From positions 530 through 64,529 of the forward strand of contig DASYSE010000121.1 in assembly GCA_036003705.1 (NCBI GenBank): a stretch of DNA of 64,000 bases, read 5' to 3'. Both the position numbers and the translations under genes were made by a program. Below the pieces are notes generated by a model that did no database searches, had not been told where the DNA came from, and saw nothing but the letters and a program-made list of their open reading frames with translations. Within the stretch, counting starts at the first letter, position 1. Each line of letters begins with the position of its first letter. Of this stretch, positions 1-64,000 are shown piece after piece. The DNA comes from Actinomycetes bacterium (GTDB lineage Bacteria; Actinomycetota; CALGFH01).

Positions 1-2
1 TG

Positions 3-458
3 GTCGGGTTGCTGTTCGCGTTCCTGCACGACCGGGCCCAGGCCGAGGACGTGGTTCAGGACGCCTTCGCCAGCGCCCTGCTGCGCTGGCGGGTCCTCCG
101 CCGCTACCACGACCCCGAGGCCTGGGTGCGGACGGTCGCCCTCCGCCGGGCCATCGACCACCACCGCCGCACCGCGCGGCAGCTACGAGCCCTGCGGCGG
201 CTTGGGCCGCCGTCGTCGCTGCCGCCGGTCGGTGCCGAGCATGTCGACCTGGTGCGGGCCCTCCGCAAGCTCCCCCTGACCCAGCGGGAGGTGCTGGTCC
301 TGCACTACGTCGCCGAGCTGGCGGTGGAGCAGGTCGCCGCCGAGTTGCGGCTGCCCCTCGGCACCGTGAAGAGCCGGCTGGCGCGGGGTCGGGCGGCGCT
401 CGCGCACCACCTGCAACCCGGCGTCGGCACGCCAGACGAGGAGAGCACCAATGCGTGA
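3..458 (+). CDS. ECF-type sigma-70 family sigma factor, 5' end probably outside window
   Basis: Frame is open to the window edge (track ORF 9..458). Region 2-like AEDVVQDAF and region 4 HTH LTQREVLVLHYVAELAVEQVAAELRLPLGTVKSRLARGR. Stop overlaps the next ATG (ATGCGTGA, 451-458). Confidence 0.85.
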   Translation, partial: VGLLFAFLHDRAQAEDVVQDAFASALLRWRVLRRYHDPEAWVRTVALRRAIDHHRRTARQLRALRRLGPPSSLPPVGAEHVDLVRALRKLPLTQREVLVLHYVAELAVEQVAAELRLPLGTVKSRLARGRAALAHHLQPGVGTPDEESTNA

Positions 459-1596
459 GGAGGAGCTGCGCTCGCGCCTCCAGGCCCTGGCCGTGGCCGG
501 CCGGGTGGCGCCGGAGCCGGTGGCCATCGGCGCCGTCCGCCGCCGCGCCCGCCGCAGGCTCCAGGGCGGGACGGCGCTGGTCCTGGTGGGCCTGCTGGTG
601 GCGGTCGGGGGCGTGCGGCTGGCCTCCGAGGCGGGCGACCGACCCGGCGTCAGCCCGGTCGCTCCGGTTGCGCCACCCGCCGGCCCGCCGGCCGCGGTCG
701 CGCCGGCCACCTTCGTGGGCCAGGTCGGCGACGGCAGCAGCCGACGGACCGTCATCATCGATGCCAGGACCGGCAGGATCGTGCGCCAGGTGCCCGGCTC
801 GGACCGGCGGTCGGACCTGGCCGCCGACGCGGTCGTCGGGCCCGACCTACGCAGCATGTACCTCCCGGCCGCCGGCCCCGGCGCGGCCTCGGCATGCAAT
901 CCCAGCTGGACCCAGGTCGACCTGGCCACCGGGGCGCGGCAGCCCGCCTTCGGCGGGCTGACCGGCGTCGGGGAGTTCAGCCTGAGCGCCGACGGCCGGA
1001 CCCTGGCGTACCTCCACACCACCGCCCCCGGAACCTCGGACCGGGCGCGGTTCGACATGAGCTGCCGCTTCGAGCTGGTCGTCCGTGAGCTGGCCAGCGG
1101 CCGGCAGCGGGTGTGGACGATCCCACCGGGCGGGTCGGTACAGGGCCTCGAGCTGAGCCCGGACGCGACCCGGTTGGTCTACCTCCTGGGCCGGACACCC
1201 GGCGGGGACCGCCTGCTCCACGTGCTCCCGCTGGCCGGCACCACCTCGGTCGCCGACGGCCACGACCTGCCGGCGGCCGGCGACTGCCCGGTGTCCATGT
1301 GGCGGTTCCTGGACGGCCGGCGGCTCCTGGCCCTCGGCTCGCAGGGCTGCGGCGGCGGGCGCTTCGACAACCTCCTGGTCCGAATCGACCTGGAGACCCG
1401 GCGGGTGGTGTCGACCGTCCCACTCGGCCTGCCGGCCGAGCCCTTCAGCCTGGACGTGGACCGGTCGGGCCGCCACGTGATCATCGCCGCCGCCGGCAAG
1501 CCCAACGACCAACGACCGGCGACCGTCTACGTGTTGCGCGACGGCCACCCCCAGCGGGTGCCGTTCGGTGGCGACTGCTGGCAGGCGGACTGGTAG
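451..1596 (+). CDS. single-pass membrane protein with beta-propeller-like outer domain; possible anti-sigma partner
   Basis: ATG overlaps the sigma-factor stop. Arg-rich head, then a hydrophobic span GTALVLVGLLVAVGGV, then repeated segments LSADGRTLAY / LSPDATRLVY. High GC3. Confidence 0.6.
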   Translation: MREEELRSRLQALAVAGRVAPEPVAIGAVRRRARRRLQGGTALVLVGLLVAVGGVRLASEAGDRPGVSPVAPVAPPAGPPAAVAPATFVGQVGDGSSRRTVIIDARTGRIVRQVPGSDRRSDLAADAVVGPDLRSMYLPAAGPGAASACNPSWTQVDLATGARQPAFGGLTGVGEFSLSADGRTLAYLHTTAPGTSDRARFDMSCRFELVVRELASGRQRVWTIPPGGSVQGLELSPDATRLVYLLGRTPGGDRLLHVLPLAGTTSVADGHDLPAAGDCPVSMWRFLDGRRLLALGSQGCGGGRFDNLLVRIDLETRRVVSTVPLGLPAEPFSLDVDRSGRHVIIAAAGKPNDQRPATVYVLRDGHPQRVPFGGDCWQADW

Positions 1597-1761
1597 CCAC
1601 TCGGTCCACGGCCGCCCGCACAGCATCGGCGCTGACGGGTCAGAGGTCCGCGGGTTCGATTGACACCGGGATGGATGGTATGTGAGCGTCCGGCGATGCC
1701 CACCGACCCCCGCACCCAGGCCTTCCTCAAGCGCATCGTCGAGGCCGGCCGCCTCTGAGCC

Positions 1762-2526
1762 ATGCGGCGCGAGCAGGTCATCGAGCTGCTGCACGGAGCG
1801 CTGGAGCCGCTGGCCTGGGTCAACGCCGCCTGGCTTGGCGGCTCCGACGCCTTCGGGCGGGCCGACGAGCTGTCCGACGTCGACCTGCAGGTGGACGTGG
1901 ACGACGGCCAGGTCGCGGCCCCCTTCGGGGCGCTCGAGGCCGCCATGGCGGGCGCGTCGCCGATCGTTGCCCGGCTGGTGATGCCGATGCCGACCTGGCA
2001 CGGCCATGCCCAGCGGTTCTACCGGCTCCGCGACACCAGCCAGTTCACCGCCGTCGACGTGGTCGTGTTCGAGCGGTCCGACCCCCGCCGCTACTACAAC
2101 CAGACCGAGCGCCACGGCAGCCCGCTGGTCCTGTTCGACCGGGCCGGGGTGGTCCATCCCGCTCCGCTGGACCAGGAGGAGCTGCGCGCCACCCTGGAGC
2201 GGGAGGTGAACGGCATCCGCGACCGGCTGCCGTTCACCCTGCCCCTGGTGGCCAAGGAGGTCGGCCGCGGCGACGCCCTGGCCGCGCTGGCCGCCTACCA
2301 CCGGCATGTGCTGCGGCCGCTGGTCACCCTTCACCGGGTGCGCCACACCCCGGCACGGCACGACTTCGGCGCCCGCTACACCCGCGACGACCTGCCCGAC
2401 GACGTCCAGGCGATGCTGCGCGAGCTGTCCTTCGTCGCCGACCTCGACGACCTGGCGGCCAAGCTGCCGAAGGCCGAGCAGCTGCTCCGCGAGCTGCTCG
2501 GCAACCTGCTCCGTTCCCGGCCATGA
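1762..2526 (+). CDS. nucleotidyltransferase-domain protein
   Basis: Track ORF of 254 aa. Minimal NTase motif GGSDAFGRADELSDVDLQVDV (G-S ... DxD) near the N-terminus. Confidence 0.7.
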   Translation: MRREQVIELLHGALEPLAWVNAAWLGGSDAFGRADELSDVDLQVDVDDGQVAAPFGALEAAMAGASPIVARLVMPMPTWHGHAQRFYRLRDTSQFTAVDVVVFERSDPRRYYNQTERHGSPLVLFDRAGVVHPAPLDQEELRATLEREVNGIRDRLPFTLPLVAKEVGRGDALAALAAYHRHVLRPLVTLHRVRHTPARHDFGARYTRDDLPDDVQAMLRELSFVADLDDLAAKLPKAEQLLRELLGNLLRSRP

Positions 2527-2694
2527 GGACCCGGAGGCACCGGCGCATCGACCTGATCCTGCTCGCCGCGGCCACGTGGGCGGTGGCGGTGGGCGGGGTC
2601 GGCGGCGGCACCGGAGGTGGCGGCGGCGGGTCCTGGTGCCCACGATCGCGGGTTTGGCCGAGATTTCGGTTAGCATCCTCGGCGGAGAACGCTC

Positions 2695-3177
2695 ATGCAG
2701 CTGCCCAACCCGCCCTGGTACCGCCGGTGGTCGGTCATCCTGGCCGGCATCATCGTGCTGGCCGCGCTCACGGCGCTACTCGGCTGGCGGGGGCTGCAGG
2801 AGACGGCCGGGCCGGACACCGCCACTCCGACCGTGCCACCCACGACCGTCGCCGAGCCGACCACGATCTTGCCGCCGCCGACCACCATCGCGAGGCCCGG
2901 GGTTCTGTGGGAGAAGAAGGGCAGCGACTCGCACCGGAGCCGGCCGTTCAGGGCGCCTCCCAGCTGGCGCATCGTCTGGTCGTTCGACTGCTCAGACTTC
3001 GCCAGGTACGGCGGCGGCAACTTCAAGCTTACCGGCCAGGGCGCCTTCGAACGGGTCCTGATCCAGGATTTCGACGCCAAGGCCAACGGCACCCGGTCGG
3101 TGACCGGCGGCGGCTTCGGCCGCCTGGTCATCACCTCGGTCTGCGACCACTGGACCGTCCAGGCGCTACCGGCCTGA
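2695..3177 (+). CDS. hypothetical N-terminally anchored protein
   Basis: Track ORF of 160 aa. TM-like WSVILAGIIVLAALTALLGW followed by a Pro/Thr linker. Consistent G/C at third codon positions. Confidence 0.6.
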   Translation: MQLPNPPWYRRWSVILAGIIVLAALTALLGWRGLQETAGPDTATPTVPPTTVAEPTTILPPPTTIARPGVLWEKKGSDSHRSRPFRAPPSWRIVWSFDCSDFARYGGGNFKLTGQGAFERVLIQDFDAKANGTRSVTGGGFGRLVITSVCDHWTVQALPA

Positions 3178-3413
3178 CCGAACGCCAGCCCGACCGACCG
3201 GCACGGGCCCACCGGCGGGTGGCGGCACCCGCGGCCGGCAGCGCCAGGCCGAGCAGTCTCGGGGTCGCATCACGATCACCTTGCCGCCTGGCGGCTCCTC
3301 GCCTTCCGGCAGCCATCGCCGGGTTGTCATTCGTCGTCGGCCCCGAACGGTCTGCCCCGCCCGTAGAATCGTCGGCCCGCGCACCCTGGCGGCCCACGAG
3401 GAGGAGGACCGGC

Positions 3414-4607
3414 TTGGACGCGACTGCTGGCACGGGACGGTTGGCGATCGTCGGCGGGCGGGTCATCCCCGTCCAGGGCACGCCCATCGAGGAGGGTGTC
3501 GTCCTGATCAGCCAGGGCCGGATCGAGGCCGTCGGCCGGGACGTGCGGGTGCCCGACGGTGTCGAGCGGGTCGACGCGGCCGGGAAGGTGGTGCTGCCGG
3601 GCCTGGTCGACGCGCACGTGCATCTGGGCGTGCACGAGGAGGGCGAGGGCTGGGCCGGCCAGGACACCAACGAGCTGACCGACCCGGTCACCCCGCACGT
3701 CCGCGCCCTGGACGCCATCAACCCCGACGACCTCGGTTTCGTGGACGCGGTCGCCGGCGGGGTCCTGACCGTGAACGTCAACCCGGGGTCGGGCAACCCG
3801 ATCGGCGGCCAGACGGCCGCGGTCCGTTGTGCCGGGCGGACGGTCGACGAGATGCTGCTGCGGGCGCCGAGCGGGATGAAGTCGGCCCTGGGCGAGAACC
3901 CCAAGCGGGTCTACGGCGACCGCACGCAGCTCCCCTCGACCCGGCTGGGCACCGCCGCGGTGATCCGCGACGCCCTGGTCAAGGCGACCAACTACCTGGC
4001 CAAGCTGGAACGCGGCGACGACGAGTTCGTCGAGCGCGACCTGCGCTGGGAGGCGCTCGGCCTGGTCCTGCGCGGCGAGATCCCCTGGCGCCAGCACTGC
4101 CACCGGGCCGACGACATCGCCACCGCCCTGCGCCTGGCCGACGAGTTCGGCTACCGCCTGGTCATCGACCATGGCACCGAGGCGGTGCTGCTCGCCGACC
4201 GCCTGGCCGACCGCGGCGTACCCGTCCTGATCGGCCCCCTGCTCACCTCCCGCTCCAAGGTCGAGCTGCGCAACCGCTCCCTGGCCAACCCGGGCCGCCT
4301 GGCCGCCGCCGGGGTCGAGCTGGGCATCATCACCGACCATCCGGTGGTCCCCATCCATCTGCTGCACGTCCAGGCCGGCCTGGCCGTCAGGGAGGGCCTG
4401 GACCCGGTGGCGGCGCTGCGCGCCGTCACCCTCACCCCGGCCCGTATCCTCGGTCTGGACGCCCAGCTCGGCTCGCTGGAACCCGGCAAGCACGCCACCT
4501 TGTGCGTATGGTCCGGCGACCCGCTCGACGCCCGCTCCCGGGTCGAGTCCGCCTGGATCGAGGGCCGGCCGGTGCTCACCTCGCCACCCCCCAGTCCCTC
4601 GTTCTGA
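3414..4607 (+). CDS. amidohydrolase-family metal-dependent hydrolase
   Basis: TTG at 3414, in frame within track ORF 2523..4607, preceded by GAGGAGGAGGA. Motifs RLAIVGGRVIP...GRIEAVG, PGLVDAHVHLGVHEEG. Confidence 0.8.
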   Translation: MDATAGTGRLAIVGGRVIPVQGTPIEEGVVLISQGRIEAVGRDVRVPDGVERVDAAGKVVLPGLVDAHVHLGVHEEGEGWAGQDTNELTDPVTPHVRALDAINPDDLGFVDAVAGGVLTVNVNPGSGNPIGGQTAAVRCAGRTVDEMLLRAPSGMKSALGENPKRVYGDRTQLPSTRLGTAAVIRDALVKATNYLAKLERGDDEFVERDLRWEALGLVLRGEIPWRQHCHRADDIATALRLADEFGYRLVIDHGTEAVLLADRLADRGVPVLIGPLLTSRSKVELRNRSLANPGRLAAAGVELGIITDHPVVPIHLLHVQAGLAVREGLDPVAALRAVTLTPARILGLDAQLGSLEPGKHATLCVWSGDPLDARSRVESAWIEGRPVLTSPPPSPSF

Positions 4608-4667
4608 TGGGGTCGCCTCCGGTGGCGAGGCGGGGTCGGCACCATCCCGGCCCGGCGCTGGGGATCG

Positions 4668-5504
4668 TCAAGGGCTGGGCGGCCTGACGTCCCCGTCCAT
4701 CAGGCGGTCGAGGGCGGCCGCGACCCCGTCCTCGTCGTTGGAGGCGGTGACCCAGCCGGCCACCCGCTTGAGCGCCGGCTTGGCGTTGCCCATGGCGATG
4801 GGCAGGCCGACCACCTCGAGCATCCCCAGGTCGTTGTGGCCGTCCCCGATGGCGGCGGTCTCGCCGAGGGGGATTCCGCCGCGGGCGGCCAGGGCGGCCA
4901 GGGCACGGGCCTTGTCGACGCCGGCCCGGGTGACCTCCAGGTAGTTGTCGTGCGAGAACTGCCCGGCGCAGGCGGCCGGCAGCCGCCCGGCCACGGCGTG
5001 CAGCACCGGGATCAGCTCGGGGCGGCCGGCGATCAGCATCAGCTTGTGCGGGTCGGCGCCCGCCGGGCCGTCGGCGACCACGAAGCTGTCCCGGACGATG
5101 CCGGCCTCCCGCCGCATCGCCGGGTCGTCCCGCATGGCGAACCAGGTCGGCCCGACGAACCAGCTGGCGCTGAGCCCGGCGGCCGCCGCCTCGGCCAGCA
5201 CCGCACCGGCCGCCTCCCCTGGCATCGGGTCGTCGACCAGCGGCGCACCGGCCAGGGCGCCCGTCTGGTCGAGCCGCGCGACCAGCGCCCCCTGATAGGT
5301 CACCACCCAGGCGGCCAGGTCGAGCTGGGCGAGCAGCCAGCGCAGCCCACCCGGCCCCCTGGAGGTGGCCAGGCAGACCTCCAGCCCACGGCCCCTGGCC
5401 CGCCCGACCGCCGCCCTGGTGGCCGGGGTGAGCCGGGCGTCGCTGGTCAGCAGCGTGCCGTCGACGTCCAGCACGACCAGCCGGATCCGGGAGGCGCTGG
5501 TCAC
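4668..5504 (-). CDS. HAD-superfamily hydrolase, Cof-like
   Basis: GTG at 5504 overlaps the upstream stop (GTGA at 5501-5504). Motif I LVVLDVDGTLL; C-terminal AIGDGHNDLGML. Confidence 0.8.
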   Translation of the reverse strand: MTSASRIRLVVLDVDGTLLTSDARLTPATRAAVGRARGRGLEVCLATSRGPGGLRWLLAQLDLAAWVVTYQGALVARLDQTGALAGAPLVDDPMPGEAAGAVLAEAAAAGLSASWFVGPTWFAMRDDPAMRREAGIVRDSFVVADGPAGADPHKLMLIAGRPELIPVLHAVAGRLPAACAGQFSHDNYLEVTRAGVDKARALAALAARGGIPLGETAAIGDGHNDLGMLEVVGLPIAMGNAKPALKRVAGWVTASNDEDGVAAALDRLMDGDVRPPSP

Positions 5505-6484
5505 CCGCTGTCGAGGGTCTGACGGACGGCGGTGGCGACCCGGTCGGCGGTGGGGATGACGGCCTGTTCGAGGTTGGCGGCGAACGGGAGGGGGACGCAA
5601 GCGCCGGCGACCCGCTTGAGGGGGGCGTCGAGGTCGTAGAACCCCTCGTCGGCGACGATCGAGGCCACGGTGGCGCCCCAGCCGTCCTGGTAGGGGTTCT
5701 CCTCGACGATCACCAGCCGGCTGGTGCGGGCGACGCTGTCAAGCACCGTGCGGGCGTCGAGGGGGACCAGGCAGCGAAGGTCGATGACCTCGCAGCCGAT
5801 GCCGTCGCCGGCCAGGCGCTCGGCCGCGGCCAGGGCGGTCGGGACGGTGGAGGCGAGGGCGACCAGGGTGACGTCGTCGCCCCGGCGGCGCACCTCGGCG
5901 ACGCCGAGGGGCAGGACGTGGTCGTCGGGCGGGGCCTCGCCCTTGCTGGCGAGCAGCTGCTTGTGCTCGAACACCAGCACCGGGTCGTCGCTGCGGATGG
6001 CGGCGGCCATCAGGCCGACCATGTCGGCGGGGGTTGCGGGGGCAGCGATCTTCAGGCCGGGGACGGCCATGGCCCAGTTCTCGACCGCCTGGGAGTGCTG
6101 GGCGCCGAACCCGAGGCCGCCGCCGTTGGCGGTGCGGACCACCAGGGGCACGGTCACCTGGCCGCCGGTCATGTAGCGCATCTTGGGGATCTCGTTGGCC
6201 ACGTAGTCCCAGCAGCAGGCGAGGAAGTCGGAGAACATGATCTCGGCCACCGGGCGCAGGCCGGTCATGGCCGCGCCCATGGCCGCGCCAACGATCGCCT
6301 GCTCGCTGATCGGGGTGTCCCAGACCCGCTGGGGGCCGAACTCGGCGAACAGCCCGGCTGTCGTCTTGAACACGCCCTCGGCGGTGCCGATGTCCTCGCC
6401 GAGGCAGACCACGGTCGGGTCGCGGCGCATCTCCTGGGCGATGCCGGCGGCCACCGCCTCCCGGTAGGTGATCAGGTCCGCCAT
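5501..6484 (-). CDS. 2-oxoacid dehydrogenase E1 component beta subunit (transketolase-like)
   Basis: ATG at 6484 (MADLITYREAVAAGIAQEMRRDPTVVCLGEDIG) with GGGAGG upstream. The rest of the track ORF upstream of this ATG lies in repeat DNA. Confidence 0.85.
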   Translation of the reverse strand: MADLITYREAVAAGIAQEMRRDPTVVCLGEDIGTAEGVFKTTAGLFAEFGPQRVWDTPISEQAIVGAAMGAAMTGLRPVAEIMFSDFLACCWDYVANEIPKMRYMTGGQVTVPLVVRTANGGGLGFGAQHSQAVENWAMAVPGLKIAAPATPADMVGLMAAAIRSDDPVLVFEHKQLLASKGEAPPDDHVLPLGVAEVRRRGDDVTLVALASTVPTALAAAERLAGDGIGCEVIDLRCLVPLDARTVLDSVARTSRLVIVEENPYQDGWGATVASIVADEGFYDLDAPLKRVAGACVPLPFAANLEQAVIPTADRVATAVRQTLDSG

Positions 6485-6592
6485 TGCGCGCCTCCCGTTG
6501 ACTCCCCGGGCAAGGTGCTCAGGTCCGCCATTGGGCGCCTCCCGTTGACTCCCCAAGGCAAGGTGCTCAGGTTCGCCATTGCGCACCTCCGT
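6472..6592. repeat. three tandem copies (periods 47 and 48 bp) of the E1 alpha stop / E1 beta start junction
   Basis: TCA at 6472, 6519 and 6567; CAT at 6482-6484, 6529-6531 and 6577-6579. Each copy carries GGAGG-like + ATG + ..CAATGGCGRACCTGA on the minus strand. Confidence 0.9.
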
Positions 6593-7565
6593 CGGCCCAG
6601 ACGTCGGTGAACGCGGTCGACTCGTCGGGGGGCGGGGCCGCCTTGGCCGCGTCGACGGCCGCGGCGACCTCCTCCCTTGCCCGGCTGTCGAGCCGGTCGA
6701 TGGCCGGCTGGTCGACCCCACGGTCGCGCAGCCGCTCGGCCAGGACCAGCAGCGGGTCGCGCTCGAGCCAGGCGTCGACCTCCTCCTTGGGCCGGTACTT
6801 GCCGGGGTCGCTGCGCGAATGCCCGTACTGGCGGTAGGTGAGGGCCTCGATCACGGTCGGGCCGTCGCCGGCCCGTGCCCTGGCCGCGGCGGCCGAGACG
6901 GCCTTGCGCACGGCGACCACGTCGTTGCCGTCGATCACCTCGGCCGGCAGCTGGTAGGCGGGGGCGCGGCCGGCCGCCGGCTGGGCGACCGCGGTGACCG
7001 TCTTGATCGAGGTGTACTCCATGTAGAGGTTGTTCTCGCACACGAACAGCACCGGCAGCCGCCACACCGCGGCCAGGTTGAGGGCCTCGTGGAAGGCGCC
7101 GATGTTGGTGGCGCCGTCGCCGAAGAAGGCGACCGCGACCTGCCCGCTGCCCCGGATCCTGGCCGACCAGGCGGCCCCGCAGGCGATCGGCAGGTGGGCG
7201 CCGACGATCGCGTACGAGCCGAGCATGTTGTGGTCGGCCACCGTCAGGTGCATGGACCCGCCCTTGGCGGCGCACAGGCCGGTGGCCCGGCTCATCAGCT
7301 CGGCTAGGCAGGCCTCGGGGCTGGCCCCGCGGGCGATCGCGTGGTGGTGGCCGCGGTAGGTGGCGAACACGTAGTCGTCGGGCTCCAAGGCGGCGCTGGC
7401 GCCCACGGCCACGGCCTCCTGTCCGGAGGCGAGATGGGTGGTGCCCTTGACCAGGCCGCTCATGAACAGGTCGTAGGCGGCCTTCTCGGTGGCCCGGATC
7501 AGCGACATCCGCCGGTACAGCTCCAGCAGCTCCTCGACCCGCGGCTCGTCCTGGACCACCGTCAT
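6567..7565 (-). CDS. TPP-dependent 2-oxoacid dehydrogenase E1 component alpha subunit
   Basis: Track ORF of 332 aa. Motifs GTTHLASGQEAVAVG, YRGHHHAI, FFGDGATNIGAFHEALNLAAVWRLPVLFVCENN. ATGA overlap with the upstream gene at 7562-7565. Confidence 0.9.
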   Translation of the reverse strand: MTVVQDEPRVEELLELYRRMSLIRATEKAAYDLFMSGLVKGTTHLASGQEAVAVGASAALEPDDYVFATYRGHHHAIARGASPEACLAELMSRATGLCAAKGGSMHLTVADHNMLGSYAIVGAHLPIACGAAWSARIRGSGQVAVAFFGDGATNIGAFHEALNLAAVWRLPVLFVCENNLYMEYTSIKTVTAVAQPAAGRAPAYQLPAEVIDGNDVVAVRKAVSAAAARARAGDGPTVIEALTYRQYGHSRSDPGKYRPKEEVDAWLERDPLLVLAERLRDRGVDQPAIDRLDSRAREEVAAAVDAAKAAPPPDESTAFTDVWADGGAQWRT

Positions 7566-8887
7566 GGCGTCACCCGCCGGTTGCGGTGGGACTCGGCCTC
7601 GCGGGTGGCCGGCAGCGGGCCGTCGACGGCCCAGTAGCGCTGGCCGGCGACCAGCAGCTCCTCGGCCGGGAACTTGGTCACGACCTCGCAGCCGTCGGCG
7701 GTGACCACCACCTCCTCCTCGATCCGGGCGGCCGACCAGCCGTCGGCGGCGGGCCAGTAGGTCTCCAGCGCGAACAGCATGCCTTCCTCCAGGACCTCCG
7801 GGTGGTCAAGGGAGACCAGCCGGCTGAAGATCGGCTTCTCCCAGATGGACAGGCCGACGCCGTGGCCGTACTGGAGGGCGAAGGCCGCCTCCTCGTCGGG
7901 GAAGCCGAACTCCGTCGCGGCCGGCCACACCGACACGATGTCGGCGGTGGTCGCGCCAGGCTTGACCAGCGCGATCGCCTCATCCATGTAGTCGCGGCAG
8001 CGGACGTAGGCGTCGCGCATGGCGGGCGACGCGCTGCCGACCGCGAAGCAGCGGTAGTAGCAGGTCCGGTAGCCGTTGAAGCTGTGCAGGATGTCGAAGA
8101 AGGCCGGGTCTCCAGGGCGCAGGATGCGGTCGGAGTAGACGTGGGGGTGGGGCGAGCAACGCTCGCCGGAGATGGCGTTGACCCCCTCGACGTGCTCGGA
8201 GCCGAGGTCGTAGAGGACCTTGCTGACCAGCCCGACGCACTCGTTCTCCCTGACCCCGGGGCGCAGGAACCGGTACAGCTCGTCGTAGGCGGCGTCGACC
8301 AGGGAGGCCGCCGTGGTCAGCAGGGTGAGCTCGTCGGCGGTCTTGATCCGGCGGGCGTCGAGGAACACCTGCTGGCCGTCGACCACCTCCAGGCCGGCAG
8401 CCTGCAGGGCGGCCAGCACCGGCAGCTCGACCAGGTCGACGCCGACCGGCTCGCCGGCCAGCCCGTGCGCGTCCAGCTCGCGCCGGATCTTGCCCGCCAC
8501 CCCTTCGGCGATGCCGGCGTCGGGGCTGAAGGCGCCGCGCAGGGTGGAGATCCCCGCCCGGGCCCTGCCCTGCTCCGGCTGGCCGGGCCGGCCGTCCAGC
8601 CAGGGGTTGTAGAGCTGGTGATGGCGGGCGGCCGAGCCGAAGTCCCAGATGACCGGCTCCCCGCCCCGGGGCAGCAGGGCGAACCGGATCAGCTTGTCCA
8701 TCGCCCAGGTGCCGATGTGGGTCGAGGTCATGTAGCGGATGTTGTGGAAGTCGAAGGTCAGCAGCGCCCCCAGGTCGGAGCGCTCCAGTGCCGCCTTCAG
8801 CCGCGCCAGCCGCTGGGTGCGCAGCCGGTCGACGTCGACCCGCTGCTCCCAATCGACCGCGTTCGGGCCGTACGTCCGGATGCCCAT
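7562..8887 (-). CDS. M24-family (pita-bread fold) metallohydrolase, creatinase/prolidase-like
   Basis: Track ORF of 441 aa. N-terminal creatinase-like domain LLTFDFHNIRYMTS; C-terminal YGHGVGLSIWEKP and EEGMLFALE metal-ligand contexts. Confidence 0.8.
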   Translation of the reverse strand: MGIRTYGPNAVDWEQRVDVDRLRTQRLARLKAALERSDLGALLTFDFHNIRYMTSTHIGTWAMDKLIRFALLPRGGEPVIWDFGSAARHHQLYNPWLDGRPGQPEQGRARAGISTLRGAFSPDAGIAEGVAGKIRRELDAHGLAGEPVGVDLVELPVLAALQAAGLEVVDGQQVFLDARRIKTADELTLLTTAASLVDAAYDELYRFLRPGVRENECVGLVSKVLYDLGSEHVEGVNAISGERCSPHPHVYSDRILRPGDPAFFDILHSFNGYRTCYYRCFAVGSASPAMRDAYVRCRDYMDEAIALVKPGATTADIVSVWPAATEFGFPDEEAAFALQYGHGVGLSIWEKPIFSRLVSLDHPEVLEEGMLFALETYWPAADGWSAARIEEEVVVTADGCEVVTKFPAEELLVAGQRYWAVDGPLPATREAESHRNRRVTP

Positions 8888-8965
8888 GGCCGCTCCTCGT
8901 CAAGCCGGTGGAGTCGGGAGTACGCCATCGGACGCCGAGCCGTCAAGTGCTACTGAACGCGACCT

Positions 8966-9676
8966 TCAGGAGGCGTGGCGGCCCAGGATGCACCAGATGG
9001 CGTGGACCGGCTCGGCTCCCGGGTTGCTGAGCCGGTGCGGGGTGGTCGCAGGGAAGCTGATCGAGTCGTCGGGGCCGAGCTCGTAGGGGTCGAAGCCGAC
9101 GTGGACCAGCAGCCGGCCGGACAGGACGTAGCCGAACTCCTGGCCGGCGTGGCGCATGAACGTGCCCTCGCTGGAGGAGCAGCCGCCGGGCTCGTAGGCG
9201 ACGTGCAGGAACTCGACACCCGGGTACGACCCGGCGGTGAGCCGGCTCCACAGGACACCGGACTCCAGCTCCAGCGTCTCGTGCTCGCCAGAGCGCTGGA
9301 GGGAGAAGAACCCCTCATGGCCACGGGTGACGACCGACGGGGGGTCGCCGCCGTCGGCCGGGCCGTCGCCGTGGCCGGCCTGGCGCCGGCCGTCCTGCCC
9401 GGCCAGCAGCCCGTCGACCGAGATGTTGAGCAGGTTCACGATGTCGAACAGCTTGCTCACCGACGGCTGGGCCTTGCCGGTCTCGATCTGCGACAGCGCG
9501 CTCGGGCTGATCCCCAGCCGCCGGGCCATCTCGCGCAGGGAGATCCCCTGGCGCAGGCGCTCGGCCCGCAGCCGGCTGCCGAGGTCGAGGGCGGGGGCGC
9601 GGCCGGCCCCAGGTGGCCGGCCGGCCTCGCCGCTCGGGACGGTGGTCATGGCAGCAGTGTACCCAGCCGCGGCCAC
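8966..9676 (-). CDS. XRE-family HTH regulator with C-terminal cupin domain
   Basis: HTH LRQGISLREMARRLGISPSALSQIETGKAQPSVSKL; cupin-like C-terminus GQEFGYVLSGRLLVHVG...ISFPATTPHRLSN. Start uncertain (GTG 9676 or ATG 9649). Confidence 0.8.
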   Translation of the reverse strand: MAAAGYTAAMTTVPSGEAGRPPGAGRAPALDLGSRLRAERLRQGISLREMARRLGISPSALSQIETGKAQPSVSKLFDIVNLLNISVDGLLAGQDGRRQAGHGDGPADGGDPPSVVTRGHEGFFSLQRSGEHETLELESGVLWSRLTAGSYPGVEFLHVAYEPGGCSSSEGTFMRHAGQEFGYVLSGRLLVHVGFDPYELGPDDSISFPATTPHRLSNPGAEPVHAIWCILGRHAS

Positions 9677-9747
9677 TGTTCAGCAGGACTGGACACGGGT
9701 TATGCTCCGGCGCGACACCGGGTTGCTCTTCGTCGAGGAGGAGAACC

Positions 9748-10215
9748 ATGGCCGACCGGCTCCTGCTGCGTGGCGGCACCGTCCTGACCGTCGACCCCGA
9801 CCTCGGCGACCTGCCGAGCGGCGACGTCCTGATCGAGGGGGACACGATCGTCGGGGTCGCGCCGCGGATCGACGACGACGGCTCGGTGGTGCTGTTCGGC
9901 GGGCGGGCCAAGGACCGCCCCTACCCGGGCTCCACCATGGTCTCGACCGTGAACGGCGGGGTCACCGGCCTTGTACACTCGCTGGCGGTCGAGCTGGCCC
10001 CGGTCCGCTGCAACGCCGTCCATCCCGGGATCGTCGGCGACAGTCCCTACTGGAGCGCCAAGGGCGAGCCGGCGCTCGAGCCGGTCAGGAACCGGACGCC
10101 GGCCCGGCGGCTGGTGACCATGGAGGACGTGGTCGGCGCGGTGGTGTTCCTGCTGGAGAACCGGTCGGTGAACGGTGTCAACCTCCACGTCGACGGCGGT
10201 TGGCTCCTGCTCTAG
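9748..10215 (+). pseudogene. chimeric ORF: amidohydrolase N-terminal stub fused to an SDR C-terminal half
   Basis: ATG 9748 after GAGGAGGAGAA. The first ~45 aa (MADRLLLRGGTVLTVDPDLGDLPSGDVLIEGDTIVGVAPRI) look like an amidohydrolase start. The remainder (LAVELAPVRCNAVHPGIV...VNGVNLHVDGGW) looks like the C-terminal third of an SDR. No Rossmann motif and no metal-binding HxH. Confidence 0.55.
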
Positions 10216-10227
10216 GAGGCGCAGCGC

Positions 10228-11121
10228 GTGGAGGATCAGCCGAAGGTCGCGGTCGTCGGCGCCGGGCGGATGGGCGCGGCCATGGTCGGCACGCTGCGCC
10301 GGGCCGGCATCGAGGTGGTGGTGTTCAACCGGACCCGGGCTCGGGCCCAGGAGGTCGCGCGAGCCACCGGCGCGGCCGTGGCCGACACCGCTCGCGAGGC
10401 CGCCGCCGGCGCCCAGGTGGTGGTCAGCTCGCTGGCCGACGACGCGGCCGTCGGGGCGGCCTACGCCGGAGCCGACGGGATCGTGGCCGGGCTCCAGCCG
10501 GACGCGGTGGTGCTGGAGGCCAGCACCATCGACCCGGGGACCGTCCACCGCCTCCGGCCGCTGGTCGAGGACCGGCGGGCCTTCCTGCTCGACACCCCCG
10601 TGTCCGGCAGCGTCCAGCTGGTCGAGGCCGGCCAGCTCACCATCATGGTCGGCGGCGACCCGGCGGTCCTCGAGCGGGCCCGGCCGGTGCTGGACCCGCT
10701 GGCCAGGCAGGTCTTCCACGTCGGCGACCTCGGGTCGGGGGCGGTGATGAAGCTGACGGTGAACGCCGTCCTCCACGGCCTCAACCTTGCCCTGGCCGAG
10801 GGCCTGGTGCTGGCCGAGAAGGCCGGCGTCGCCCGCACGACCGCCTACGAGGTGTTCGCCTCCAGCGCCGTGGCCGCGCCGTTCGTCCACTACAAGCGGG
10901 CGGCGTTCGAGCACCCTGGCGAGACCCCGGTCGCCTTCAGCCTCGACCTGGTCCACAAGGACCTCGACCTGATCCTCGCCCTGGCCTCCCAGGCCGGCGC
11001 CCCCATGGAGCAGGCGACCACCAACCGCCGGGTGGTGGAGGCCGCCGTCGCCGCCGGCCTCGGCGACCACGACCTGAGCGAGCTGGCCACCTACCTGCGC
11101 GAGGCCTCCCGGGCCGGCTGA
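10228..11121 (+). CDS. NAD(P)-dependent oxidoreductase, 3-hydroxyisobutyrate/6-phosphogluconate dehydrogenase-like
   Basis: GTG start. VAVVGAGRMGAAMVGTLRRAG Rossmann motif, ..LDTPVSGS.., KDLDL. Confidence 0.85.
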   Translation: MEDQPKVAVVGAGRMGAAMVGTLRRAGIEVVVFNRTRARAQEVARATGAAVADTAREAAAGAQVVVSSLADDAAVGAAYAGADGIVAGLQPDAVVLEASTIDPGTVHRLRPLVEDRRAFLLDTPVSGSVQLVEAGQLTIMVGGDPAVLERARPVLDPLARQVFHVGDLGSGAVMKLTVNAVLHGLNLALAEGLVLAEKAGVARTTAYEVFASSAVAAPFVHYKRAAFEHPGETPVAFSLDLVHKDLDLILALASQAGAPMEQATTNRRVVEAAVAAGLGDHDLSELATYLREASRAG

Positions 11122-11206
11122 CCTCGCCGAGGGCCTCCAGCCGGTGCCTGCCGAGCTCCATGGTCGCCAGGGCGGCGAACCGCCGCCAGCCCGGCCGCCC
11201 CGTCCG

Positions 11207-12643
11207 TCACAACTGCATGACCACGGCCTTGGCCTCGGTGAAGAACTCGCGGCTGTAGCTGCCGCCCTCGCGGCCGATGCCGGAGTCCTTGTAGCCCCCG
11301 AAGGGGGCCCGCAGGTCGCGGACGAAGAAGCAGTTGACCCAGATCGTGCCGGCCCGGATGGCGGCCGCGACCCGGTGGGCGCGGCGCAGGCTCTCGGTGA
11401 ACACCATGGCGTTGAGGCCGTAGGGCGAGTCGTTGGCCAGCCCCACCGCCTCCTCGTCGGTGTCGAAGCTCTGCACCACCACGACCGGGCCGAAGATCTC
11501 CTCCCGGCAGACAGCCATGTCCTGGCGGACGTCGACCAGCACCGTGGGCCGCACCCACCAGCCATCGCCCGGGCCGCCGCTGCGGACCTTGGCCCCCTCG
11601 GCGGCGGCCAGGTCGAGGTAGCCGGTCACCTTCCGCCAGTGCTCGAGCGACGACAACGGGCCGACCTCGGTCGCCTCGTCCAGCGGGTCGCCGAGCCGCA
11701 TCGCCTCGGCCCCGGCCACGAACCGGTCGAGGAACTCCTCGTACACCGGCCGTTGCACGTACAGCCGGGAGCCGGACAGGCAGACCTGCCCGGCGTTCAG
11801 GAAGATCGCCCGCAGCGACCAGTCGACCGCGTTGCCCAGGTCGGCGTCGGCGAAGACCAGGTTGGCGCCCTTGCCGCCGAGCTCGAAGCTGACCCGCTTG
11901 AGCGTCGGCGCGCCGGCGGCCAGGATCGCCCGCCCGGTGGCCGACTCCCCGGTGAAGGTGACCAGGTCGACCCGGGGGTGCTCGGTGAGGGCCTGCCCGG
12001 CCTCGCCGGGGCCGAACCCCTGCACCACGTTCAGCGTTCCCGGCGGCAGGCCTGCCGCGTTGGCCAGCAGGGCGAGCCGGTGGCAGGAGGCCGGCGCCTG
12101 CTCGGCCGGCTTGAGCACCACCGTGTTGCCGAACGCCAGGGCCGGCGCGACCTTCCAGCTGGCCAGCATGAGCGGGAAGTTCCAGGGCGAGATGGCCGCG
12201 GCCACCCCCACCGGCTCGTGCCTGGTGTAGACGTGATGGCCGGTCGGCGACGGCAGCGCCTCGTCGGCGGCCAGGGCGGCGTAGTCGGCGAAGAAGCGGA
12301 GGTTCAGGGCCGCCCGGTGGGCGTCGTTGTCGCGGGCCTGGCGGATCGGCTTGCCCATGTCGGTGGCGTCCATGCGCCCGAGGGCCTCGGCCTCGCCCTC
12401 GACCAGGTCGGCGAGCCGGTGCAGGGCCCGCCCGCGCTCGGCCGGGGACATCCGCGGCCAGGGGCCGTCGTCGAACGCCCGCCGGGCGGCGGCGACGGCC
12501 GCGCCGGCGTCGTCGGCCGACCCGCGCGCCACCCTGGCCCACGCCTGCCGGGTGGCCGGGTTGACCGACTCGAAGGTTCGGCCGTCGGCGGCCGGCCGCT
12601 CCTCCCCGTCGATCACGTGGGGGATCTCCACCAGCCTGCGCAT
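11207..12643 (-). CDS. NAD-dependent aldehyde dehydrogenase; by context 2-hydroxymuconic semialdehyde dehydrogenase
   Basis: ATG 12643 after GGAGG (MRRLVEIPHVIDGEE). Motifs ISPWNFPL, FTGESATG, ELGGKGANLVF, NAGQVCLSGSR, FGGYKDSGIGREGG. Confidence 0.9.
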   Translation of the reverse strand: MRRLVEIPHVIDGEERPAADGRTFESVNPATRQAWARVARGSADDAGAAVAAARRAFDDGPWPRMSPAERGRALHRLADLVEGEAEALGRMDATDMGKPIRQARDNDAHRAALNLRFFADYAALAADEALPSPTGHHVYTRHEPVGVAAAISPWNFPLMLASWKVAPALAFGNTVVLKPAEQAPASCHRLALLANAAGLPPGTLNVVQGFGPGEAGQALTEHPRVDLVTFTGESATGRAILAAGAPTLKRVSFELGGKGANLVFADADLGNAVDWSLRAIFLNAGQVCLSGSRLYVQRPVYEEFLDRFVAGAEAMRLGDPLDEATEVGPLSSLEHWRKVTGYLDLAAAEGAKVRSGGPGDGWWVRPTVLVDVRQDMAVCREEIFGPVVVVQSFDTDEEAVGLANDSPYGLNAMVFTESLRRAHRVAAAIRAGTIWVNCFFVRDLRAPFGGYKDSGIGREGGSYSREFFTEAKAVVMQL

Positions 12644-13299
12644 CACGTACCTCCGTTGCTCCCGGCCAGCCCGAGGGCCTGGCGGACCTTGACGTCGCTG
12701 TGCCGGGGCCGGGTGACGTCGAACCAGACGGCCTTCATGCCGGCCGCCTGCGCCCCGGCGGCGTTGGCCGGCTGGTCGTCGACGAACACGGCCTGGTCGG
12801 CGGCGACGCCGAGGCGGTCGAGGACCAGCCGGTAGGCTTCGGGGGCCGGCTTGCGGGTGCCGTGGCGCGAGGCGTCGACCACGCAGCCGACCTCGGCCAG
12901 GAACCCGATCTGGTCGATCCACGCCTGGTCGTGGAAGTCGTGCAGGTCGTTGCTGAGCACGGCCGTCAGCAGCCCGGCGCCGTGGGCGTCGGCCAGCAGC
13001 GCCCGAGCCAGCGGCCGGACCAGTTCGCCCTCCGGGCCGGTGTACAGCCGCCGCATCATTGCCCGCACGCCCGCCTCGCCCGAGACGGCCGCCACCTCGG
13101 CCGCCCGGCCGGCCCAGTAGTCGTGCTCGCTGACCTCTCCGGCCTGCAGCGAGCGCCACAGCGGGTCGGCGGCCTGGTCGAACGGGCCGTGCCAGTCGAA
13201 GGTCCCGGCCGGCACCCCGAGGGAGCCCTCCATCGCCCGGAGCCGCTCGAACGGGGTCAGCAGCACCGGGCCGCCGAAGTCGAGCACCAGCGCCTTCAC
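12643..13299 (-). CDS. HAD-IA-like hydrolase (DxGG variant)
   Basis: GTG 13299 overlaps the upstream stop (GTGA). Motifs LVLDFGGPVL, VLSND, FVDDQPANAAGAQAAGM. Its stop overlaps the ALDH ATG (TGATG). Confidence 0.7.
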   Translation of the reverse strand: MKALVLDFGGPVLLTPFERLRAMEGSLGVPAGTFDWHGPFDQAADPLWRSLQAGEVSEHDYWAGRAAEVAAVSGEAGVRAMMRRLYTGPEGELVRPLARALLADAHGAGLLTAVLSNDLHDFHDQAWIDQIGFLAEVGCVVDASRHGTRKPAPEAYRLVLDRLGVAADQAVFVDDQPANAAGAQAAGMKAVWFDVTRPRHSDVKVRQALGLAGSNGGT

Positions 13300-13703
13300 C
13301 CGGTCGCCTCGGGGCGGGTGGGCGCCGGCTGGCGGGCATGCTCGAGCAGGATCTCCCGCCACGAGCGGACCGGTGGCGCCGGCGGCGCCGTGACCCGCAC
13401 CTGGCCGTCGACCACCCGGACCGGGTAGCGGCGCAGCCGCAGCCCGGGCTGGCCGAGCCGCCGGCCGCTGCGGACGTCATAGCGCCACCAGTGCAGCGGG
13501 CAGACCAGCACCTCGCCGTCGAGGTGGCCGCAGGCCAGCGACCCGCCGCGGTGCAGGCAGGCGTCGTCGAGGGCGAACAGCCGGCCGCCGGCGTTGCCGA
13601 CGACCACCCGGCGTCCCGAGGCCAGCACCAGCCGCACCGACCCGGCCGGGAACTCCCCCACCGGTCCCGCGGGCACCTCGAGCGGCAGCGGCTGGGCGGT
13701 CAC
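13296..13703 (-). CDS. Rieske [2Fe-2S] ferredoxin-like protein
   Basis: GTG 13703 overlaps the 4-OT stop (GTGA). CLH-x16-CPLH Rieske ligand motif. Confidence 0.8.
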   Translation of the reverse strand: MTAQPLPLEVPAGPVGEFPAGSVRLVLASGRRVVVGNAGGRLFALDDACLHRGGSLACGHLDGEVLVCPLHWWRYDVRSGRRLGQPGLRLRRYPVRVVDGQVRVTAPPAPPVRSWREILLEHARQPAPTRPEATG

Positions 13704-13927
13704 TGGTCCAGCTCCCCGCCCTGGCCGGCGTCGACCGGGCCCCTGGCGACCGAGTACGGCACCCCGCCGATCCCCCACAGGTCGGGGTCGACCTCCGAGA
13801 CCAGCACGCGCACCCGGTCGATCGGCGTGTCGAGGGTCCGGGCGACGACCTGCGACACCTCCTCGACCAGCCGCATGAGCGTCGCCTTGTCACGGCCGCG
13901 GACGAGGTCGATGCGGACGAACGGCAT
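13700..13927 (-). CDS. 4-oxalocrotonate tautomerase family enzyme
   Basis: ATG 13927 after GAGGGAGG. N-terminal Met-Pro (MPFVRIDLVRGR) and ..WGIGG.. as in 4-OT. 75 aa. Confidence 0.8.
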   Translation of the reverse strand: MPFVRIDLVRGRDKATLMRLVEEVSQVVARTLDTPIDRVRVLVSEVDPDLWGIGGVPYSVARGPVDAGQGGELDQ

Positions 13928-13947
13928 GGGGCCTCCCTCTGGGCGCT

Positions 13948-14736
13948 TCAGCGGACGGGCAGCTCGACGGTTCCGAGCCGGCCAAGCCGGGCGACGACGA
14001 CGTCGCCAGGCCCGACCGGCAGGGCTTCGGTCAGCCCGCCGGAGAGCACCAGGTCGCCGGCGGCAAGGCCGCGGCCGCGGCGGGCCAGGGCGCGCACCAG
14101 CCAGGCGACGGCGGCGGCGGGATGGCCGAGCGCGGCCGCGCCGGCCGCGGTCGAGACAAGCCGGCCGTTGCGCTCCAGGGTGCAGCCGACCAGGCGCAGG
14201 TCGATGCCGTCGGCGGGACGGCGGACGCCGCCAAGGGCCAGGCGCGCGGCCGAGGAGTTGTCGGCGACCACGTCGGGCAGGGTGAACGTGTAGCCGGCGT
14301 AGCGGGAGTCGAGCACGTCGATCGCCGGCACCACGGCGGCGGTCGCCGCCAGCACCTGGGCGGCGCCGACCCGCGGCCCGGCCAGGTCGGCCCCGATGAC
14401 GAAGGCGATCTCCGGCTCGACCCTCGGCTGGATGAGGTCGCTGGTGTCGAGGGGCTGGCCGACGTCCAGCAGCATCCTGTCGGTCAGCTCGCCGTACAGC
14501 GGCTCGTCCACGCCCATCTGGGCCTGCTTGGCCCGGCTGGTGAGGCCGAGCTTGAAGCCGAGCGGATGCTCGCCCGCCGCCACCAGCAGCCGCACGCCGG
14601 CCTCCTGGACGGCGTAGGCGAGGTCGAGGTCGAGCCCGGGATGGTCGACCGTGAGGCCGTGGCCGGCGGTGCGGCTCAGCCGCAGCTCGGCCAGCCGCTG
14701 GGCCAGGGCCACGGGGTCGGCGGCGACCTGGCTCAT
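13948..14736 (-). CDS. 4-oxalocrotonate decarboxylase (assigned by dmpH-like position; hydratase/decarboxylase family)
   Basis: Track ORF of 262 aa. Motifs [28 protein letters not shown] overlap with the aldolase stop at 14733-14736. Confidence 0.75.
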
Positions 14737-15794
14737 GCCGGCCTTTCGGCCCGATGCGCCGGGGCACCCCTCCGCGGTTCCCGGGACCCGTCCGCCTGGC
14801 GGGCCAGGTCCAGGGCGACGTCGAGGATCATGTCCTCCTGGCCGCCGACGACCCGGCGATTCCCCAATTCGAGCAGGATCTCGCCGACGTCGACCCCGTA
14901 CCGGGCCGCCGCCCGCTGGGCGTGCAGCAGGAACGACCCGTACACCCCGGCGTAGCCGAGCAGCAGGCCGGCCCGGTCGATCACCCCCATCGCCGGCCGC
15001 AGGGGGCGGACCAGGTCCTCGGCCACGCCCATGGCGCGCAACGGGTCGACCCCGGTTGGCAGCCCGAGCTTGTCGCAGGTGGCCACCAGCACCTCGGTCG
15101 GGCAGTTGCCGGCGCCGGCGCCCAGGCCGGCGCAGCAGCCGTCGAGCTGGGCGGCGCCGACGTCCAGGGCGGCCAGCGAGTTGGCAACACCCAGCGAGAG
15201 GTTGTTGTGGGCGTGGTGGCCGACCTGGCAGCCGAGCCGCTCGGCCAGCAGGCCGACCCTGGCCCGGGCGTCGGCGGTGGTCATGGCCCCGGCCGAGTCG
15301 ACCACATAGACGCAGTCGGCGCCGTAGGACTCCATCAGCCGGGCCTGGGCGAGCAGCTGCTCCGGCTCGGCCATGTGCGCCATCATGAGGAAGCCGACCG
15401 CCTCCATGCCGAGCCGCTTGGCCAGGCGGAGGTGCTGCTCGGCGATGTCGGCCTCGGTGCAGTGGGTGGCGATCCGGGCCACCTGGACGCCGCGGTCGGC
15501 CATGTCGCGAAGGTCGTCGGCGACACCGATCCCCGGCAGCAGCAGCACCGCGATCCGGGCGGTGGTGGCGGCGGCCACGGCCGCCGACACCAGCTCGCGC
15601 TCGTCGGTCGCCGAGAAGCCGTAGTTGAACGACGAGCCGCCCAGCCCGTCGCCGTGGCTGACCTCGATGACCGGCACCCCGGCGGCGTCCAGGCCACCGA
15701 CGATGGTGCTGACCTGCTCGGCGGTGTACTGGTGGGACAGCGCGTGGGAGCCGTCACGCAGGGTCGAGTCGGTCAGCCGGAAGGCGGCGCTCAC
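14733..15794 (-). CDS. dmpG: 4-hydroxy-2-oxovalerate aldolase
   Basis: Track ORF of 353 aa. Motifs [43 protein letters not shown] overlap with dmpF. Confidence 0.9.
14761..14796. repeat. 36-bp GC-rich unit, copy A (GGGGCACCCC...)
   Basis: 30 of 36 positions identical to 15852..15887. Encodes the tail ..[11 protein letters not shown].. of dmpG. Confidence 0.7.
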
Positions 15795-16780
15795 GCCGGC
15801 ATCCCTCCCCCACCGTTTGGGGCACCCCGTCGGTGAGGGCCGCCCATCACCGGGGCACCCCGTCGGGGTTCCCCGGACCCCTCCGGCACCCTCGCCTCGG
15901 CGATGGCCTCGCCGACCCGCACCGCGGCCGCGGTCATGATGTCGAGGTTGCCGGCGTATGCGGGCAGGTGGTCGCCCGCGCCCTCGACCTCGAGCAGGAC
16001 CACCACCCTGGCCGCGGCCGGCCCGCCAGGGGTCCCGAACGGCCCCTCCTCGAACAACGGCGGGTTCTTCAGCCGGTAGCCGGGCACATACCGCGCGACC
16101 CGCTCGACCATGTCCCGGACGGCGGCGGCCACCGCCGCCTCGTCGTAGCCGTCGGGCAGGGCGCAGAACACGGTGTTGCGCATCAGGATGGGCGGCTCGG
16201 CCGGGTTGAGGATGATGATCGCCTTGCCGTGCCGCGCGCCGCCGACCTCCTCCAGGGAGCGGGCGGTCGTGCGGGTGAACTCGTCGATGTTCTGGCGGGT
16301 GCCCGGCCCGGCCGAGCGGGAGGCGACCGTGGAGACGATCTCCGCGTACGGCACCGGGCTGGCACCGGCGACGGCGGCCACGATCGGGGCGGTGGCCTGG
16401 CCGCCGCAGGTGATCAGGTTCAGGTTGGGGGCGTCCAGGTGGTCGCCGAGGTTGACCGAGGGCACCACCGGCGGCCCGAGCCTGGCCGGGGTCAGGTCGA
16501 CGGCGGTGATCCCGGCCTCCCGCAGCCGCGGGGCGTTGGCGGCATGGACCCTGGCGCTGGTCGCCTCGAAGGCCAGGTCGATCTCGGCGGCGTGCGCCTC
16601 GACCCAGTCGATGCCGTCGGCGGTCGCCTCAACGCCCAGGTCCCGGGCGCGGGCCAGTCCCTCGCTGCCCGGGTCGATGCCGACCAGGGCCCGCAGCCGC
16701 AGGCTCGGCGAGCGCAGCAGCTTGTGCAGCAGGTCGGTGCCGATGTTCCCGGACCCGATGACGACGCAGGACAGCGCCAC
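15791..16780 (-). CDS. dmpF: acetaldehyde dehydrogenase (acetylating)
   Basis: GTG start. Motifs [43 protein letters not shown]. Confidence 0.9.
15819..15887. repeat. GGGGCACCCCGTCGG twice (period 33 bp) plus the extended 36-bp unit, copy B
   Basis: 15-mer at 15819-15833 and 15852-15866. Encodes ..[24 protein letters not shown].. at the dmpF C-terminus. Confidence 0.75.
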
Positions 16781-16782
16781 GG

Positions 16783-17634
16783 TCAGCCCCTCCCACGGAC
16801 GACGACCAGCCCGACCGGCCCGAGCACGTCGAACTCGGCCCGGAACACGTCGCCGTCGGCCAGCGGCACCGAGGCGTGCAGGGCGCCGGTCATCACCACG
16901 TGCCCAGCCTGCAGGGTGGCCCCGAGCGGGTGCAGGGTGTTGGCCAGCCAGGCCACCGCATGGAGGGGGTCGCCGAGGGCGGCCGCGCCGGCGCCGGTGG
17001 CGACCAGCTCGCCGTTGCGGGTCAGGACCACCCCGACCAGCTTCGGGTCGAGCTGGTCCAGCGGGACCAGGCGGCTGGACAGCACGATATGGGCCGAAGA
17101 TGCGAGGTCGGCGATGGTGTCGGCGAGCCTGATGCGCCAGTCGGCCACCCGCGAGTCGATGATCTCGACCGCGGCCACGGCACCGGCCGCGGCCAGCCGG
17201 ACGTCGAGGGCGGTGCAGTTGGGCCCGGGCAGCGGCGCGCCGAGCACGATCGCGATCTCGGCCTCGACCTTCGGCTGGATCAGCCGGTCGAGATCGACCT
17301 GGACGCCGTCGGGGTGGACCCCGGCGGCCAGCACCGGGCCGTAGTCGGGCTGGTCGATGCCGAGCTGCTGCTGCATCGGGCGGCTGGTCAGGCCGAGCTT
17401 GTAGCCGACGATGTCGCCCTCACCGTCGGCCTGGAGCAGCTCGACCAGGCGGTGCTGGATGGCGTAGGCCTCGGCCGCGGTCAGCCCCGGCCGGGCCTCG
17501 GTCAGGGGCGGGACCGGGACGCGGTCGCGGCGGGCCTGATGCAGCGACCGGGCCAGCTCGTCGACCGGGAGGGCGGGCGCGACGCCTCCGGAGCCCCAGT
17601 CCACCGGCAGGCCGTCCGGTTCGGGCGCGGTCAT
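16783..17634 (-). CDS. 2-oxopent-4-enoate hydratase (assigned by dmpE-like position)
   Basis: ATG 17634 overlaps the IclR stop (ATGA). Motifs [24 protein letters not shown]. Confidence 0.8.
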
Positions 17635-18437
17635 GACGCTCCCCGCACCCGGCGGTCGGCTCGGTGGCCGAGCTGCTCGGAGATGGCGTCGGCGGCCTGG
17701 GTCACCGACGCCCGGAAGAAGCGGCGCAGGGTGTCGCCGTTGACCCGCATGATCGGCCCGGCCACGCTCACCGCGGCGATCACCTCGCCGCGGGCGTTGC
17801 GGATGGGGGCGGCGACGCTGGCCGCGCCGAGCTCGCTCTCGCCGATGTTCTCCGCCCACCCCTGCGCCCGGACCCGCTCCAGCTCGGCCCGGAGCTGGGG
17901 CAGCGCGCAGATGGTGGCGTCGGTCCTGCGTTCCGGCCGCCAGCGCACCAGCAGCGCCTGCAGGCGCGGCTCGGGCAGGGAGGCCAGCAGCACCTTGCCG
18001 GTGCTGGTGCAATGGGCCCAGTTGCGATGGCCGACCCGGGCGAAGATCCCCAGCGTGTGCGGGCTCTCGAGGCGTAGGACGTAGACCACCTCCCGGCCGT
18101 CGAGGACCGCCACCTGCACCGTCTCCTTGGTGGCGTTGCGCAGCTCCTCGATGACGGTGGTGGCGGCGTCGTGCAGCACCCGGTGCACCGAGACCCGGGC
18201 GCCCAGCTCCCACATCATCAGGCCGAGGCGGTAGGTGCCGGTGGCCGGGTCGTGCTCCAGGATCCGCTCGGCGGTCAGGGTGGCCAGCAGCCGGTGCACG
18301 GTCGACTTGCCCAGCCCGAGCCTTCTGGACAGCTCGGTGACGCCAAGGTCCCCGTCGGCGGTCCCGAACTCCTTCAACAGCCGGGCCGCGTTCTGGACCG
18401 AGGACAGCCGCGACCCGTCACGCCCCGGCCCGGTCAC
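17631..18437 (-). CDS. IclR-family transcriptional regulator
   Basis: GTG 18437 overlaps the upstream stop (GTGA). HTH LGVTELSRRLGLGKSTVHRLLATL; effector domain ..GHRNWAHCTSTGKVLLA.., ..GAASVAAPI... Confidence 0.85.
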   Translation of the reverse strand: MTGPGRDGSRLSSVQNAARLLKEFGTADGDLGVTELSRRLGLGKSTVHRLLATLTAERILEHDPATGTYRLGLMMWELGARVSVHRVLHDAATTVIEELRNATKETVQVAVLDGREVVYVLRLESPHTLGIFARVGHRNWAHCTSTGKVLLASLPEPRLQALLVRWRPERRTDATICALPQLRAELERVRAQGWAENIGESELGAASVAAPIRNARGEVIAAVSVAGPIMRVNGDTLRRFFRASVTQAADAISEQLGHRADRRVRGAS

Positions 18438-19135
18438 CTGCCCGCCCCTCGGAGGGCGCGCAGCAGGGCGGCGCGCAGCGCGGCCGGGTCGGTGGCCGCG
18501 GCCACGCCCTGGTCGCCGGGGGCGATCGCGCGGGCCAGCAGCGCCTGGGCGCGGACCAGCCCGGCGGTGGTCGCGCCGGCGAGCTCGTCGACCAGCGCCG
18601 CCTGGCCGGGCGCATGGGCCCGGATCGCCTCCAGGTCGCGGGCGGCGCCGGCGTGGGCGCTGGCCAGGCCGGTGCCGGCGTGGGTGGCGTGGTGCGGGGT
18701 CAGCTGGGAGCCGGGTTCGACCACCAGGTGGTACAGGTAGGTGCCGACCCCGAGCACACGGCGGACCTCGCCGGGGTCCGGCCCGTCGGCCTCGGCGACC
18801 AGGCCGAGCACCGGCAGCACCACCGGGTCGAAGAAGCGCAGCTCCCAGGCCAGCCCGTCGGCCTGCCCGGTCAGCTCGACCTCCTGGCCGACCGGGGCCG
18901 GGAACCGCTCTTCGGTCCCGATCACGTGCAGGTTGCGGGCACCGGCGGCGGCAACGGTGAGGTGCCGGGCCGACAGCAGCGGCATCCGGGCCTGCTCGGC
19001 CGGGGGCAGCAGGCGGGCCTGGGCCAGGTAGGCCTCGTGGACGGCGGCCACGAAGTCGGCCATCGCCTGGCGCATCTGCTCCGGACCGGCCGCCGGGGCG
19101 GCCGGTGGAGGGGGCGGAGGATCGGTCCGGCGCAT
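18434..19135 (-). CDS. hypothetical protein, first gene of the meta-pathway operon
   Basis: ATG 19135 (MRRTDPPPPPP..). High GC3. I recognise no motif. Start uncertain. Confidence 0.55.
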   Translation of the reverse strand: MRRTDPPPPPPAAPAAGPEQMRQAMADFVAAVHEAYLAQARLLPPAEQARMPLLSARHLTVAAAGARNLHVIGTEERFPAPVGQEVELTGQADGLAWELRFFDPVVLPVLGLVAEADGPDPGEVRRVLGVGTYLYHLVVEPGSQLTPHHATHAGTGLASAHAGAARDLEAIRAHAPGQAALVDELAGATTAGLVRAQALLARAIAPGDQGVAAATDPAALRAALLRALRGAGR

Positions 19136-19136
19136 C

Positions 19137-19200
19137 GTCCCGCGACCATAGCCCACGTTCCTCCATGCGGGAAGGGACGCTATCCCGCGGAGCGGGACGC
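19137..19200. promoter_or_regulatory. repeated GCGGGAC-type motif in the divergent promoter region (candidate IclR operator)
   Basis: GTCCCGCG at 19137-19144 (inverted). GGGACGC at 19174-19180 and 19194-19200 (20 bp apart). TAACTT -10-like hexamer at 19205-19210. Confidence 0.3.
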
Positions 19201-19250
19201 ACCGTAACTTCTCCCCAGCGGTGCAGCCGCCGCTGTGGGAAGGAGCGCGC

Positions 19251-20162
19251 ATGGGGATCCTCCGGCTGTCGCACGTGGACGTGCGGGTGCCCGACCTGGA
19301 CCTCGCCACCGCCTACTACACCGAGGTCATGGGCCTGCTCGAGGTCGAGCGGAACGCCACCGAGGTGTTCCTCAAGTGCTGGGACGAGACCGACCACCAC
19401 TCGGTGCGGCTCGGCTACGCGCCCCGGGTCGGTCTGGACCTGATCAGCTTCAAGGTCGAGCAGGACGAGGACCTGGCCGTGCTCGAGTCCCGGGTGGAGG
19501 CCTACGGCCTGCCGGTGCGCCGGGTCTCCCGCGGCGAGGCCGTCGGCCAGGGCGAGTCGATCCGCTTCGAGACGCCATCGGGCCAGCTGATGGAGCTGGT
19601 CCGCGAGGTCGAGCGGGTCGGCGGGCTGCTGCCCAAGGTGAACCCGCCGCCGTTCCCGCCCCAGGGCCTGCGCGGCATCGCCCCGCCCCGGATCGACCAT
19701 GTGCTGGTCACCGCCGAGGAGGTCGGCGAGGCGACCCGCTTCTACATGGAGGTGCTGGGGTTCCGGCTGACCGAGCAGCTGCTGGACGGCAATGGCCACC
19801 AGATCGGCGTCTGGATGGAGCGCTCGCACTCCCCCCACGACCTGGCCGTGGTCACCGGGCCCAACGGCGGGCTGCACCATTTCGCGTTCTGGCTGGACGA
19901 CTGGGACCACGTCCGCAAGGCGGCCGACATCCTGGCCTACAACGGCGTCCAGATCGACGTCGGCCCGACCCGCCACGGGATCACCCGCGGCAACACCATC
20001 TACTTCTTCGATCCGCTGGGGACCCGCAACGAGGTCTTCACCGGCGGCTACCGGCCCGACCCGGACTTCCCCACCATCACCTGGACCGAGGACAACATCG
20101 GCCGGGCGATCTTCTACTACGAGGGCGACCTGAACGAACGGTTCATGAAGGTCCACACCTGA
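19251..20162 (+). CDS. catechol 2,3-dioxygenase (two-domain type I extradiol dioxygenase), copy 1
   Basis: ATG 19251 after GGAAGGAG. Motifs LSHVDVRVPDL, RIDHVLV, GGLHHFAFWLDDW, GNTIYFFDPLGTRNE. 303 aa. Confidence 0.9.
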   Translation: MGILRLSHVDVRVPDLDLATAYYTEVMGLLEVERNATEVFLKCWDETDHHSVRLGYAPRVGLDLISFKVEQDEDLAVLESRVEAYGLPVRRVSRGEAVGQGESIRFETPSGQLMELVREVERVGGLLPKVNPPPFPPQGLRGIAPPRIDHVLVTAEEVGEATRFYMEVLGFRLTEQLLDGNGHQIGVWMERSHSPHDLAVVTGPNGGLHHFAFWLDDWDHVRKAADILAYNGVQIDVGPTRHGITRGNTIYFFDPLGTRNEVFTGGYRPDPDFPTITWTEDNIGRAIFYYEGDLNERFMKVHT

Positions 20163-21073
20163 TGGGCATCCTGCGCCTGTCCCACGTCGAGGTCCGGGTC
20201 CCCGACCTGGAGCTGGCCACCGCCTACTACACCGAGGTGCTGGGGCTGCTGGAGACGGGCCGGGAGCCGGAGCGGGTGTTCCTCAAATGCTGGGACGAGC
20301 ACGAGCACCACTCGGTGATCCTGCGCTACGCCGCCACCTACGGGCTGGAGCACATGGGCTTCAAGGTCGAGCACGCCGACGATCTCGCCACCTACGAGCG
20401 GGCGGTCGAGCAGGACGGCGGCCGGGTGACCCGCCACGCCCGCGGCGAGCTGGCCCCTGGGCACGGCGAGGCGATCCGCTTCCAGACCCCGACCGGGCAC
20501 CGCTGCGAGCTGGTCTGGGGGATGGAGAAGGTCGGCAACCTGCTCCCCCGCACCAACCCGCCGCCCCGGCCGATGGGGCTGGTCGGGATCTCGCCGCCGC
20601 GGCTGGACCACATCTTCGTCACCGCCGAGGACGTCGACGAGGGCACCAGGTTCTTCCGCGACGTCCTCGGGTTCCGGCTGACCGAGCAGATCCTGGCCGA
20701 CGACGGGCACCGGCTGGCCAGCTGGCTGGAGGTGTCGCACACCCCCCACGACATCGCCCTGGTCACCGGGCCCAACGGCGGGCTGCACCATTTCGCGTTC
20801 TGGCTGGACGACTGGAACGACGTGCGCGACGCCGCCGACCTCCTCGCCTACCACGGGGTCCCCATCGACGCCGGCCCGACCCGCCACGGCGCCACCCGCG
20901 GCTACGCCGTCTACTTCTTCGACGCCGCCGGCAACCGCAACGAGGTGTTCACCGGCGGCTACTGGGTCGACCCCGACCACGAACCGGTCACCTGGACCGA
21001 GGCCGAGATGGGCCGAGCCATCTTCTACTACGAAGGCGCCGTCAACCAGCGGTTCCTGACCGTGCACAGCTGA
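20162..21073 (+). CDS. catechol 2,3-dioxygenase, copy 2 (tandem paralog)
   Basis: ATG 20162 shares one base with the copy 1 stop (TGATG). Same length (303 aa) and the same motifs as copy 1. Confidence 0.9.
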   Translation: MGILRLSHVEVRVPDLELATAYYTEVLGLLETGREPERVFLKCWDEHEHHSVILRYAATYGLEHMGFKVEHADDLATYERAVEQDGGRVTRHARGELAPGHGEAIRFQTPTGHRCELVWGMEKVGNLLPRTNPPPRPMGLVGISPPRLDHIFVTAEDVDEGTRFFRDVLGFRLTEQILADDGHRLASWLEVSHTPHDIALVTGPNGGLHHFAFWLDDWNDVRDAADLLAYHGVPIDAGPTRHGATRGYAVYFFDAAGNRNEVFTGGYWVDPDHEPVTWTEAEMGRAIFYYEGAVNQRFLTVHS

Positions 21074-21373
21074 GCCGACCGAAGGGCGGTGGGGCGAGGT
21101 GGCCGAGGACCCGTCGCGCGAGCGCGACCGGCAGGCGCTGCCCCGCACCGAGCGTCCCGACGCGCCGCTGTACCTGGCCAGCTATCTGCGGCGGCGTGCA
21201 AGGACGACCCCCGAGGCGGAAGAGGACGCCGACGCCACCACCCCGCTGTACCTGCGCCGGTTCCGGGAGCGGCGGGCCGACCGGACGCCCCGGACGCGCC
21301 GCCGCCGGTCTGGAACGGCGAACCGCTGGAGGTCACCCGGGCCTGGGCCGAGATCACCCGAACCAAGGAGATC

Positions 21374-22159
21374 GTGCCACCGACGGCCGGCAGCTACCGG
21401 GTCGCCGCCCAGATCCACATCATCCGGCACGGCGAGACCCAGGGGTACTCCACCGAGAGCGGCCTGACCCCGCTCGGCGGCTGGCAGGCGCACCGGCGCG
21501 GGTTCGACCTGTCCAAGGGCATCCGCGACGGCGAACAGGTCCGGATCGTCTGCGCCGACACCAACCGGGCCCGCCAGACGGCCGAGCACCTCCACCGCGG
21601 CCTGCTGGACGGCCTGGACATGTGGCGGCGCGACGCCAAGGTGACCGAGCCCCGGCCGATGGCGGAGTTCCGCAACTTCCAGGTGGCCACCCCGGCAGGC
21701 CTGCGCGACGTGACCAGCGCGTTCCGGATGTACCACGCGCTGATGGAGGGCTTCGAGCGGGTCGCCCTCGGGGACCGCCCGATGTGGCTGGTCGAGCTGG
21801 ACCGTTTCTGGAACGTCCAGCAGGGCGGCGCCGACCCCATCCACCACTGGATGACCATCCCGATGCTGCATTTCGAGCCGCCGGCCAGCTGCGTGCGCCG
21901 GTTCTGGGCCGGGTTCCAGCGGCTGGTCGACGAGGCGCCGGGCGTGCGCATCCTGTGCGCCACCCACTCCGGCCCGATCCGCGCGTTCGCCGCCTGGGCG
22001 GTCGGCTACGACCCGGGCGAGCCCTACAACACCGAGGAAGTGGTGGTGAAGCTGAAGGAGGGCGCCGGCGAGGCCCTGGTCGCCTACCGTAACCGGGTGC
22101 AGGAGGTGCAGGTCCCGCCGACGGCCGGCCTGCCCGACTGGTGGGAGGGGATCCCATGA
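21374..22159 (+). CDS. histidine phosphatase (phosphoglycerate mutase-like) family protein
   Basis: GTG 21374 after AAGGAG. RHGETQGY catalytic motif near the N-terminus, ..CATHSGPIRAF... The upstream part of track ORF 21089.. has poor GC3. Start uncertain. Confidence 0.65.
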   Translation: MPPTAGSYRVAAQIHIIRHGETQGYSTESGLTPLGGWQAHRRGFDLSKGIRDGEQVRIVCADTNRARQTAEHLHRGLLDGLDMWRRDAKVTEPRPMAEFRNFQVATPAGLRDVTSAFRMYHALMEGFERVALGDRPMWLVELDRFWNVQQGGADPIHHWMTIPMLHFEPPASCVRRFWAGFQRLVDEAPGVRILCATHSGPIRAFAAWAVGYDPGEPYNTEEVVVKLKEGAGEALVAYRNRVQEVQVPPTAGLPDWWEGIP

Positions 22160-23242
22160 GCTTCGTGCGCTGGCTCGACGCCTACGACCCGGCCGAGCGG
22201 GACCGGCTGGGCGGCAAGAACGCCGGCCTCGGCGAGCTGCTGGCCGCCGGGCTGCCGGTGCCGCCCGGGTTCGCGGTCACCGTCGACGCTACCACACGGT
22301 CCGCGAGCACGCCGAGGTCCGGCGGGTGGTCGGGGGGCTGCTCGGTGAGGTCGACCTCGCCGACCCGGCCGCGATGGAGGAGCTCAGCGCCGCCATCCGC
22401 GGCTGCATCGAGCAGGTCCCGCTGCACGACGGCGTCGCCAGGGAGGTCCGCGCCGCCTACGACGCCCTGTGCGAGCGCTGCGCCAGCCAGGCGGTGCCGG
22501 TGGCGGTTCGTTCCTCGGCCACCTCCGAGGACCTGCCCGACGCCAGCTTCGCCGGTGAGCACGACACCTTCCTGTGGGTGCGCGGCCCCGACGACGTCCT
22601 GGCCTACCTGACCCGCTGCTGGTCCAGCCTGTTCACCGCCCGTGCGATCGCCTACCGACGCGAGCGGGGCTACGCCCACGACGTGGTCGCCATGTCGGTC
22701 GGGGTGCAGAAGATGGTCCGCCCCAAGGCGTCCGGGGTGGCGTTCACCCTCAACCCCAGCGACGGCGACCGCTCCCAGGTGGCGGTCGAGGCGGCCTGGG
22801 GGTTCGGCGAGGGCGTCGTCTCGGGCGAGGTGACCCCCGACAGCTTCCTGGTCGACAAGGTCCTGGGCGAGATCGTCAAGCGCACCATCGCCGACAAGTC
22901 CATGGAGTATCGGCTGGGCCCGGGCGACCGGGTGGAGCTGGTGGCGGTGGACGACGCCCGGCGCGCCGCCCCGTCCCTGACCGACGACCAGGTCAAGGCG
23001 GTGGCGCGGCTGGCCCGGCGGGCCGAGCGGCATTACGGCTGCCCCCAGGACGTGGAGTGGGCGTCGACGCCGACCTGCCCGAGGAGTCGGCCGTGACCCT
23101 GCTCCAGGCCCGCCCGGAGACGGTCTGGAGCCGCCGGCCGGCCAAGCCCGTGGCCAGGACCCATGACCCGATGGCCAGCATCGTCGCCACCCTGCTGTCG
23201 CCGCTGCACGCACGTGGACGCTCGGACCCGCCCGGGCCGTGA
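22156..23242 (+). pseudogene. PEP synthase N-terminal (ATP-grasp, PEP/pyruvate-binding family) subunit, PpsB-like, with two -1 frame breaks
   Basis: ATGA overlap with the phosphatase stop. Three consecutive frames carry GGKNAGLGELLAAGLPVPPGFAVT | YHTVREH..VRSSATSEDLPDASFAGEHDTF..QDVEWA | VDADLPEESAVTLLQARPETVW. Breaks lie at about 22289/22290 and 23062/23063. Confidence 0.75.
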
Positions 23243-23269
23243 CCCGGGCTCGACGGAAAGGACAGGGCC

Positions 23270-25084
23270 ATGGCGGACCGGTTCCCGAGCCCCTTCGGGC
23301 TCGAGACCCCGGCGGGGGCCGAGGGGTGGCAGGAGCTGTACACCTACTCGCTGCCGTTCAGCTCCGACCGGCGCGAGTACGAGGACTCGATGTTCTGGTT
23401 CCAGGACGGGGTCCACTGGCCGGAGGTCCTGAGCCCCTGGGACGCCACCTTCCTGGAGTTCGCGCTGGCCTCGCTGTCGCAGTACAACACCCGCCACTAC
23501 CTGATCCCGCCGGCCCTTGGGGTCGACTTCCGGGTGCTCAACGGCTACGTGTTCCTCTCCCCGGTCGGGGTGGCCGACCCGGCCGAGATCGAGGCCAGGG
23601 TCCCCCATTTCCTGGAGCGGGCCGGCTTCTACTTCCAGAACTGGGGGTCGCTGTACGAGCAGTGGATGGTCAAGATCCGCGGGCTGATCGACGAGATGGA
23701 GGCGCTCCGCTTCGAGCCCCTGCCCGACAAGGAGGACCTGGCCGTCGTCACCGAGGGCCGCGGCGTCGGCTCCGGCTTCGAGCTGCAGCGGCAGTACCAC
23801 CGGCTGGTCGACCTGGCCCTGCAGCTGTGGCAGTACCACTTCGAGTTCCTCAACCTCGGCTACGCCGCCTACCTGGACTTCTTCGGCTTCTGCAAGCAGG
23901 CCTTCCCCAGCATCCCCGACCTGGCCATCGCCAAGATGGTCGCCGGGGTCGAGGTCGACCTGTTCCAGCCCGACGAGGAGCTGAAGAAGCTGGCCCGCCT
24001 GGCCGTCGACTCCCGCGTCGACGGCGCCTTCGGGCAGACCTCGGCCGCGGAGGTGATGGAGGCCCTGCGGGGCAGCGACGGCGGCCAGGCATGGCTGGCC
24101 CAGTGGGAGGCGTCGGCGCAGCCGTGGTTCAACTTCTCCTCGGGCAGCGGCTTCTACCACACCGACGAGGTGTGGCTGGAGCACCTGGAGATCCCGTTCG
24201 GGTTCGTGCGCGACTACATCGCCAAGCTGCGGACCGGGGCCGACATCAGCCGGCCGATCGAGGCCATCCGGGCCGAGCGCGACCGGATCGTGGCCGAGTA
24301 CGGCGAGCTGCTGGCCACCGACGAGGACCGGGCCGCCTTCGAGCAGAAGCTCGGCCTGGCCCGGGTGGTGTTCCCCTACGTCGAGAACCACAACTTCTAC
24401 GTCGAGCACTGGAGCCACTCGGTGCTGTGGCGCAAGATGCGCCAGCTCGGCGGCGTCCTGGCCAAGGAGGGCTTCTTCGGCGGCGAGGACGACATCTTCC
24501 TGCTCAAGCGGGACGAGGTGCCGGAGGCGCTGTGGGACTACTACAGCGCCTGGGCGGTCGGGGTGGCACCACGGGGGCCGCGCTACTGGGGCAGGGAGCT
24601 TGAGCGCCGCCGCGGCATCCTGGCCGCGCTGCGGTCCTGGTCGCCGCCGCCGGCCCTTGGCCGCCCGCCCGAGGTCGTCACCGAGCCGTTCACCATCATG
24701 CTCTGGGGGATCACCGGCGAGAGCGTCAAGCAGTGGCTCGGCTCCTCCGACGCCGCGGGCGACGGCGGCCTCAGGGGCTTCGCCGCCTCCCCCGGCGTGG
24801 CCGAGGGCCCGGCCAGGGTGATCTTCTCGGCCGACCAGATCGGCGAGGTGCAGGAGGGCGAGATCCTGGTCGCCCCCCTCACCGCCCCGAGCTGGGCGCC
24901 GATCTTCGGCAAGATCGGCGCCACCGTCACCGACGTCGGCGGGATGATGGCCCATGCGGCCATCGTCTGCCGCGAGTACGGGCTGCCCGCCGTGACCGGC
25001 ACGGCCTTCGGGACCAAGACCATCAAGACCGGCCAGCGCATCCGCGTGGACGGCAACCAGGGCACCGTCACCATCCTGGAGTGA
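23270..25084 (+). CDS. PEP-utilizing enzyme with C-terminal mobile phosphohistidine domain, PpsA-like
   Basis: Track ORF of 604 aa. The C-terminal ~110 aa (GVAEGPARVI..GEILVAPLTAPSWAPIFGKIGATVTDVGGMMAHAAIVCREYGLPAV) look like a swivel His domain. I do not recognise the N-terminal ~480 aa. Confidence 0.8.
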   Translation: MADRFPSPFGLETPAGAEGWQELYTYSLPFSSDRREYEDSMFWFQDGVHWPEVLSPWDATFLEFALASLSQYNTRHYLIPPALGVDFRVLNGYVFLSPVGVADPAEIEARVPHFLERAGFYFQNWGSLYEQWMVKIRGLIDEMEALRFEPLPDKEDLAVVTEGRGVGSGFELQRQYHRLVDLALQLWQYHFEFLNLGYAAYLDFFGFCKQAFPSIPDLAIAKMVAGVEVDLFQPDEELKKLARLAVDSRVDGAFGQTSAAEVMEALRGSDGGQAWLAQWEASAQPWFNFSSGSGFYHTDEVWLEHLEIPFGFVRDYIAKLRTGADISRPIEAIRAERDRIVAEYGELLATDEDRAAFEQKLGLARVVFPYVENHNFYVEHWSHSVLWRKMRQLGGVLAKEGFFGGEDDIFLLKRDEVPEALWDYYSAWAVGVAPRGPRYWGRELERRRGILAALRSWSPPPALGRPPEVVTEPFTIMLWGITGESVKQWLGSSDAAGDGGLRGFAASPGVAEGPARVIFSADQIGEVQEGEILVAPLTAPSWAPIFGKIGATVTDVGGMMAHAAIVCREYGLPAVTGTAFGTKTIKTGQRIRVDGNQGTVTILE

Positions 25085-25100
25085 GACAAGGGGAGGCCGC

Positions 25101-26366
25101 ATGCTGACCGCCGAACAGAACGCCGAGCTCACCCGGGTCGGGCCGGGGAGGCCAATGGGCGAGCTCCTGCGCCGCTACTGGTACCCGGTCGCGTTCACCC
25201 GCCAGCTCGACCAGTTCCCGGTCAGGCGGGTGCGGCTGCTCGGCGAGGACTGGGCCCTCTACCGGAGCTCGGACGGCGCCTACGGGGTGGTCGAGGAGCA
25301 CTGCCCGCACCGGCGGGCGTCCCTGGCCTACGGGGTGGTCGAGGCCGACGGGATCCGCTGCGGCTACCACGGCTGGCTGTTCGGCCGCGACGGGACCTGC
25401 CTGGACCAGCCGGCCGAGATGGACAAGACCTCCTTCAAGAACCGGGTCAGGGCCAGGGCCGGGCGGGCCGAGGAGCTGGGCGGCATGGTCTGGGTGTATG
25501 TGGGCCCGGAGCCGGCGCCGCTGCTGCCCCGCTACGACGTGTACGTGATGGACGGGGTGCGTGACTTCGGCCATGCGCTGCTGCCCTGCAACTGGCTGCA
25601 GATCATGGAGAACGCGGTCGACCCGCACCATGTCGAGTGGCTGCACGGCCGCTACTTCGAGTTCCTCGGCAACCGGCTCGGGTTCGAAGCCCCCAAGTCG
25701 TTCCAGCGCCGGCACGTCAAGGTCGCCTTCGACGAGTTCGAGCACGGCATCATCAAACGCCGGCTGCTGGAGGGGCACACCGAGGCCGACGACGACTGGG
25801 CGATCGGGCACCCGCTGGTGTTCCCCTACTGCATGCGGGTCGGCGGCGCCGGCATCGACCAGATGCAGATCCGGGTCCCGGTCGACGACACCACCACCTG
25901 GTTCGTGCTGTACACGGTGCACGCGCCGGAGGGGGCCGGGGTCGAGCCGCAGCAGGCGATCCCCGACTACCAGCTGCCCTGGCGCGACGAGCAGGGCAAC
26001 CACATCGTGGACTACGTGGAGGGCCAGGACATCATGGCCTGGGTCACCCAGGGCCCGATCACCGACCGGACGGTCGAGCACCTGGGCAAGTCCGACGTCG
26101 GCATCGCCATGCTCCGCAAGCAGTTCAAGCAGCAGCTGGCGGCGGTGGCCGCCGGCCGCGACCCGATCGCGGTGGTGCGCGACCCCGCCGCCAACCGGCG
26201 CATCGACCTGCCCTGCGAGAAGAACAAGTTCGGGGCCGGTGCCGACTTCGCCCTCCAGTGGATGAACCTCGGCTTCACCCGCTACTCGCCGCAGCTCAAG
26301 GACCTGCTGCGCCTGCACACCGACGCAGCCGCGGCCCGGGCCGCGGCGGTCGGGGCCGATGTCTAG
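25101..26366 (+). CDS. Rieske non-heme iron oxygenase alpha subunit, phthalate-dioxygenase-like family
   Basis: ATG after GGGGAGG. N-terminal LTRVGPGRPMGELLRRYWYPV; Rieske CPHRRASL..CGYHGW; iron site-like NAVDPHHVEWLH. Confidence 0.85.
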   Translation: MLTAEQNAELTRVGPGRPMGELLRRYWYPVAFTRQLDQFPVRRVRLLGEDWALYRSSDGAYGVVEEHCPHRRASLAYGVVEADGIRCGYHGWLFGRDGTCLDQPAEMDKTSFKNRVRARAGRAEELGGMVWVYVGPEPAPLLPRYDVYVMDGVRDFGHALLPCNWLQIMENAVDPHHVEWLHGRYFEFLGNRLGFEAPKSFQRRHVKVAFDEFEHGIIKRRLLEGHTEADDDWAIGHPLVFPYCMRVGGAGIDQMQIRVPVDDTTTWFVLYTVHAPEGAGVEPQQAIPDYQLPWRDEQGNHIVDYVEGQDIMAWVTQGPITDRTVEHLGKSDVGIAMLRKQFKQQLAAVAAGRDPIAVVRDPAANRRIDLPCEKNKFGAGADFALQWMNLGFTRYSPQLKDLLRLHTDAAAARAAAVGADV

Positions 26367-26604
26367 CGTGCCGGCCGCCCCGCCGGCCGGGCCGTCGTGG
26401 TTCGCCGGCGACGCCGAGCGTCACCTGCTCGACGCTCCGAGGCACTGCCCGCACTGCGGCGGGCCGATCGGCGGGCGGGCCGGTCTGGTGGTGGAGTACT
26501 GGGTGGCCGACGACCGCGTCTTCTACTGCTGGTGCCAGGCGTGCGACTGGACCGGGACCGTCATCCAGGTCGAGCGCCACGTCGGCCACGAGGCGGCCGG
26601 GTAG
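26359..26604 (+). CDS. small Cys-rich (zinc-ribbon-like) protein
   Basis: Track ORF of 81 aa. Its ATG overlaps the oxygenase end by 8 nt. CPHC ... CWCQAC. Confidence 0.5.
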   Translation: MSSVPAAPPAGPSWFAGDAERHLLDAPRHCPHCGGPIGGRAGLVVEYWVADDRVFYCWCQACDWTGTVIQVERHVGHEAAG

Positions 26605-26760
26605 CCGCGGGACGGCGACCGCCTGGCCGGGCTCATCGGACGGTGAACACCCGGCCGGGGCCGGGCGGAGGGTCCAGGTCGAGGCCGAGGCGGCCGAGCA
26701 GGGTGACGATCGAGCCGCCGGGGTCGCGGACCTGGAACAGCAGCACCTGGTCCTCCCCCG

Positions 26761-27660
26761 TCAGCCCTTGACCGCGCCCATGGTGAAGCCGCTGATGAAG
26801 CGGTCGAGGAACAGGTTGAACACCAGAGCGATCGGGACCGCGACCAGGATCGCCGCGGCCTGCAGGGACTGCCAGAAGAAGACGTCGCCGCGGATCAGCT
26901 CGGTCGGCACGCCGGTGCTGACGACCTTCTCGGTGGTGGGCGAGATGAAGGCCAAGGCGTAGATGAACTCGCTGGCCGTGAGCGTGAACGCGAACACCAC
27001 CACCGCGACGATCCCGGGGAAGGCCAGCGGCAGCACCACCCGCAGGAAGGCGGCCAGGCGGCTGTAGCCGTCGACCATGGCCTGCTCCTCCACGTCCTTG
27101 GGGATCGCCTTGAGGAAGCCGATCAGCAGCCACACCGACACGGGGATGGTGATGGTCGGGTAGACCAGGACCAGCGACCAGGTGGAGTCCTGCAGGTTGA
27201 AGGCCACCACCAGGCGCGAGAGGGACAGGAACAGCAGGCTCGGCGGCACCAGGTAGACGAAGAAGATGGCGATGGCCATCGGCCCCGACCAGGGGCGGTC
27301 CAGCCGGGCCAAGGAGTAGGCGGCCGGCAGGCCGAGCAGCAGCGTGATGGCCACCACCAGCAGGCCGACCCACAGGGTGTTCCACACGAAGGTCAGGAAG
27401 GCGGTGTCGCGCAGCAGGTACAGGACGTGGTCGGGGGTGGCGGCCAGGTTGAAGAAGAACGGGTTGTTCTCGGGGTTGTAGAGGTCGCGGTTCTGCTTGA
27501 ACGCGGTGACCAGGCCCCACAGGAACGGGGCCGCGCACACGAAGGCGGACAGCAGCGCCGCCAGGTACAGGCCGACGCGGGCCAGGGTGTGGCGGCGGCC
27601 GTACCGTCGCCGCATCCGCTCGGTCTGGGCCGGGCTGGCGGTGTCGACGGTGACGGCCAC
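26761..27660 (-). CDS. carbohydrate-type ABC transporter permease (MalG-like)
   Basis: Track ORF of 299 aa with multiple TM spans. EAA-like region VDGYSRLAAFLRVVLPLAFPG. Confidence 0.85.
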   Translation of the reverse strand: MAVTVDTASPAQTERMRRRYGRRHTLARVGLYLAALLSAFVCAAPFLWGLVTAFKQNRDLYNPENNPFFFNLAATPDHVLYLLRDTAFLTFVWNTLWVGLLVVAITLLLGLPAAYSLARLDRPWSGPMAIAIFFVYLVPPSLLFLSLSRLVVAFNLQDSTWSLVLVYPTITIPVSVWLLIGFLKAIPKDVEEQAMVDGYSRLAAFLRVVLPLAFPGIVAVVVFAFTLTASEFIYALAFISPTTEKVVSTGVPTELIRGDVFFWQSLQAAAILVAVPIALVFNLFLDRFISGFTMGAVKG

Positions 27661-28599
27661 CTACAGCATCTCCAGGCGGCGGACGGCGCGGAGGATGGCG
27701 ATGGCCGCGGCCAGCAGCAGCGGGAACAGGAACAGCGCCACCGCGGCCCCCTGGGCGATGTCGCCGCCCTCGATCCCGCGGATGAACGCCCAGCTGGCCA
27801 GCACCTGGGTGGAGTGGGTGGGGCCGCCGCGGGTGAGGACATACACCACCGTCATGTCGGTGAAGGTGAGGATCGCGCCGAACAGGGCCGCGACCGCCAC
27901 CACGGGCAGGGTCAGCGGGATGGTCACCTCCAGCATGCGCCGCCAGAAGCCGGCGCCGTCGACCCGGGCCGCCTCGTCGATGTCCTTGGGGATGGCGACC
28001 AGCCCGGCCATGATGATGACCGCGGACAGCGGGGTGAGCCGCCAGACGTGGACGGCGATCACCGAGGCCATCGCCAGGTAGGGCCGGCCGAGCCAGTACA
28101 CGTTGTCCTGGATGAGCCCCAGGTTGCGCAGCACCCAGTCGATCGGGCTGTAGACCGAGTCGAGCATCCACAGCCAGGCGACCGCCGACAGGGCGACCGG
28201 GGTCGTCCAGGGCAGCAGCACCAGGAACCGGACCAGCCACTTGCCGCGGAAGTCGGCCACCAGGATGTTGGCCAGGACCTTGCCGAGCACCACGATCAGG
28301 GCCATCGAGACCGCGGTGAACACGAAGGTGTTGCGCAGCGAACGCCAGAACACCGGGTCGTCGAGGGCGCGCTGGAAGGTGCGCAGCCCCACCCAGTGGA
28401 AGGTGGGGTCGCCGGCGGTGACGTCGCTGAAGCTGAACCCGATGGCCAGGAAGAACGGGACCGCGACCAGCGCGATCACATACACGATGGACGGGAACAG
28501 GAACCAGACGGCGAGCAGGCTGTCATTGTCGGCGAAGCGGCGGCGGGCCGGCCGCGCGCCGTCCTGGGTGGTGGTGGGCCGGGTCGTGGCTGCGTCCAT
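27661..28599 (-). CDS. carbohydrate-type ABC transporter permease (MalF-like)
   Basis: ATG 28599 (MDAATTRPTT..). TM spans. EAA-like ARVDGAGFWRRMLEVTIPL. Confidence 0.85.
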   Translation of the reverse strand: MDAATTRPTTTQDGARPARRRFADNDSLLAVWFLFPSIVYVIALVAVPFFLAIGFSFSDVTAGDPTFHWVGLRTFQRALDDPVFWRSLRNTFVFTAVSMALIVVLGKVLANILVADFRGKWLVRFLVLLPWTTPVALSAVAWLWMLDSVYSPIDWVLRNLGLIQDNVYWLGRPYLAMASVIAVHVWRLTPLSAVIIMAGLVAIPKDIDEAARVDGAGFWRRMLEVTIPLTLPVVAVAALFGAILTFTDMTVVYVLTRGGPTHSTQVLASWAFIRGIEGGDIAQGAAVALFLFPLLLAAAIAILRAVRRLEML

Positions 28600-28603
28600 G
28601 GCC

Positions 28604-29647
<1,044 letters not shown>

Positions 29648-29656
29648 GACCGGCTC

Positions 29657-31110
29657 CTAGGTGCCGCCGACCAGGCCGCGGGCGCGCCACTTCTCGAAGA
29701 TCGGCTTGATCTGGGCGTCGGCCTGGGTGACCGCCTGCTTCGGGTTGAGCTCCCCGCGGGCCGCCTTGGCGAACATGGTGGGGATCACAAAGGTCCCGAA
29801 CACCTCGCCGATGGCGGTGTTGGACGGACCCGGGTAGCCGATGTTGGTGCTCCAGTCGGTCGCGTCCTTGAGGAACGCCAGCTTGTCGGCCGGCTTGGCG
29901 CCGAAGGGGTCGCTGTCCAGCCAGCCGTCCAACTGCGGCACCCGCTCCGACCAGGCCGGGAAGTCGTACAGCTTGGAGTGCCAGGTGGCCGAGGAGAAGT
30001 TCTCGGTGTAGTAGAGCAGGAACTCCTTGGCGGCGTCGACGTTGCTCGCGTGCTTGGGGACGATCCAGTTGTAGAGGACGTGCTGGGCGGCACGGGCGTC
30101 GGCCGGGCCGCGCAGGGCCGGGACGAAGTGGATGTCGTCGGCGACCTCAGGGCTGGCCGTCTGGGCGGTGCGCCAGGCCGAGATGGAGTTGAGGATGTAG
30201 GAGAGCTTGCCGGCGATCAGGCCCTGGTTGTTGGAGGCCGGGTTCCAGGAGAAGACCTCGTTGGTCATCGCCTGCTTGAACAGCTTGGTCATGAACTCGA
30301 CGGCGGCCACGGTCTGGTCGGAGTTGATCACCACCCGCTCGTTCTCGTCCTAGACCGACGCCCCGTAGGACCACATCAGGGCCCGCCCGGCCATGTTGGA
30401 GTCGATCTCCTGGGACATGCCGATGCCGAGCTGGGTGCCCTTGCTCTGCTTGATCTCGGCTCCGCCCTTCAGCAGCTCGTCCCAGGTCGTCGGTCCGTTG
30501 GGCAGCCCGACACCCTCCCACAGCGACCTGCCCACAGCGACCTGCGGAAGTCGCCCGGGTCCGGCACCCAGCCGGGCGAGAAGGCGTAGAAGCGGCCGGT
30601 GGCCGGGTTGAAGCTGGACTGCTTGCACAGCTCCAGCTGCTGTCCCCAGCGCTTGCTGGCCTCGTCGGTGATGTCCTTGAGGTCGTTGACGCTCGGCTCG
30701 AACTGGGAGAGGGGCGCGATGTACTGGATGACGTCGTGGCCCTGGCCGGCCTGGATCTCGGCCGCGATGCGGGTCGGGATCTGGGTGTTGTCGATGTGGT
30801 CCACGGTCACGTTGACCCCGACCTGCTTGCCCCACGCCTGCGCGAATGGTCGGAACCACTGGTCGTGGCTGGGCACGAAGTGGCTCCAGAGCAGGATCTT
30901 GAGGTCGCCGGAGAGCTTGGAACGCGGCTCGGTGAAAACGGTGGTCGGGGCCTGCCCGGTCGCCTCCTCTCCGGCGCCGGGGCCACCGCCGCCCGGTTCG
31001 CTGGTGCAGGCGGCGATGGCCGCGCCAAGGCCCGCGACCCCCACCGTCCGCAGGAACTGGCGCCGGTCGGGTGTCCACATCGGCGTGGAACGGGAACCGC
31101 TGCCGGTCAT
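29657..31110 (-). pseudogene. ABC transporter substrate-binding lipoprotein, inactivated (14-bp duplication plus in-frame TAG)
   Basis: ATG 31110 after AGGGAGG. Tat/lipobox-like DRRQFLRTVGVAGLGAAIAAC. The frame breaks at the 30517-30544 duplication. In-frame TAG at 30350-30352. Three track ORFs (30469.., 30350.., 29657..) join into one protein. Confidence 0.8.
30517..30544. repeat. perfect 14-bp tandem duplication CCCACAGCGACCTG x2
   Basis: Read directly at 30517-30530 and 30531-30544. Removing one copy restores ..DFRRSLWEGVGLPNGPTTWDELLK... Confidence 0.9.
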
Positions 31111-31186
31111 GGCCCGAGCCTCCCTTGGAACGCCGCTGGGGCGGCGCGCACGTGACCGCATGTCCAGAGGGCGTTTACCCCCCTTG

Positions 31187-31300
31187 GGCGCGCCCCCAAA
31201 CCGTCGGAGCGAACCGTCACCCACGCACGCCCGGTCCGGCGGCGGCGCGCCCCCAACCCGTCGGAGCGAACCGTCTCCCAGGCACGCCCGGGCGGGCGGC
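31187..31300. repeat. 57-bp tandem repeat x2 in an intergenic region
   Basis: GGCGCGCCCCCAAMCCGTCGGAGCGAACCGTC... at 31187-31243 and 31244-31300. Starts 2 nt from the stop of the 31303 gene. Confidence 0.9.
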
Positions 31301-31302
31301 GG

Positions 31303-32376
31303 CTACGCCCCTGGCGGGTCATCCCAGGTGCCGGCCGGGATGGCGGGCGGCAGCACCAGCACGCTCAGGCCGAGGCCGCTCAGCATGGCCATGCCGAGCA
31401 CGCCCGCCCACAGCTCTGGAGGCCAGGCGACCCCGTAGGCGAGCGCGTAGGCGGCCAGCCAGGCACCCCACAGCAGCAGCGGGGCCACGATGGCGGCCGC
31501 CCGGAACGCGCCCGGTCGGTCGGGCCGCGGCCGCAGCCGGGCGACCAGCAGGTCGGTGGCCAGACCGCCGGCCAGCATGGCCGGTACCAGCGCCCCCAGG
31601 GTGAGCTCGCGCAGCGCCGTGACCGACAGCGCACCGGTGGTGGCGACCAGGGTCACGGTCCCGAACGGCAGCCGCCAGCGGCGTGCCAGCAGCAGCAGCG
31701 GGCCGAGCAGGATGAGGTTGGTGACCAGCACGCTCGCCACCCCGGCGATGGTGGTGAGCAGCCCGGCCGGCCCGGCGGCCTCGGCGGTGGCCGGCGCCCG
31801 GCTGACGAACGCCGACAGGTACTGGAAGAAGAACAGCACCACCGCGGTGATCAGGGCGGTCGCCCACAGGGCCGGCAGCAGCGCGACCGGCGACGAGTGG
31901 GCCGGCAGGTCGGGCGACGACCAGGCCGAGCGGACCGGGCTGGTCAGCATGAGCAGGCCGCCGGCGAGCAGCAGCAGGTGGGAGGGGCTGAGCAGCGCCG
32001 CCACCCCGACCTCGACGCCGAACAGGGTGTGCCAGGTCGCGTCCGCCACCCCGCCGGCCACGAACAGGCCGACGCCGACCAGCCCAAGCCCGTAGCCGGC
32101 CGGTACCCGGCCCGGGTCGAGGCGGCCATGCTGGTGGCGGGCGACCAGCCGGGCCATGACCACCGTCGCCACCATGAAGCCCGAGTAGAACACCCCGTGC
32201 CAGGGGCTGAAGAACGTCTCCAGCCCGGGCTGGTTGACGTGCGCCCAGCCGTCGAGGAACAGGCCGCCGACCACCCACGTCCCGAGCAGGGCCGCGGCCA
32301 GGTCGTCGCCCCATCGGGCCCGCGGTCGGGCCGGGGCGGCCGACCCCGTGGTCGCGGTCGTCCTGGAGCTCGCCAT
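31303..32376 (-). CDS. polytopic integral membrane protein, function unknown
   Basis: Track ORF of 357 aa with many hydrophobic spans (LLGTWVVGGLFLDGWAH.., LLLLAGGLLMLT..). High GC3. Confidence 0.7.
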   Translation of the reverse strand: MASSRTTATTGSAAPARPRARWGDDLAAALLGTWVVGGLFLDGWAHVNQPGLETFFSPWHGVFYSGFMVATVVMARLVARHQHGRLDPGRVPAGYGLGLVGVGLFVAGGVADATWHTLFGVEVGVAALLSPSHLLLLAGGLLMLTSPVRSAWSSPDLPAHSSPVALLPALWATALITAVVLFFFQYLSAFVSRAPATAEAAGPAGLLTTIAGVASVLVTNLILLGPLLLLARRWRLPFGTVTLVATTGALSVTALRELTLGALVPAMLAGGLATDLLVARLRPRPDRPGAFRAAAIVAPLLLWGAWLAAYALAYGVAWPPELWAGVLGMAMLSGLGLSVLVLPPAIPAGTWDDPPGA

Positions 32377-32501
32377 TGGCCGCCTCCTGCCGCTCCGGGC
32401 TCAGTCACTGCATGATGCTCGCTGGCGCCCATCGGTCAACCCTGCCGAGCGCGCGCATGCCACCATTCCGTTGAAGCCGGCGCCGACCGCAGGAGGATGC
32501 G

Positions 32502-34166
32502 ATGGGACCACCGATCCTGTTCCTGGTCAACGACGACGGCCGCGTGCTCGAAGCGCTGGACGGCGACCTGGCCAGGCGGTTCGGGGCCGACCACCGCATC
32601 CTCGGCCAGACCTCGCCGGGGGCGGCGCTGGCGACCCTGAGGCAGCTGGCCGACCGGTCGGAGGAGGTCGCCCTGCTGGTCGCGGCCCAGCGGATGGACG
32701 AGATGGCCGGGGTCGAGTTCCTGCTGCGCGCCCACGAGCTGCACCCGACGGCCAAGCGGGTCCTGCTGGTCGGCCGGCGCGCGTGGACCTCGACCAACCC
32801 GGCGGTGCGGGCGATGACCCTCGGGCAGATCGACACCTACCTGTTCGAGCCGTGGCTTCCCGCCGCGCGCTGGCTGTACCTGCCGATCAGCCAGGTCCTG
32901 GCCGACTGGATCCCGGCGCACGGCCCGTCGTTCGAGGGGATCCGCATCGTCGGGCCACGCCTGGGGACGCGCTCCCACGACCTGCGCGACCTGCTCACCC
33001 GCATGGGGATCCCCCACGGCTGGTACCAGGCCGGCTCGGCGGCGGGCCGGCGGCTGCTGGAGGAGGCCGGCCAGGACGGGTCGCGCCTGCCGGTGATGGT
33101 GTTCCACAGCGGGCAGGTGTTCGTCGACCCCTCCAACGCCGAGCTCCTCGAGGCGCTCGGGTTCGGGACCCGGCCGGCGGCCGGGTCCTACGACCTGGTC
33201 ATCATCGGTGCCGGACCGGCCGGCCTGGCCGCGGCCGTGTACGCCGCCTCCGAGGGGCTGGAGACGCTGGTGGTCGAGCCGCAGGTGGTCGGCGGCCAGG
33301 CCGGCACCAGCGCCATGATCCGCAACTATCTCGGCTTCCCCGGCGGCATCGGCGGCGGCGACCTGGCCAACCGGGCGCTGGAGCAGGCGTGGCTGTTCGG
33401 GGCCAACATCGTGCTTGCCCAGCAGGCGACCAGCCTGCGCCCCAGCGGGGCGGGCCAGGTGGTTCACCTTTCGGACGGGAGCGCGATCACCGCCCGCGCG
33501 GTGGTGGTGGCCAGCGGGGTGGCGTGGCGGCGCCTCGGTGTCCCCCGGCTGGAGTCGCTGGTCGGCGCGGGCGTGTTCTACGGCGCGGCCGGTGCCGAGG
33601 CCAGGGCCCTGGAGGGCCAGCACGTCTTCGTCGTGGGCGCCGGGAACTCGGCCGGGCAGGCCGCCGTCCATCTGGCCAAGCACGCCGCCTCGGTGACGGT
33701 CCTGGTCCGTGGGGCCGCCCTGGGCCGGACGATGTCGGAGTACCTGGTCCGGGAGATCGAGGAGGCGCCGAACATCGCGGTGCGGCTGCGCACCCAGGTG
33801 GTGGACGGGCTTGGTCGGAGCCGGCTGGAGGGCCTGACCCTGCGGAACCGGGACAGCGGCGCGACCCAGCAGGTCGCCGCCGCGGCCCTGTTCGTGATGA
33901 TCGGCGGGGAGCCGCGCACCGGCTGGCTCACCGGCGTCGAGCGCGACGACCGGGGGTACATCCTGACCGGCCACGACCTGCTGGGTTCCGGGCGCCTGCC
34001 GTCTGGATGGCCGCATGTGCGCCCGCCTCTGCTGCTGGAGACCAGCATCCCCGGCGTCTTCGCCGCCGGCGACGTGCGCTACCGCTCGGTCAAGCGGGTC
34101 GCCTCGGCCGTCGGCGAGGGCGCGGTGGCCGTCCAGCTCGTCCACCAGTACCTCAATGGGCACTGA
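32502..34166 (+). CDS. fusion of a receiver-like domain and a thioredoxin-reductase-like FAD/NAD(P) oxidoreductase, cysteine-free
   Basis: Track ORF of 554 aa. N-terminal ILFLVNDD..; DLVIIGAGPAGLAAAVYA and VFVVGAGNSAGQAA dinucleotide motifs; GVFAAGDV. No Cys anywhere in the product. Confidence 0.8.
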   Translation: MGPPILFLVNDDGRVLEALDGDLARRFGADHRILGQTSPGAALATLRQLADRSEEVALLVAAQRMDEMAGVEFLLRAHELHPTAKRVLLVGRRAWTSTNPAVRAMTLGQIDTYLFEPWLPAARWLYLPISQVLADWIPAHGPSFEGIRIVGPRLGTRSHDLRDLLTRMGIPHGWYQAGSAAGRRLLEEAGQDGSRLPVMVFHSGQVFVDPSNAELLEALGFGTRPAAGSYDLVIIGAGPAGLAAAVYAASEGLETLVVEPQVVGGQAGTSAMIRNYLGFPGGIGGGDLANRALEQAWLFGANIVLAQQATSLRPSGAGQVVHLSDGSAITARAVVVASGVAWRRLGVPRLESLVGAGVFYGAAGAEARALEGQHVFVVGAGNSAGQAAVHLAKHAASVTVLVRGAALGRTMSEYLVREIEEAPNIAVRLRTQVVDGLGRSRLEGLTLRNRDSGATQQVAAAALFVMIGGEPRTGWLTGVERDDRGYILTGHDLLGSGRLPSGWPHVRPPLLLETSIPGVFAAGDVRYRSVKRVASAVGEGAVAVQLVHQYLNGH

Positions 34167-34300
34167 TGGGCCCCTGAGCGCTCGAGCACCAGGCAGACTG
34201 GACCACCCGGGAGCCTTCGCCTCCGTCCCGGGCCGGGTCGGATGCCGCGCCGGTAGGATTGCCGGGTCGAGGTGGGAGATCGTCGGGAGGCGAGGGTCGC

Positions 34301-34768
34301 GTGCCGAAGCGGAGCGCGGGCATCCTGCTGTACCGCCGCCGGAACGGTGCGGTGGAGGTGCTGCTGGTGCACCCCGGTGGGCCGTTGTGGGCGAGCAAGG
34401 ATCTCGGTGCCTGGTCCATCCCGAAGGGTGAGTACGGGCAGGGCGAGGATCCGCTGGCGGTCGCCCTTCGGGAGTTCGCGGAGGAGACGGGCCAGCGCCC
34501 CCCGCAGGCTGACCTGGTGGAGCTCGGCGAGGTCCGTCAGCGCGGCGGGAAGGTCGTCGCCGCGTGGGCGGCCCCCGGCGATCTCGACCCCGCCGCGATC
34601 ACCAGCAACACCTTCACATTGGAGTGGCCGCCGCGCTCCGGCAGCCGGCGGGAGTTCCCAGAGGTCGACCGGGCCGGCTGGTTCGGCGCCGAGGAGGCCA
34701 GGGACAAGCTGCCGGCCGCGCAGGCCGAGCTGATCGACCGGCTCCTCGGGGTGCTCGCCGAGCCGTGA
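34301..34768 (+). CDS. NUDIX hydrolase
   Basis: GTG 34301 after GGGAGG. Nudix box GEYGQGEDPLAVALREFAEETG. Confidence 0.8.
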   Translation: MPKRSAGILLYRRRNGAVEVLLVHPGGPLWASKDLGAWSIPKGEYGQGEDPLAVALREFAEETGQRPPQADLVELGEVRQRGGKVVAAWAAPGDLDPAAITSNTFTLEWPPRSGSRREFPEVDRAGWFGAEEARDKLPAAQAELIDRLLGVLAEP

Positions 34769-34884
34769 AACGGCGCGCCAGCGCCACCGCCGGCGCCAGG
34801 AGAACCCTCGCATCCCGGCGATGCGGCATGATGGCGGGCACCGGCCCGAGCAGGGCCGGGCCGGCACGGCGGCGGGAGGGACCC

Positions 34885-35325
34885 ATGGACGAGGTGACGG
34901 TCGGGATCACGGCCCTGGAGCGCACCCCGCTGTTCGCGGGACTCGGCCGCGAGCAGCTCGAGCACGTCCTGCGGGTCGGGCATCGGGTGTCGTTCGAGGC
35001 CGGCCGGGCGATCGTGGAGCGGGGCGACGTGGGCGACGCCATGTACATCGTCCTGGCCGGCGCCGCCGAGGTGGACGTGGGTGGCCGGTTCCACCGGCTG
35101 GAGCGGGGCGACTTCTTCGGCGAGATGGCCGTCCTCGCCGGCAAGCGCCGCGAGGCCACGGTCAAGGCCGTCGAACAGGTCGAGGCGCTGCGGATCCCCG
35201 CCGACGACTTCCAGGTGTTCCTGCGCCACAACCCACAGGTCGCCGTCGGGATGCTGACGAGCCTGGTCGAGCGCCTCCGGGAGGTGCAGGACCGCCTCGA
35301 CACCTGGATCGGCGGCGTCTGGTAG
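34885..35325 (+). CDS. stand-alone cyclic nucleotide-binding domain protein
   Basis: ATG 34885 after GGGAGGG. FGEMAVLAGKRREATVKA cNMP-binding signature. 146 aa. Confidence 0.85.
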   Translation: MDEVTVGITALERTPLFAGLGREQLEHVLRVGHRVSFEAGRAIVERGDVGDAMYIVLAGAAEVDVGGRFHRLERGDFFGEMAVLAGKRREATVKAVEQVEALRIPADDFQVFLRHNPQVAVGMLTSLVERLREVQDRLDTWIGGVW

Positions 35326-35374
35326 TCCGGGTTCACCTGGCGTCGGCGCAGCAGCCGACACCCGCAACTCCGCC

Positions 35375-36263
35375 TCAGCGCTCCGGGACCAGGCGCCGGA
35401 GCAGCGGTTCGGCCGCTCGGATGACCAGGTCGCGGTCGTGGGTGATGACGAAGTCGAGGCGGCGCTGTGCGTCCGGCCCGCCGTCGCCGCAGTCCTTGGC
35501 GACCAGGGCGGCGGCGAAATGGGGCCCGATCACGACCAGGTCCCACTCGCCGCGGAGCGGATCGTCGGGTGCGAGGTCGGCGCCGCGGACCCCGGGCCAC
35601 CGGGGTGACCGGCATGCCGTGGCCGAGCGCGCCGGTGAACGCCGCCCTGGTGGCGAGGAACTCGAACCGGCTCCGGGTGGCCGGCGTGAAGTGGCCGGCC
35701 TCCTGGAAGCAGGCCAGCAGGACGTTGGGCTCGGCGGCGTCCAGGCCCTGGTGCTCCAGGTGCATGCTCATCTCCAACAGCAGCTCCTTGGTGGCCCGCC
35801 GCGGCTCCCGAGCCGCCGCGACCACCTCCCACGGCGTGGAGCCCTCCGCGGCGACCGGGTTCCTGAGCAGGGCAATCGTGCCACCGGGCGATGGCATGGG
35901 AGACGGCAGCGGCCCCGGGTGGCCGAACAGAAACCCCTGGCCAATGGTGGCGCCGGCGGCAACGGCCTCGCGGGCGTGCTTGATGGTCTCGATGCCCTCG
36001 GCGATGACGGCGGCGTCGGTCCGCTCGGCCTGGGCCCGCACCGCGTTGATGATGTGGGCCGCCTCGGCGGTGGTGCGCCCCTGGAGCAGCCGCAGATCCA
36101 GCTTGATCAGGTCGGGCCGCACGAACGGCAGCACGGCCAGGCTGGCCGGCGCGGCGCCGACGTCGTCGAGCGCGACCCCCCAGCCGGCCTGACGGGCCCG
36201 GGCGACGGTGGCCAGGAGCCGGGCCGGGTCACCGCCCTGCTCGCCCCGGCCGGCTGACCTCCT
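35375..36263 (-). pseudogene. EAL-domain phosphodiesterase relic (5'-truncated and frameshifted)
   Basis: Begins mid-domain immediately after the upstream stop codon (..GVALDDVGAAPASLAVLPFVRPDLIKLD..AEGIET..QGFLFG). No EAL motif and no plausible start. The frame changes near 35590-35600, and the C-terminal part (..GEWDLVVIGPHFAAALVAKD..) ends at 35375. Confidence 0.65.
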
Positions 36264-37610
36264 TCAGCCGTCCCTCCGTTGCACCGACTCGGGATCCCCG
36301 GCAATCAGGAGGTCTGGCCCCGCCTGATGGACCGTGCGGTTCACCAGGTGCAGCCCGTCGGCCACCGAGCTGGTCCCAAGGTCGCCGACGGCCTCGATGC
36401 CCTTGCCGAGCAGAACGGGCGCCACGGCGATCACCACCCGGTCCAGCAGCCGTTCCCGTAGCAGCGAGGTGATGACGCGCGCCCCCCCTTCGACCAGCAA
36501 CGACCGCACCCCCGAAGCTCGCAGCCGGCCCAGGCCGTCGTGCAGGTCGATCCCGTCCGGGCCCTCCCGGACCACCTCGACCGTCACCCCACCTTCCCGC
36601 ATGGCTGCCCGCCGGTCGGGGTGGGAGCGCCCGGTGGTCAGGACGATCGTGGCCGCGTCGGCGCCGAAGACCTGGGCGGTGGCTGGGAGCCGTAAGGTGG
36701 AATCGAGGATCACCCGGATCGGGGAGGCGCCGGGGACCATGCGCACCGTGAGCAGGGGATCATCGGCCAGCACGGTGCCCGCGCCGACCGCCACCGAGTC
36801 GCAGGCCGCCCGCAGCGCATGGGAGATGCGGCGCTCCCTGGGGCCACTGATCCATTTCGCCTCTCCGCTGCTGGTGGCGATCCGGCCGTCCAGCGTCTGG
36901 GCGTACTTGAGCACGACGTAGGGGCGGTCGGTGCGGGGGTGGACGTCGCCGAGGAGCGCGGTGGCGTCCAGGGCCTTGTCTTGACCGTCCAGACCGTCGT
37001 CTGCCGCCAGGGGTTCCCCGCCCGGCCTGCGGTGGCCGAGCCGTTCACGTTTGGTTTCCACGTAGCCGCGGTTCCGCAGGTGGGGTGCGGTCTGGATCGG
37101 CACGAGGTCCTCGACCAGGATGCCCGCCCGGTCCAGCGCACCGGCCTTGTCAGGGTTGTTGCTGAGCAGGCGGACGCTCCGGACGCCATTGGCGACCAGG
37201 ACCTGGGCGGCCTCCCGGTAGTCCCGGCTGTCCACCGGCAGCCCCAGCCGGAGGTTGGCCTGAACGGTGTCGTCGCCCTGGTCCTGCAAGATGTAGGCCC
37301 GAAGCTTCTCGACCAGCCCCACCCCCCGCCCCTCATGGCCGGGGACATACAGCAGCAGCCCTCGACCTTCGGCGGCGATCAGCCGCATGGCCAGCCGGAG
37401 CTGTGGTCCGCAGTCGCAACGGAGCGACCCCAGGGCGTCGCCCGTGAGGCAGCCCGAGTGCAGGCGCACCAGGACACCGCGGCCATCTCCAATGTCCCCA
37501 CGGGCGAAGAGGAGATACAGGTTCCCCGATGCCCCCTGGAAGGCGCGAAGATCGAACTCCCCGGCCCAGGTGGGCAAGGGGAGGTGGGCAACCTCCTGGG
37601 GCGGGAGCAT
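36264..37610 (-). CDS. GTP cyclohydrolase II fused to a RibD-type C-terminal reductase domain
   Basis: ATG 37610. RibA motifs VRLHSGCLTGDALGSLRCDCGPQL, GRGVGL. Then YVVLKYAQTLDGRIATSSGEAKWISG..AVGAGTVLADDPLLTVR. No deaminase (CMP/dCMP zinc) motif. Confidence 0.85.
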   Translation of the reverse strand: MLPPQEVAHLPLPTWAGEFDLRAFQGASGNLYLLFARGDIGDGRGVLVRLHSGCLTGDALGSLRCDCGPQLRLAMRLIAAEGRGLLLYVPGHEGRGVGLVEKLRAYILQDQGDDTVQANLRLGLPVDSRDYREAAQVLVANGVRSVRLLSNNPDKAGALDRAGILVEDLVPIQTAPHLRNRGYVETKRERLGHRRPGGEPLAADDGLDGQDKALDATALLGDVHPRTDRPYVVLKYAQTLDGRIATSSGEAKWISGPRERRISHALRAACDSVAVGAGTVLADDPLLTVRMVPGASPIRVILDSTLRLPATAQVFGADAATIVLTTGRSHPDRRAAMREGGVTVEVVREGPDGIDLHDGLGRLRASGVRSLLVEGGARVITSLLRERLLDRVVIAVAPVLLGKGIEAVGDLGTSSVADGLHLVNRTVHQAGPDLLIAGDPESVQRRDG

Positions 37611-37727
37611 CCTGCTAGCTATCACCTGCCTGTCGGCAGCTAAACGTTTTGTCCGGGAACGGCTCGGGTAGCAGGTTCTCATGCGCCAGCGACCATCGGT
37701 GGACGGTCGGCCCCTGATGGCTGGGCG

Positions 37728-38729
37728 GTGGCCCCGGTGAAGGCCCGTGCGGTCCACTTCGTGGCGCCTCGACGGGTCGAAGTGCGGGAGGTCGACCTCC
37801 CGACGCCGGCCGAGGGAAGTGTCCTCGTGGCCACCGAGTGGTCCGGGATCTCGAGCGGTACCGAGCTGCTCGCCTACCGGGGCGAGATCGACCCCGACCT
37901 CCCCCTGGACGAGACCCTCGGCTCCCTGGCCGGCACGTTCACCTATCCGTTCCGCTACGGGTACAGCGCGGTCGGCCGGGTGGTCCAGCCCGCCGGGTCC
38001 TTCACCGAGGGCCAGCTGGTCTTCGCCCTCCACCCCCACCAGGACCGGTTCGTCGTTGCCGCCGGGGAGGCCGTGCTGGTCGACGGTCTGGATCCTCGCG
38101 CCGCCACCCTCTATCCCTTGGTCGAGACTGCCCTCCAGGTCTGCCTGGATGCCCGCCCCCGCCTGGGAGAGGTCGCCGTGGTGGTGGGCCTGGGGACGGT
38201 CGGCATCCTGGTCGCCGTGCTGCTGGCCCGGGCCGGCGCGGTCGTCCTCGGATCCGAACCGTTGCCCGCCCGGCGGGCCGCCGCCGACACCTGCGGGGTA
38301 CGGGCCCTGGCCCCTGACGAGGTCGCCGACGCCGTGGCGGAAGGAACCAGAGGGCGGGGAGCCGACCTGGTGGTCGAGGCCAGCGGGAACCCCCGGGGCC
38401 TCGCCGAATCCCTGGGGCTGCTGGCCCACGAGGGAACCGCGCTGGTCTGCTCCTGGTACGGCACCAGGCCGGCCGCCCTCCCCCTTGGCGCGGCGTTCCA
38501 CCGCCGGCGGCTGGCCATCCGCAGCACCCAGGTCTCCACCCTCCCGGCGGCCCTCACCTCCAGATGGGACCGCGGTCGCCGGGCCGAGGTGGCATGGCGC
38601 CTCGCCCGCGAGCTGCCCCTCGGCGTCCTCTGCACCCACGAGTTCCCGTTCGAGCGGGCCGCCGCGGCCTACGCCCACGCCGACCGGAAGGACGATGGCC
38701 TGATCCACGCCGCGCTGCGGTACCGGTGA
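37728..38729 (+). CDS. medium-chain (zinc-type) dehydrogenase/reductase family protein
   Basis: GTG start. Motifs SGISSGTELLAYRG, VVVGLGTVGILVAVLLARAG. 333 aa. Confidence 0.8.
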   Translation: MAPVKARAVHFVAPRRVEVREVDLPTPAEGSVLVATEWSGISSGTELLAYRGEIDPDLPLDETLGSLAGTFTYPFRYGYSAVGRVVQPAGSFTEGQLVFALHPHQDRFVVAAGEAVLVDGLDPRAATLYPLVETALQVCLDARPRLGEVAVVVGLGTVGILVAVLLARAGAVVLGSEPLPARRAAADTCGVRALAPDEVADAVAEGTRGRGADLVVEASGNPRGLAESLGLLAHEGTALVCSWYGTRPAALPLGAAFHRRRLAIRSTQVSTLPAALTSRWDRGRRAEVAWRLARELPLGVLCTHEFPFERAAAAYAHADRKDDGLIHAALRYR

Positions 38730-38761
38730 GGATGCCGGGCAGTCTCACGAGGAGGACCGGG

Positions 38762-39145
38762 ATGACCGTCGGCTACCAGGTGGGGTCCAGCGTCACCGTC
38801 CGGGCCCTGCATCGGCTGCCCGTCCCGGGGCCGGAGGGAGAGCTCCACTCCCACGACTACCGGATCGACGTCGAGGTCGGCCGACGCGAGCTGGACGAGC
38901 ACGCCATGGTCTGCGACCTCGACGTGCTCCGGTCCACCATGCAGGCGATGGCCGCGCGGATCGAAGGCAAGGACCTGGAGGAGATCCGCCCGCCCCAGGC
39001 CGAGGCCGTGACCGTGGAGATCCTGGCCCGGTGGGCGCACCAGCGCCTGATCCCGGCGCTCCGGCAGGCCGGAGCCGACAGGCTGGCGGTTCGGGTGTGG
39101 GAATCCGCCTCGGAGTTCGGCGGCTACGCCGGTCCGGTGGCGTGA
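38762..39145 (+). CDS. 6-pyruvoyl-tetrahydropterin synthase / QueD-like family protein
   Basis: ATG 38762 after GAGGAGGA. 127 aa. ELHSHDYRIDVEV (H-x-H zinc motif) and ..CDLDVL... Confidence 0.7.
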   Translation: MTVGYQVGSSVTVRALHRLPVPGPEGELHSHDYRIDVEVGRRELDEHAMVCDLDVLRSTMQAMAARIEGKDLEEIRPPQAEAVTVEILARWAHQRLIPALRQAGADRLAVRVWESASEFGGYAGPVA

Positions 39146-40206
39146 TCGGCCGCGGCGACCTCACGCAGCGCTCCGAAGAACAGCTTCGCCGACTGCGCCC
39201 AGGTCGGCCGGCCGGCAGCCCTGCGCGCCGCCGCCGCGGCCAGTCTCCGCCGCAGACCGTCGTCCTCGGACAGCCGGCCGAGGGCGTGGCTCAACCCGGC
39301 CAGGTCACCCGGAGTGGCCAGCAGCCCCTCTCGACCGTCCTCGGCCAGGTGGGGCAGGTTGCCGGCCGACCAGCCGACCACCGGCAGACCGGCGGCCATC
39401 GCCTCACCCCAGACCGTCCCGAAGGGCTCCCGCAGGCTGGGCAGGGCGAACACGTCAGCCTCCCGGTACAGCACCGCCACCTGCTCTGCCGGCACGGGAC
39501 CGTGGACCACCACCCGGCCGGTCAGGTCGGGCCGCGACAGCCGGGCCCGGACGCGCGCGCTGTACCGGCGATCGGCCTGGTCGTCGCCGACCAGGTGCAG
39601 CGTGGCCAGCCGCTCGGGGAGCCGGGCCACGGCGTCCAGCAGATCCAGGATGCCCTTGCGCTCGACCCAGTTGGCCACGCACAGCAGCCCGGCCTGGCGT
39701 CCCCGGCGAAGGTCGACGGCGGCGTGCTCGGAGGAGACCGGCAGGTCGCGGCCGGGAGGCACCACCCGGACCCGCTCCGGCGGGTACCCCTGGGCGACCA
39801 GCTCGTCGCCGAGGGCCTGGCTGGCCACAAGGAGCAGGCGGGCCCGGCGGTACGCCCACCGGTCCAGCGGCATCTGGAGCCCTCGGCGCACCGGCCCGTG
39901 GTCGATGCCGCCCGGAGGCTGGTGCAGACTGCCGACCGTTGGCGTCCTTGGTCGCCGCGGCAGCCACGGCCCGAGGAAGGCAGCGGCGATGCTGTCGAGG
40001 ACGACGACATCGGCCCTGGCCCGCCGTCGTACGGCGGGGCCGGCCAGCATGGACAGGGGGAAGGGGAGGTCGGGGAACGAAACGAAGTCGACGGTGGCGC
40101 CACACGCCGGAGCCAGCTCCGCCATGCGGCGATGGTAGCGATAGCCGCCGGTCAGGCGGCCCGGGTCACCGAGGGTGACCAGGGAGACCGAGAGGATGCG
40201 GGTCAT
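39124..40206 (-). CDS. GT4-family (group 1) glycosyltransferase A
   Basis: ATG 40206 (MTRILSVSLVTLG) after GGAG. ..LPSLREPFGTVWGEAMAAGLPVVG... Its 3' end overlaps the PTPS-like gene by 22 nt. Confidence 0.8.
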   Translation of the reverse strand: MTRILSVSLVTLGDPGRLTGGYRYHRRMAELAPACGATVDFVSFPDLPFPLSMLAGPAVRRRARADVVVLDSIAAAFLGPWLPRRPRTPTVGSLHQPPGGIDHGPVRRGLQMPLDRWAYRRARLLLVASQALGDELVAQGYPPERVRVVPPGRDLPVSSEHAAVDLRRGRQAGLLCVANWVERKGILDLLDAVARLPERLATLHLVGDDQADRRYSARVRARLSRPDLTGRVVVHGPVPAEQVAVLYREADVFALPSLREPFGTVWGEAMAAGLPVVGWSAGNLPHLAEDGREGLLATPGDLAGLSHALGRLSEDDGLRRRLAAAAARRAAGRPTWAQSAKLFFGALREVAAADHATGPA

Positions 40207-41281
40207 CCATGTGGCTCCGAGCATGTTCGGGCCCGAAGGGCTGTACGGCGGTGGCGAACGCTACCCTCTGGAGCTGTCCCGGGCCCTGGCCACCGAGGTG
40301 GACTGCGAGCTGGTGACCTTCGGCGCCCGGCCCGGCCGGTGGCGGGAGCGCGCAGGCCTCGAGATCCGGGTCCTTCGGCCGCTGGTCCGGCTGCACCGCC
40401 ACCCCGCCCAGCCGGTGACCCCGCTGCTGCCCGCGGCGCTGGCCGGCGCCGAGATCGTCCACGCACATCATTTCCGGAGCGTACCCACTCGCATGGCGGC
40501 GGTGACAGCCCGCCTCCGGGGAGCGGCCACCGCGGTGACCGACCACGGCCTGCCCGGCCGGACGTGGGGTGGACTCGTCCACCGGCTGTTCGACCGCTTC
40601 CTGACCGTGTCGCGGTTCTCCGCCGAGCTGCTGGGTGCCCCCGAGGCGAGGACGCGAGTGATCTACGGCGGCGCCGACCCGCGGCGCTTCTCCCCTGCGC
40701 GCGATGCCGACCGCCACGGCGTCCTGTTCGTCGGGCGGCTGACTCCCCACAAGGGGATCGACCGTCTGATCCGCGCCCTGCCCGCCGGTGCGGCCCTGCG
40801 GATCGCCGGCGGCGGCGGCCACGACCCCCATCCACCCGAGCGGGACTACCCGGACCTGCTCCGCCGGCTGGCCCGCGACCGGGACGTGGCCTTCCTCGGA
40901 CCGGTACCCGACCCCGCCCTGCCTGGCCTGTACCGCCGGGCCGCCGTCCTGGCCCTGCCATCGGTCGACCGCACCTGCTACGGCCGGCATGTCCCCGTCT
41001 CCGAGCTGCTCGGTCTCACCGCGCTGGAGGCCATGTCCAGCGGGACCCCGGTGATCGCCAGCCGGATCGGGGGCCTGGCCGAGGTGGTGGTGGACGGGGA
41101 GACCGGGTTCCTGGTGGAGCCAGGCGACGTGGCCGCGCTCGAGGACCGCCTCGCGCTGGTCCTGTCCGACCGCCGCCTGGCCGCCCGGCTGGGCGCCAAC
41201 GCCCGTGATCTGGTCCTGGAACGGTTCACCTGGCGGGCCTGCGCGGAGCGGTGTCTCGCCGCCTATGAATCGCTGAGGTGA
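40196..41281 (+). CDS. GT4-family (group 1) glycosyltransferase B
   Basis: ATG 40196 (MRVIHVAPSMFG). ..ELLGLTALEAMSSGTPVIASRIGGLAEVVVDGETGFLV... Confidence 0.8.
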   Translation: MRVIHVAPSMFGPEGLYGGGERYPLELSRALATEVDCELVTFGARPGRWRERAGLEIRVLRPLVRLHRHPAQPVTPLLPAALAGAEIVHAHHFRSVPTRMAAVTARLRGAATAVTDHGLPGRTWGGLVHRLFDRFLTVSRFSAELLGAPEARTRVIYGGADPRRFSPARDADRHGVLFVGRLTPHKGIDRLIRALPAGAALRIAGGGGHDPHPPERDYPDLLRRLARDRDVAFLGPVPDPALPGLYRRAAVLALPSVDRTCYGRHVPVSELLGLTALEAMSSGTPVIASRIGGLAEVVVDGETGFLVEPGDVAALEDRLALVLSDRRLAARLGANARDLVLERFTWRACAERCLAAYESLR

Positions 41282-41284
41282 GCG

Positions 41285-41974
41285 CTAGATCGAGCTGGGA
41301 TCGGCGGCGGCCAGCGCGGCGGTGAGCGTGTCGACCACCGGCACGCCGGTGGCCTCCAGGGCGTGGCGGTGGTGCGAGCCCCCGTCGTACAGGACGCAGC
41401 GGGCGCCGACCGCCCGCGCCGCCGCCAGGTCGTCCAGGGAGTCGCCGACCAGCACCACCGTCTGAGGTGCAAGCTCCAGCGCGGCCAGGTGCGCGACCAG
41501 GTGCTCGGCCTTGCCGCCGCCTCCAGGCCGACGTAACCCGTCCACGCGGACGAAGAAATGGTCGATCCCCAGCCGCTCGACCAACGCAACCAGGTCCTGG
41601 TGCCGCCACATCGACAGCAGCGACTGGGGCAGGCCGGCCGCCTCGGCGGCCGCCAACGCCGCCCGCGCGTCGGATGCCAGCGCCAGCCGCTCCAGCCGGG
41701 CCTGGTAGCCGTCGTGGTAGGCCTCGTCGAGGGCCTGCCATTCGTCGGCTGAGACGGCCCGGCCGACCACCTGCTCGTAGAACCGCTGGACCGGACGAGT
41801 GAAGTGGCTGCGGTAACGGTCGGCGTCGATCGGGGGAACGCCCAGCAGCGACAACGCGTCGTTGACCGCCGCCACCACCGCGACCTGGTCGTCGAACAAG
41901 GTGCCGTTCCAGTCCCACACCAGGTGGCGGGTGCCGCTGTCGGTATGGCGGGGGGCGCCGTCCATGTGCGCCAT
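41285..41974 (-). CDS. HAD-IA phosphatase (phosphoglycolate phosphatase-like)
   Basis: Track ORF of 229 aa. Motif I VWDWNGTLFDD; ..VLVGDSLDDLAAARAVGA... Confidence 0.8.
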   Translation of the reverse strand: MAHMDGAPRHTDSGTRHLVWDWNGTLFDDQVAVVAAVNDALSLLGVPPIDADRYRSHFTRPVQRFYEQVVGRAVSADEWQALDEAYHDGYQARLERLALASDARAALAAAEAAGLPQSLLSMWRHQDLVALVERLGIDHFFVRVDGLRRPGGGGKAEHLVAHLAALELAPQTVVLVGDSLDDLAAARAVGARCVLYDGGSHHRHALEATGVPVVDTLTAALAAADPSSI

Positions 41975-42102
41975 GCAGGGCAGTGTAGGCCCAAGGAGAG
42001 GATCAGCCGTCGAGGGTGGCCCGCACCAGGTCGCGGAACTCCTCTACGGCTTCGGGCGGCCTCGGGCGGGACCGGCCGGAGGCCTGGCCGACCAAGGGTG
42101 TC

Positions 42103-42504
42103 TCACCAGTCGGTCTTCGCACCGGGGATGGCGGCCACCCCGGCCTTCGCCACCTCCAGGTCCTCTTCGCCGGAACCGGAACTCACTCCCACCGCTCCCA
42201 GGACCTGGCCGCCGACGATGATGGGCAGTCCGCCCTCGAGATTGGTGAGGCGTCCCCCGGTGACGAGGGCGAGTTTCAGATCGTGCCCCGGTTCCACACC
42301 GCCGGTCGCGGACCGACGATCGGCGGCGGTGAGCGCCTTGCGCTGTGCGGTCTGGATGGAGAGGAACTTCGCGCCATCCATCCGGACGAACGCGAGCAGT
42401 CTCCCTCTGTCGTCGACGACGGCGACGCACTGCGGAGTGCCCATTGCCGCTGCGCGCTCCACCGCGGCCTGAAGGACGTGCAGCGCCCCTTCATGGGTGA
42501 GCAT
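42103..42504 (-). CDS. GlcG/HbpS-like (DUF336) protein
   Basis: Track ORF of 133 aa. Motifs AVVDDRGRLLAFVRMDGA, ..GGLPIIVGGQVLGAVGVSSGSGEED... Confidence 0.7.
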   Translation of the reverse strand: MLTHEGALHVLQAAVERAAAMGTPQCVAVVDDRGRLLAFVRMDGAKFLSIQTAQRKALTAADRRSATGGVEPGHDLKLALVTGGRLTNLEGGLPIIVGGQVLGAVGVSSGSGEEDLEVAKAGVAAIPGAKTDW

Positions 42505-42656
42505 CAGACGCGTGGCGGTGTCGGCGATGGTGCCCTCCGGAACCGACGAATGGCTCGATCCACCATTGACAATCCCTCATACCTTAGCACGTTACTGAGC
42601 CGCGCCCCGTGACGTCCGGCTCGGCGCCGGGTCGAGGAAGGAAGGCTCAGGCGGGG

Positions 42657-43541
42657 TCAGCCGGAGATCCCGGTGAGGGTCTGGGAGACCGAGCGGGGGT
42701 CGCGGAGGCTCCAGCGGCCGGCTTCCACGGTGGCGAGGAAGTCGGCCACCAGCCGGTTGAACAACTCCGGCTCCTCGAGATTCGAGGTGTGCCCGGTCTT
42801 CGGCAGAACCACCAGCCCCGCTGACGGGATGGTCCGCTTCAGCATGAGGTTCGTCTCGAGACAGCCGGCATCCTCGTCACCGACCATCAGCAGGGTGGGA
42901 ATCCCCAGGGCCCGGAGGTCGTCAGCCAGGTCGTAGAGCGAGGGGCGCTCCCGCTGGACTCCGCGCATCGTAAGCGCCGACCCCACGGAGGAGTGCTCGG
43001 ACAGCATGCGCACGAACTCCTCCCACCCCCGGCGATCCTTGTTCTGGAACTGGACCCGGGCCGGGCCGGCCCCGTAGGTCGGAGCGATTGCCGCCGCTCC
43101 CTGGTTCTGGAACGCCTCCGCGATCGCCTGGCTCTCCGCTCGGAACGACGCTCGAGCGTCGGGAGGCGCTCCATAGCCGCATCCGGCCACCACCAGCGAC
43201 GCTGCCCGATCCGGGTGGCGCAGTCCGAGGTGCAGCGTGCAGAACGCTCCCATCGACAGGCCCACGATATGCGCTCGCTCGATCCCGAGGTGGTCCAGCA
43301 CCGCCAGCGCGTCGGCGACGGCAAGATCCTGAGAGTAGGCGGCAGGGTCCGTTGGCACGTCGGAGGGCGGATAGCCTCGAGCCGCGTAGGTCACACACCG
43401 ATGCCGGCGAGCAAGGCATCGGATCTGGGGTTCCCAGCTCCGATGATCCCCGGCGAACTCATGGATGAACAGGATCGGGGTTCCTCCCCCGGCCTCTTCG
43501 TAGTACAGACCAACTCCACCTTCCGACGACGCGACCCCCAT
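42657..43541 (-). CDS. alpha/beta-fold hydrolase
   Basis: Track ORF of 294 aa. Motifs ILFIHEFAGDHRSW; nucleophile elbow VGLSMGA; C-terminal ..TGHTSNLEEP... Confidence 0.85.
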   Translation of the reverse strand: MGVASSEGGVGLYYEEAGGGTPILFIHEFAGDHRSWEPQIRCLARRHRCVTYAARGYPPSDVPTDPAAYSQDLAVADALAVLDHLGIERAHIVGLSMGAFCTLHLGLRHPDRAASLVVAGCGYGAPPDARASFRAESQAIAEAFQNQGAAAIAPTYGAGPARVQFQNKDRRGWEEFVRMLSEHSSVGSALTMRGVQRERPSLYDLADDLRALGIPTLLMVGDEDAGCLETNLMLKRTIPSAGLVVLPKTGHTSNLEEPELFNRLVADFLATVEAGRWSLRDPRSVSQTLTGISG

Positions 43542-43708
43542 CGGTTCACCTCATCTTTCGGTCGGCTGTCGCGAGGGCCTGCTGCAGCCCGTGTCCAGGC
43601 CGCCAGCGCCGAGCATGACCTCGGCGCACATCGCGGACCAACGCCACCCGCCATCCGGTCCCCGCTGGCTTGACTGATCGATCCCGGCTCAGGTACTTTT
43701 TGAGGTCT

Positions 43709-43723
43709 TAAGATAGTATCTTA
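43709..43723. promoter_or_regulatory. 15-bp palindrome TAAGATA-G-TATCTTA in an AT-rich promoter island
   Basis: 7-bp arms are perfect reverse complements. It overlaps the -10-like TAGTAT (43714-43719). It lies 11 nt upstream of GTG 43734, which has no SD. Confidence 0.4.
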
Positions 43724-43733
43724 GAACTCGACG

Positions 43734-44537
43734 GTGAGCGCCCGGGAAAGGGAGCACCCGGTGGAGGGAGCGGTCGAGGTCCGCGGCGTGAGCAAGTCGT
43801 TCCCGCGCCACCGGGGCGGCGAGCTCCGAGTTCTGAACGATGTCTCCTTCTCCCTCGACGCCGGGACCTTCATCTGCCTGGTCGGCCCCAGCGGCTGCGG
43901 GAAGTCGACCCTCCTGCGGATCATCGATGGGCTGATCCCGCCCGACTCCGGCGAGGTGCTCATCGGCGGCCAGAGGGTCCGTGCGCCCTCGCTGGACCGT
44001 GGATTCGTGTTCCAGCAGTTCAACCTCCTGCCATGGCGCACCGTGCTCGGGAACGTGGAGTTCGGGCTGGAGAACCTGGGGGTGAGGAAGCAGGAACGGC
44101 GGCGGCGCGCGCGCGAGGTCATCAAGCTCGTGGACCTCGAGGGGTTCGAGACCTACTACCCCAGTCAGCTGTCCGGGGGGATGCAGCAACGTGTCGGCCT
44201 GGCCAGGGCGATCGCCGTGGAGCCGGCGATCCTGTTGATGGACGAGCCGTTCGGCTCGGTGGATGACCAGACCCGGATGCTCCTCCAGGACGAGCTCCTC
44301 AAGATCTGGGAGCAGGCCCAGAAGACCGTCATCTTTGTCACCCACGACATCGAGGAGGCGCTCTACCTGGGGGACAAGATCGTGGTCATGTGCGCCCGAC
44401 CGTCGCGCATCAACCGGATCCTGGAGGTCCCGTTCGGACGACCTCGAACCGACGAGATCCGAGGGGCCCCGGAGATGGGCCATCTCAAGCAGGAGATCTG
44501 GGAGGAACTGAAGTCCGGGGCCACGGTGGAGGGGTGA
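43734..44537 (+). CDS. ABC transporter ATP-binding protein (NitT/TauT family)
   Basis: Walker A GPSGCGKST, signature LSGGMQQRVGLARA, Walker B LLMDEPFG. Confidence 0.9.
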   Translation: MSAREREHPVEGAVEVRGVSKSFPRHRGGELRVLNDVSFSLDAGTFICLVGPSGCGKSTLLRIIDGLIPPDSGEVLIGGQRVRAPSLDRGFVFQQFNLLPWRTVLGNVEFGLENLGVRKQERRRRAREVIKLVDLEGFETYYPSQLSGGMQQRVGLARAIAVEPAILLMDEPFGSVDDQTRMLLQDELLKIWEQAQKTVIFVTHDIEEALYLGDKIVVMCARPSRINRILEVPFGRPRTDEIRGAPEMGHLKQEIWEELKSGATVEG

Positions 44538-44539
44538 GG

Positions 44540-45403
44540 ATGAGATCGGAGACGAGGGTCTCATCCGAGGGAGACCTCGTCTCCGGGGGCGACCAACCGG
44601 CGTTGTCCAGGCGCGGCACCGAGGACAGTCTCCCGGGATGGAGGCGCCTTCTCCGCAACAAGTGGGTGCTGCGGGCCCTCTTCTACGGGGCCATCCTGGC
44701 GGTGTGGCAGGCCACCGCCGTCATCAAGGGCGAGTTCTTCCTCCCCACCCTCCCCCAGACCGTCAGGGGATTCGGCGAGATCTTCACCGAGGGCTACGCG
44801 GGGACGCTGCTGGGGACGCTCCGCCAGCTGGTCTCCGGCTTCCTGATCGCCCTGGTCATCGCCATCCCAGTGGGTGTGCTGATGGGCCGGTTCCGGTTCG
44901 TCGAGGACCTCCTCGCTCCCTATGTCAACACGCTGTTCGTGACCCCCAAGCAGGCGCTGCTGCCGATCATCATCGTCGCCGTCGGCATCGGGTTCTGGTA
45001 CCGCACCTGGGTCGTCGTCCTCTTCGCCGTCTTCTTCCCCATCATCAACACGGCCGCGGGCGTCCGCTACGTGGACACGGAGCTCCGGGAGACCGCGCGG
45101 GCGTTCGGGACGGGCCGGTGGCGGATGTTCAGCCGGATCTACCTCCCGGCATCCGCCCCGTTCGTCGTGGCCGGGATCCGGCTCGGCTTCGGGATGGCCA
45201 TGAAAGGCATGGTGATCGCGGAGCTTTGGATCTTCGCGGGGGCCGGGAACCTGCTGGAGACCTTCTCCCGGTCTCCGCTACGGCTCGATCTCTACTACCC
45301 CCTCGTGCTGCTCATCATCATCTTCGCGGTCTGCGTCAACGAGCTGCTCAAGTGGGCGGAGCGAAAGCTCCGGCCGGCCGCGCAGGCGACCGGGCAGGTG
45401 TAA
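44540..45403 (+). CDS. ABC transporter permease (NitT/TauT family)
   Basis: ATG 44540, 2 nt after the ATPase stop. TM spans. ..ETARAFGTGRWRMFSRIYLPASAP... Confidence 0.85.
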   Translation: MRSETRVSSEGDLVSGGDQPALSRRGTEDSLPGWRRLLRNKWVLRALFYGAILAVWQATAVIKGEFFLPTLPQTVRGFGEIFTEGYAGTLLGTLRQLVSGFLIALVIAIPVGVLMGRFRFVEDLLAPYVNTLFVTPKQALLPIIIVAVGIGFWYRTWVVVLFAVFFPIINTAAGVRYVDTELRETARAFGTGRWRMFSRIYLPASAPFVVAGIRLGFGMAMKGMVIAELWIFAGAGNLLETFSRSPLRLDLYYPLVLLIIIFAVCVNELLKWAERKLRPAAQATGQV

Positions 45404-45407
45404 CGCG

Positions 45408-46226
45408 ATGTCCGAGCTGGAGGGAGCGACGCAGCAGCGGGTCTGGGCGCGGCGGCCAGGCGCCGGACGCCGCCGCCACCTGGACCGCGGCAAGCTCGCC
45501 CGATGGACCCTGTCCATCGCGCTCTTCTTCGTCCTGTGGGAGGCCGTCGGCAGGAGCGGCCGCATCATCGCAATCCTTCCGGCTTCGGAGGTACTGCCCG
45601 ACCTCGCACAGCAGATCGCCGAGGGTGAGATCCTCCGGGCCACGCTGGGCACGCTCACGATCGCCGGCGTCGGATTCGCCATCGGGGCCGCCATCGGAGT
45701 CCCGACCGGTGTGCTGCTCGGAGTGTCGGAGCGCTGGTCGAGCGTCCTGGACCCGCTGGTGAATGCGTCGCTGTCGGCGCCGATCGCGATGTTCATCCCG
45801 GTCATCGCCGTGTACCTCGGCCTGGAGTTCAAGGCGAAGGTGGTGGGGGTCCTGCTCTTCAACGTCTTCGTCATCATCGTCAACACCGCCACCGGGATCC
45901 GGGAGGTGCCGCCCAGCGTCGTCGAGATGGGTCGGGCCTTCGGGACCAGCCCCTCCGCCATGTACCGGCGGATCATCCTGCCCTGGGCGAGCCCCTACAT
46001 CATCACGGGACTGCGGATCGGCGTCGGCCGATCCGTCGAGGGAGCGATCCTGTTCGACCTGTTCCTGCGGACCGAGAACCTGGGTCTGGTCATCCGGAAC
46101 GCGGCGGGGTCGTTCGACCTCAGCACACTGCTGGGTTCGGTGTTCTTCATCACGATCATCGCCGCCGGGACGATGGGTCTCGCCCGCATCGTCGAGTGGC
46201 GCCTGCTCCGGTGGAAGACGGGATGA
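45408..46226 (+). CDS. ABC transporter permease (NitT/TauT family), second copy
   Basis: Track ORF of 272 aa. ..EMGRAFGTSPSAMYRRIILPWASP... Confidence 0.85.
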   Translation: MSELEGATQQRVWARRPGAGRRRHLDRGKLARWTLSIALFFVLWEAVGRSGRIIAILPASEVLPDLAQQIAEGEILRATLGTLTIAGVGFAIGAAIGVPTGVLLGVSERWSSVLDPLVNASLSAPIAMFIPVIAVYLGLEFKAKVVGVLLFNVFVIIVNTATGIREVPPSVVEMGRAFGTSPSAMYRRIILPWASPYIITGLRIGVGRSVEGAILFDLFLRTENLGLVIRNAAGSFDLSTLLGSVFFITIIAAGTMGLARIVEWRLLRWKTG

Positions 46227-46299
46227 GCGAAGGAAGGCGGGGACCTTCCCGATCACGACGACGGCGGCGTTGTCCGCCGAAACGAGGAGGTGGATCCGG

Positions 46300-47391
46300 G
46301 TGAAGCAGCTCGTCAGGGTGCTCGTGCTCGCGAGCGTGGTCGCGCTGGTGGCCGCCGGGTGCGGCGAGGATGAGGCGCCGTCCTCCGGTCCGAAGCCGGT
46401 GCGGGTGGTGACCAGCTCCACCGGACAGGCGTACGTGGGACAGTTCCACGCCGCCGAGCTGTTCGGTGACAAGTTCGGGCTCGCCTCGAACAACCAGCTG
46501 ACCGAGTTCGAGGACGAGGGGGCCGCCGCGCAGGTGCTGGTCTCGGGCGGGGCCGATGCCGGCTCCACCGGACTGACCCAGGTCATTCAGCTCATCAGTC
46601 GAGGGCAGAAGCTGAAGGCGTTCTGCCCCGTCCAGGTGGACAGCACCGAGCAGCTCGTCGGGATCACCAGCAAGATCAACTCGCTCAACCAGATCACCGA
46701 CCCGAAGATCCGGGTGGCCGTTGACAGTCCCGGTGGCCTGGTGAACTTCATCATGAACCTGGTGTTCCAGCAGAAAGGCCTCGGGGTCAAGGTCAGCGAC
46801 CTCAAGAACGTGACCGTCCTGGGGGACGGGAGCCAGCGCCTGGCCGCGCTCGCGGCCGGCCAGGTGGACGTGGGCTCGGTCGACCTCTTCGAGCTCCCCG
46901 ACCTGCAGAAGCAGGTCGGGGCCGAGAACGTGACCACCCTCAGCGTCACCGCGGCCGATGCCGACTTCCTGGCCAACATCTACTACGCCTCGACCAAGTG
47001 GCTCGATGAGAACACGGACCTTGCCGGGCGGTTCTGCGCGGCCACGCTGTACTCCAACCGGGTCCTCGCGGCCGACTACAAGCAGTACAAGGCGGCGGTG
47101 GACAAATACATCAAGGGAGGGGTCGACGAGTCGATCACCAAGACCAACTGGGACTTCGCACGCAAGTATCAGATCTGGCCCTACAACGACGACGTGATGA
47201 CCCCGGAGGCCATCAAGACCGTCATCGACGTGGGCGTGGCCTCGGAGCTGCTGGAGAGCCCGGCCAAGGACTACACCTTCGACGACATCGTCGACACGCG
47301 GCCGCTGAAGATCGCGATGGACCTCGTCGGAGGGCCGGTGAGCGCCGACGACATCCTGGCCGGTACGGTGCCGGCGCCGAAGGGCGGCTAG
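46300..47391 (+). CDS. ABC transporter substrate-binding lipoprotein (NMT1/THI5-like fold suspected)
   Basis: GTG 46300 after GAGGAGG. Lipobox LVLASVVALVAAGC. In frame within track ORF 45763..47391. Confidence 0.75.
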   Translation: MKQLVRVLVLASVVALVAAGCGEDEAPSSGPKPVRVVTSSTGQAYVGQFHAAELFGDKFGLASNNQLTEFEDEGAAAQVLVSGGADAGSTGLTQVIQLISRGQKLKAFCPVQVDSTEQLVGITSKINSLNQITDPKIRVAVDSPGGLVNFIMNLVFQQKGLGVKVSDLKNVTVLGDGSQRLAALAAGQVDVGSVDLFELPDLQKQVGAENVTTLSVTAADADFLANIYYASTKWLDENTDLAGRFCAATLYSNRVLAADYKQYKAAVDKYIKGGVDESITKTNWDFARKYQIWPYNDDVMTPEAIKTVIDVGVASELLESPAKDYTFDDIVDTRPLKIAMDLVGGPVSADDILAGTVPAPKGG

Positions 47392-47428
47392 GAGGAGCCC
47401 GGGAGGCGTCGAACATGGAGGTGAGCGG

Positions 47429-48100
47429 ATGAGCGAGGGTGGACCCCCACGAACCGGGTTGCCGCTGGCAAGGGTCGCCCCTGCGACGACCCGTCTCCTG
47501 GTCGTGGACGTGCAGAACGACTTCCTGGCCGACGGTGGGTGGTTCGCCAACCACGGGCACGATCTCGAGCCGATGCGCCGGGCCGTGGACAACGTGGAAC
47601 GGTTCATCCCGGTGGCCCGGGCCGCGGGCGTCCGGCCGATCTTCATCAGGGCGATCTACGACGAGAAGTGGCTCTCCAAGCCGATGCTGGAACGCCATGA
47701 GCTCGTCGGCCTGGACAGCCGTCACTGTCAGGAAGGCACCTGGGGAGCGGAGTTCTATGTGGTGCGCCCGCAGCCCCAGGACGACGTCATCGTCAAGCAT
47801 CGCTACAGCGCCTTCATCGGGACCGAGCTGGACCCGCTGCTTCGTGCCCAGGGTGTCGAGAACCTGATCATCGTGGGGGTGACGACCAACGTGTGCGTCG
47901 AGTCCACCGCCCGCGACGGCTACATGCTCGACTACCACATCGTCCTGGTGGAGGACTGCACCGCCTCCTACAGCGAGGAACCGCATCGGGCAACCCTGGC
48001 CAACATCCGCCGGGCCTTCGGCCGCGTCGTGACGGCCGAGGAGGTCACCTCGGTCTGGCGTGAGGCCGAGCTCCTGCCGAGGGTGGCCGCGGCGGTCTGA
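47429..48100 (+). CDS. isochorismatase-family cysteine hydrolase (amidase type)
   Basis: Track ORF of 223 aa. Motifs LLVVDVQNDF, ..IIVGVTTNVCVESTARDG... Confidence 0.85.
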   Translation: MSEGGPPRTGLPLARVAPATTRLLVVDVQNDFLADGGWFANHGHDLEPMRRAVDNVERFIPVARAAGVRPIFIRAIYDEKWLSKPMLERHELVGLDSRHCQEGTWGAEFYVVRPQPQDDVIVKHRYSAFIGTELDPLLRAQGVENLIIVGVTTNVCVESTARDGYMLDYHIVLVEDCTASYSEEPHRATLANIRRAFGRVVTAEEVTSVWREAELLPRVAAAV

Positions 48101-48171
48101 TCCGGCAGGGGTCGAGGTGGCTGGCCGGCCTGCGCTGCGCGAGGGTCCGCTGACGGGCGGAAGAGGGGCAT

Positions 48172-49326
48172 GTGAAGATCACCGGTGTCGAGACGTTCAT
48201 GGTGGCGCTCCCGTGGCGCCGCCTGCACAAGATGGCGTTCCCTGGCGAGGTGCTCGGTCGCTACGTGATCGTTCGGCTGCGCACCGACGACGGCCTGGAG
48301 GGTCTCGGCGAGGCGACCGTCATCAAGGAGTGGGGCGGGGACCACGGGAGGTACTTCGGGGAGTCCCCTGAGCTCACCGGGCGGCTGATCGATTCGGTGC
48401 TGGGCCCGACCCTCCTCGACCAGGACCCGTTCGACCTGGAGGCCGCGCATCGACGGATGGACCTGGCCGTCAAGGGCTATCCCTATGCCAAGGCGGCGCT
48501 GGACGAGGCGCTGCACGACATCAAGGGCAAGGCCCTGGGCGTTCCGGTCTACCAGTTGCTCGGTGGGCTGGTCCGCGAGGAGATCCCGATCGCCCACAGC
48601 CTGGGATGGATGGACTATGACGAGGCCACCAGCGAAGCCGCCGCGGCGGTCGACGAAGGCATCAAGACCATCAAGATCAAGGTGGGACGCGACGCGGCCT
48701 ACGACGTGCGGATCGTGCGGGAGGTGCGCCAGACGATCGGCCCGGACCGCGACATCGTCGTGGACGCCAACCAGGGCTGGCCCACCCCCAAGTACGCCAT
48801 CGCCATTCTCAGGAGGATGCAGGAGTACGGGATCCGGTACGCGGAGCAGCCGGTGGAGGGGCTGGCGCAGATGGCCAGGGTGGCGCAGGCCGTCGATCTG
48901 CCGATCATGGCCGACGAGAGCGCCTGGACCCCCCAGGACGTGCTGGAGATCGTGGAACGCGGGGCCGCGGACATGATCTCGCTCTACACGACCAAACCAG
49001 GCGGCCTGTTCAAGGCGAAGAAGGTGGCTGCGGTGGCCGAGGCGGCCGGGTTGCCGCTGAACGTGAACGGGTCCCACGAGACCGGTGTGGGCAACGCCGC
49101 GAACCTCCATCTGGTGGCCTCCACCGCTGCGGTGACCGAGGCCGGGGTCTTCCCGGTGACCTCCCTCCGCGAGAATCGGCCCACCCGGATGGCCGGCCGG
49201 ATGTACCTGGACGACATCGTGACCCGTCCCTTCGAGTACCGGGACGGCTGCCTGATCGTCCCCAGGTCACCCGGCCTCGGGGTCGAGCTCGACATGGACA
49301 AGATCGTCGAGTACCGGGTCCGGTAG
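48172..49326 (+). CDS. enolase-superfamily enzyme, mandelate racemase/muconate lactonizing family
   Basis: GTG start. Motifs IKIKVGRD, VVDANQGW, YAEQPV, IMADES. Confidence 0.85.
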   Translation: MKITGVETFMVALPWRRLHKMAFPGEVLGRYVIVRLRTDDGLEGLGEATVIKEWGGDHGRYFGESPELTGRLIDSVLGPTLLDQDPFDLEAAHRRMDLAVKGYPYAKAALDEALHDIKGKALGVPVYQLLGGLVREEIPIAHSLGWMDYDEATSEAAAAVDEGIKTIKIKVGRDAAYDVRIVREVRQTIGPDRDIVVDANQGWPTPKYAIAILRRMQEYGIRYAEQPVEGLAQMARVAQAVDLPIMADESAWTPQDVLEIVERGAADMISLYTTKPGGLFKAKKVAAVAEAAGLPLNVNGSHETGVGNAANLHLVASTAAVTEAGVFPVTSLRENRPTRMAGRMYLDDIVTRPFEYRDGCLIVPRSPGLGVELDMDKIVEYRVR

Positions 49327-49415
49327 GGGCGCGCGGATGACGATCGAGACCGTCGCCGTGGTCGAGTACCGGGTCCGGTAGAGGCGCGCAGATGGCGATC
49401 GAGACCATCGCCGTG
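49306..49415. repeat. 55-bp tandem duplication of the gene junction (3' end of 48172 gene + start of 49392 gene)
   Basis: GTCGAGTACCGGGTCCGGTAG-N10-ATGRCGATCGAGACCRTCGCCGTG at 49306-49360 and 49361-49415. Confidence 0.9.
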
Positions 49416-50525
49416 CTGGGGGCCGGGAACGGTGGCTGTGCGGCCGCCGCCGACCTCGGAGGACGGGGCTTCGAGGTCCGGCTCTACAACCGGTCCCGGG
49501 AGCGGCTGGAGCCGCTGATCCGGCGGGGCGGACTGGAGCGGCAGGGGGCGGCTGGCGAGGGGTTCGTTGAGCTCGCGCTGATCACCGACGACCTCGATGC
49601 GGCGGTGGACGGCGCGGACCTCATCATGCTCACGGTCCCGATCTCCGCCCATCCCTTCTACGCCCAACGGCTCGGCCCGATCCTGCCGCCGGGGGGTGCG
49701 GTGTTCCTCAACCCGGGGCACATGGGCGGCGGCCTGTTCATGGCCCACGAGATCCACCGGCTGACCGGTCGAACCGACGTCCGGACCTGCGAGGTGAGCA
49801 CCCTCAGCTACGCGTGCCGGATGCGCGGGCCGGCCTCCGTCAACATCCTTGGGGTGATGCAGAGCCTGCCCTTCGCGGCCTTCCCGGGCCGGATGCAGGA
49901 CGAGCTGTTCGAGCTGCTCCGACCCCTGTATCCCAGTCTGGTCCAGGCGAGCCACGTGCTGGAGACCGGGTTCATGGACATCAACGCGGTCGAGCACCCG
50001 CCGCAGATCATCTGCAACGCGGGCTGGGTGGAGCACACCAAGGGGGCGTACCTCTTCTACTACGAGGGGACCACGCCCTCGGTGGGACGGGTGATCGACA
50101 CCCTGGACCGGGAGCGGCTGGCCGTCGCCGAGGCGGCCGGCGTGCCCACCAGACCGTTCGTCCAGGTGTTCCACGAGATGGGGTACACCACCGAGGGCGC
50201 GGCCAGGGAGGGGACCGCTCACGCCGCCCTGCAGGAGAGCGCGCCGAATCGTTGGATCCGAGGCCCGCAGAGTCTCGACCACCGGTACATGCACGAGGAC
50301 GTCGGCTGGGGGCTCGTGCCCTGGTCGGAGCTGGGTCGGTCCCTCGGCGTCCCCACGCCGGTGATGGATGCCCTGATCACGCTGGCTTCCGCCCTGAACG
50401 GCCGGGACTACCGGGCGGAAGGTCTCACCCTGGACCGGCTGGGCCTGGCCGGGAAGCGAACGGACGAGCTGGCCGGGTACCTCCGGGACGGCATCCCGGA
50501 ACGGGAGGACAGGCCGCCGGGTTGA
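49392..50525 (+). CDS. NAD(P)-dependent opine (octopine/nopaline) dehydrogenase family protein
   Basis: Track ORF of 377 aa. IAVLGAGNGGCAAAADL Rossmann motif. Length and layout fit opine dehydrogenases. Confidence 0.75.
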   Translation: MAIETIAVLGAGNGGCAAAADLGGRGFEVRLYNRSRERLEPLIRRGGLERQGAAGEGFVELALITDDLDAAVDGADLIMLTVPISAHPFYAQRLGPILPPGGAVFLNPGHMGGGLFMAHEIHRLTGRTDVRTCEVSTLSYACRMRGPASVNILGVMQSLPFAAFPGRMQDELFELLRPLYPSLVQASHVLETGFMDINAVEHPPQIICNAGWVEHTKGAYLFYYEGTTPSVGRVIDTLDRERLAVAEAAGVPTRPFVQVFHEMGYTTEGAAREGTAHAALQESAPNRWIRGPQSLDHRYMHEDVGWGLVPWSELGRSLGVPTPVMDALITLASALNGRDYRAEGLTLDRLGLAGKRTDELAGYLRDGIPEREDRPPG

Positions 50526-50553
50526 TTTCTATCAAAGGTAGGATAATATATCC
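50522..50553 (+). promoter_or_regulatory. sigma-70-like promoter (TTGATT-16-TAATAT) overlapped by the palindrome GGATA-ATA-TATCC
   Basis: TTGATT 50522-50527, TAATAT 50544-50549, palindrome 50541-50553, then AGGGGG and ATG 50572. An AT-rich island in GC-rich DNA. Confidence 0.4.
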
Positions 50554-50571
50554 ACAAGACAGGGGGCGCTC

Positions 50572-50772
50572 ATGCCGAACGTCACCATCGAATGGTTGCC
50601 GGGCCGCACGCTCGAACAGAAGCGCAAGGTGATCGCGGGGATCACCGACCTGCTGGTGGAGGCGGCCGACGCTCGCCGAGAGGCCGTGCAGGTCACCTTT
50701 CGTGAGATGAGCAAGGAGGACTGGGGCCGCGGAGGCCTGCTCGGCATCGACCGAACGGATGTCAAGCCATGA
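50572..50772 (+). CDS. 4-oxalocrotonate tautomerase family protein
   Basis: 66 aa. Met-Pro N-terminus (MPNVTIEWLPGRTLEQKRKVI..), ..WGRGG... Confidence 0.75.
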   Translation: MPNVTIEWLPGRTLEQKRKVIAGITDLLVEAADARREAVQVTFREMSKEDWGRGGLLGIDRTDVKP

Positions 50773-51134
50773 GCGCCGGCCCGGCGTGCGGACTCCACCA
50801 TCTGCTCCTGCAGACCTCGGACCTGGCGGCGGCGGAGGGCTTCTTCCTCGACTTCCTCGGGTTCACGATCCGTAAGCGGGAGGAGTTCACCGACGGACGG
50901 CCGTTGACCGTCACCAACGAGGGCTTGGGCCTCACCAGCGGGGCTCCCGGCCATCCATGCGCTGTCGAGCACATTGCCTTCCGCTCGTCGAGCATCCGAG
51001 CGATTGCCGATCGCGCCCGGGACGCGGGGATCGAGATCCTCAAGGACGTCGGCCCGGGACCGTACGGTCTCACCGTGTACCTGGCCGACCCCGACGGCAA
51101 CCGGATCGAGCTCTTCGCGGAGGACGAAGATTGA
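50769..51134 (+). CDS. VOC/glyoxalase-family single-domain protein
   Basis: ATGA overlap with the tautomerase gene. Motifs LHHLLLQTSDL, EHIAF, YLADPDGNRIELF. Confidence 0.8.
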   Translation: MSAGPACGLHHLLLQTSDLAAAEGFFLDFLGFTIRKREEFTDGRPLTVTNEGLGLTSGAPGHPCAVEHIAFRSSSIRAIADRARDAGIEILKDVGPGPYGLTVYLADPDGNRIELFAEDED

Positions 51135-52087
51135 CGGGATCGCCGCCAGAGAATTCGGTGCCGTGGGCGGACCGCCGGATCGCGGTGATCGGCGGCGATG
51201 AGCGCGACCCCCAGATCGCTCGGCTGGCCGCGGCGACCGGCGCCTCCGTCCATGCGTTCGGCCTGCCCTGGCCCGGCGAGGGCGTCCCCGGCGTGACGCT
51301 GGAGCCAACCCCCCACGCCGCCGCGGCCGGCGCCGACTACGTCCTGCTTCCCATCCCGCTTGGGGTCGGTCTCCGGGTGTACGCGCCGCACGCGCCGGAA
51401 CCGATCGTCGCGGACCGGACGCTGCTGAGCGTGCTGGCTCCCGGAGCCCACATCTTCCTCGGCCGCGCCACGCCGGAGCTGCGGCAGGCCACGGACGAGG
51501 CGGGGATCCAGGTGCACGAGTACGACCCCGACCGCGAGCTGACGCTGCTGCGCGGCCCGGCCATCGTCGAGGGCGCCATTCACCAGGCCATCGAGAACAC
51601 CGACGTCACCATCAACGACGCAAGGGTGGTGGTGGTCGGCTACGGCAACATCGGGTCGCTGCTGGCGCGGCGGCTCCGCGGGCTGGGTGCGCGCGTGCAT
51701 GTGGCGGCCAGGAACCCCATCCAGCGGGCCGCCGCCTACTCCGACGGCGCGACCCCGCTCACGCTGGAGGAACTGCCGGCACTCGCCCCCAGCCTCGACA
51801 TGGTCTTCTCGACGGTCCCCGCCCGGGTGGTCGGGCGCGAGGTCCTGGAGCGGCTTCCCCGGGGCAGCCTGGTCCTGGACATCGCGCCGCCCCCCCACCA
51901 CGCGGACCTGGAGCTGGCCGCGGAGCTGGGGCACCGCGCGGTGTGGGCCCGGGGCCTGGGCCGTCGAGCCCCGGTCACGGTCGGCAACAGCCAGTGGATG
52001 GGACTGCGCAGGCGCATCGAGGAGATCGAGCGCCGCAAGCGGGAACGGGACGCTCAGGAGGCGGACGCCGGGTGGGCCGGCAGATGA
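51131..52087 (+). CDS. dipicolinate synthase subunit A (DpaA)-like NAD(P)-binding dehydrogenase
   Basis: TTG 51131 overlaps the previous stop (TTGA). Colinear with the DpaA layout: RIAVIGGDERD, PAIVEGAIHQAIENTDVTINDARVVVVGYGNIG, VLDIAPPP. Start uncertain. Confidence 0.6.
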   Translation: MTGSPPENSVPWADRRIAVIGGDERDPQIARLAAATGASVHAFGLPWPGEGVPGVTLEPTPHAAAAGADYVLLPIPLGVGLRVYAPHAPEPIVADRTLLSVLAPGAHIFLGRATPELRQATDEAGIQVHEYDPDRELTLLRGPAIVEGAIHQAIENTDVTINDARVVVVGYGNIGSLLARRLRGLGARVHVAARNPIQRAAAYSDGATPLTLEELPALAPSLDMVFSTVPARVVGREVLERLPRGSLVLDIAPPPHHADLELAAELGHRAVWARGLGRRAPVTVGNSQWMGLRRRIEEIERRKRERDAQEADAGWAGR

Positions 52088-53394
52088 GCGAGCAGTGGAG
52101 ATCCCCCGACGTCGCCATCGTCGGCGGCGGGTCGGTCGGGCTCATGGCTGCGCTCGAGCTGACCCGGCGTGGACTCGAGCCGGTGGTCCTGGAGCGGGCG
52201 GGAGATGTCCTGTCGGGCTGTTCCGGGGGCAGCGCGGGCCTGCTCTCCCCCGCCCACAGCACCCCGCTGGCCACGCCGGGCGCGGTCCGTGAAGGCCTCC
52301 GGCACATGCTGCGCAGGGACAGTCCCTTCTCCATGCGTCCACGACCGGGGCTGCTGCTCTGGCTGCTGCGGTTCATGGCCGCGGCCCGGCCCGTCCGGGT
52401 CCTTGCCGGAACCGAGGTGCTGCGCCGGCTCAGCTTCGGCAGCCTCGAGCTCCACCAGGCGCTGGCCGCCACCGGTCTCGACACGGGACTGCGGGCGCTG
52501 GGGGCGATCAACGTCTACGAGACCGAGGCGGCCTTCGCCAATGGGAGGGCCGAGGCCCGGTCCTTGGCGGCGCACGAGATCAAGTCGCAGGTGCTCGGCC
52601 CCGAGGAGGCCCGATCGCTCGAGCCCGCCCTGTCGGACGGCGTGGTCGGTGCGGTCTTCTATCCCGACGAGGCGCAGTGCGAGCCCGAGCGGTTCATGTT
52701 GGCGGTCGCCGAGGCGGCGCAGTCGGCCGGCGCGGTGATCCGAACCAGGGCCGAGGTGTTCGACGTGCGCATGCGCGCCGGCCGTGTGACGGCGCTCGAG
52801 ACGACCCTCGGTGAGGTGCGGCCGCGTGAGGTCGTGGTGGCCAACGGCGCCTGGGTGGCCCAGCTCAGCCGCAGGATCGGGCTCCACCTGCCGGTCGAGG
52901 GCGGCAAGGGATACCACCTCGACCTCGAGCAGGCGGCTACGGATCCGGCGATCCCCGTCTACATGCAGGAGGCGCGGGTGATCGCCACCCCGTTCGAGAA
53001 CCGGCTGCGGCTCGCTGGGACGCTCCAGCTCACGGGGCTCGACATGCGCCTGGACCGGACCCGGGTGACGGCCACGCTCAACGCGGGCGTCCGGACCCTC
53101 CGGGGCATCGACCCGAGGAGGGTGACGGAGGTGTGGCGGGGCATCCGACCCTGCACGCCGGACGGGTTGCCCATCATCGGGCGCTCGGCACGGATCGAGA
53201 ACGTGGTCTTCGCCACCGGCCATGCCATGAAGGGTCTGCACCTCGCCCCCGCCACCGGGTCGCTGGTCGCCGACCTGGTGGTCGGGCAGACCCCCGCGCA
53301 CGACCTGGAGCCGTTCAGTCCCGACCGGTTCGGGGGCCTCGGACTGGCGGACAGGTGGCGGAACGGGCCAGACGGGTCGCGGGCCCACCGATGA
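52084..53394 (+). CDS. FAD-dependent oxidoreductase (D-amino acid dehydrogenase / DAO family)
   Basis: ATGA overlap. Motifs DVAIVGGGSVGLMAALEL, ..GKGYHLDL.., ..VFATGHAMKGLHLAPATG... Confidence 0.85.
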   Translation: MSEQWRSPDVAIVGGGSVGLMAALELTRRGLEPVVLERAGDVLSGCSGGSAGLLSPAHSTPLATPGAVREGLRHMLRRDSPFSMRPRPGLLLWLLRFMAAARPVRVLAGTEVLRRLSFGSLELHQALAATGLDTGLRALGAINVYETEAAFANGRAEARSLAAHEIKSQVLGPEEARSLEPALSDGVVGAVFYPDEAQCEPERFMLAVAEAAQSAGAVIRTRAEVFDVRMRAGRVTALETTLGEVRPREVVVANGAWVAQLSRRIGLHLPVEGGKGYHLDLEQAATDPAIPVYMQEARVIATPFENRLRLAGTLQLTGLDMRLDRTRVTATLNAGVRTLRGIDPRRVTEVWRGIRPCTPDGLPIIGRSARIENVVFATGHAMKGLHLAPATGSLVADLVVGQTPAHDLEPFSPDRFGGLGLADRWRNGPDGSRAHR

Positions 53395-54503
53395 ACCAGG
53401 ACATCATCGACAAGTGCCTCTCCGCGATGGAGGCCGAGGACCTGGACGGGCTGATCGCGATGTCGCCGGAGAACTTCGCGTACGTGGCCGGCTTCATCGT
53501 CCCCTCGCAGCCCGTCCTCCGGTGGCGGCATGCGGCCGTCGTCATCACCGTCGATGGCCGGACGGCCCTCTACACGGTGGACATGGAGGCCTCCACCGTC
53601 CGGTCGCTGGAACCGCGGGCAGACGTGCGCGTCTGGGAGGAGTTCGCACAGGACGCCATGCCCGTGCTCGCCGAGCTGCTCGCCGACCTGGGACTCCGGT
53701 CGGGACGGGTTGGGATCGAGACCGACTACCTGCCGGCCCGCGACATGGAACGGCTGGAGCGGATGCTCCCGGAGGTGCGCTGGCAGCCCGCCCAGGCGAC
53801 CTTCAACCGGCTCCGGCTGGTCAAGACGCCGCGGGAGCTCGAGCTGATGCGGCGCCTCGCCCGGATCACCGACCGGTCCATCAACCAGGCCTTCGAGAGC
53901 GTCCACCCCGGCGACACGGAGATGGACCTGGCCGGCGCGGTGACCACCAACCTGTTCCGCCTGGGGGCGGACGACTTCAAGTGGCTCATCCTGGCCAGCG
54001 GCGAGCGCAGCCAGTATCCCAACGTCGGGCCGACCACCCGGGAGCTCAGTCGGGGAGACATCGTCCGGCTCGAGGTGTTCGGGATGCTGGATGGCTACCA
54101 CACGGGTGTCTGCCGGACGGCCGTGGTGCAGGAGGCCCCGGGCGACGCGGTGGACATCTGGTCGAACATCGTCGCCTGTCGTGACCTCATCTTCGGTTCG
54201 ATCCGTGACGGCGCCAGCGGCGCGGAGACCTATGGCAGGGTTGCCGATCGGTTCCAGGCGCTGGGGTGGGAGCCGATGAGCTTCGTGGGACACGGGATCG
54301 GCCTCTTCGTCCACGAGGAGCCCTACATCGGCAGGTACGGGGACGCCCGCATCGACGCCGGCATGGTCCTCGGCACCGAGCCGGTGTTGCTGGTCCCGGG
54401 GGCCTATGGATTCCAGGTGAAGGACGTCGTGGCGGTGACGCAGGATGGTTGCGAGGTCCTGTCCGACGTGACGAGCACCGATGAGCTGTTCGTGATCGAC
54501 TGA
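53391..54503 (+). CDS. M24-family metallohydrolase (Xaa-Pro dipeptidase/creatinase-like), second copy in window
   Basis: ATGA overlap. Motifs KTPRELELMRRLARI, ..GDIVRLEVFGMLDGYH.., GHGIGLFVHEEP. Confidence 0.85.
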   Translation: MNQDIIDKCLSAMEAEDLDGLIAMSPENFAYVAGFIVPSQPVLRWRHAAVVITVDGRTALYTVDMEASTVRSLEPRADVRVWEEFAQDAMPVLAELLADLGLRSGRVGIETDYLPARDMERLERMLPEVRWQPAQATFNRLRLVKTPRELELMRRLARITDRSINQAFESVHPGDTEMDLAGAVTTNLFRLGADDFKWLILASGERSQYPNVGPTTRELSRGDIVRLEVFGMLDGYHTGVCRTAVVQEAPGDAVDIWSNIVACRDLIFGSIRDGASGAETYGRVADRFQALGWEPMSFVGHGIGLFVHEEPYIGRYGDARIDAGMVLGTEPVLLVPGAYGFQVKDVVAVTQDGCEVLSDVTSTDELFVID

Positions 54504-54533
54504 GCGACGGCTGACGAGAGGAGACGAGGGCGA

Positions 54534-55343
54534 ATGGATCTGGGACTGGCCGGTTCGAAGGCGATCATCACCGGCGGCAGCAAGGGCATCGGTCGCGAGA
54601 CGGCTCGAATCCTGGCCGAGGAGGGCTGCGACGTCGCCATCACCGCCCGTGACGGCGACCGCCTGGAGCTGGTGGCCAAGGAGATCAGCCAGGCCACCGG
54701 CCGGACCGTCGTACCCCTCCAAGGGGACATGAGCGCCCAGGCCGACGTCGAACGAACCATGAACGCGGCGATCGACGCCCTGGGCCATGTCGACGTCCTG
54801 GTCACATGTGCCGGGAGCAGTCCCGGAGGACTGCTCGAGGATCTGACCGAAGCGGACTGGATGAGCAGCGTCGGGCTGAAGTTCATGGGCTATGTCCGGT
54901 GCTGCAGCGTGATCCTGCCGCACATGCGGGAGCGTCGGTCGGGCAGCGTCGTGCTGGTCGTGGGGAACGACGGGCTCAAGTCCTCGTACTGGGAGCTCAC
55001 CGCGGGGATCGCCAATGCCGCCGACATCAACTTCGTGAGCGCGGTGGCCGAGCAGTACGGTCGGCACGGGGTGCGGATCAACACGGTCAACCCCGGGCCG
55101 GTGAACACCGATCGCTGGGACGGGCTGGAGAAGCGGTTCGCCCTCGACCGGAAGCTCCCGCAGGCGGAAGCTCGCCGGATCGTGCTCGGCACCTTGCCGC
55201 TGGGGCGGATCTGCGAGCCGGAGGAGGTGGCGAGCGTGGTCGCGTTCCTTGCCTCACCGCGCGCGAGCTACGTGTCCGGCAGCCACGTGCTGACCGACGG
55301 CGCCCAGCTGAAGGGGCTGCTGGACGCGGGACTGCATGGCTGA
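54534..55343 (+). CDS. short-chain dehydrogenase/reductase
   Basis: Track ORF of 269 aa. Motifs ITGGSKGIG, ..RINTVNPGPVNT... Confidence 0.9.
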   Translation: MDLGLAGSKAIITGGSKGIGRETARILAEEGCDVAITARDGDRLELVAKEISQATGRTVVPLQGDMSAQADVERTMNAAIDALGHVDVLVTCAGSSPGGLLEDLTEADWMSSVGLKFMGYVRCCSVILPHMRERRSGSVVLVVGNDGLKSSYWELTAGIANAADINFVSAVAEQYGRHGVRINTVNPGPVNTDRWDGLEKRFALDRKLPQAEARRIVLGTLPLGRICEPEEVASVVAFLASPRASYVSGSHVLTDGAQLKGLLDAGLHG

Positions 55344-56403
55344 GCCCGGAGGGCATACGAGCCATCGACGCTCCACGGAGGCAGGGCCGTTGACCGGACT
55401 CATCGATGTGCATTCGCACCACTACCCGGACGCCTACCTGGAGGCCTGCCGGCGACCGGAGAGCGGGTTCACCCACTACGACCGGGACGATGGCCGGTTG
55501 ATCGTCCTCCAGGACGGCGCGGTCGGGCTGGCCGTGCCGCAGCCGCTGCCACCCCTCGAGCATCGCATCGGGATGATGGATGACGCGGGGGTCGAGGTGC
55601 AGGTCCTCTCGGTCTCGGCGCCCAACGTCTTCCGGTTCCCCGAATCGCTGCGCATCCCGCTCACGCGCGACCTGAACGACGAGCTCTCCGACTTGGCGGG
55701 TGGCGCGGGGGGACGACTGCGGGTGTTCGCCAGCCTCCCGCTTCCGGCGGTGGATGCCGCCCTGGAGGAGCTGGAGCGCGCGCTGGCGCTACCGCAGGTG
55801 GCCGGCATCGTGATCTGTTCCAACATCGACCGCATCAACCTCGACCACGAGCGGTTCTCCCCGGTGTGGGAGGAGCTGTCGCGCCGCGGGACCACGGTGT
55901 TCTGCCATCCCACCGTGGCGTGCTGCACGGACGGCCTGCGCGAGTACGCCATGTCCCTGGCCATGGGCTTCATGGCCGACACCATGTTCGCGGTGGGCCG
56001 GCTCGCGTATGCAGGGACGTTCGACCGCTTCCCGGGGATCCGGTGGATCTTCACCCATCTCGGCGGGACCATCCCCTTCGTCCTGCCCAGGTACGACAAC
56101 TACTTCCGTCAGTTCCCGGAGTGCCGGGCGAAGATCACCCGCCCGCCGTCGGAGATCATGGGGGAGCTGTACTACGACACCGTGACCATGCACGCGCCGG
56201 CCCTCCGCTGTGCCGTGGACACGCTCGGGACCGAGCGCCTGGTCTTCGGGTCGGACTATCCGCACGTGCCCGGTGGGATCGACCGGTTCGTGACCGTCCT
56301 CAACTCCGTCGGCCTGTCCGAAGGCGAGCTGGCGATGATCGGCCGCCGCACGGCGGCGGGACTGATCGGCCTGGAGGAATCGCAGCCCGTGAAAGGCGGC
56401 TGA
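55336..56403 (+). CDS. amidohydrolase_2 (ACMSD-like decarboxylase/hydrolase) family protein
   Basis: Motifs LIDVHSHHYP, ..FCHP.., ..VFGSDYPHV... Start is ATG 55336 (8-nt overlap) or TTG 55390. Confidence 0.8.
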   Translation: MAEPGGHTSHRRSTEAGPLTGLIDVHSHHYPDAYLEACRRPESGFTHYDRDDGRLIVLQDGAVGLAVPQPLPPLEHRIGMMDDAGVEVQVLSVSAPNVFRFPESLRIPLTRDLNDELSDLAGGAGGRLRVFASLPLPAVDAALEELERALALPQVAGIVICSNIDRINLDHERFSPVWEELSRRGTTVFCHPTVACCTDGLREYAMSLAMGFMADTMFAVGRLAYAGTFDRFPGIRWIFTHLGGTIPFVLPRYDNYFRQFPECRAKITRPPSEIMGELYYDTVTMHAPALRCAVDTLGTERLVFGSDYPHVPGGIDRFVTVLNSVGLSEGELAMIGRRTAAGLIGLEESQPVKGG

Positions 56404-56406
56404 GTC

Positions 56407-57792
56407 GTGAAGACCATCGTCCGAGGCGGGCGCATCGTCACCTCGTCGCTCACCTTCGAGGCGGACATCCTGATCGAGGGCGAGACGATCGCTGCCCTTG
56501 GGTCGTTGCCCGAGGTCCAGGCCGACCGGATCGTCGATGCCACCGGCCGGCTCGTCCTTCCGGGCGGCGTCGACCCGCACACGCACCTCGACGCCCCCCT
56601 GAAGGGGACGATCACCGCCGACGACTTCTACTCGGGGACGGTCGCCGCCGCGATCGGTGGGACCACGACCATCATTGACTTTCCCGTGCAGGAGAAGGGG
56701 CAGGATCCTCGCAGCTCCCACCAGGAATGGTATGGACGCGCCGAGGAGAAGGCGGTGGTGGACTGGGGACTGCACCAGGTCATCACGGACCTCCCGGACG
56801 CCTTCTTCCCGGCCCTCGACGAGCTGATCCGCGAGGGCTCACCGAGCTTCAAGATGTTCATGGCCTACCCGGGCGCCCGCATGGTGGACGACGGCGTGAT
56901 CTTCAAGGCCATGCGGCACACCGCCGAGAACGGTGGCTTCGTGCTGATGCACTGCGAGAACGGCCTGGTGATCGACCTCCTGGAGAAGGAGGCGATCGCC
57001 GCCGGGAGGGTCGATCCCGTGTACAACTCGGTGACCAGACCCCCGGTCACCGAGTCGGAGGCCACGGCTCGGGCGATCGCGCTGGCCGAGCTGGCGGGGG
57101 TACCGGTGTACGTGGTCCACCTGTCCGCGGCTCCCGCCCTCGAGGCGGTGGCTGCGGCCCGCGACCGGGGCCTGCCCGTGTACGCGGAGACCTGCCCGCA
57201 CTATCTCCTCCTCACCGACGAGAAGCTGTCCGAGCCGGACTTCGGCGGGTCCAAGTACGTGATGTGTCCGCCGCTGCGCACACCGGCGCACCAGGAACGG
57301 TTGTGGAAGGGGCTGCTGACCGACGAGCTCCAGGTGGTGTCGACGGACCACACCCCCTTCCGGTTCGAGGGACAGAAGCAGATGGGCCGGGGCAACTTCC
57401 CCAAGATCCCGAACGGCGTCCCGGGGATCGAGTGGCGAACCGCCCTGATGTACCACTTCGGCGTCCGGGCGGGACGGATCGACCTCAACCGGTTCGTGGA
57501 GCTGATCGCGACCAACCCGGCGAAGCTCTTCGGATGCTATCCACGCAAGGGCGAGATCGCCCCCGGCTCGGACGCCGACCTCGTGGTCTTCGATCCGGAG
57601 CAGGAGGTCACCCTCAGCGCCAGGACCCAGGCCACGATGAGCGACTACAACCCCTACGAGGGATGGGCCATCCGGGGGGCGGTGGAGACCGTCCTGCTGC
57701 GCGGGTCGATCATCGTCGAGTCGGGGAGATTCGTGGGTTCCAGAGGCCAGGGCCGGTTCCTGCGGAGAGGGGCGTCCTCCGCGCTGGCCTGA
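56407..57792 (+). CDS. dihydropyrimidinase / D-hydantoinase-type cyclic amidohydrolase
   Basis: GTG start. Motifs PGGVDPHTHL, ..SFKMFMAY.., ..VMHCENG.., ..VVHLS.., ..VSTDHTPF... Confidence 0.85.
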   Translation: MKTIVRGGRIVTSSLTFEADILIEGETIAALGSLPEVQADRIVDATGRLVLPGGVDPHTHLDAPLKGTITADDFYSGTVAAAIGGTTTIIDFPVQEKGQDPRSSHQEWYGRAEEKAVVDWGLHQVITDLPDAFFPALDELIREGSPSFKMFMAYPGARMVDDGVIFKAMRHTAENGGFVLMHCENGLVIDLLEKEAIAAGRVDPVYNSVTRPPVTESEATARAIALAELAGVPVYVVHLSAAPALEAVAAARDRGLPVYAETCPHYLLLTDEKLSEPDFGGSKYVMCPPLRTPAHQERLWKGLLTDELQVVSTDHTPFRFEGQKQMGRGNFPKIPNGVPGIEWRTALMYHFGVRAGRIDLNRFVELIATNPAKLFGCYPRKGEIAPGSDADLVVFDPEQEVTLSARTQATMSDYNPYEGWAIRGAVETVLLRGSIIVESGRFVGSRGQGRFLRRGASSALA

Positions 57793-57840
57793 CCCGGCGC
57801 GCCGGCCTCCGACCAGCGCCGTCGAGATGGGAGCACCGCA

Positions 57841-59313
57841 GTGAGGGAGAGACCGGCGGCCCCAGCCGCCGCCAAGGGGGGTCGCACCTTTCTCGAGGGG
57901 CTCGATTTCGTTCTCACCGTCGACCCCGAGGACCGGGTCATCCGCCACGCCACGCTGGTCATCGAAGGGCAGCGGCTCGTCGCGGTGGGACCGGCGGAGG
58001 ACGTGGCGCGTTCCCACCGCCCCTCGCCCGGCGACGTGGTGGTCGACGGCGCGACCCTCGGCGCCACCCCCGGGTTCGTCGACACGCATGTTCACCTGTC
58101 GGAGACCCTGACCAGGGCCAGCTTCCCGGACCGTCTCGGCACCCGCGCCTGGGTCTTCCACTGGATCATGCCCTTCTACGGACAGCTCACCGAGGGGGAC
58201 GAGCGTGTCGCGGTGACCCTGGGGGCGGTGGAGATGCTGCGGTCGGGCACCACCTGCTTCCTCGACATGGGCGCCCTGACGGACCCGCGGACGACGGTCC
58301 CGGAGCTCGCCCGGACCGGCATCCGTGGGGTGACCGGGCGTCATGCCGCGGACGTCCGGCCAGCGGCATCCCCGAAGGGCTGGTCCGAGGCGATGATGGA
58401 CCGCCACTTCTTCCCCGACGCCGGGACCGCCCTGGAGGAGCTGGAGGCCTGCGTCCGGGAGCTGGACGGCACAGCGAGCGGCCGCATCAGGTGCTGGGTC
58501 AACATCCAGGGAAAGGAGCCGTGCAGCGCCGAGCTCCACGTCGGCGCCCGGGAGCTGGCGGAGCGGTTCGGGGTCGGCACCACCTATCACATCGCCTCGA
58601 CGCTGGAGGAGGCACGGTCGGTCGAGCGCCGCCACGGGCGGACCCCCATCGCCCGCATCGCCGCGCTCGGTGGGCTCGGGCCCAACCTCGTGCTCGCCCA
58701 CGCGGTCGCGACCAGCGACGAGGAGATCGCGATCCTCGCCGAGCACGACACGAAGGTGGCGTTCTGTCCCGGGACGTCGCTCAAGCTGGCCAAGGGAGCC
58801 ACCCGGATCGGGAAGTACCCGGAGATGCTGCGGGCGGGCGTGACCGTCGGCCTGGGGACCGACGGGGTGTCGGCCTCCGGCAGCCTCGACCTGAAGCGGC
58901 AGATGTATCTGGTTGCGGGGCTGTTCAAGGACGCACGGATGGACCCTGAAGCCGTCGGCGCGGCGCGGGCGCTCCGGATGGCCACCATCGACGGAGCCCG
59001 GGCCCTCGGGATGGAGGGCGAGATCGGCTCACTGGAGCCGGGCAAGAAGGCCGACTTCGTCCTCTTCGACCTCGACCACATCGAATGGGTTCCCTACCGA
59101 GACCCACTCCAGGCGCTGGTGTGGTCGGCGAGCTCGGCCAGCATCCGGCAGACGTGGGTGGATGGGCGTCCGGTCCTGGTCGACGGCACCCTCACCACGG
59201 TGCCGGACGAGCCGGATCTGCGAATGGAGGCCCGCGCTCGGGCCGACCGGCTGATCCGGGCGGCAGGTCTGGACGCTCCCGACGTCCCGCTCACCACGTC
59301 GCTCTACCAGTAG
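57841..59313 (+). CDS. amidohydrolase-family deaminase/chlorohydrolase-like enzyme
   Basis: Track ORF of 490 aa. Motifs PGFVDTHVHLSET, ..YHIAST.., ..LAHAV.., ..GLGTDG... Confidence 0.8.
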   Translation: MRERPAAPAAAKGGRTFLEGLDFVLTVDPEDRVIRHATLVIEGQRLVAVGPAEDVARSHRPSPGDVVVDGATLGATPGFVDTHVHLSETLTRASFPDRLGTRAWVFHWIMPFYGQLTEGDERVAVTLGAVEMLRSGTTCFLDMGALTDPRTTVPELARTGIRGVTGRHAADVRPAASPKGWSEAMMDRHFFPDAGTALEELEACVRELDGTASGRIRCWVNIQGKEPCSAELHVGARELAERFGVGTTYHIASTLEEARSVERRHGRTPIARIAALGGLGPNLVLAHAVATSDEEIAILAEHDTKVAFCPGTSLKLAKGATRIGKYPEMLRAGVTVGLGTDGVSASGSLDLKRQMYLVAGLFKDARMDPEAVGAARALRMATIDGARALGMEGEIGSLEPGKKADFVLFDLDHIEWVPYRDPLQALVWSASSASIRQTWVDGRPVLVDGTLTTVPDEPDLRMEARARADRLIRAAGLDAPDVPLTTSLYQ

Positions 59314-59337
59314 CGGACTGGGGGGCGGCCCGGCCGG

Positions 59338-60183
59338 TCAGGACGAGGATCTGCTGGAGGAGCGTCGCTGGAGCAGGCCGAGGATGATCTCGTTGGTCGC
59401 GGCGATGTGGTCCATCATGGCATGCCGGGCCGCGGCGCCGTCCCTGCGGGCGATCGCGTCCACGATCTTCCCGTGCTGCCCGGTCGATCGCGCCACCGGA
59501 TCCCCGTTGTCGCGGGCGAACGGCAGGTAGGCCAGGATGTCGTGCAGGCGCATCTGCTCCTCGAGCACGAGGTCCAGGACGCGGTTGGAGTTGGCCGCGT
59601 GCGTGATCGCGATGTGGAGGGTGGAGTCGGCCTGGCGCAGATCGGGCACGGTGGCCGATTGAGAACGCTCCAGGAGCCAGCGCAGCACCTCGATCTGCTC
59701 GTCGGTCGCCCGGCTCGCCGCCAGCTCGGCGGCTGCCGGCTCAACCGACGTGCGCAGGTCGAGCAGGTCCTGGAGGGTGCCGCCCATCTCACGGATGCTG
59801 CGCGTGATCTCCGCGCGGCTGAGCTGGCGGATCTGGCGCGACGCGACGAACGTCCCCCCTAACCGGCCCCGGCTCGTCTTCAGGTAGCCCTGCTGCTGCA
59901 GTGCCCGGACCGCCTCTCGGAGGGTGGTCCGGCTCACCCCGAGCCGCTCCACGAGCTCACGCTCGGGGGGCAGCCGGGCACCGACCGACAGCGCACCCAG
60001 CTTGATGGCCTGGGCCAGTCGCTGGACCGCGACCTCATAGGCGCTGTGCCAGTGAGCATGCCGGAGGAAAACGTCGTCCAGCACCGCCGAGACTCCGGGG
60101 GGCATGGCGTCATGAACCGATGTGCCGCCGGCGTCACGAACCACCATGTCTCCGTCCTCACCTGTGCAGGCCGCGGCGCTCAT
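59338..60183 (-). CDS. GntR-family regulator, FadR/FCD subfamily
   Basis: wHTH LPPERELVERLGVSRTTLREAVRALQQQGYL and an all-helical FCD-like C-terminus. Start uncertain. Confidence 0.85.
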   Translation of the reverse strand: MSAAACTGEDGDMVVRDAGGTSVHDAMPPGVSAVLDDVFLRHAHWHSAYEVAVQRLAQAIKLGALSVGARLPPERELVERLGVSRTTLREAVRALQQQGYLKTSRGRLGGTFVASRQIRQLSRAEITRSIREMGGTLQDLLDLRTSVEPAAAELAASRATDEQIEVLRWLLERSQSATVPDLRQADSTLHIAITHAANSNRVLDLVLEEQMRLHDILAYLPFARDNGDPVARSTGQHGKIVDAIARRDGAAARHAMMDHIAATNEIILGLLQRRSSSRSSS

Positions 60184-60230
60184 GCGAGCCCAACGGCAGT
60201 ATAGTCATTCCTCCTTCCATTACTCATCAC

Positions 60231-61466
60231 CTACTCATCACTCGCACCCCGGACAGCATGCAGCCTGTCGGACATCCAGTCGCACATCAGGGGGACGAGC
60301 GTTGCGTTGTAGTTCGTGCACGTGTGGAACCCGTCCTCGAAGTTGACGAATTCCGCCAGCGAACCCCCGGCCATCCGCCGTCCCTCCTCGAGGCTCACCA
60401 GCTCGTCCCGCGCGCCGTGGATCACCATGTACGGGACGCGGATCAGCTCGACGGCCCCGGCCAGGCTGCATCGCTCCTCAAGGTAGACGCGGGCCTCCGA
60501 GAGGGAGTCCACCATCAGGTCCTCCATCACGTTCAGCTGGGTGGAGACCGGCCAGTACCGGTAGTCCCGGAAGTCGTAGAACCCCCCCGAAGAGATGGCC
60601 ACGCGGATCCGCGGCTCGAACGCGGCCGCCCGCAGCGCCAGGAATCCCCCCATGCTGCTACCCCAGATGCCGACGCGGTCCGCGTCGACCATCCCGGAAG
60701 CCGCCAGGGCATCGATGGCGGCGCCGATCGGCTCCTCCCAGGCATCGGGGCGCATCGGGAGGACGCCGACCATCTCGCCCTGACCGGGACCGTCCATGGT
60801 CAGGACGGCGAGACCCCGGCGCACGAACTGCCGAGCCCAGTTGTGATACTCCTCCTTCACGGAATCCGCCCCGTTGACCATGATCACGCACGGAGGATCC
60901 CCTTCGGCGGCACCCGCGGCGTCCGGAACATGCAGGTAGCCCGGCAGTCGGGCGCCGTTGAACGGGATGTGCACGGGCTCGATCCGCGCGTCGAGGTGCT
61001 CGATCGCCCGCCGGTAGCATCGGACACGCCCCGCCCGGCCCTCGATCTTCTGCTCGCTCCCCATCCGGGCGAGATACTGGCCCCAGTGGTGGCACATGGA
61101 GGCGCGGTGAAACATGTCCCCCGCGGAGACGACGCGGCCCTCGGCCAGGAAGCGTTCGGCCATCTCCTCCGCCTGGACGGCCTCTGCGTGCCAGGCGTCA
61201 TACCAGGCCCGCAGGTCGACGACCCGGCTGAGGATGCGCTGGAGGTCGCTGAAGTCCAGGGGGCCGGTCACCTCCATCCGGGCCAGCCGGACGACCACGT
61301 ATCGCGACCCGAGGTGTTCCGCGCCATGCAGGCGGATCCAGGTCGAGAGCGTCTGGTAGTAACGCTCCACCTCCTGCCGGTCGGATTCGATCAACGCCCC
61401 ACCCCCAAATCCGGTTGATGGCGCCCTGGGACCGGCCCCGGGTCCCGGCGGGCTATCGGAGGACAT
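60231..61466 (-). CDS. alpha/beta-fold hydrolase (dienelactone / C-C hydrolase-like)
   Basis: Track ORF of 411 aa. Nucleophile elbow IWGSSMGG; ..VIHGARDELV... Start uncertain (ATG 61466 overlaps the upstream gene by 14 nt). Confidence 0.75.
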   Translation of the reverse strand: MSSDSPPGPGAGPRAPSTGFGGGALIESDRQEVERYYQTLSTWIRLHGAEHLGSRYVVVRLARMEVTGPLDFSDLQRILSRVVDLRAWYDAWHAEAVQAEEMAERFLAEGRVVSAGDMFHRASMCHHWGQYLARMGSEQKIEGRAGRVRCYRRAIEHLDARIEPVHIPFNGARLPGYLHVPDAAGAAEGDPPCVIMVNGADSVKEEYHNWARQFVRRGLAVLTMDGPGQGEMVGVLPMRPDAWEEPIGAAIDALAASGMVDADRVGIWGSSMGGFLALRAAAFEPRIRVAISSGGFYDFRDYRYWPVSTQLNVMEDLMVDSLSEARVYLEERCSLAGAVELIRVPYMVIHGARDELVSLEEGRRMAGGSLAEFVNFEDGFHTCTNYNATLVPLMCDWMSDRLHAVRGASDE

Positions 61467-62559
61467 CCAGAGGAAGCATCGCGCTCACGACGAAATTTGG
61501 CGCGTCGACAAGCTCGCTGATCCTCAGGTCGACCGCGACGCTGCAGAGCGCGTAGGCCTGCTGACGCGTGAACCCGTAGTCCGCGCCGAGGAGCTGGATC
61601 ATGTTGCGCAGGGCGTTGCGGGCGGCCAGGTTGAGGTCCTCCGCCCGCCCTCCGGAGTCCGCGTACACCGAGAGCCCCGTGGTGGCGATGTAGGGGCCGT
61701 CGGGCCGATTCCCGCCAGCCCGGTTCCCCGAGAACCTCACGTCGCGCATCGCCTGAGCGGCCGCGGCGCCCTTGATGAGGTCGAACCTGACGTGGAGGGT
61801 CGCCGCGGTCTCGATGGCGGTGCCGCAGGCCTCTCCGTCCCCCTGGGCGAAATGACCATCGCCCGCTGAGAACAGAGCCCCGTCGGTCCACACCGGGAAG
61901 AGGACCCGCGACCCCGCGACCAGCTGCTTCACGTCGAGGTTCCCGCCGTTCTCCCGGGGCGGCTTGGTGCGCAGCCCCTCATGTGCGATCCGGTCGTCCT
62001 CGGGGACCGCCCCCCGGGGCTCGGGGAGTGCCACCTCCTCGCCGCCGTCCGCCAGCGCGCGCTCGCGGGCGGTGATCCGAGCAAGCAGCTCCCGGGAGGG
62101 GGCGACGCCCATCGTGCCCATGAACGGCGCGGCCGGGATGCGGACCCCCGGCAGATCGGGGGAGGCGGCCCAGCCATCGCCGATCTCCCATCGCACCAGG
62201 AACGGGGCCGGGAACTCGTCGCGGAGGAATCCGAAGCCTGGGATCTGGGCCGTGTAGCCGAAGCTGGACGGCCTGACATCCAGGATGTCGACGGCGAGCA
62301 GATCGCCCGGCTCCGCGCCCTCGATCAGGATCGGCCCGGTCAGCGGACAGACGACGCTGCGATCGGCTCGGGGGACGTCCTCGTGGCTCGAGGCCATCGT
62401 AAACTGACCGTCCACGGCGTCCCTGGTGGTCATGACGACGTCGTCCCCCGGACGGCACACCAGCCCGGGTGAGATGTCGGGATGCCATCGGTTATGGCAC
62501 CGGCTCGGCTCCTCGCGAATGGGGATCGAGAGATCCACGCGAAGCTCATGACTGGCCAT
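61453..62559 (-). CDS. acetamidase/formamidase family amidohydrolase
   Basis: ATG 62559 (MASHELRVDLS..). Motifs CPLTGPILIEGAEPGDLLAVDI, GGNLDVKQL, FSAGDGHFAQGDGE. Confidence 0.85.
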   Translation of the reverse strand: MASHELRVDLSIPIREEPSRCHNRWHPDISPGLVCRPGDDVVMTTRDAVDGQFTMASSHEDVPRADRSVVCPLTGPILIEGAEPGDLLAVDILDVRPSSFGYTAQIPGFGFLRDEFPAPFLVRWEIGDGWAASPDLPGVRIPAAPFMGTMGVAPSRELLARITARERALADGGEEVALPEPRGAVPEDDRIAHEGLRTKPPRENGGNLDVKQLVAGSRVLFPVWTDGALFSAGDGHFAQGDGEACGTAIETAATLHVRFDLIKGAAAAQAMRDVRFSGNRAGGNRPDGPYIATTGLSVYADSGGRAEDLNLAARNALRNMIQLLGADYGFTRQQAYALCSVAVDLRISELVDAPNFVVSAMLPLDVLR

Positions 62560-62869
62560 GGGCACCTGGCAACGATCGTGGAGGCCGCGCCGAGACGGCG
62601 AACAGAGGGTTCGCACGGCGGCCGCTTCCGGGTGCGTGGACCGTGGCGGCGTCAGCCAGACGCAGACGACCGCGGCATCTCATCAGGACGACACCAGAGG
62701 CCCTACCGGCTCCCCTGGGTGGGCGGCGCGCACGCCGGGTACCCGGCGTCACGGCGGTCGCTCCGTGCCCTGGAGTTGGAGCCCACCGTCGTCGGTTCGT
62801 GGCCGGCCGTCTGCTCACCGCTGGGAGTATAGCCAGGGGCTACCTCGGGGGGTCCATCTCCGGGTGCGG

Positions 62870-63057
62870 CTCGAGCAGGTCCGCCTGTGCTGCCTGGTGA
62901 TCGTCGGCGTGCGCGTCGAGGGGACAACAGCTGGGTCACCGTGGCCGACGGGGAGCGGGAGTCCACCGAGTCGTGGGCGGAGCTGCTGCGGGACCTGCGG
63001 CGGCGGGGCATGCGCGCGCCGGTGGTGATGGTGGGCGACAAGGCGCCTGGGCTGTTA
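62870..63057 (+). mobile_element. relic of an IS256-family (mutator-type) transposase, truncated at both ends and frameshifted
   Basis: Two frames read ..LCCLVIVGVRVEG | DNSWVTVADGERESTESWAELLRDLRRRGMRAPVVMVGDKAPGLL. This matches the central Tnp segment (..DG.RE...W..FL..L..RG...V.LV.SD...GL). Only about 60 of roughly 400 expected codons remain. Confidence 0.5.
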
Positions 63058-63093
63058 CGGTGGGCTCCAGCTCCAAGGGCGGGGACGATCGCC

Positions 63094-63963
63094 ATGCCCC
63101 AGGCAGGACTGCATGACGGAAGCACCATCGCCGTGGAGGTCCACGGCGACGGACCCACGGTGCTGCTGCCGGTCAACCCGCAGCCGGTCGAGGGACCGCA
63201 GGCCGAGGAGCTGCGAAGGTGGGGCGCTGACCCGGCCCTCGGCCGCTCCCTGATCGATGGCCTCAGCGACGCGTTCCGGGTGGTCGCCTTCGATTACGAA
63301 GGCCGGGTCCTGCAGCTGCCGAAACCCGACACCTTGACGCCGGCCAACGTCGCCGGCGACCTGCTGGCCGTGGCCGATGCCGCCGGCGCCGATCGGTTCG
63401 CCTACTACGGCTACTCCTGGCTGGCGCTTGCCGGGCTGCAGCTTGCCATCCGGACCGACCGGCTTGCGGCGCTGGTCATGGGTGGGTTCCCACCAATCGA
63501 TGGGCCGTACGCGCAGATGCTGCGCGTCACCACGGCGACCCATGCGATGGCCAGCTCGGCCTCGGCGCCCAGCACCGCGACCACCTCGCAACCATCGGAT
63601 GAACCACCGGGCGAGCCGGACTGGTCGCGGGTGGAGGTGTCGTTGACGGAGGCGCAGACGCGCCAGTTCGTCACGCTCTACCAGGCGTTGCAGGGGTTCG
63701 ACGATCGCGCCGCCCAAGCGCAGATCAGCTGTCCCCGCCTGTGCTTTGTGGGCTCAGCGGACGAAATCACCTACGACCAGCGTTGGGGTGGGGTGCACGT
63801 GAGCCTCGCCAGCCCGGTGATCAGCCGACGCGCCGAACTGGAAGCGCTCGGCTGGCAGGTGCAGGTGCTGGAGGGGCTGGACCACACCCAGGCCATGCAG
63901 GCCGTCCATGTCTTGCCGATCCTGCGCCCCTGGCTGGTCGGCAGCCTGGGCACGGGCAGGTGA
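63094..63963 (+). CDS. alpha/beta-fold hydrolase-like protein
   Basis: ATG 63094, in frame within track ORF 62887..63963. Motifs VLLPVNP, ..YYGYSWLA.. elbow-like, ..FVGSADE... Confidence 0.65.
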   Translation: MPQAGLHDGSTIAVEVHGDGPTVLLPVNPQPVEGPQAEELRRWGADPALGRSLIDGLSDAFRVVAFDYEGRVLQLPKPDTLTPANVAGDLLAVADAAGADRFAYYGYSWLALAGLQLAIRTDRLAALVMGGFPPIDGPYAQMLRVTTATHAMASSASAPSTATTSQPSDEPPGEPDWSRVEVSLTEAQTRQFVTLYQALQGFDDRAAQAQISCPRLCFVGSADEITYDQRWGGVHVSLASPVISRRAELEALGWQVQVLEGLDHTQAMQAVHVLPILRPWLVGSLGTGR

Positions 63964-64000
63964 GCGTCGGCCTGGATGGCTGCCAGGTCAACGGGCCGCA

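Follow-up and report, generated by a model that had tools for sequence, protein, structure and literature searches.

In the aerobic degradation of 4-cresol by Corynebacterium glutamicum, CreHI phosphorylates the substrate, the P450 system CreJEF oxidises it and CreD removes the phosphate (PMC12167813, PMC9549646). Here we analysed a stretch of 64,000 nucleotides, hereafter the window, whose gene cluster recalls this CreHI/CreJEF/CreG/CreC/CreD system: both are aerobic, both have a two-subunit dikinase, and in both the ATP-grasp gene precedes a gene for a protein of about 600 aa. The logic that they would have in common is phosphorylation of a phenol, oxidation of the aryl phosphate and dephosphorylation. 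They differ in the parts: the cre route relies on a P450, served by ferredoxin and reductase, to attack the methyl group and on an HD-domain hydrolase as phosphatase, and it ends in 4-hydroxybenzoate, whereas the window has a Rieske oxygenase, a Zn-ribbon protein, a histidine phosphatase, two dioxygenases and a meta pathway, and neither a P450 nor an HD hydrolase. The canonical cre cluster used for comparison was that of Rhodococcus oxybenzonivorans pRB98 (P450, CreI, CreH, SDR, ferredoxin, reductase, HD hydrolase, ALDH).

Two-component phenolic dikinases likewise act aerobically on hydroxyphenylethanones such as acetovanillone in Rhodococcus rhodochrous GD02 (HpeHI-HpeCBA-HpeD) and Sphingobium sp. 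SYK-6 (AcvAB-AcvCDE-AcvF). In these routes a biotin enzyme carboxylates the phosphorylated intermediate without an oxygenase, and a HAD-superfamily phosphatase (NagD-like in the case of HpeD) later removes the phosphate; the window's cluster also has a HAD gene, whereas no carboxylase gene was found in the window or in related loci. PpsABC with phenylphosphate carboxylase (Thauera aromatica, Aromatoleum, Geobacter) has a two-subunit, His-swivel dikinase as well, the likeness to the window being one of layout, and its substrate, simple phenol, is the minimal one that would fit our cluster. That system is anaerobic, however: its phenylphosphate undergoes carboxylation, which sets the phosphate free, and it lacks both an oxygenase and a ring-cleavage dioxygenase. 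In Ensifer adhaerens HP1, a two-gene PEP-utilising/PPDK pair is genetically required for ring hydroxylation by the 3-hydroxypyridine dehydrogenase HpdA and is therefore a precedent for kinase-coupled hydroxylation, although HpdA is a molybdenum hydroxylase and a phosphorylated intermediate has never been seen.

The cluster probably represents a so far undescribed form of the known routes in which phenols are phosphorylated, oxidised and dephosphorylated. In the literature, we found no account of meta-cleavage being fed by a Rieske oxygenase together with a histidine phosphatase and a conserved Zn-ribbon protein where no conventional phenol hydroxylase is present. An earlier sequence-only reading of this DNA had taken the phosphorylate-oxygenate-dephosphorylate scheme itself to be new; that claim falls to the precedent of CreHI/CreJ/CreD, whose 4-cresol route with CreJEF in C. 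glutamicum was reportedly set out by Du et al. in 2016 in JBC, and HpeHI/AcvAB and 3-hydroxypyridine hydroxylation are further aerobic precedents.

Layout and conservation of the cluster

Five co-directional genes on the + strand lie downstream of a tandem pair of catechol 2,3-dioxygenase genes, with a regulator and a lower meta-cleavage operon on the opposite strand (domains by Pfam unless stated; the TIGR03211 cut-off for a catechol 2,3-dioxygenase call is 320 bits):

11207-17634, - strand: lower meta-cleavage operon, with hydratase, acetaldehyde dehydrogenase (DmpF), aldolase (DmpG), 4-oxalocrotonate decarboxylase and tautomerase genes, and the next three
11207-12646, - strand: aldehyde dehydrogenase (Aldedh) of the 2-hydroxymuconic semialdehyde dehydrogenase type
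12643-13299, - strand: HAD hydrolase
13296-13703, - strand: Rieske-type ferredoxin
17631-18437, - strand: IclR-family regulator, divergently transcribed
18434-19075, - strand: conserved 213-aa protein without a Pfam domain, divergently transcribed
19251-20162, + strand: catechol 2,3-dioxygenase copy 1, 303 aa (TIGR03211, 375 bits; Glyoxalase and Diox-like_N domains)
20162-21073, + strand: catechol 2,3-dioxygenase copy 2, 303 aa (TIGR03211, 372 bits)
21099-22159, + strand: histidine-phosphatase-superfamily protein (His_Phos_1), 353 aa if repaired
22156-23242, + strand: ATP-grasp dikinase subunit, CreI/HpeI/PpsB-like, 362 aa if repaired (PPDK_N, 281 bits in the middle frame)
23270-25084, + strand: substrate-binding and swivel-His subunit, CreH/HpeH/PpsA-like, 604 aa, intact (PEP-utilizers at residues 528-598; NCBIfam PRK08296.1-2, 853 bits)
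25101-26366, + strand: single-subunit Rieske non-haem-iron oxygenase of the phthalate/VanA/LigXa family, 421 aa, intact (Rieske, LigXa_C, VanA_C)
26359-26604, + strand: zinc-ribbon mini-protein, 81 aa, with four conserved Cys

The start of the second dioxygenase gene overlaps the stop of the first (TGATG). The order, strand and junctions of the five genes given in the sequence-only reading agree exactly with ours: an ATGA at 22156-22159 between phosphatase and ATP-grasp genes, a 27-nt gap at 23243-23269 containing GGAAAGGA, a 16-nt gap at 25085-25100 containing AAGGGGAGG, and an 8-nt overlap of the Rieske and mini-protein genes at 26359-26366. Its start of the set does not hold, as the phosphatase gene begins at a GTG at 21099, 25 nt past the dioxygenase stop, and not at 21374.

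Co-conservation was counted over 80 species-level genomes. The ATP-grasp gene is adjacent in 76/77 genomes, and the mini-protein gene directly follows the Rieske gene in 68/69; the Rieske gene stands directly downstream of the kinase in 69/70, across Actinomycetes and Acidimicrobiia. The module proposed from the sequence is thus strongly co-conserved elsewhere. Seven genes, including both dioxygenases, keep the window's order in 42/59 species-level genomes whose flanks were long enough; the cluster is real and conserved across many Actinomycetota, and its arrangement is far beyond chance because the same seven genes recur in the same order. Both dioxygenase copies are adjacent in 47 of 66 genomes, the IclR regulator is present in 47 and the 213-aa protein in 38 of 48 with sufficient flank, and at most related loci the lower meta-cleavage genes are found beside the module. 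At five loci (L038, L043, L046, L051, L059) the kinase genes are elsewhere and the phosphatase gene is still next to dioxygenase copy 2. Contexts sampled from the phosphatase side were all the same cluster.

Frame breaks in the window's copy

The sequence-only reading gave the kinase pair as 362 and 604 aa. The 604-aa subunit is intact, whereas the window has no intact 362-aa ORF: the ATP-grasp gene is split over three frames (22156-22288, 22290-23063, 23064-23242). In alignments to the related loci L001 (about 88% nt identity) and L003 (97%), one base is missing at 22289 and one at 23064, and restoring both gives the 362-aa protein. The phosphatase gene has lost one base at 21281, so that its first 61 codons are in a different frame from the rest; the repaired N-terminus is covered by homologues, which have 345-390 aa. 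Two more single-base deletions relative to L003 are intergenic (19242 and 23249).

The module could be a dead remnant in this genome, its breaks being real, its phosphatase lacking the N-terminus and its ATP-grasp subunit not made, which would leave the locus without kinase activity, no matter what the family does in other genomes. For this speak the three single-base deletions, none of them compensated, in two genes that lie side by side, and their spacing: the three breaks fall inside 1.8 kb and, with 23249, four of the five deletions inside about 2 kb; a neighbouring solute-binding-protein gene has two further breaks, with possibly one near 35589, and we saw none in the 1-19 kb or 37-64 kb parts of the window. 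Breaks grouped in this way are better explained by real inactivation than by errors spread evenly, and we count this against our proposal. On the other side, each of the five single-base differences from L003 is a lost G or C, and two lie between genes; long-read consensus errors typically look like this. Codon bias is undiminished, with GC3 above 0.9 in all fragments. Both genes are intact in the relatives at 88-97% nt identity and the genes are intact in every relative examined, and the dN/dS of the repaired genes (0.11 and 0.24) lies within the range of the intact neighbours (0.07-0.38). Given the intact relatives and a dN/dS that does not point to decay, the breaks are more likely to be errors of assembly or sequencing, or lesions of very recent date, than traces of long-standing decay, and we regard a dead remnant as somewhat unlikely.

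Dikinase, oxygenase and mini-protein

By Pfam, the five genes encode in order His_Phos_1, PPDK_N, PEP-utilizers, Rieske with LigXa_C/VanA_C, and an 81-aa Cys-rich ORF. The comparison with phenylphosphate synthase drawn in the sequence-only reading is borne out for the two-subunit layout, PPDK_N and PEP-utilizers sitting on separate genes. The subunits resemble those of the canonical cre cluster: full-length identity is 55% between the 604-aa subunit and its CreH-like counterpart, and the ATP-grasp subunit shares 49% with the CreI-like one and matches HpeI (PDB 9GOJ, E 7.5e-74). The 604-aa subunit carries the PEP-utilizers motif GGMMAHAAIVCREYGLPAV, and His562, the catalytic residue of the swivel domain, is invariant. 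The pair groups apart from ordinary PEP synthase, PPDK and single-chain rifampin phosphotransferase: by sequence, only the swivel domain of about 100 aa matches these. The model of the 604-aa subunit, whose mean pLDDT is just 58 and which we count as a weakness of our proposal, gave alignments spanning most of the chain (463-604 columns) with no structures other than RPH (E 1e-10), and an RPH-like fold was reported for the large subunit HpeH. RPH has the same three modules (ATP-grasp, helical substrate-binding domain, swivel His) as the pair. RPH itself, however, is one polypeptide of about 865 aa, shares about 18% identity and confers antibiotic resistance, whereas the window's enzyme is encoded by two genes in a catabolic operon. 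By sequence, the pair belongs to the CreHI/PpsAB-type two-component dikinase family, and its substrate would be phenolic.

The presence of a histidine phosphatase and a phthalate-family Rieske oxygenase, as read earlier from the sequence, stands. The closest structure of the oxygenase is phthalate dioxygenase 7FJL (E 1e-48). Like PDO-KF1 phthalate 4,5-dioxygenase (7FJL/7V25) and the VanA/LigXa types, it is a single-subunit protein with Rieske and mononuclear-iron centres, in a group acting on anionic aromatic substrates. Its iron motifs (CPH...CGYH and DPHHVEWLH) are conserved among 71 orthologues, and a K219-R220-R221 cluster, at least 97% conserved, aligns with the pocket residue Arg231 of phthalate dioxygenase, an enzyme with a dianionic substrate. 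The phthalate-binding residues of PDO-KF1 are replaced (Arg244 by Ile, Ser179 by Pro, Ser182 by Val), and the ligand is therefore not transferable from the closest structure. Some related loci encode a class IA-type VanB/PDR reductase partner, as in phthalate/VanA/LigXa systems: a VanB-type reductase gene follows the HAD gene in 12 loci, and in L085 a Pyr_redox_2 reductase is found there. The oxygenase is probably a working redox enzyme, because its iron motifs and the K219-R220-R221 cluster are conserved and reductase genes lie nearby in some related loci.

The mini-protein has four conserved Cys (CPxC...WCxxC) and DAERH and GHE motifs; its AF2 model (pLDDT 79.6) comprises one helix and a 3-stranded ribbon, with only weak Zn-ribbon analogies. 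Its family forms 175 representative clusters, small proteins without exception. We know of no phthalate/VanA/LigXa Rieske system with a Zn-ribbon partner, and we suggest that the mini-protein may be an obligatory partner of the oxygenase.

Proposed route and its alternatives

We propose, at even chances, that the locus is an aerobic module in which a phenolic compound is phosphorylated, converted to catechol and cleaved in the extradiol (meta) manner. Gene context points to phenol, an alkylphenol or a methoxyphenol such as guaiacol as the probable substrate. By analogy with PpsAB and HpeHI, the dikinase would move the beta-phosphate of ATP via His562 onto the phenolic OH and so form an aryl phosphate alongside AMP and Pi. 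The Rieske oxygenase may then act on the anionic aryl phosphate, its electrons supplied by the divergent operon's Rieske-type ferredoxin (or, in Nocardioides-type clusters, by a VanB/PDR-type reductase), and ortho hydroxylation relative to the phosphate ester, or O-demethylation of an ortho-methoxy group, would yield catechol monophosphate. The histidine phosphatase, its gene a constant companion of the dioxygenase genes, would free catechol, possibly with a contribution from the HAD hydrolase, and the two catechol 2,3-dioxygenases with the complete 4-oxalocrotonate branch, assigned by family, would take catechol to pyruvate and acetyl-CoA. From gene context we infer both what kind of reaction the oxygenase performs (mono-oxygenation, O-demethylation or dioxygenation) and what the phosphatase acts on. 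Three enzyme types were looked for in the window and up to 10 kb away in the 80 loci, namely the alpha subunit of a multicomponent phenol hydroxylase, a CreJ-like P450 and a CreD-like HD hydrolase; none was found, and within this search no other route to catechol is encoded.

Rieske dioxygenases are capable of ipso-dioxygenation with loss of a leaving group. If the oxygenase were a true dioxygenase, it would place both oxygens at C1/C2 of the aryl phosphate, and the geminal hydroxy-phosphate would lose phosphate and re-aromatise to catechol; phosphorylation would then supply a leaving group that departs spontaneously, with the phosphatases in side roles such as proofreading or recycling. The closest solved relatives, 7FJL and 7FHR, are indeed cis-dihydroxylating phthalate dioxygenases, and the histidine phosphatase adjoins the kinase in just 50 of 73 related loci, which also weighs against our own route. 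We nevertheless consider this unlikely: the phosphatase is conserved and linked to the ring-cleavage gene, with its catalytic RHG and second His kept (RHGE and THSG motifs at least 97% conserved in 57 orthologues). The cluster holds two phosphatase candidates, His_Phos_1 and HAD, of which our proposed route needs just one, a point against it as well; the HAD hydrolase is present in 36 of 48 loci, and selection is not expected to retain two unneeded phosphatases. The C-terminal domain of the oxygenase, moreover, also matches O-demethylase and mono-oxygenase types (LigXa_C, VanA_C).

In a cre-like route, the Rieske enzyme would stand in for CreJ, the P450, and oxidise a side chain of the aryl phosphate, alkyl or other, leaving a different and later intermediate to the dioxygenases; this seems decidedly improbable. 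The CreH-like subunit is the nearest characterised-type relative of the kinase that we found, and Rieske mono-oxygenases of the same family oxidise methyl groups, as in the NCBIfam match to 4-beta-methylsterol mono-oxygenase (78 bits). Yet the module has no conserved alcohol dehydrogenase or CreC/CreG equivalents, its sole aldehyde dehydrogenase sits among the meta-pathway genes, and the product would be hydroxybenzoate, which is not a substrate of catechol 2,3-dioxygenase, whereas the most tightly linked genes are the two TIGR03211 dioxygenases. That the Rieske gene stands beside the kinase pair without any relation to it, the pair being an ordinary PEP synthase or antibiotic phosphotransferase, is highly improbable. 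Database names of homologues ("pyruvate, water dikinase", "PEP-utilizing enzyme") would suggest it; against them stand the confinement of the PEP synthase match to the swivel domain, the lack of a PEP/pyruvate-binding domain in the pair by Pfam, the two-gene split with its identity to the CreH-like subunit, and the near-constant adjacency of the Rieske gene in two classes. Of additional note, Pseudonocardia bannensis has a second dikinase pair, only 27% identical, beside its own Rieske (LigXa_C), mini-protein and HAD genes.

The kinase pair and its surroundings

At about 72% G+C, the window is actinobacterial in character. In our gene map, built from codon-position G+C analysis and a simple gene caller, two tandem catechol 2,3-dioxygenase genes on the plus strand diverge from a meta-cleavage operon and are followed by the five module genes; a convergent ABC transporter operon lies downstream of the module.

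Features of the window
11207-19075, minus strand: lower meta-cleavage operon and regulator (Pfam)
18434-19075, minus strand: 213-aa Ala/Leu-rich protein, no Pfam match, co-transcribed with the IclR regulator
19251-20162, plus strand: catechol 2,3-dioxygenase, copy 1
20162-21073, plus strand: catechol 2,3-dioxygenase, copy 2
21099-22159, plus strand: histidine phosphatase
22156-23242, plus strand: ATP-grasp (small) kinase subunit
23270-25084, plus strand: 604-aa (large) kinase subunit
25101-26366, plus strand: Rieske protein
26359-26604, plus strand: mini-protein
29657-31224, minus strand: split ABC-transporter solute-binding-protein gene, breaks near 30350 and 30535, three frames

From Pfam, the region 11207-19075 (minus strand) encodes an aldehyde dehydrogenase, a HAD hydrolase, a Rieske-type ferredoxin, 4-oxalocrotonate tautomerase, a decarboxylase, DmpG, DmpF and a hydratase, together with the IclR regulator and the 213-aa protein; the latter is kept in 38 of 48 related loci, every time between regulator and dioxygenases. 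Both dioxygenases exceed the TIGR03211 equivalog cut-off of 320.2 bits (375 and 372 bits), and the cluster encodes all steps below catechol. Judged by sequence, the pair (19251-21073) is an old, conserved tandem without recent duplication, which suggests that the two enzymes have distinct substrates or form a hetero-oligomer. Over its full length, the window gave no RNA family in Rfam and no tRNA, and in the two flanking intergenic regions neither the promoter/terminator scan nor the inverted repeats exceeded background.

The gene junctions are as the sequence-only reading had them: ATGA at 22156, gaps of 27 nt and 16 nt, and an 8-nt overlap at 26359-26366; both gaps carry purine-rich Shine-Dalgarno-like stretches. 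Its domain calls also hold (His_Phos_1, PPDK_N, PEP-utilizers with GGMMAHAAIV, Rieske with LigXa_C and VanA_C, and an 81-aa Cys-rich ORF). The phosphatase start that it had put at 21374 must be moved to a GTG at 21099: homologues of 345-390 aa cover that N-terminus. The long ORF 21089-22159 was rejected as the phosphatase, as the genuine N-terminus lies in another frame, from 21099.

Two-component phenolic dikinases are recognized by two adjacent genes of about 360-390 and 590-610 aa, with the ATP-grasp and substrate-binding-plus-swivel modules apart, and by a catalytic His in GGxx(S/C/A)HAAIV, about 50 residues or fewer from the C-terminus. In the window, PPDK_N falls on 22156-23242 and PEP-utilizers on the C-terminus of the 604-aa ORF (Pfam), a split also seen in 76 of 77 related genomes. 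The GGMMAHAAIVCREYG motif bears His562 of 604, and G557, G558, H562, A563, A564, I565 and V566 show no variation across the alignment. For comparison, we took proteins from the canonical cre cluster of pRB98, a Rhodococcus oxybenzonivorans plasmid, which encodes IclR, P450, ATP-grasp, PEP-utilising subunit, SDR, ferredoxin, reductase, HD-domain hydrolase and aldehyde dehydrogenase. The large subunit is 55% identical to its CreH-like protein over 601 aa and the small subunit 49% identical to its ATP-grasp subunit; the repaired ATP-grasp subunit matches the HpeI crystal structure 9GOJ (E 7.5e-74). AlphaFold modelled the large subunit with no more than moderate quality (mean pLDDT 58); in Foldseek this model matched rifampin phosphotransferase (RPH) over 463-604 columns (E 1e-10), and its significant matches longer than about 150 columns were to RPH exclusively. 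An RPH likeness was also reported for HpeH by Dexter et al. (PMC12167813). The large subunit is thus a whole-length homologue of the CreH-like pRB98 protein, with a predicted RPH-like substrate domain and not a PEP/pyruvate-binding barrel. Because of the 55%/49% identities, the HpeI match, the RPH-like model and the invariant catalytic His, we assign the pair to the two-component phenolic dikinases (PpsAB/CreHI/HpeHI/AcvAB), phenol-kinase activity being predicted from the family. Within the family, its sequences place it in a separate orthologue group beside the Cre type.

We rejected an ordinary PEP synthase, PPDK or rifampin phosphotransferase: sequence matches to these and to enzyme I cover the swivel domain only (residues ~500-604), and the NCBIfam equivalog scores for PEP synthase, PPDK and RPH are far under their cut-offs. 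The earlier proposal had hinged on the pair's not grouping with such enzymes, and the swivel-only match and the cre-type identity uphold it there. In NCBIfam, the 604-aa protein falls into an unnamed family, PRK08296, with 853 bits; Pfam finds no domain in its residues 1-500.

Conservation of the module and its partner proteins

More than 4,300 relatives of the 604-aa protein were found at E ≤ 1e-10 among 8,000 candidates scored, the best 120 being 72-92% identical, and a one-genome-per-species scan gave at least 574. Neighbourhoods were taken from the best 80 loci of these at least 574 (68-97% identity) with 10-kb flanks, and counts were made by tblastn with the window proteins only where the contig extends far enough.

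Gene neighbourhoods in related genomes (tblastn)
ATP-grasp gene immediately 5' of the large-subunit gene: 76 of 77 genomes
Rieske gene immediately 3' of the large-subunit gene: 69 of 70 genomes
Mini-protein gene 3' of the Rieske gene: 68 of 69 genomes
Histidine phosphatase adjoining: 50 of 73 genomes
Histidine phosphatase ≤10 kb away: 56 of 73 genomes
Both dioxygenases adjoining: 47 of 66 genomes
Seven genes in the window's order: 42 of 59 genomes

These counts bear out the earlier expectation that the five genes are conserved together elsewhere. The carriers are Actinomycetes and Acidimicrobiia, including Nocardioides, Micromonospora, Blastococcus, Kineosporia, Pseudonocardia, Streptosporangiaceae, Nanopelagicales and sponge-associated lineages; the cluster is widespread and uncharacterised. 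In an alternative layout, HAD and tautomerase genes, then IclR, precede the genes for kinase, Rieske enzyme and mini-protein, and the phosphatase remains beside dioxygenase copy 2 in another part of the locus. Searches begun from the phosphatase ended at the same cluster. Proteins of the related loci are typically 71-81% identical to dioxygenase copy 1 and 68-77% to copy 2. On a 2.2-Mb contig, one related locus (L084) has a PEP carboxylase gene (907 aa, 15777-18500) within the cluster, with mini-protein and HAD genes on either side.

The motifs sought in the Rieske protein were CxH...CxxH and the mononuclear-iron D/E-x3-D-x2-H-x4-H; its CPH...CGYH and ENAVDPHHVEWLH are ≥97% conserved among 71 orthologues, and its sequence assigns it to the single-subunit phthalate/VanA/LigXa family. 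The nearest structure is phthalate 4,5-dioxygenase 7FJL (E 1e-48). Identity with that enzyme was rejected since its substrate-binding residues are replaced (Arg244 by Ile, Ser179 by Pro, Ser182 by Val); the Arg207 position falls in an unaligned insertion. A Lys-Arg-Arg cluster that aligns with the pocket residue Arg231 is conserved, which is compatible with an anionic ligand and is no proof of one.

The electron donors appear to vary. In 12 loci of Nocardioides/Micromonospora/Blastococcus type, a VanB/phthalate-dioxygenase-reductase (PDR)-type gene lies 3' of the HAD gene.

Loci with a VanB/PDR-type reductase gene
L060, 14094-15026: FNR-like domain and plant-type 2Fe-2S, ~311 aa
Other loci: L042, L049, L053, L057, L062, L070, L071, L075, L076, L079, L081

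The window has no such gene; its lineage carries the Rieske-type ferredoxin of the divergent operon instead. One Nanopelagicales locus has a Pyr_redox_2 reductase gene 3' of the HAD gene. At 32502-34166 (plus strand), the window encodes a 554-aa protein with Pyr_redox_2 from residue 230 and no Pfam match in its first 230 residues, which could be a candidate ferredoxin reductase for the Rieske ferredoxin. Among the related loci, L059 alone keeps it close to the module.

The mini-protein has four conserved Cys (CPxC...WCxxC) and keeps DAERH and GHE motifs; its model (pLDDT 79.6) combines a single helix with a three-stranded zinc ribbon. Family and structure searches gave no informative match. 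Because the fold search returned generic Zn-ribbon analogies only (NrdR, Rpp21, RNA polymerase subunits), none with E < 0.001, no function can be transferred from them. In an exhaustive profile search, its 175 representative clusters were small proteins without exception. The phosphatase, examined for the RHG nucleophile motif and second catalytic His of branch 1 of the histidine phosphatase superfamily, scores 50 bits for His_Phos_1, and RHGE and THSG are ≥97% conserved among 57 orthologues; Pfam has no match to its N-terminus.

Pseudonocardia bannensis (L002, 2785-7339) carries a second dikinase pair, which adjoins its own Rieske gene, a shorter mini-protein (64 aa), HAD and SDR, and has a Pfam Rph_4th domain. 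Another locus (L056, 14241-18559) likewise has a second, distant pair beside its own Rieske gene and shorter mini-protein; in these two loci the second large subunit is only distantly related to that of the window (27-29% identity), and the P. bannensis pair is only 27% identical. These second modules look like paralogues acting on another substrate, and the P. bannensis one points to dikinase, Rieske enzyme, mini-protein and phosphatase as a functional unit. Beside the second kinase pair of a further locus (L044), a Rieske gene was sought and SDR and TrmO-like genes were found instead.

A proposed route to catechol and its rivals

To our knowledge, phosphorylation-first aerobic phenol catabolism is known from few systems (cresol, hydroxyphenylethanones, perhaps 3-hydroxypyridine). 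According to Du et al. in 2016, the P450 CreJ reportedly oxidises the aryl phosphate and CreD then dephosphorylates it. In Ensifer, a dikinase pair is needed for 3-hydroxypyridine hydroxylation by a molybdenum enzyme. The subfamily and its aerobic members have been described (PMC12167813, PMC9618137): 4-cresol catabolism begins with CreHI, and acetovanillone catabolism with HpeHI/AcvAB, where a HAD phosphatase hydrolyses the phosphate ester after its carboxylation. The claim that phosphorylation, oxygenation and dephosphorylation formed an undescribed route is incorrect because of these aerobic dikinase routes, CreHI/CreJ/CreD for 4-cresol among them.

The cluster nevertheless differs from each of them. 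The cre pathway has the P450 CreJ, a ferredoxin, a reductase and the HD-domain phosphohydrolase CreD, whereas the window cluster lacks CreJ and CreD; tblastn with the pRB98 CreJ-like and CreD-like proteins found no match in the window or the 80 loci. The Hpe/Acv pathway has a biotin-dependent phosphophenylethanone carboxylase beside the kinase, but no carboxylase domain occurs among the module's neighbours. Anaerobic Pps/Ppc uses phenylphosphate carboxylase and is oxygen-independent, whereas the window neighbours, a Rieske oxygenase and extradiol dioxygenases, are oxygen-dependent. Membership in all three was rejected, as their defining partner enzymes are missing. The full-text literature, in a coverage that leaves out most subscription journals, yielded no route joining a dikinase, a Rieske oxygenase and a catechol 2,3-dioxygenase. 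Coupling of a dikinase to a Rieske oxygenase and catechol meta-cleavage thus appears to be undescribed.

The simplest mechanism would have four steps. The dikinase pair would phosphorylate a phenol, as its family assignment suggests; the Rieske enzyme would act on the aryl phosphate, hydroxylating it at the position ortho to the ester or demethylating an ortho methoxy group; and the phosphatase would free catechol, which fits the constant linkage of its gene to a ring-cleavage gene. The two dioxygenases and then the 4-oxalocrotonate branch would complete the breakdown. We tentatively propose that many Actinomycetota, among them soil, freshwater (Nanopelagicales) and sponge-associated Acidimicrobiia carriers, turn phenols into catechol without a classical phenol hydroxylase, via an ATP-made aryl phosphate, a dedicated Rieske aryl-phosphate oxygenase needing the zinc-ribbon protein as a partner of a hitherto unknown kind, a histidine phosphatase and meta-cleavage. 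Neither the window nor the 80 loci yielded the alpha subunit of a multicomponent phenol hydroxylase, a P450 or an HD hydrolase, the queries to the loci covering these three types and not the flavin-type phenol hydroxylase. It is improbable that the Rieske enzyme is a true 1,2-dioxygenase whose product loses phosphate spontaneously; this would share the kinase step and leave the linked phosphatase gene without a part in freeing catechol. A cre-like side-chain oxidation has the cre-type kinase identity on its side, but the module conserves no alcohol dehydrogenase or CreC/CreG counterpart, and we hold it to be still less probable. That the kinase pair and the Rieske gene are unrelated neighbours is hardly credible beside their adjacency in 69 of 70 genomes.

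If our proposed route to catechol is true, the cluster would be a new, widespread, high-affinity entry to the meta pathway and would define a new substrate class of Rieske oxygenases; Rieske oxygenation to catechol followed by meta-cleavage would be the fourth chemistry following phosphorylation. The reason for bearing the ATP cost of phosphorylation is still debated, the proposed benefit being scavenging at submicromolar Km (PMC12167813). Since the cluster occurs in hundreds of species-level genomes, mainly of uncultured soil and water Actinomycetota, it could explain phenol or guaiacol turnover missed by phenol-hydroxylase gene surveys. The cluster is also a well-defined system in which to study an uncharacterised zinc-ribbon partner of a Rieske oxygenase, and a source of new parts for lignin-aromatic bioconversion. 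Several carriers are cultured, among them Nocardioides sp. PD653-B2 (L060), Micromonospora globispora S2901 (L042), Blastococcus jejuensis JCM 15614 (L057) and Pseudonocardia bannensis (L002), and the hypothesis is open to direct test there.

Frame breaks and other parts of the window

Within the kinase pair, the large-subunit gene is intact and the ATP-grasp gene is broken. Alignments to a metagenome relative (L001, ~88% nt) and to the closest of the genomes found (L003, 97% nt) show one base missing at 22289 and one at 23064, in otherwise well conserved surroundings; because of these absences the gene lies in three frames. With both bases restored the ATP-grasp protein has 362 aa, the length given in the sequence-only reading. 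A third single-base deletion, at 21281, cuts the first 61 codons of the phosphatase gene off from the remainder.

Whether these breaks are real and inactivating, leaving the module copy in the window dead, bears on this genome, and we consider it rather unlikely. Their clustering speaks for it: three fall in two adjacent genes and two more in the nearby solute-binding-protein gene, whose TAT signal and SBP_bac_1 positions 3-80, 119-174 and 185-302 are spread across three frames (Pfam), and no frame breaks were seen in 1-19 kb or 37-64 kb of the window. However, the five single-base differences from L003 all consist in the loss of a G or C, and two of the sites (19242 and 23249) are intergenic; measured against L003, dN/dS is 0.11 and 0.24 for the repaired genes, within the 0.07-0.38 of intact neighbours; and codon bias is unaltered across all fragments. 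Taking these together, consensus errors or very recent events are favoured.

The ATP-grasp and phosphatase tblastn matches are also split in a long-read MAG (L018, MFD00731.bin.3.52), an indication that assembly can introduce spurious frame breaks into this G+C-rich cluster. A further break is possible near 35589, in 35381-36230 (minus strand), where the coding signal switches frame without stop or start; the adjoining gene at 36264-37469 (GTP_cyclohydro2 and RibD_C) enters the profile of its first domain at position 43. Farther on, G+C falls to 66-70% over 42000-59300, which holds an ABC transporter and many hydrolase/oxidase genes (isochorismatase, enolase-superfamily, octopine dehydrogenase-like, DAO, creatinase/prolidase and three amidohydrolases) and has the look of a distinct island for the catabolism of nitrogenous compounds.

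Follow-up and report, generated by a model that had tools for sequence, protein, structure and literature searches.

In Streptomyces coelicolor, the SCO6650-SCO6655 cluster (L019) encodes a PTPS-IV protein (SCO6650, PDB 3d7j), a GCH II homologue (SCO6655) and a GT4 glycosyltransferase, with an MDR dehydrogenase gene directly upstream of the PTPS-fold gene. According to a 2026 review, the third RibA copy of S. coelicolor has "a completely new function unrelated to flavin biosynthesis" (PMC13151069). A neighbourhood of PTPS-IV (COG0720) with PF00925 (GCH II) and PF01872 (RibD_C) was noted in 2017 (AGeNNT, PMC5445326). MDR, GT4 and HAD partners of PTPS-IV were reported neither in that study nor in Zallot 2016 (PMC5041015). 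The latter review, citing unpublished work, assigns PTPS-IV a part in F420 synthesis, which would argue against a glycoside.

In the window (the whole 64-kb stretch of DNA analysed), GC3 frame analysis and Pfam/NCBIfam scans identified six real genes at positions 36264-41974 in the order - + + - + -. This order, the 22-nt and 11-nt overlaps and the 3-nt gap were all as claimed in the original prediction for this DNA. We propose, with a probability of roughly 0.55, that the genes form a conserved module that turns GTP into a glycosylated small molecule retaining the 2-amino-4-oxo-pyrimidine part of guanine. We take the locus to be a variant of an orphan cluster already on record, and its product is most likely a glycosylated GTP-derived 2-aminopyrimidine or pterin; we infer both this product and the chemistry of the MDR and PTPS-like enzymes. 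The combination had been said to match no described pathway. Indeed no pathway has been described, but the association itself was known, both as PTPS-IV/GCH II/RibD_C (PMC5445326) and as SCO6650/SCO6655 (PDB 3d7j; PMC13151069).

Gene content of the block

The first gene, g1 (36264-37610, minus strand, 448 aa), encodes a fusion of GCH II and a RibD_C-type pyrimidine reductase according to Pfam and NCBIfam. The GCH II domain (37098-37589, minus strand, residues 8-171; GTP_cyclohydro2, 173 bits) contains the Cys triad (C..CDC) in an alignment, and the RibD_C reductase domain (36306-36923, minus strand, residues 230-435) matched PF01872 at 163 bits; TIGR00227 scored 176 bits on g1 against a cut-off of 150. 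In a PDB sequence search, the GCH II half matched 4i14 and 2bz0, and the best match of the reductase half was 6p8c ("DARPP reductase"), a stand-alone entry named 2,5-diamino-6-ribosylamino-pyrimidinone 5'-phosphate reductase. The Pfam and NCBIfam scans detected no deaminase domain in g1 and no deaminase in the cluster. The position of E. coli Tyr105 is Tyr in g1 (RAYILQ), whereas it is Met in the Streptomyces SCO6655-like protein (RAMALQ). Met at this position of GCH II reportedly leads to the formylated product FAPy, as described by Spoonamore et al. in 2006.

The next gene, g2 (37728-38729, plus strand, 333 aa), encodes a BchC-like dehydrogenase of the MDR superfamily (Pfam, NCBIfam). It matched ADH_zinc_N at 46.5 bits (cut-off 31.8), and its best NCBIfam match, BchC-like at 94.7 bits, was under that family's cut-off. 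As read from the translation, the catalytic zinc ligands are missing, SGISSGTE and GYSAVG replacing the Cys and His-Glu motifs; the NAD(P)-binding motif is GLGTVG. In every locus examined, the PTPS-like gene is immediately preceded, on the same strand, by the MDR gene.

The PTPS-like gene, g3 (38762-39145, plus strand, 127 aa), encodes a PTPS/QueD-fold (T-fold) protein of the "GPEG-x-LHxH" type (PF01242, 64 bits). Its AlphaFold model had a pLDDT of 77.6, and the best 29 Foldseek matches in the PDB were all PTPS, QueD or SCO6650. A motif table and alignment showed that g3 retains His17, His29, His31, a Thr84-x-Glu86 motif and Glu114. These residues line up with those that bind zinc and anchor the pterin in QueD/PTPS, and their roles are assigned from the known structures. 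The catalytic Cys position is occupied by Glu, and the characteristic motifs are PGPEG and HSH. No PTPS-I, II or III motif was found in g3 in the motif table (motifs from PMC5041015), and the PTPS-IV signature FGPAQ was likewise absent. The sister of g3 is the PTPS-IV group, represented by S. coelicolor SCO6650 (PDB 3d7j).

Pfam assigned both g4 (39124-40206, minus strand, 360 aa; GT4-A) and g5 (40196-41281, plus strand, 361 aa; GT4-B) to the GT4 glycosyltransferases. GT4-A is the core glycosyltransferase of the cluster and GT4-B an accessory second one. The g4 protein shares 60-62% identity with the convergent GT4 found in Chloroflexota clusters and 49% with the glycosyltransferase part of P0199, a single metagenomic ORF joining PTPS and GT. 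By comparison, g5 is missing from two loci in which g4 and g6 remain (L005 and L009), and resembles the GT4 enzymes of other cluster types only weakly. Among solved structures, GT4-A is closest to sucrose-phosphate synthase (6kih) and MshA (7qsg, 3c4q), with scores that fall far short of the family cut-offs (71 bits for MshA, where 462 are required). Both of these relatives glycosylate phosphorylated acceptors, a phosphatase working afterwards.

The last gene, g6 (41285-41974, minus strand, 229 aa), encodes a HAD-IA hydrolase (Pfam, NCBIfam) that is presumed to be a phosphatase with an atypical motif I. This motif reads D-W-N-G-T in the alignment; its Asn at Asp+2, the acid/base position, is unusual in phosphatases and speaks against the proposed scheme. 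Non-homologous enzymes take the place of the phosphatase in different clusters, namely HAD in the window and a His_Phos_1 protein encoded directly after the PTPS gene in L012-L014. None of the six genes encodes a membrane protein, and the product is therefore probably soluble.

Junctions and conservation across genomes

The sole intergenic spacer is the 117 nt between g1 and the divergent g2-g3 pair (37611-37727), which is presumed to be a bidirectional promoter region; it contained no Rfam match and no match to the sigma-70 consensus. The 3' ends of the convergent g3 and g4 overlap by 22 nt (39124-39145), the divergent g4 and g5 overlap by 11 nt (40196-40206, ATGCGGGTCAT, with both ATG start codons inside), and g5 and g6 are separated by 3 nt (41282-41284). 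The 22-nt overlap has the same length in L002, L003 and L007 and, according to gene calls, also in L020, and the 11-nt overlap is kept in L002, L003, L007 and L008. Junction DNA is near-invariant, although protein identity among these relatives is only 70-85%. The overlaps are therefore more than chance, given their equal lengths in relatives and the invariance of the DNA. The chosen start codons are also supported by homologues: more than 100 homologues of g3 have a length of exactly 127 aa, and tblastn alignments of g1, g4 and g5 start at residue 1 in L002, L003 and L007.

The same block was found in about ten actinobacterial MAG loci. Its order and strands are kept at 70-85% protein identity in L002, L003, L007, L010 and L020, while the flanking genes differ. 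Chloroflexota loci have the order GCH II > RibD_C > MDR > PTPS with a convergent GT4-A orthologue; their MDR and RibD_C proteins are 45-49% and 48-52% identical, respectively, to those of the window. Co-conservation, the proposed check on the cluster, was thus observed within the lineage of the window for the whole block and in Chloroflexota for the GCH II/RibD_C/MDR/PTPS/convergent GT4-A core. Fusions also pair the components, as GCH II-RibD_C (window), RibD_C-MDR (L021) and PTPS-GT4A (P0199). These comparisons suggest a conserved pathway of soil Actinomycetota and Chloroflexota, related to the Streptomyces SCO6650-SCO6655 cluster. The view of a single biosynthetic cassette, beginning with GTP and cyclohydrolase II and finishing with glycosylation, is well supported by the co-conservation and the PTPS-GT4A ORF; a pterin or pyrimidine glycoside as its product is the part that we only infer.

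Proposed pathway and rival explanations

The first step is well supported: the GCH II domain of g1 would open the imidazole ring of GTP, releasing formate and pyrophosphate, to yield 2,5-diamino-6-ribosylamino-4(3H)-pyrimidinone 5'-phosphate, as g1 has the tyrosine associated with that product. The second is supported: the fused RibD_C domain would reduce the ribosyl to a ribityl group, and this without earlier deamination; the cluster encodes no deaminase. Streptomyces and Actinocrinis (type-B) clusters do not encode RibD_C, so the reduction is not universal. In steps 3 and 4, the constant neighbours g2 (zinc-less) and g3 (zinc-binding T-fold) may jointly remodel the polyol side chain. We favour oxidation of a secondary hydroxyl, e.g. 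C2', to a ketone by g2, after which g3 would hold the aminopyrimidine by its Thr-x-Glu and Glu anchors and use zinc and Glu25 as a base; ring closure or side-chain chemistry may then give a dihydropterin-type compound or a modified ribitylaminopyrimidine phosphate. GT4-A would add the first sugar (step 5), presumably to a GTP-derived polyol phosphate since its nearest solved relatives act on phosphorylated acceptors; the HAD enzyme would remove the phosphate (step 6), and GT4-B, in lineages having it, would add a second sugar (step 7). The sequence of events from step 3 to step 7 is purely conjectural.

A true pterin glycoside is a specific sub-case of this scheme, in which GCH II, reductase, MDR and the T-fold enzyme would replace GCH I to make a dihydroneopterin-type pterin, glycosylated as in cyanobacteria. 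We regard it as a tentative option. The T-fold pterin anchors are retained in g3, reducing C1' and then oxidising C2' would chemically equal the Amadori step of GCH I, and GT-B glycosyltransferases are known to make pterin glycosides (PMC5683033, PMC4133829). However, the ring closure that it requires is conjectural, g3 has none of the PTPS-I, II and III motifs, and the reductase is missing in type-B clusters. Less likely, the module would make the head group of a membrane lipid or of an envelope glycoconjugate; the lipid-attaching enzymes of the window's lineage would then be encoded elsewhere. The end product may be lipid-linked in the Streptomyces and Actinocrinis lineages, where genes for a CDP-alcohol phosphatidyltransferase and an LPG_synthase_TM-like protein accompany those for GCH II and the same MDR-PTPS pair. 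Identity to the Actinocrinis proteins is 57% for g3 (PTPS) and 51% for g2 (MDR), and in L020, from the window's own lineage, an NTP_transf_3/CDP-OH_P_transf gene lies 1.2 kb beyond the HAD gene. Yet no lipid-attaching gene adjoins the block in the window, and tblastn with the proteins of other loci found no CDP-alcohol transferase or LPG_synthase_TM homologue in its 64 kb. Chloroflexota clusters also lack both genes, and GT4-A is merely 31-37% identical to the type-B GT4.

It is somewhat less probable still that the module supplies 5-amino-6-ribitylaminouracil, the riboflavin/F420 precursor, with the GTs serving another purpose. GCH II, reductase and HAD would provide three of four steps, and the missing one, 2-amino deamination, would fall to the zinc-containing PTPS-like protein. 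The cluster occurs in Actinomycetota and Chloroflexota, the chief F420 producers among bacteria. That it encodes GCH II, RibD_C and HAD and no deaminase fits this idea, as does the link of PTPS-IV to F420 in the review (PMC5041015); however, g3 does not carry the PTPS-IV signature. Precursor supply also leaves MDR without a role, although no other gene accompanies the PTPS-like gene as constantly, and does not account for a GT4-A that is 60-62% identical across phyla and found joined to a PTPS domain. In the PTPS fold, moreover, the zinc lies by the side chain, away from the C2 amino group, and the role of the conserved Glu residues is to bind the 2-amino-4-oxo face, not to attack it. Chance adjacency, in which a riboflavin-like gene set would merely neighbour GT4 and HAD genes that serve compatible solutes or the cell wall, is very improbable. 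Synthase/phosphatase systems for compatible solutes typically pair a GT4 with a HAD, and GT4-B and HAD vary between loci, but GT4-A is convergent to the PTPS gene in two phyla, the overlaps are kept at equal length and the PTPS-GT4A ORF exists. GT4-A is thus no accidental neighbour of the PTPS-like gene, and the cluster withstands this check as well as that of co-conservation.

Comparison with known systems

The Streptomyces cluster differs from that of the window: its PTPS reads FGPAQ and HGA, so that the Cys position is Ala and a zinc histidine is missing, its GT4 is only 31% identical to g4, and it lacks RibD_C and HAD but has additional CDP-alcohol phosphatidyltransferase, methyltransferase-like and LPG_synthase_TM-like genes. 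SCO6650 and g3 are nevertheless homologous with a common fold. The PTPS-IV neighbourhood with PF00925 and PF01872 is exactly as in the window, and Chloroflexota "FGPA" members of PTPS-IV are encoded in an operon of the same make-up, with an orthologous GT4-A; PTPS-IV has Ala at the catalytic position where g3 has Glu. PTPS-III, which replaces FolB in folate synthesis, is likewise a T-fold zinc enzyme with glutamate for the catalytic cysteine. Its motif, however, is ExxHGH (PMC5041015) rather than ExxxHSH with Glu in register of the QueD Cys, and g3 lacks folate gene context and is partnered by GCH II, not GCH I.

Early riboflavin synthesis in archaea and fungi (GCH II or III, DARPP reductase, deaminase, HAD phosphatase) resembles the cluster in that GCH II is followed by a reduction ahead of any deamination, and in having a phosphatase of the HAD family. 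The cluster lacks deaminase, lumazine synthase and riboflavin synthase, and has in addition MDR, the T-fold enzyme and GTs. Sepiapterin reductase, of the short-chain enzyme class, is replaced by MDR when the cluster is set against cyanobacterial and Chlorobium pterin glycoside synthesis. That route consists of GCH I, PTPS-II, sepiapterin reductase and a pteridine glycosyltransferase (PMC5683033, PMC4133829). The cluster has GCH II for GCH I, no CxxxxxHGH, two GT4s and a phosphatase, and the predicted analogy with the GCH I/PTPS-II/BGluT route fails at the level of family membership. The overall logic is common to both: a GTP-derived heterocycle, a PTPS-fold enzyme, a reductase/dehydrogenase and a GT-B glycosyltransferase. 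Finally, as in the synthase/phosphatase pairs (sucrose-phosphate synthase with SPP; MshA with its phosphatase), a phosphatase-type gene lies beside GT4-A, although the acceptor in the cluster, unlike in those pairs, is presumably a GTP-derived polyol phosphate.

Organization and conservation of the six-gene block

Third-position GC analysis and profile searches called six genes in the block (36264-41974), within a window of about 72% G+C. The first, g1 (36264-37610, minus strand), encodes a fusion of GTP cyclohydrolase II (GCH II; residues 8-171) and the reductase domain RibD_C (residues 230-435). The others are an MDR dehydrogenase (g2; 37728-38729, plus strand), a 127-aa PTPS-family protein (g3; 38762-39145, plus strand), two GT4 glycosyltransferases, GT4-A (g4; 39124-40206, minus strand) and GT4-B (g5; 40196-41281, plus strand), and a HAD hydrolase (g6; 41285-41974, minus strand). 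These are exactly the genes of the original prediction. Its description of the junctions also held: a 117-nt spacer separates g1 from g2, g3 and g4 share a 22-nt convergent overlap, g4 and g5 an 11-nt divergent overlap holding both ATGs (ATGCGGGTCAT), and g5 and g6 are 3 nt apart. The chosen start codons are supported by homologue lengths and alignment starts, since more than 100 relatives of g3 measure exactly 127 aa and alignments of g1, g4 and g5 to their relatives start at residue 1. The g3/g4 overlap has the same length in three homologous loci (L002, L003 and L007) and the g4/g5 overlap in these and L008. Because the overlaps are of equal length at only 70-85% protein identity, the packing is a conserved trait and not an accident of one genome. 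No riboswitch or structured RNA was found by Rfam at gathering scores in the whole window, and 37400-37950, which includes the sole spacer, gave no Rfam match at E<=1. A sigma-70 promoter scan across the block returned no promoter-like site, and a terminator scan returned one terminator-like site, which is the chance level.

Species-representative genomes were scanned with the g3 alignment, using back-translated patterns specific to the close family. All 14 loci found were in metagenome-assembled genomes (MAGs) of uncultured Actinomycetota. The co-conservation on which the original prediction depended was borne out: in five relatives (L002, L003, L007, L010 and L020) all six genes recur in the order and on the strands of the window, with different flanks. 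GT4-B is missing from L005 and L009. In L008 (2189-2905) and L011 (8031-8696) RibD_C stands alone, with no GCH II domain between the RibD_C and MDR genes; therefore, the GCH II-RibD_C fusion is not fixed even inside the window's lineage.

The window's flanking genes encode an ABC transporter, a cNMP-binding protein, an EAL remnant, a NUDIX protein, a TrxR-like response regulator, an HbpS-like protein and an alpha/beta hydrolase. None of them recurs beside the block in relatives, the lone partial exception being NUDIX, with a partial match at the edge of L010. The block is a self-contained module, inherited apart from its flanks. The EAL (c-di-GMP phosphodiesterase) remnant (35337-36134, minus strand) sits 129 nt from the g1 stop codon and looks truncated, with only the last ~70 residues of the domain (Pfam positions 167-236 of 236); the coding frame signal shifts nearby, around 35350-35650. 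Directly after the cluster, at 42000-48000, G+C is 0.66-0.68 versus 0.72-0.75, in a region with ABC transporter and isochorismatase-family genes; the drop may mark a boundary of different origin. Unrelated to the cassette is a set for meta-cleavage aromatic catabolism (FAA hydrolase-family protein, DmpG-like aldolase, acetaldehyde dehydrogenase and extradiol dioxygenase), which with adjoining genes occupies 13948-20162 and 21089-26366. Beside it lies a split PEP-utilising enzyme (PPDK_N, 22326-23096; PEP-utilizers, 23270-25084), adjoined by a Rieske oxygenase.

Enzymes encoded around the PTPS-fold gene

The GCH II half of g1 scored 173 bits against PF00925 and 198.7 bits against NF001591 (cut-off 148), and keeps the zinc Cys triad (C..CDC). 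In an alignment, g1 also keeps the Tyr of RAYxLQ at the position of E. coli 105, where the Streptomyces SCO6655-like protein has Met. According to Spoonamore et al. 2006, Met at that position reportedly makes SCO6655 stop at the formylated intermediate. SCO6655-type FAPy chemistry was thus rejected for g1, and the retained Tyr predicts the canonical diaminopyrimidinone product. Of the SCO6655 copy of GCH II in S. coelicolor, a 2026 review says only that its function is new and unrelated to flavins (PMC13151069). At the GCH II motif HSECLTGD (37400-37470), the window and L003 read HSGCLTGD and L002 reads HSACLTGD; E. coli GCH II retains the Glu, as do the enzymes of the clusters from Chloroflexota, Actinocrinis and Streptomyces.

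The RibD_C half scored 163 bits, and 176.4 bits against TIGR00227 (cut-off 150.15). The profile search found no N-terminal cytidine-deaminase-like domain of RibD in g1 and no deaminase elsewhere in the block. The best solved-structure match of this half was 6p8c (130 bits), an entry named 2,5-diamino-6-ribosylamino-pyrimidinone 5'-phosphate reductase; bacterial RibD entries scored about 103 bits. Judged from sequence, this match and the lack of a deaminase in the block fit reduction of the un-deaminated intermediate.

The cofactor-binding domain of g2 scored 46.5 bits against PF00107 (cut-off 31.8). Its catalytic zinc ligands (Cys, and the His-Glu of GHE) are absent, with SGISSGTE and GYSAVG at these positions, which were assigned by eye from known motifs. 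Against the BchC model TIGR01202 it scored 94.7 bits (cut-off 291), so that by profile g2 appears BchC-like along its full length yet no member of BchC. It is most likely a dehydrogenase acting on a secondary alcohol or ketone.

Both g4 and g5 match the Glyco_transf_4 N-terminal and Glycos_transf_1 C-terminal domains above cut-offs. The nearest solved relatives of GT4-A are sucrose-phosphate synthase and MshA, both of which glycosylate phosphorylated acceptors. GT4-A is the core glycosyltransferase and GT4-B an accessory one. The HAD hydrolase g6 matches Pfam HAD families above cut-offs and has the nucleophile Asp, the Ser, the Lys and GDxxDD. Its motif I reads D-W-N-G-T, with Asn at Asp+2 in all seven close relatives aligned; this position is normally the second Asp of phosphatases, their general acid/base. 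A phosphatase activity of g6 is therefore plausible but not secure, and the protein may be a slow phosphatase or catalyse something else.

The PTPS-fold protein and its relatives

The assignment of g3 to the PTPS fold has support from profile and structure. It scored 64.1 bits against PF01242 (cut-off 22.4), and with its structural model (pLDDT 77.6) the top 29 Foldseek PDB hits were all PTPS, QueD or SCO6650, at TM-scores mostly of 0.6-0.7 (range 0.54-0.73). His17, His29, His31, Thr84, Glu86 and Glu114 are invariant among 20 homologues and align, as His17/His29/His31, Thr84-x-Glu86 and Glu114, with the zinc ligands and pterin anchors of QueD/PTPS. At the position of the catalytic Cys27 of E. 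coli QueD g3 has Glu25, and the Asp-His dyad is replaced by Glu68-Gly69.

The PTPS-fold proteins around g3, collected by searching 1.84 billion representative proteins with an HMM and compared in a motif table, fall into three classes by the residue aligned to Cys27. A Glu class, with the context GPEG-x-LHxH, holds g3 and its nearest relatives; an Ala class, with the context FGPA, includes S. coelicolor SCO6650 (PDB 3d7j); and a Cys class with the Asp-His dyad is QueD-like. SCO6650 has FGPAQ and HGA and has lost one zinc histidine.

None of the described subfamilies accommodates g3. Their published motifs are CxxxHGH for PTPS-I, CxxxxxHGH for PTPS-II and ExxHGH for PTPS-III (PMC5041015), and FGPAQ for PTPS-IV (PMC5445326). 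Instead of CxxxHGH, g3 has EGELHSH, which rejects PTPS-I (QueD), and the QueC/QueE genes that neighbour PTPS-I are not found within the 64-kb window. PTPS-II is rejected by the lack of a Cys upstream of HxH. PTPS-III is rejected as well: in E-G-E-L-H-S-H the Glu residues precede the first His by four and two positions, where the motif needs three, and Ser replaces the middle Gly. By signature g3 is not PTPS-IV either, PGPEG being aligned to FGPAQ. Its neighbourhood is of the PTPS-IV type described in 2017, with PF00925 and PF01872 (PMC5445326), both domains being in g1, divergent from g2-g3. From motifs and context, g3 is best described as a sister group of PTPS-IV with the metal site kept.

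The broader context was obtained by a representative-protein search and then from contigs encoding the matched proteins. Three Chloroflexota loci carry PTPS genes of the FGPA class. In L017, GCH II, RibD_C, MDR and PTPS follow each other on one strand with a convergent GT4; L015 has RibD_C, MDR and PTPS, a convergent GT4 and a HAD gene nearby. The Chloroflexota GT4 proteins are 60-62% identical to g4, more than the MDR (45-49%) and PTPS (30-35%) proteins are to their window counterparts. The third locus, L021, encodes a single 604-aa RibD_C-MDR fusion (8194-10008), 64-66% identical to the separate genes of L015 and L017, followed by PTPS; its 365-aa gene convergent to PTPS matches no Pfam family and resembles neither g4 nor g5. 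The 405-aa metagenomic protein P0199 joins, in one ORF, an FGPA-type PTPS to a GT4-A homologue that begins at its own Met and is 49% identical to g4 from the first residue; either the two parts are genuinely fused, or the ORF reads through two neighbouring genes of one strand. Taken with the GCH II-RibD_C fusion of the window and the RibD_C-MDR fusion of L021, the PTPS-GT4A protein chains all five core components. Another metagenomic protein, P0198, was excluded as an MDR-PTPS fusion, because its apparent fusion looks frameshifted.

A second cluster type is found in Streptomyces and Actinocrinis. The Streptomyces locus L019 surrounds a 98% match to SCO6650 and has a CDP-alcohol phosphatidyltransferase gene divergent from MDR, PTPS-IV and GT4 genes, which are followed by a methyltransferase-like ORF, an LPG_synthase_TM-like protein and a stand-alone GCH II. 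In L012-L014 (Actinocrinis MAGs and one other MAG), MDR, PTPS and a His_Phos_1 phosphatase are followed by an 813-aa CDP-alcohol transferase, an LPG_synthase_TM protein, GCH II, two methyltransferases and GT4. Like g3, the PTPS of these loci belongs to the Glu class, sharing 57% identity with it, and the MDR shares 51% with g2. Their His_Phos_1 enzyme, encoded immediately behind PTPS and not homologous to g6, speaks for a phosphatase step being required. The CDP-alcohol phosphatidyltransferase and LPG_synthase_TM-like genes (L012 11235-13676; L019 7980-8765 and 12884-14269) encode proteins 54% and 47% identical, respectively, between Streptomyces and Actinocrinis, which hints at a lipid-linked product in these lineages. 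L020 has, 1.2 kb past its HAD gene, a 466-aa NTP_transf_3 and CDP-alcohol phosphatidyltransferase gene (14290-15690) that is absent from the window; di-myo-inositol-phosphate synthases have this architecture.

In all contexts sampled, MDR and PTPS genes are adjacent on the same strand and a GCH II or RibD_C source is present; GT4 is present with one exception (L021). Variable features are RibD_C, the kind of phosphatase and the lipid-related genes. Very many Streptomyces genomes carry the PTPS-IV/GCH II cluster; more than 8000 close homologues of SCO6650 were scored.

Proposed pathway and comparison with known systems

The domain identity and motifs of g1 support conversion of GTP by the fusion to 2,5-diamino-6-ribitylamino-4(3H)-pyrimidinone 5'-phosphate. 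From here on, the scheme draws on family knowledge and gene linkage. The MDR-PTPS pair would act on the polyol side chain, remodelling it with the aminopyrimidine bound in the T-fold. We favour oxidation of a secondary hydroxyl, then zinc- and Glu-assisted ring closure or side-chain chemistry, whose product would be a dihydropterin-type or modified ribitylaminopyrimidine phosphate. GT4-A would glycosylate this compound, the HAD protein would dephosphorylate it and GT4-B would attach a second sugar.

Three other explanations bear on this scheme. Chance adjacency of the genes is excluded by the conservation of the block and by the fusions. The block might instead belong to a riboflavin/F420 precursor line with the PTPS-like protein as a deaminase, an idea that goes back to an unpublished claim of a role for PTPS-IV in F420 synthesis (PMC5041015). 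The Streptomyces/Actinocrinis clusters, with their CDP-alcohol phosphatidyltransferase and LPG_synthase_TM-like genes, suggest a lipid or envelope head group. On a more far-reaching reading, the module would bypass GCH I on the way to soluble glycosylated pterins or ribitylaminopyrimidines of a new class. Its zinc T-fold enzyme, working with Glu, and its MDR, lacking zinc, would perform chemistry so far undescribed in their families, and in Streptomyces the lipid-linked version (SCO6648-6655) would produce a related head group. We hold this reading tentatively, at a probability of roughly 0.3. If it is true, one GTP-derived metabolite family is widespread in soil Actinomycetota and Chloroflexota. 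The original prediction is partly supported: the cassette is a real, conserved and functionally linked unit, and a pterin or pyrimidine glycoside is its putative product.

The cassette is a compact entry point into a widespread unsolved pathway. It is a soluble-looking version with all steps in six genes, and the fusions fix the order of partners. The metal site of g3 is intact, unlike that of SCO6650, so that this version of the cluster offers a more tractable start for pathway reconstitution. Solving the pathway would give a function to an orphan branch of COG0720 and a new fate to the first riboflavin intermediate, and could reveal a metabolite common in soil bacteria, e.g. a cofactor, protectant or signal.

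The original prediction had also stated that no described pathway matches this gene combination. This is right, and no function of the PTPS-IV/GCH II cluster was found published in the literature surveyed. However, a 2017 paper had already linked PTPS-IV to GCH II and RibD_C (PMC5445326), and Streptomyces representatives have been studied biochemically and structurally with no function found (PMC13151069; PDB 3d7j). Therefore, the window holds a variant of a known orphan cluster, one that combines a Glu-type T-fold enzyme that keeps its metal site, a GCH II-reductase fusion, two GT4 enzymes and a HAD protein, and has no membrane components. With no GCH I gene in the block and no PTPS-II motif in g3, the cyanobacterial pterin glycoside route resembles the cassette in logic only.

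Follow-up and report, generated by a model that had tools for sequence, protein, structure and literature searches.

A nitrogen-compound catabolic island predicted in an Actinomycetes bacterium and its relatives across soil bacteria

Results and discussion

A tightly packed operon combines an importer with diverse hydrolases and redox enzymes

We analyzed a 64-kb stretch of an Actinomycetes bacterium contig (the window). Pfam and NCBIfam profile searches of the window recovered all 19 genes described in an earlier note on this DNA, with every gene family that it listed at the place it gave. These genes lie within an island of ~20 kb (~42103-62616), which represents a complete copy of the cluster:

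42103..42504, minus strand, HbpS/GlcG-like small protein at the left island edge (PF03928, 113 bits)
42657..43541, minus strand, alpha/beta hydrolase transcribed away from the importer operon (Abhydrolase_1, 84 bits)
43709..43723, palindrome TAAGATA-G-TATCTTA, AT-rich, a candidate operator ahead of the importer genes
43734..44537, plus strand, ABC transporter ATPase, NitT/TauT type (ABC_tran, 113 bits)
44638..45403, plus strand, ABC permease 1 (BPD_transp_1)
45408..46226, plus strand, ABC permease 2 (BPD_transp_1)
46300..47391, plus strand, NMT1/THI5-like substrate-binding lipoprotein, SBP (PF09084, 37 bits)
47429..48100, plus strand, amidohydrolase of the isochorismatase family, most similar to RutB, a ureidoacrylate amidohydrolase (PF00857, 160 bits)
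48172..49326, plus strand, enolase-superfamily enzyme of the MLE subgroup, MR/MLE (MR_MLE_N and MR_MLE_C)
49306..49415, plus strand, 55-nt tandem duplication over the MR/MLE-opine dehydrogenase junction (two copies, 93% identical)
49392..50525, plus strand, opine dehydrogenase homologue (Octopine_DH, 140 bits)
50541..50553, second palindrome, GGATA-ATA-TATCC, also AT-rich, ahead of the 4-OT gene
50572..50772, plus strand, 4-oxalocrotonate tautomerase (4-OT) family protein (PF01361, 59 bits)
50769..51134, plus strand, VOC metalloenzyme of a single module, bearing a 2-His-1-Glu triad (PF00903, 58 bits)
51131..52087, plus strand, DpaA-like dehydrogenase, NAD(P)-binding, encoded by the gene that marks this cluster family (DpaA_N, 67.5 bits, cut-off 29.2)
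52084..53394, plus strand, FAD amine dehydrogenase/oxidase of the DAO family (PF01266, 228 bits)
53391..54503, plus strand, M24 hydrolase whose metal site is degenerate (Peptidase_M24 and Creatinase_N)
54534..55343, plus strand, short-chain dehydrogenase/reductase, SDR (adh_short, 147 bits)
55336..56403, plus strand, Amidohydro_2 enzyme of the non-oxidative decarboxylase type (PF04909, 109 bits)
56407..57792, plus strand, dihydropyrimidinase/D-hydantoinase-type cyclic amidohydrolase (TIGR02033, 567 bits against a cut-off of 393)
57841..59313, plus strand, TRZ/ATZ (COG0402) amidohydrolase, "deaminase" (Amidohydro_1, 171 bits)
59338..60183, minus strand, GntR/FCD regulator, convergent with the operon (GntR and FCD domains)
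60231..61466, minus strand, FrsA/S9-like alpha/beta hydrolase (Peptidase_S9 49 bits, FrsA-like 45 bits)
61453..62616, minus strand, FmdA/AmdA-family formamidase/acetamidase (PF03069, 354 bits)

The plus-strand operon (43734-59313) is tightly packed, its genes from 45408 to 59313 being separated by 4-nt overlaps or gaps of at most ~70 nt, and the minus-strand unit of regulator, hydrolase and formamidase converges on it. The M24 gene begins at the ATG at 53391, rather than at 53414 or 53133, which creates a 4-nt overlap with the DAO stop codon. Within the duplication at the end of the MR/MLE gene, the first copy gives a 14-codon open reading frame. The island has a G+C content of 0.66-0.70, against 0.72-0.75 upstream, and is present in two of 10 genomes of the same genus and seven of 301 genomes of the phylum sample.

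Most enzymes are assigned at the level of family

The dihydropyrimidinase-type enzyme is the only one in the island to exceed an equivalog cut-off, and all other assignments are family-level. The isochorismatase falls below the RutB model cut-off (134 bits versus 378), and in the PDB it matches RutB (8bkd, 107 bits) ahead of N-carbamoylsarcosine amidase (58 bits). The formamidase is likewise below the FmdA equivalog cut-off (251 bits versus 500), and the DAO protein lies under the cut-offs of both the D-amino-acid dehydrogenase subfamily (225 bits) and glycine oxidase ThiO (149 bits). The importer ATPase comes closest to the NCBIfam models of SaoA and taurine ATPases, in each case below cut-off; the SBP carries the lipobox LVAAGC at its N-terminus.

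The TRZ/ATZ amidohydrolase is the best conserved enzyme of the cluster (58-60% identity with Aminobacter and Shinella orthologues). It reaches no equivalog cut-off, and its PDB neighbours are MTA/SAH deaminase, atrazine chlorohydrolase and 8-oxoguanine deaminase. The Amidohydro_2 enzyme matches ACMSD (108 bits) and uracil-5-carboxylate decarboxylase (107 bits) about equally. At the five positions that we take to be the metal ligands of prolidase 1pv9 (D209, D220, H284, E313 and E327), the M24 protein reads E, G, H, E and K, a loss of two of the five ligands. This degenerate pattern occurs in 18 of 19 orthologues (17 complete and one partial, from L017) from three lineages. Most metal ligands have also been lost in creatinase.

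Among the redox and isomerizing enzymes, the DpaA-like dehydrogenase is below the DpsA (184 versus 261) and DpaA (164 versus 320) equivalog cut-offs, matches PDB entries 2rir (91 bits) and 3d4o (85 bits), and has a GxGxxG motif conserved among orthologues. Pro-1 and the GR motif of the 4-OT protein are invariant in 37 orthologues, as are H11, H68 and E114 of the VOC protein in 36; the best matches of the latter, all weak, are extradiol dioxygenase C-domains and FosA. The MR/MLE enzyme is closest in the PDB to 2p88 (191 bits), presumably the Bacillus cereus N-succinyl-Arg/Lys racemase, with true muconate cycloisomerases nearly equal (188 bits). The opine dehydrogenase aligns over its full length with Arthrobacter N-(1-D-carboxyethyl)-L-norvaline dehydrogenase (1bg6, 205 bits).

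The cluster recurs in soil bacteria of several phyla

A block in the same order, at 65-90% identity, is found in about 10 uncultured Actinomycetota. Loci L014-L016 keep all enzymes from isochorismatase to deaminase in order at 65-90% identity, and L008-L013 keep the enzymes with small rearrangements. L017 is less complete, having no MR/MLE or SDR match and more distant Amidohydro_2 (50%) and deaminase (44%) copies. Importer and formamidase accompany the cluster in L014, L016 and L017, where formamidase copies (69-76% identity) flank it, while L015 has the SBP only. A copy of the FrsA/S9-like hydrolase (56% identity) was observed only in L010.

Further afield, Mycolicibacterium and Mycobacterium retain SBP, ATPase, permease, M24, deaminase, 4-OT, VOC, MR/MLE, opine dehydrogenase, DpaA and GntR genes. 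In three further actinobacterial families the cluster comprises 4-OT, isochorismatase, VOC, M24, MR/MLE, opine dehydrogenase and DpaA, along with a cyclic amidohydrolase, a CodA-like deaminase and the deaminase itself, and plasmids of Aminobacter, Shinella and Phyllobacterium carry the same set. Mycobacterial and Aminobacter versions are likewise served by NMT1-type SBPs. The Mycolicibacterium and plasmid-borne versions are shorter than the block of the uncultured Actinomycetota, as are those in Burkholderiales. Cultured carriers of the cluster exist. The DpaA-like dehydrogenase, 4-OT and VOC are present in every lineage examined, M24 and MR/MLE accompany them in most, with opine dehydrogenase, deaminases, a cyclic amidohydrolase and isochorismatase as the usual shell around them. 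Two gene fusions were seen: isochorismatase with VOC in the alphaproteobacteria Aminobacter and Shinella, and DpaA with VOC in one metagenomic protein (P0126).

In L009-L012 the gene immediately upstream of MR/MLE is an HbpS/GlcG-like homologue (44-59% identity), and in Burkholderiales loci the DpaA/4-OT/VOC trio has homologues of the alpha/beta hydrolase at 42657..43541 (54-60%) as neighbours. Both thus accompany the cluster elsewhere, and the left edge of the functional island lies at ~42103, not at the 43734 proposed before.

The trio may be a general module that is not specific to one substrate: it occurs with a lactonase and no hydrolases in alphaproteobacterial metagenome-assembled genomes, and with molybdenum hydroxylases in Burkholderiales. 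The window's cyclic amidohydrolase and isochorismatase, at only 27-36% identity to the copies in other consensus versions, may also not be their orthologues. As for the whole set being one catabolic island, as the earlier note held, the genes do not split into unrelated operons elsewhere: twelve enzymes, the importer and the formamidase hold together across L014-L017, apart from the gaps in L015 and L017 given above, and a 7-10 gene core is intact in mycobacteria, the three further actinobacterial families and the alphaproteobacterial plasmids. Given this shared gene set and order, and the lower regional G+C, the cluster is more than a chance association.

Malate synthase genes point to glyoxylate as a probable end product

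In eight of 10 actinobacterial loci the cluster is joined by a malate synthase gene, with malate synthase A (TIGR01344, 813 bits versus a cut-off of 594) directly downstream on the same strand (L008, L009, L010, L012 and L014-L017). The Aminobacter cluster holds an inserted block of malate synthase G, a different DAO-family (FAD) dehydrogenase and an HbpS-like gene. With two malate synthase types and two DAO subfamilies (25% identity), these genes were therefore recruited independently. Glyoxylate is a probable end product of the pathway because malate synthase adjoins the cluster in both settings, although the malate synthase of the window genome is on another contig (C105) and the mycobacterial and Shinella versions have no adjoining copy.

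A proposed route from a nitrogen-rich acid to glyoxylate

None of the known pathways compared with the island by gene membership (creatinine, hydantoinase, Pyd/Rut, nicotinate, dip and allantoin) matched it. This agrees with the earlier view that no single one explains the whole set and that the hydantoinase, creatinine and pyridine routes are partial resemblances; each departs in at least one defining feature. We found no published description of the cluster family. On balance we favour the view that the island was acquired horizontally and is the full-length form of a catabolic cluster that is widespread and, as far as we found, uncharacterized, and that would work as follows.

The enzyme families suggest an N-heterocycle or amide as the substrate class. 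Most likely the cluster takes in a ring-shaped acid rich in nitrogen, removes that nitrogen and yields glyoxylate at the end. The compound brought in by the NMT1/THI5-type ABC importer would be carboxylated and nitrogen-rich; the likeliest candidates are N-heterocyclic 2-carboxylates and cyclic amidines or ureides with an N-(carboxyalkyl) secondary-amine link. Removal of exocyclic and ring nitrogen would be hydrolytic. The TRZ/ATZ amidohydrolase could take NH3 or an amine off an amidine carbon, the dihydropyrimidinase-type enzyme could open a cyclic amide or ureide, and the RutB-like isochorismatase could break down the ureido or amide group so formed, giving NH3 and CO2. The M24 hydrolase, with its degenerate metal site, may cleave an amidine or lactam, like creatinase and ectoine hydrolase, and the formamidase may remove a C1 amide.

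The recurring heart of DpaA-like dehydrogenase, 4-OT, 2-His-1-Glu VOC, MR/MLE and opine dehydrogenase presumably acts on a ring or secondary-amine 2-carboxylate intermediate. Its steps would comprise alpha-carbon epimerization, NAD(P)-linked C-N or C-C (de)hydrogenation, imine/enamine or keto/enol tautomerization, and metal-dependent isomerization or cleavage. Carbon would exit as glyoxylate and probably a 2-oxo acid. The glyoxylate could arise from glycine or an N-carboxymethyl amine, via the DAO flavoenzyme or the opine dehydrogenase, and would then be assimilated by malate synthase, encoded elsewhere in the window genome.

Two palindromes are candidate targets of the GntR/FCD regulator

The two AT-rich palindromes are not conserved in distant loci. 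Within the 64-kb window they are the only two occurrences of GATA-N(1-5)-TATC, with the second at 50542, where 0.14 would be expected by chance and none of 100 shuffles contained at least two. These sites are probably where the GntR/FCD protein acts to repress both promoters; a copy of this regulator with 60% identity occupies the same position in L013.

Gene content and layout of the island

As the window is 72% G+C, gene calling relied on third-position G+C, and the predicted proteins were then searched for Pfam and NCBIfam families. The scans confirmed in the island every gene family that an earlier note had read from the sequence. A row of 16 genes runs along the plus strand from 43734 to 59313 and faces a convergent unit on the minus strand:

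43734–59313, plus strand: operon, with transport genes for an ABC ATPase, two permeases and an NMT1/THI5-type lipoprotein SBP (46300–47391)
47429–48100, plus strand: isochorismatase
48172–49326, plus strand: MR/MLE enzyme
49392–50525, plus strand: opine dehydrogenase
50572–50772, plus strand: 4-OT
50769–51134, plus strand: VOC protein
51131–52087, plus strand: DpaA-like dehydrogenase
52084–53394, plus strand: DAO enzyme
53391–54503, plus strand: M24 protein, followed by the SDR and Amidohydro_2 enzymes
56407–57792, plus strand: dihydropyrimidinase
57841–59313, plus strand: TRZ/ATZ amidohydrolase (the deaminase)
62616–59338, minus strand: formamidase, FrsA-like alpha/beta hydrolase and GntR/FCD regulator

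Overlaps of a few nucleotides, a sign of translational coupling, occur throughout the 4-OT/VOC/DpaA-like/DAO/M24 series (the M24 start, ATG 53391, overlaps the DAO stop) and between the SDR and Amidohydro_2 genes. Spacers are otherwise short, and the dihydropyrimidinase gene starts 3 nt past the Amidohydro_2 gene. A curated equivalog cut-off was reached by the dihydropyrimidinase only (TIGR02033, 567 versus a cut-off of 393 bits), and the other assignments are at family level. The Pfam scan found no oxygenase families and no molybdenum hydroxylase among the island proteins, and the VOC protein is the sole candidate dioxygenase in the island.

A 55-nt tandem duplication (49306–49415, copies 93% identical) stretches from the end of the MR/MLE gene across the spacer into the first part of the opine dehydrogenase gene. 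Its first copy creates a 14-codon ORF, MTIETVAVVEYRVR, in which one gene's N-terminus is joined to the other gene's C-terminus. To the right of the formamidase gene (62616–63963), about 270 bp hold no convincing ORF and are followed by a PcaD-like alpha/beta hydrolase frame at 62887–63963 (NCBIfam, 50 bits).

Conservation of the cluster as a unit

The DpaA-like protein is rare and served as the marker for relatives: 45 loci were taken from species-representative genomes, and the window's proteins were mapped onto them by tblastn. The enzyme block recurs at 65–90% amino-acid identity in ten uncultured Actinomycetota loci (labelled Actinomycetes, Actinomycetota, Euzebyaceae and Solirubrobacterales). 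Three of these (L014–L016) encode all enzymes from the isochorismatase to the deaminase in the order of the window, and a fourth (L017) is nearly complete, with MR/MLE and SDR matches missing. The same importer and the flanking formamidase also accompany L014, L016 and L017, while L015 has the SBP only. Three further actinobacterial families share a consensus set of 4-OT, isochorismatase, VOC, M24, MR/MLE, opine dehydrogenase, DpaA, cyclic amidohydrolase, COG0402 deaminase and CodA-like deaminase. Mycolicibacterium and Mycobacterium isolates carry a shorter core (NMT1-type importer, GntR regulator, M24, deaminase, 4-OT, VOC, MR/MLE, opine dehydrogenase and DpaA) that is without hydantoinase, isochorismatase and DAO.

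Outside the Actinomycetota, ten orthologous components lie together on large plasmids of Aminobacter, Shinella and Phyllobacterium and are 40–60% identical to those of the window (deaminase 58–60%, DpaA 49–50%, M24 47%, MR/MLE 45%). Burkholderiales MAGs encode the DpaA-like/4-OT/VOC trio and a homologue of the window's left-hand alpha/beta hydrolase, several of them with M24, MR/MLE, SDR or Amidohydro_2 as well. One Burkholderiales locus (L023) has two molybdenum hydroxylases and a TctC receptor alongside the cluster genes; among the relatives, molybdenum hydroxylases are found only in Burkholderiales versions. In alphaproteobacterial MAGs the trio occurs alone, adjoining an SMP-30-type lactonase. 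By these gene contents, the heart of the cluster is formed by the DpaA-like, 4-OT and VOC genes, usually with M24 and MR/MLE, and its common shell comprises opine dehydrogenase, deaminases, cyclic amidohydrolase and isochorismatase, to which lineage-specific genes are added.

Gene fusions provide independent links among cluster members. Isochorismatase and VOC are fused in Aminobacter and Shinella, and DpaA and VOC are fused, with both domains complete, in a single metagenomic protein (P0126) that amounts to weak evidence. P0121 and P0122, two further long "fusion" proteins, were set aside as apparent read-through calls caused by frameshifts.

All seven genes of an orphan DpaA-like/4-OT/VOC cluster family (the adjacent trio plus an EGHEK-type M24 protein, MR/MLE, opine dehydrogenase and COG0402 amidohydrolase) are present and co-oriented in the window, and their orthologues are co-localised in Actinomycetota, mycobacteria and Alphaproteobacteria. 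DpaA-like homologues number about 1,400 at E ≤ 1e-30 in a 90%-identity database. An Atlas search returned only DpaA-family names, and full-text literature searches (DpaA, tautomerase, opine dehydrogenase, creatinase, Aminobacter) found no paper on this gene combination or assigning it a substrate.

The earlier note had read these genes as one cluster. We looked in the relatives for a split into separately conserved operons and found none; the genes stay together across lineages and thus do not break up into unrelated operons. The competing explanation is a chance mosaic, in which unrelated small operons (importer, hydantoinase module, meta-cleavage-like module, formamidase) would sit side by side and share no common substrate. 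Differences in sub-modules among lineages fit this explanation (core-only in mycobacteria, trio-only in alphaproteobacterial MAGs, an isochorismatase gene that changes position), as do a second promoter-like site 5′ of 4-OT and an FrsA-like hydrolase that is seldom conserved nearby. However, the full ordered enzyme set of L014–L016 and the almost full set of L017, the ten components kept together on alphaproteobacterial plasmids, the fusions, the coupling of 4-OT through M24 and of SDR/Amidohydro_2 with the dihydropyrimidinase gene close behind, and the same palindrome type at both promoters all argue against a mosaic, which we regard as very unlikely.

Several relatives carry additional genes. 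Between the cyclic amidohydrolase and 4-OT genes of the Aminobacter and Shinella clusters lies a conserved 227-aa protein (L054:16240–16923, L055:16249–16932) that has no Pfam or NCBIfam match, is 74% identical between the two genera and is annotated as "resolvase" in one record; RidA and a CobW-type GTPase are also aboard. In one actinobacterial locus, L009:2800–3981 and L009:7815–9479 (minus strand) hold an OCD/ketimine-reductase family gene just 5′ of the cluster and a malic-enzyme-like gene. The latter is inserted between opine dehydrogenase and 4-OT in L009, L010 and L012, and the OCD homologue occurs in L009–L012. In two same-genus genomes of another family (G133:C25 and G219:C175), the DpaA-like match contains one in-frame TGA, for which a sequencing error, pseudogene formation or recoding could account.

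Borders and origin of the island

The gene block delimited in the earlier note stood up to this analysis. Its left edge at 43734 did not, since neighbouring genes from about 42103 travel with the cluster elsewhere. Homologues of the HbpS/GlcG-like gene (42103–42504) lie directly 5′ of MR/MLE in L009–L012 and within the Aminobacter cluster, and homologues of the alpha/beta hydrolase (42657–43541) lie beside the trio in Burkholderiales, which places the start of the island near 42103. G+C content falls from 0.72–0.75 upstream to 0.66–0.70 across the island. The marker gene is present in 2/10 same-genus genomes, 0/10 other genomes of the family and 7/301 genomes sampled from the phylum (including the unpublished G133). 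Acquisition by horizontal transfer is consistent with this patchy occurrence and with the 75–86% identity to loci that are labelled as belonging to another class.

A functional tie to the adjoining GTP-derived glycoside cluster (36–42 kb) was rejected, as that cluster does not travel with the island. Five other carrier genomes were searched for a close homologue of its glycosyltransferase; four had none, and the fifth had one weak match about 1.9 Mb away.

A recurrent link to malate synthase

Malate synthase A is encoded 3′ of the cluster on the same strand in 8/10 actinobacterial loci, a count that corresponds to about three independent arrangements because related loci are phylogenetically non-independent. 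Its placements are two, 3′ of the isochorismatase or 3′ of the deaminase. In Aminobacter, the deaminase and opine dehydrogenase genes are separated by an inserted block that encodes a D-amino-acid dehydrogenase, malate synthase G and an HbpS-like protein. The window's own genome has malate synthase on a different contig. With two malate synthase types involved, and with only 25% identity between the DAO-family enzymes of the window and Aminobacter, the association arose more than once. Its recurrence points to glyoxylate as a product, the source of which would be glycine or an N-carboxymethyl amine oxidised by the flavoenzyme or the opine dehydrogenase.

Allantoin and ureide regulons similarly bring together a cyclic ureide hydrolase, further C–N hydrolases and malate synthase in one locus, although in the present cluster malate synthase is found in the relatives only. 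Glyoxylate-assimilating genes lie within the allantoin catabolic regulon of E. coli (gcl-glxR), and the Streptomyces coelicolor AllR regulon, described by Navone and colleagues in 2015, reportedly includes the malate synthase aceB1. By this comparison, malate synthase in a locus with ureide-type hydrolases suggests glyoxylate as the carbon product. The Pfam and NCBIfam scans found no allantoicase, allantoate amidohydrolase (AllC), ureidoglycine aminohydrolase (UGlyAH) or ureidoglycolate lyase (AllA) in the island, and the island's cyclic amidohydrolase scores higher with the dihydropyrimidinase model (567 bits) than with the allantoinase model (288 bits, cut-off 358).

A thiamine-diphosphate enzyme stands beside the cluster in six actinobacterial loci (L008–L013; for example L009:19024–20802 and L013:16523–18265, both minus strand). 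It was ruled out as glyoxylate carboligase (55–60 bits versus a cut-off of 791); its nearest model is the unassigned PRK08327, at 420–424 bits just below the cut-off of 456.

A proposed catabolic scheme

The conserved, co-oriented set is tied to an importer and a regulator. Its enzymes are several C–N hydrolases, two dehydrogenases that use NAD(P) and one that uses flavin, a racemase-type enzyme, a tautomerase and a VOC metalloenzyme. We consider it reasonably probable that these proteins import a nitrogen-rich, carboxylated ring compound, strip its nitrogen, process a 2-carboxylate intermediate and release glyoxylate. Following import, amidine, ureide or amide nitrogens would be lost hydrolytically through the TRZ/ATZ enzyme, the dihydropyrimidinase, the RutB-like isochorismatase, the M24 protein and the formamidase. 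The MR/MLE enzyme, opine dehydrogenase, DpaA-like enzyme, 4-OT and VOC protein would then work on a cyclic or secondary-amine 2-carboxylate, and glyoxylate would be the exit product. Characterised relatives of the DpaA, M24, MLE-subgroup, opine dehydrogenase and DAO proteins bind N-substituted 2-carboxylates, making such an intermediate the best unifying guess.

A more specific version, which we offer tentatively as possible rather than probable, is an undescribed catabolic route in which the DpaA-fold dehydrogenase, 4-OT and a 2-His-1-Glu VOC enzyme would dearomatise or cleave an N-heterocyclic 2-carboxylate without an oxygenase or molybdenum hydroxylase, five hydrolases would free the nitrogen, and carbon would leave as glyoxylate. 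To our knowledge, the DpaA fold has so far been met only in spore dipicolinate synthesis. Its substrate might then be a nitrogen compound that is plentiful in soil yet has been overlooked, for example a carboxylate of pterin or pyrazine, an oxidised pyrimidine or ureide, or a hydroimidazolone formed by glycation.

The direction of the pathway bears on the role of the opine dehydrogenase. CntM, an Octopine_DH family member, builds staphylopine-type metallophores together with a racemase, and the window's opine dehydrogenase is a clear member of the same family; the cluster might in principle make an opine-type metallophore or other secondary amine and not degrade one. A nicotianamine-synthase-like enzyme is absent, however, as is an exporter from the window, and the SBP-dependent importer, six hydrolases and formamidase of the island and the malate synthase attached in relatives make biosynthesis extremely unlikely. 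The opine dehydrogenase matches, over its full length and at 205 bits, the Arthrobacter sp. 1C N-(1-D-carboxyethyl)-L-norvaline dehydrogenase (PDB 1bg6), an enzyme from a soil actinobacterium that grows on synthetic opine-type secondary amine dicarboxylates.

Clues from single proteins

The M24 protein aligns best with prolidases (116 bits) and scores 70 bits with creatinase. Relative to the five metal ligands of Pyrococcus prolidase, D220 is replaced by G and E327 by K, D209 is conservatively replaced by E, and H and E alone are kept. The resulting E-G-H-E-K pattern is found in 17 M24 orthologues (Actinomycetota, Burkholderiales and mycobacteria), and E-G-H-E in a partial eighteenth. Most of these ligands are missing from creatinase as well. 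With such a degenerate metal site, the M24 protein is probably not a peptidase. In the heart of the cluster, the VOC His-His-Glu triad and DGRP motif are invariant among orthologues, and Pro-1 of 4-OT and the GxGxxG motif of the DpaA-like protein are conserved.

Among solved proteins, the isochorismatase is nearest to RutB (107 bits, with N-carbamoylsarcosine amidohydrolase at 58 bits), the Amidohydro_2 enzyme to ACMSD and uracil-5-carboxylate decarboxylase, and the TRZ/ATZ enzyme to MTA/SAH deaminase, atrazine chlorohydrolase and 8-oxoguanine deaminase. The MR/MLE enzyme is nearest to the N-succinyl-Arg/Lys racemase 2p88, and true muconate cycloisomerases reach about the same score. We use these relationships as leads only.

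The DpaA-like protein resembles DpaA/SpoVFA (dipicolinate synthase A; PDB 2rir and 3d4o) in its DpaA_N and Rossmann domains and in a full-length match of 85–91 bits. The DpaA_N domain (PF16924) scores 67.5 bits versus a cut-off of 29.2, whereas the dipicolinate synthase equivalog cut-offs were missed (NF006162, 184 versus 261 bits; TIGR02853, 164 versus 320 bits). The Pfam scan of the island proteins found no DpaB flavoprotein partner. The window's host also differs in not being that type of spore-former, and its gene lies in a catabolic operon, always paired with 4-OT and VOC.

Comparison with known pathways

That no single known pathway accounts for the set, as the earlier note had held, was borne out: the creatinine, hydantoinase-process, Pyd/Rut, nicotinate/picolinate, dip and allantoin pathways are each without one or more of their defining enzymes in the island, and none accounts for the conserved heart of the cluster.

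The creatinine routes (deaminase, N-methylhydantoin amidohydrolase, N-carbamoylsarcosine amidase and sarcosine oxidase; creatinase) use five superfamilies, all of which occur together in the island locus (deaminase, hydantoinase, isochorismatase, M24 and DAO). They also follow the logic of deaminating, opening and decarbamoylating a ring and then oxidising an N-substituted glycine. A creatinine- or creatine-type substrate would be a cyclic acyl-guanidine, namely creatinine, glycocyamidine or an N-substituted analogue (for instance a hydroimidazolone formed by glycation). Deamination would turn it into a hydantoin, the hydantoinase would open the ring, and the isochorismatase would remove the carbamoyl group to leave an N-substituted glycine for oxidation to glyoxylate; the M24 protein would act on the open form as a creatinase-like amidinohydrolase. 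The loss of two of the five M24 metal ligands, which parallels the losses of creatinase, and the extra CodA-type deaminase of relatives (above the PRK07583 cut-off) are consistent with this, and the glyoxylate/malate synthase link is compatible with oxidation of a glycine derivative. TRZ/ATZ enzymes such as AtzB and AtzC can release alkylamines as well as ammonia. However, the route's ATP-dependent N-methylhydantoinase (HyuA/HyuB) is lacking: the Pfam scan found no Hydantoinase_A/B domains in the 20 island proteins, which include a metal-dependent dihydropyrimidinase-type enzyme only. The importer is of a different type, and the island's isochorismatase, M24 protein and DAO enzyme are closer to RutB, prolidases and D-amino-acid dehydrogenases, respectively, than to their creatinine-route counterparts. 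Five extra conserved genes (DpaA-like, 4-OT, VOC, MR/MLE and opine dehydrogenase), which are the most widespread, have no role in creatinine breakdown, and hydantoinase, isochorismatase and DAO are missing from the mycobacterial core. A route of this kind thus seems unlikely.

Degradation of a purine or pteridine derivative to glycine would also yield glyoxylate. The substrate would be an amino-oxo bicyclic base or a fragment of one: a guanine-like base, pterin-6-carboxylate or lumazine, or an aminoimidazole carboxamide. After deamination, the dihydropyrimidinase-type enzyme would open the pyrimidine ring, the RutB-like enzyme would cleave the ureido-acrylate-type product, the Amidohydro_2 enzyme would decarboxylate it, and the leftover imidazole or pyrazine ring would give glycine, formate or formamide and eventually glyoxylate. 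Purine-fermenting clostridia pass from xanthine through ureidoimidazole-carboxylate, aminoimidazole and imidazolone to formiminoglycine, and the island's five C–N hydrolases and vinylogous-carbamate-type decarboxylase map one-to-one onto such a classical hydrolytic sequence. The closeness of the isochorismatase to ureidoacrylate amidohydrolase and of the Amidohydro_2 enzyme to ACMSD and uracil-5-carboxylate decarboxylase, the presence of 8-oxoguanine and guanine deaminases among the deaminase's neighbours, and the island's formamidase agree with it; NMT1/THI5 proteins bind pyrimidines, and conversion of glycine to glyoxylate would be in keeping with the DAO enzyme and the malate synthase link. 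Yet this route leaves the most widespread genes (MR/MLE, opine dehydrogenase, DpaA-like and VOC) without a role, its ring-opening enzymes are missing from the mycobacterial core, no enzyme reaches a purine-pathway equivalog cut-off, and a search of five other carrier genomes did not find the GTP-derived glycoside cluster beside the catabolic one. We find it rather unlikely.

A third candidate substrate is a six-membered N-heterocyclic 2-carboxylate of the picolinate, pipecolate or dipicolinate type. The DpaA-like and opine dehydrogenases would alter the oxidation state of the ring, the tautomerase would move a double bond, the M24 or dihydropyrimidinase enzyme would open a lactam or imide, and the isochorismatase would cleave the half-amide. 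The DpaA fold binds dihydrodipicolinate, and the DpaA-like protein's match to DpaA speaks for such chemistry. Reductive nicotinate routes (6-hydroxynicotinate reductase and enamidase in Eubacterium barkeri; the hxn cyclic imidase and amidase in Aspergillus nidulans) resemble this scheme in that an oxo-N-heterocyclic carboxylate is reduced by a nicotinamide-dependent enzyme and opened by a dihydropyrimidinase-like cyclic amidase before an amidase acts. The Burkholderiales layout, in which the trio, M24 and MR/MLE accompany two molybdenum hydroxylases, an Amidohydro_2 decarboxylase, alpha/beta hydrolases and a TctC carboxylate receptor, is typical of pyridine-carboxylate catabolism; the OCD/ketimine-reductase homologue adjoins the cluster in L009–L012, and carboxylates are the usual signals of GntR/FCD regulators.

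Against a pyridine-type substrate, the window and other actinobacterial versions have no hydroxylase or oxygenase, the specific enzymes of the reductive nicotinate routes are absent, two deaminases and the ureide-type hydrolases imply more nitrogen than a pyridine contains, and glyoxylate is neither an expected product nor the nicotinate end product. The aerobic maleamate route for nicotinate/picolinate is defined by a molybdenum hydroxylase, 2,5-dihydroxypyridine dioxygenase, N-formylmaleamate deformylase, maleamate amidase and maleate isomerase. The Pfam scan found no MoCoBD proteins, NicX-type dioxygenase or isomerase in the island, which does encode alpha/beta hydrolases and an isochorismatase. 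The published dip cluster for dipicolinate in Alcaligenes faecalis JQ135 has a DipD-type monooxygenase and DipR operators of sequence GTATAC at its promoters (PMC11472048). Identity with it was rejected on gene families and operator, as the island has no oxygenase and GTATAC is absent from the Burkholderiales GntR–DpaA intergenic regions inspected, where a conserved GTGATCAC palindrome occurs instead. Overall, a pyridine- or piperidine-type route strikes us as quite improbable.

Two further systems share individual parts. As in the hydantoinase process, the island's D-hydantoinase/dihydropyrimidinase is adjoined by an amide/ureido hydrolase, a racemase-capable enzyme and a D-amino-acid dehydrogenase-like flavoenzyme. 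Its carbamoylase candidate, however, has the isochorismatase fold in place of CN-hydrolase or M20, and its racemase candidate belongs to the enolase superfamily in place of the Asp/Glu type; neither a CN-hydrolase/M20 carbamoylase nor an Asp/Glu-type hydantoin racemase was found among the island proteins by Pfam and NCBIfam. The Pyd/Rut systems are represented by the dihydropyrimidinase and a RutB-like protein only (134 versus a cut-off of 378 bits), and the same scans found no Pyd dihydropyrimidine dehydrogenase or beta-ureidopropionase, no RutA and no RutC–F in the island.

Significance of the cluster

Catabolic clusters for nitrogen heterocycles determine which organic nitrogen pools are open to soil bacteria, and the present one is spread over Actinomycetota, Alphaproteobacteria and Betaproteobacteria. 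What is new here is the glyoxylate/malate synthase link, the degenerate M24 site, the gene fusions, the cultured plasmid-bearing hosts and the corrected borders. With the substrate identified, at least five enzyme subfamilies that now bear wrong names ("dipicolinate synthase subunit A", "Xaa-Pro peptidase", "opine dehydrogenase", "2-hydroxymuconate tautomerase" and "glyoxalase") would gain a function, and a catabolic role for the DpaA fold would be established. Among the cultured carriers are Aminobacter aminovorans KCTC 2477 (cluster on plasmid pAA01, at about 118–139 kb), Shinella sp. HZN7 (pShin-03, at about 344–361 kb) and Mycolicibacterium sp. SCSIO 43805. Cultured carriers with sequenced plasmids offer experimental access, glyoxylate is the predicted read-out, and the SBP and the GntR regulator with its candidate operator are handles for ligand screening.

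Palindromes and candidate regulators

GATA-N(1–5)-TATC palindromes occur twice in the whole 64 kb, against a chance expectation of 0.14, and 0/100 shuffles gave two. They read GATAGTATC and GATAATATATC and lie at AT-rich spots 5′ of the importer operon (43709–43723) and 5′ of 4-OT (50541–50553). The same palindrome type at both sites fits a single regulator, and the GntR/FCD protein is the probable one. In distant loci, neither palindrome is conserved 5′ of the 4-OT or ABC genes, so support for co-regulation is limited to this genome.

Seven Burkholderiales loci (L021–L025, L027 and L032) share a conserved promoter, TTGACC...CTGCTGTGATCACACTTC, with the palindrome GTGATCAC, between the GntR/FCD and DpaA-like genes. 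This conserved region is likely the operator of the Burkholderiales GntR/FCD regulator. DipR, the dipicolinate repressor, is a GntR/FadR protein with a DNase footprint at the dipB promoter, TTGAAGATAGTATACC (PMC11472048). The window palindrome TAAGATAGTATCTTA (43709–43723) has the 10-mer AAGATAGTAT in common with this footprint, which may reflect chance or a similar half-site preference.
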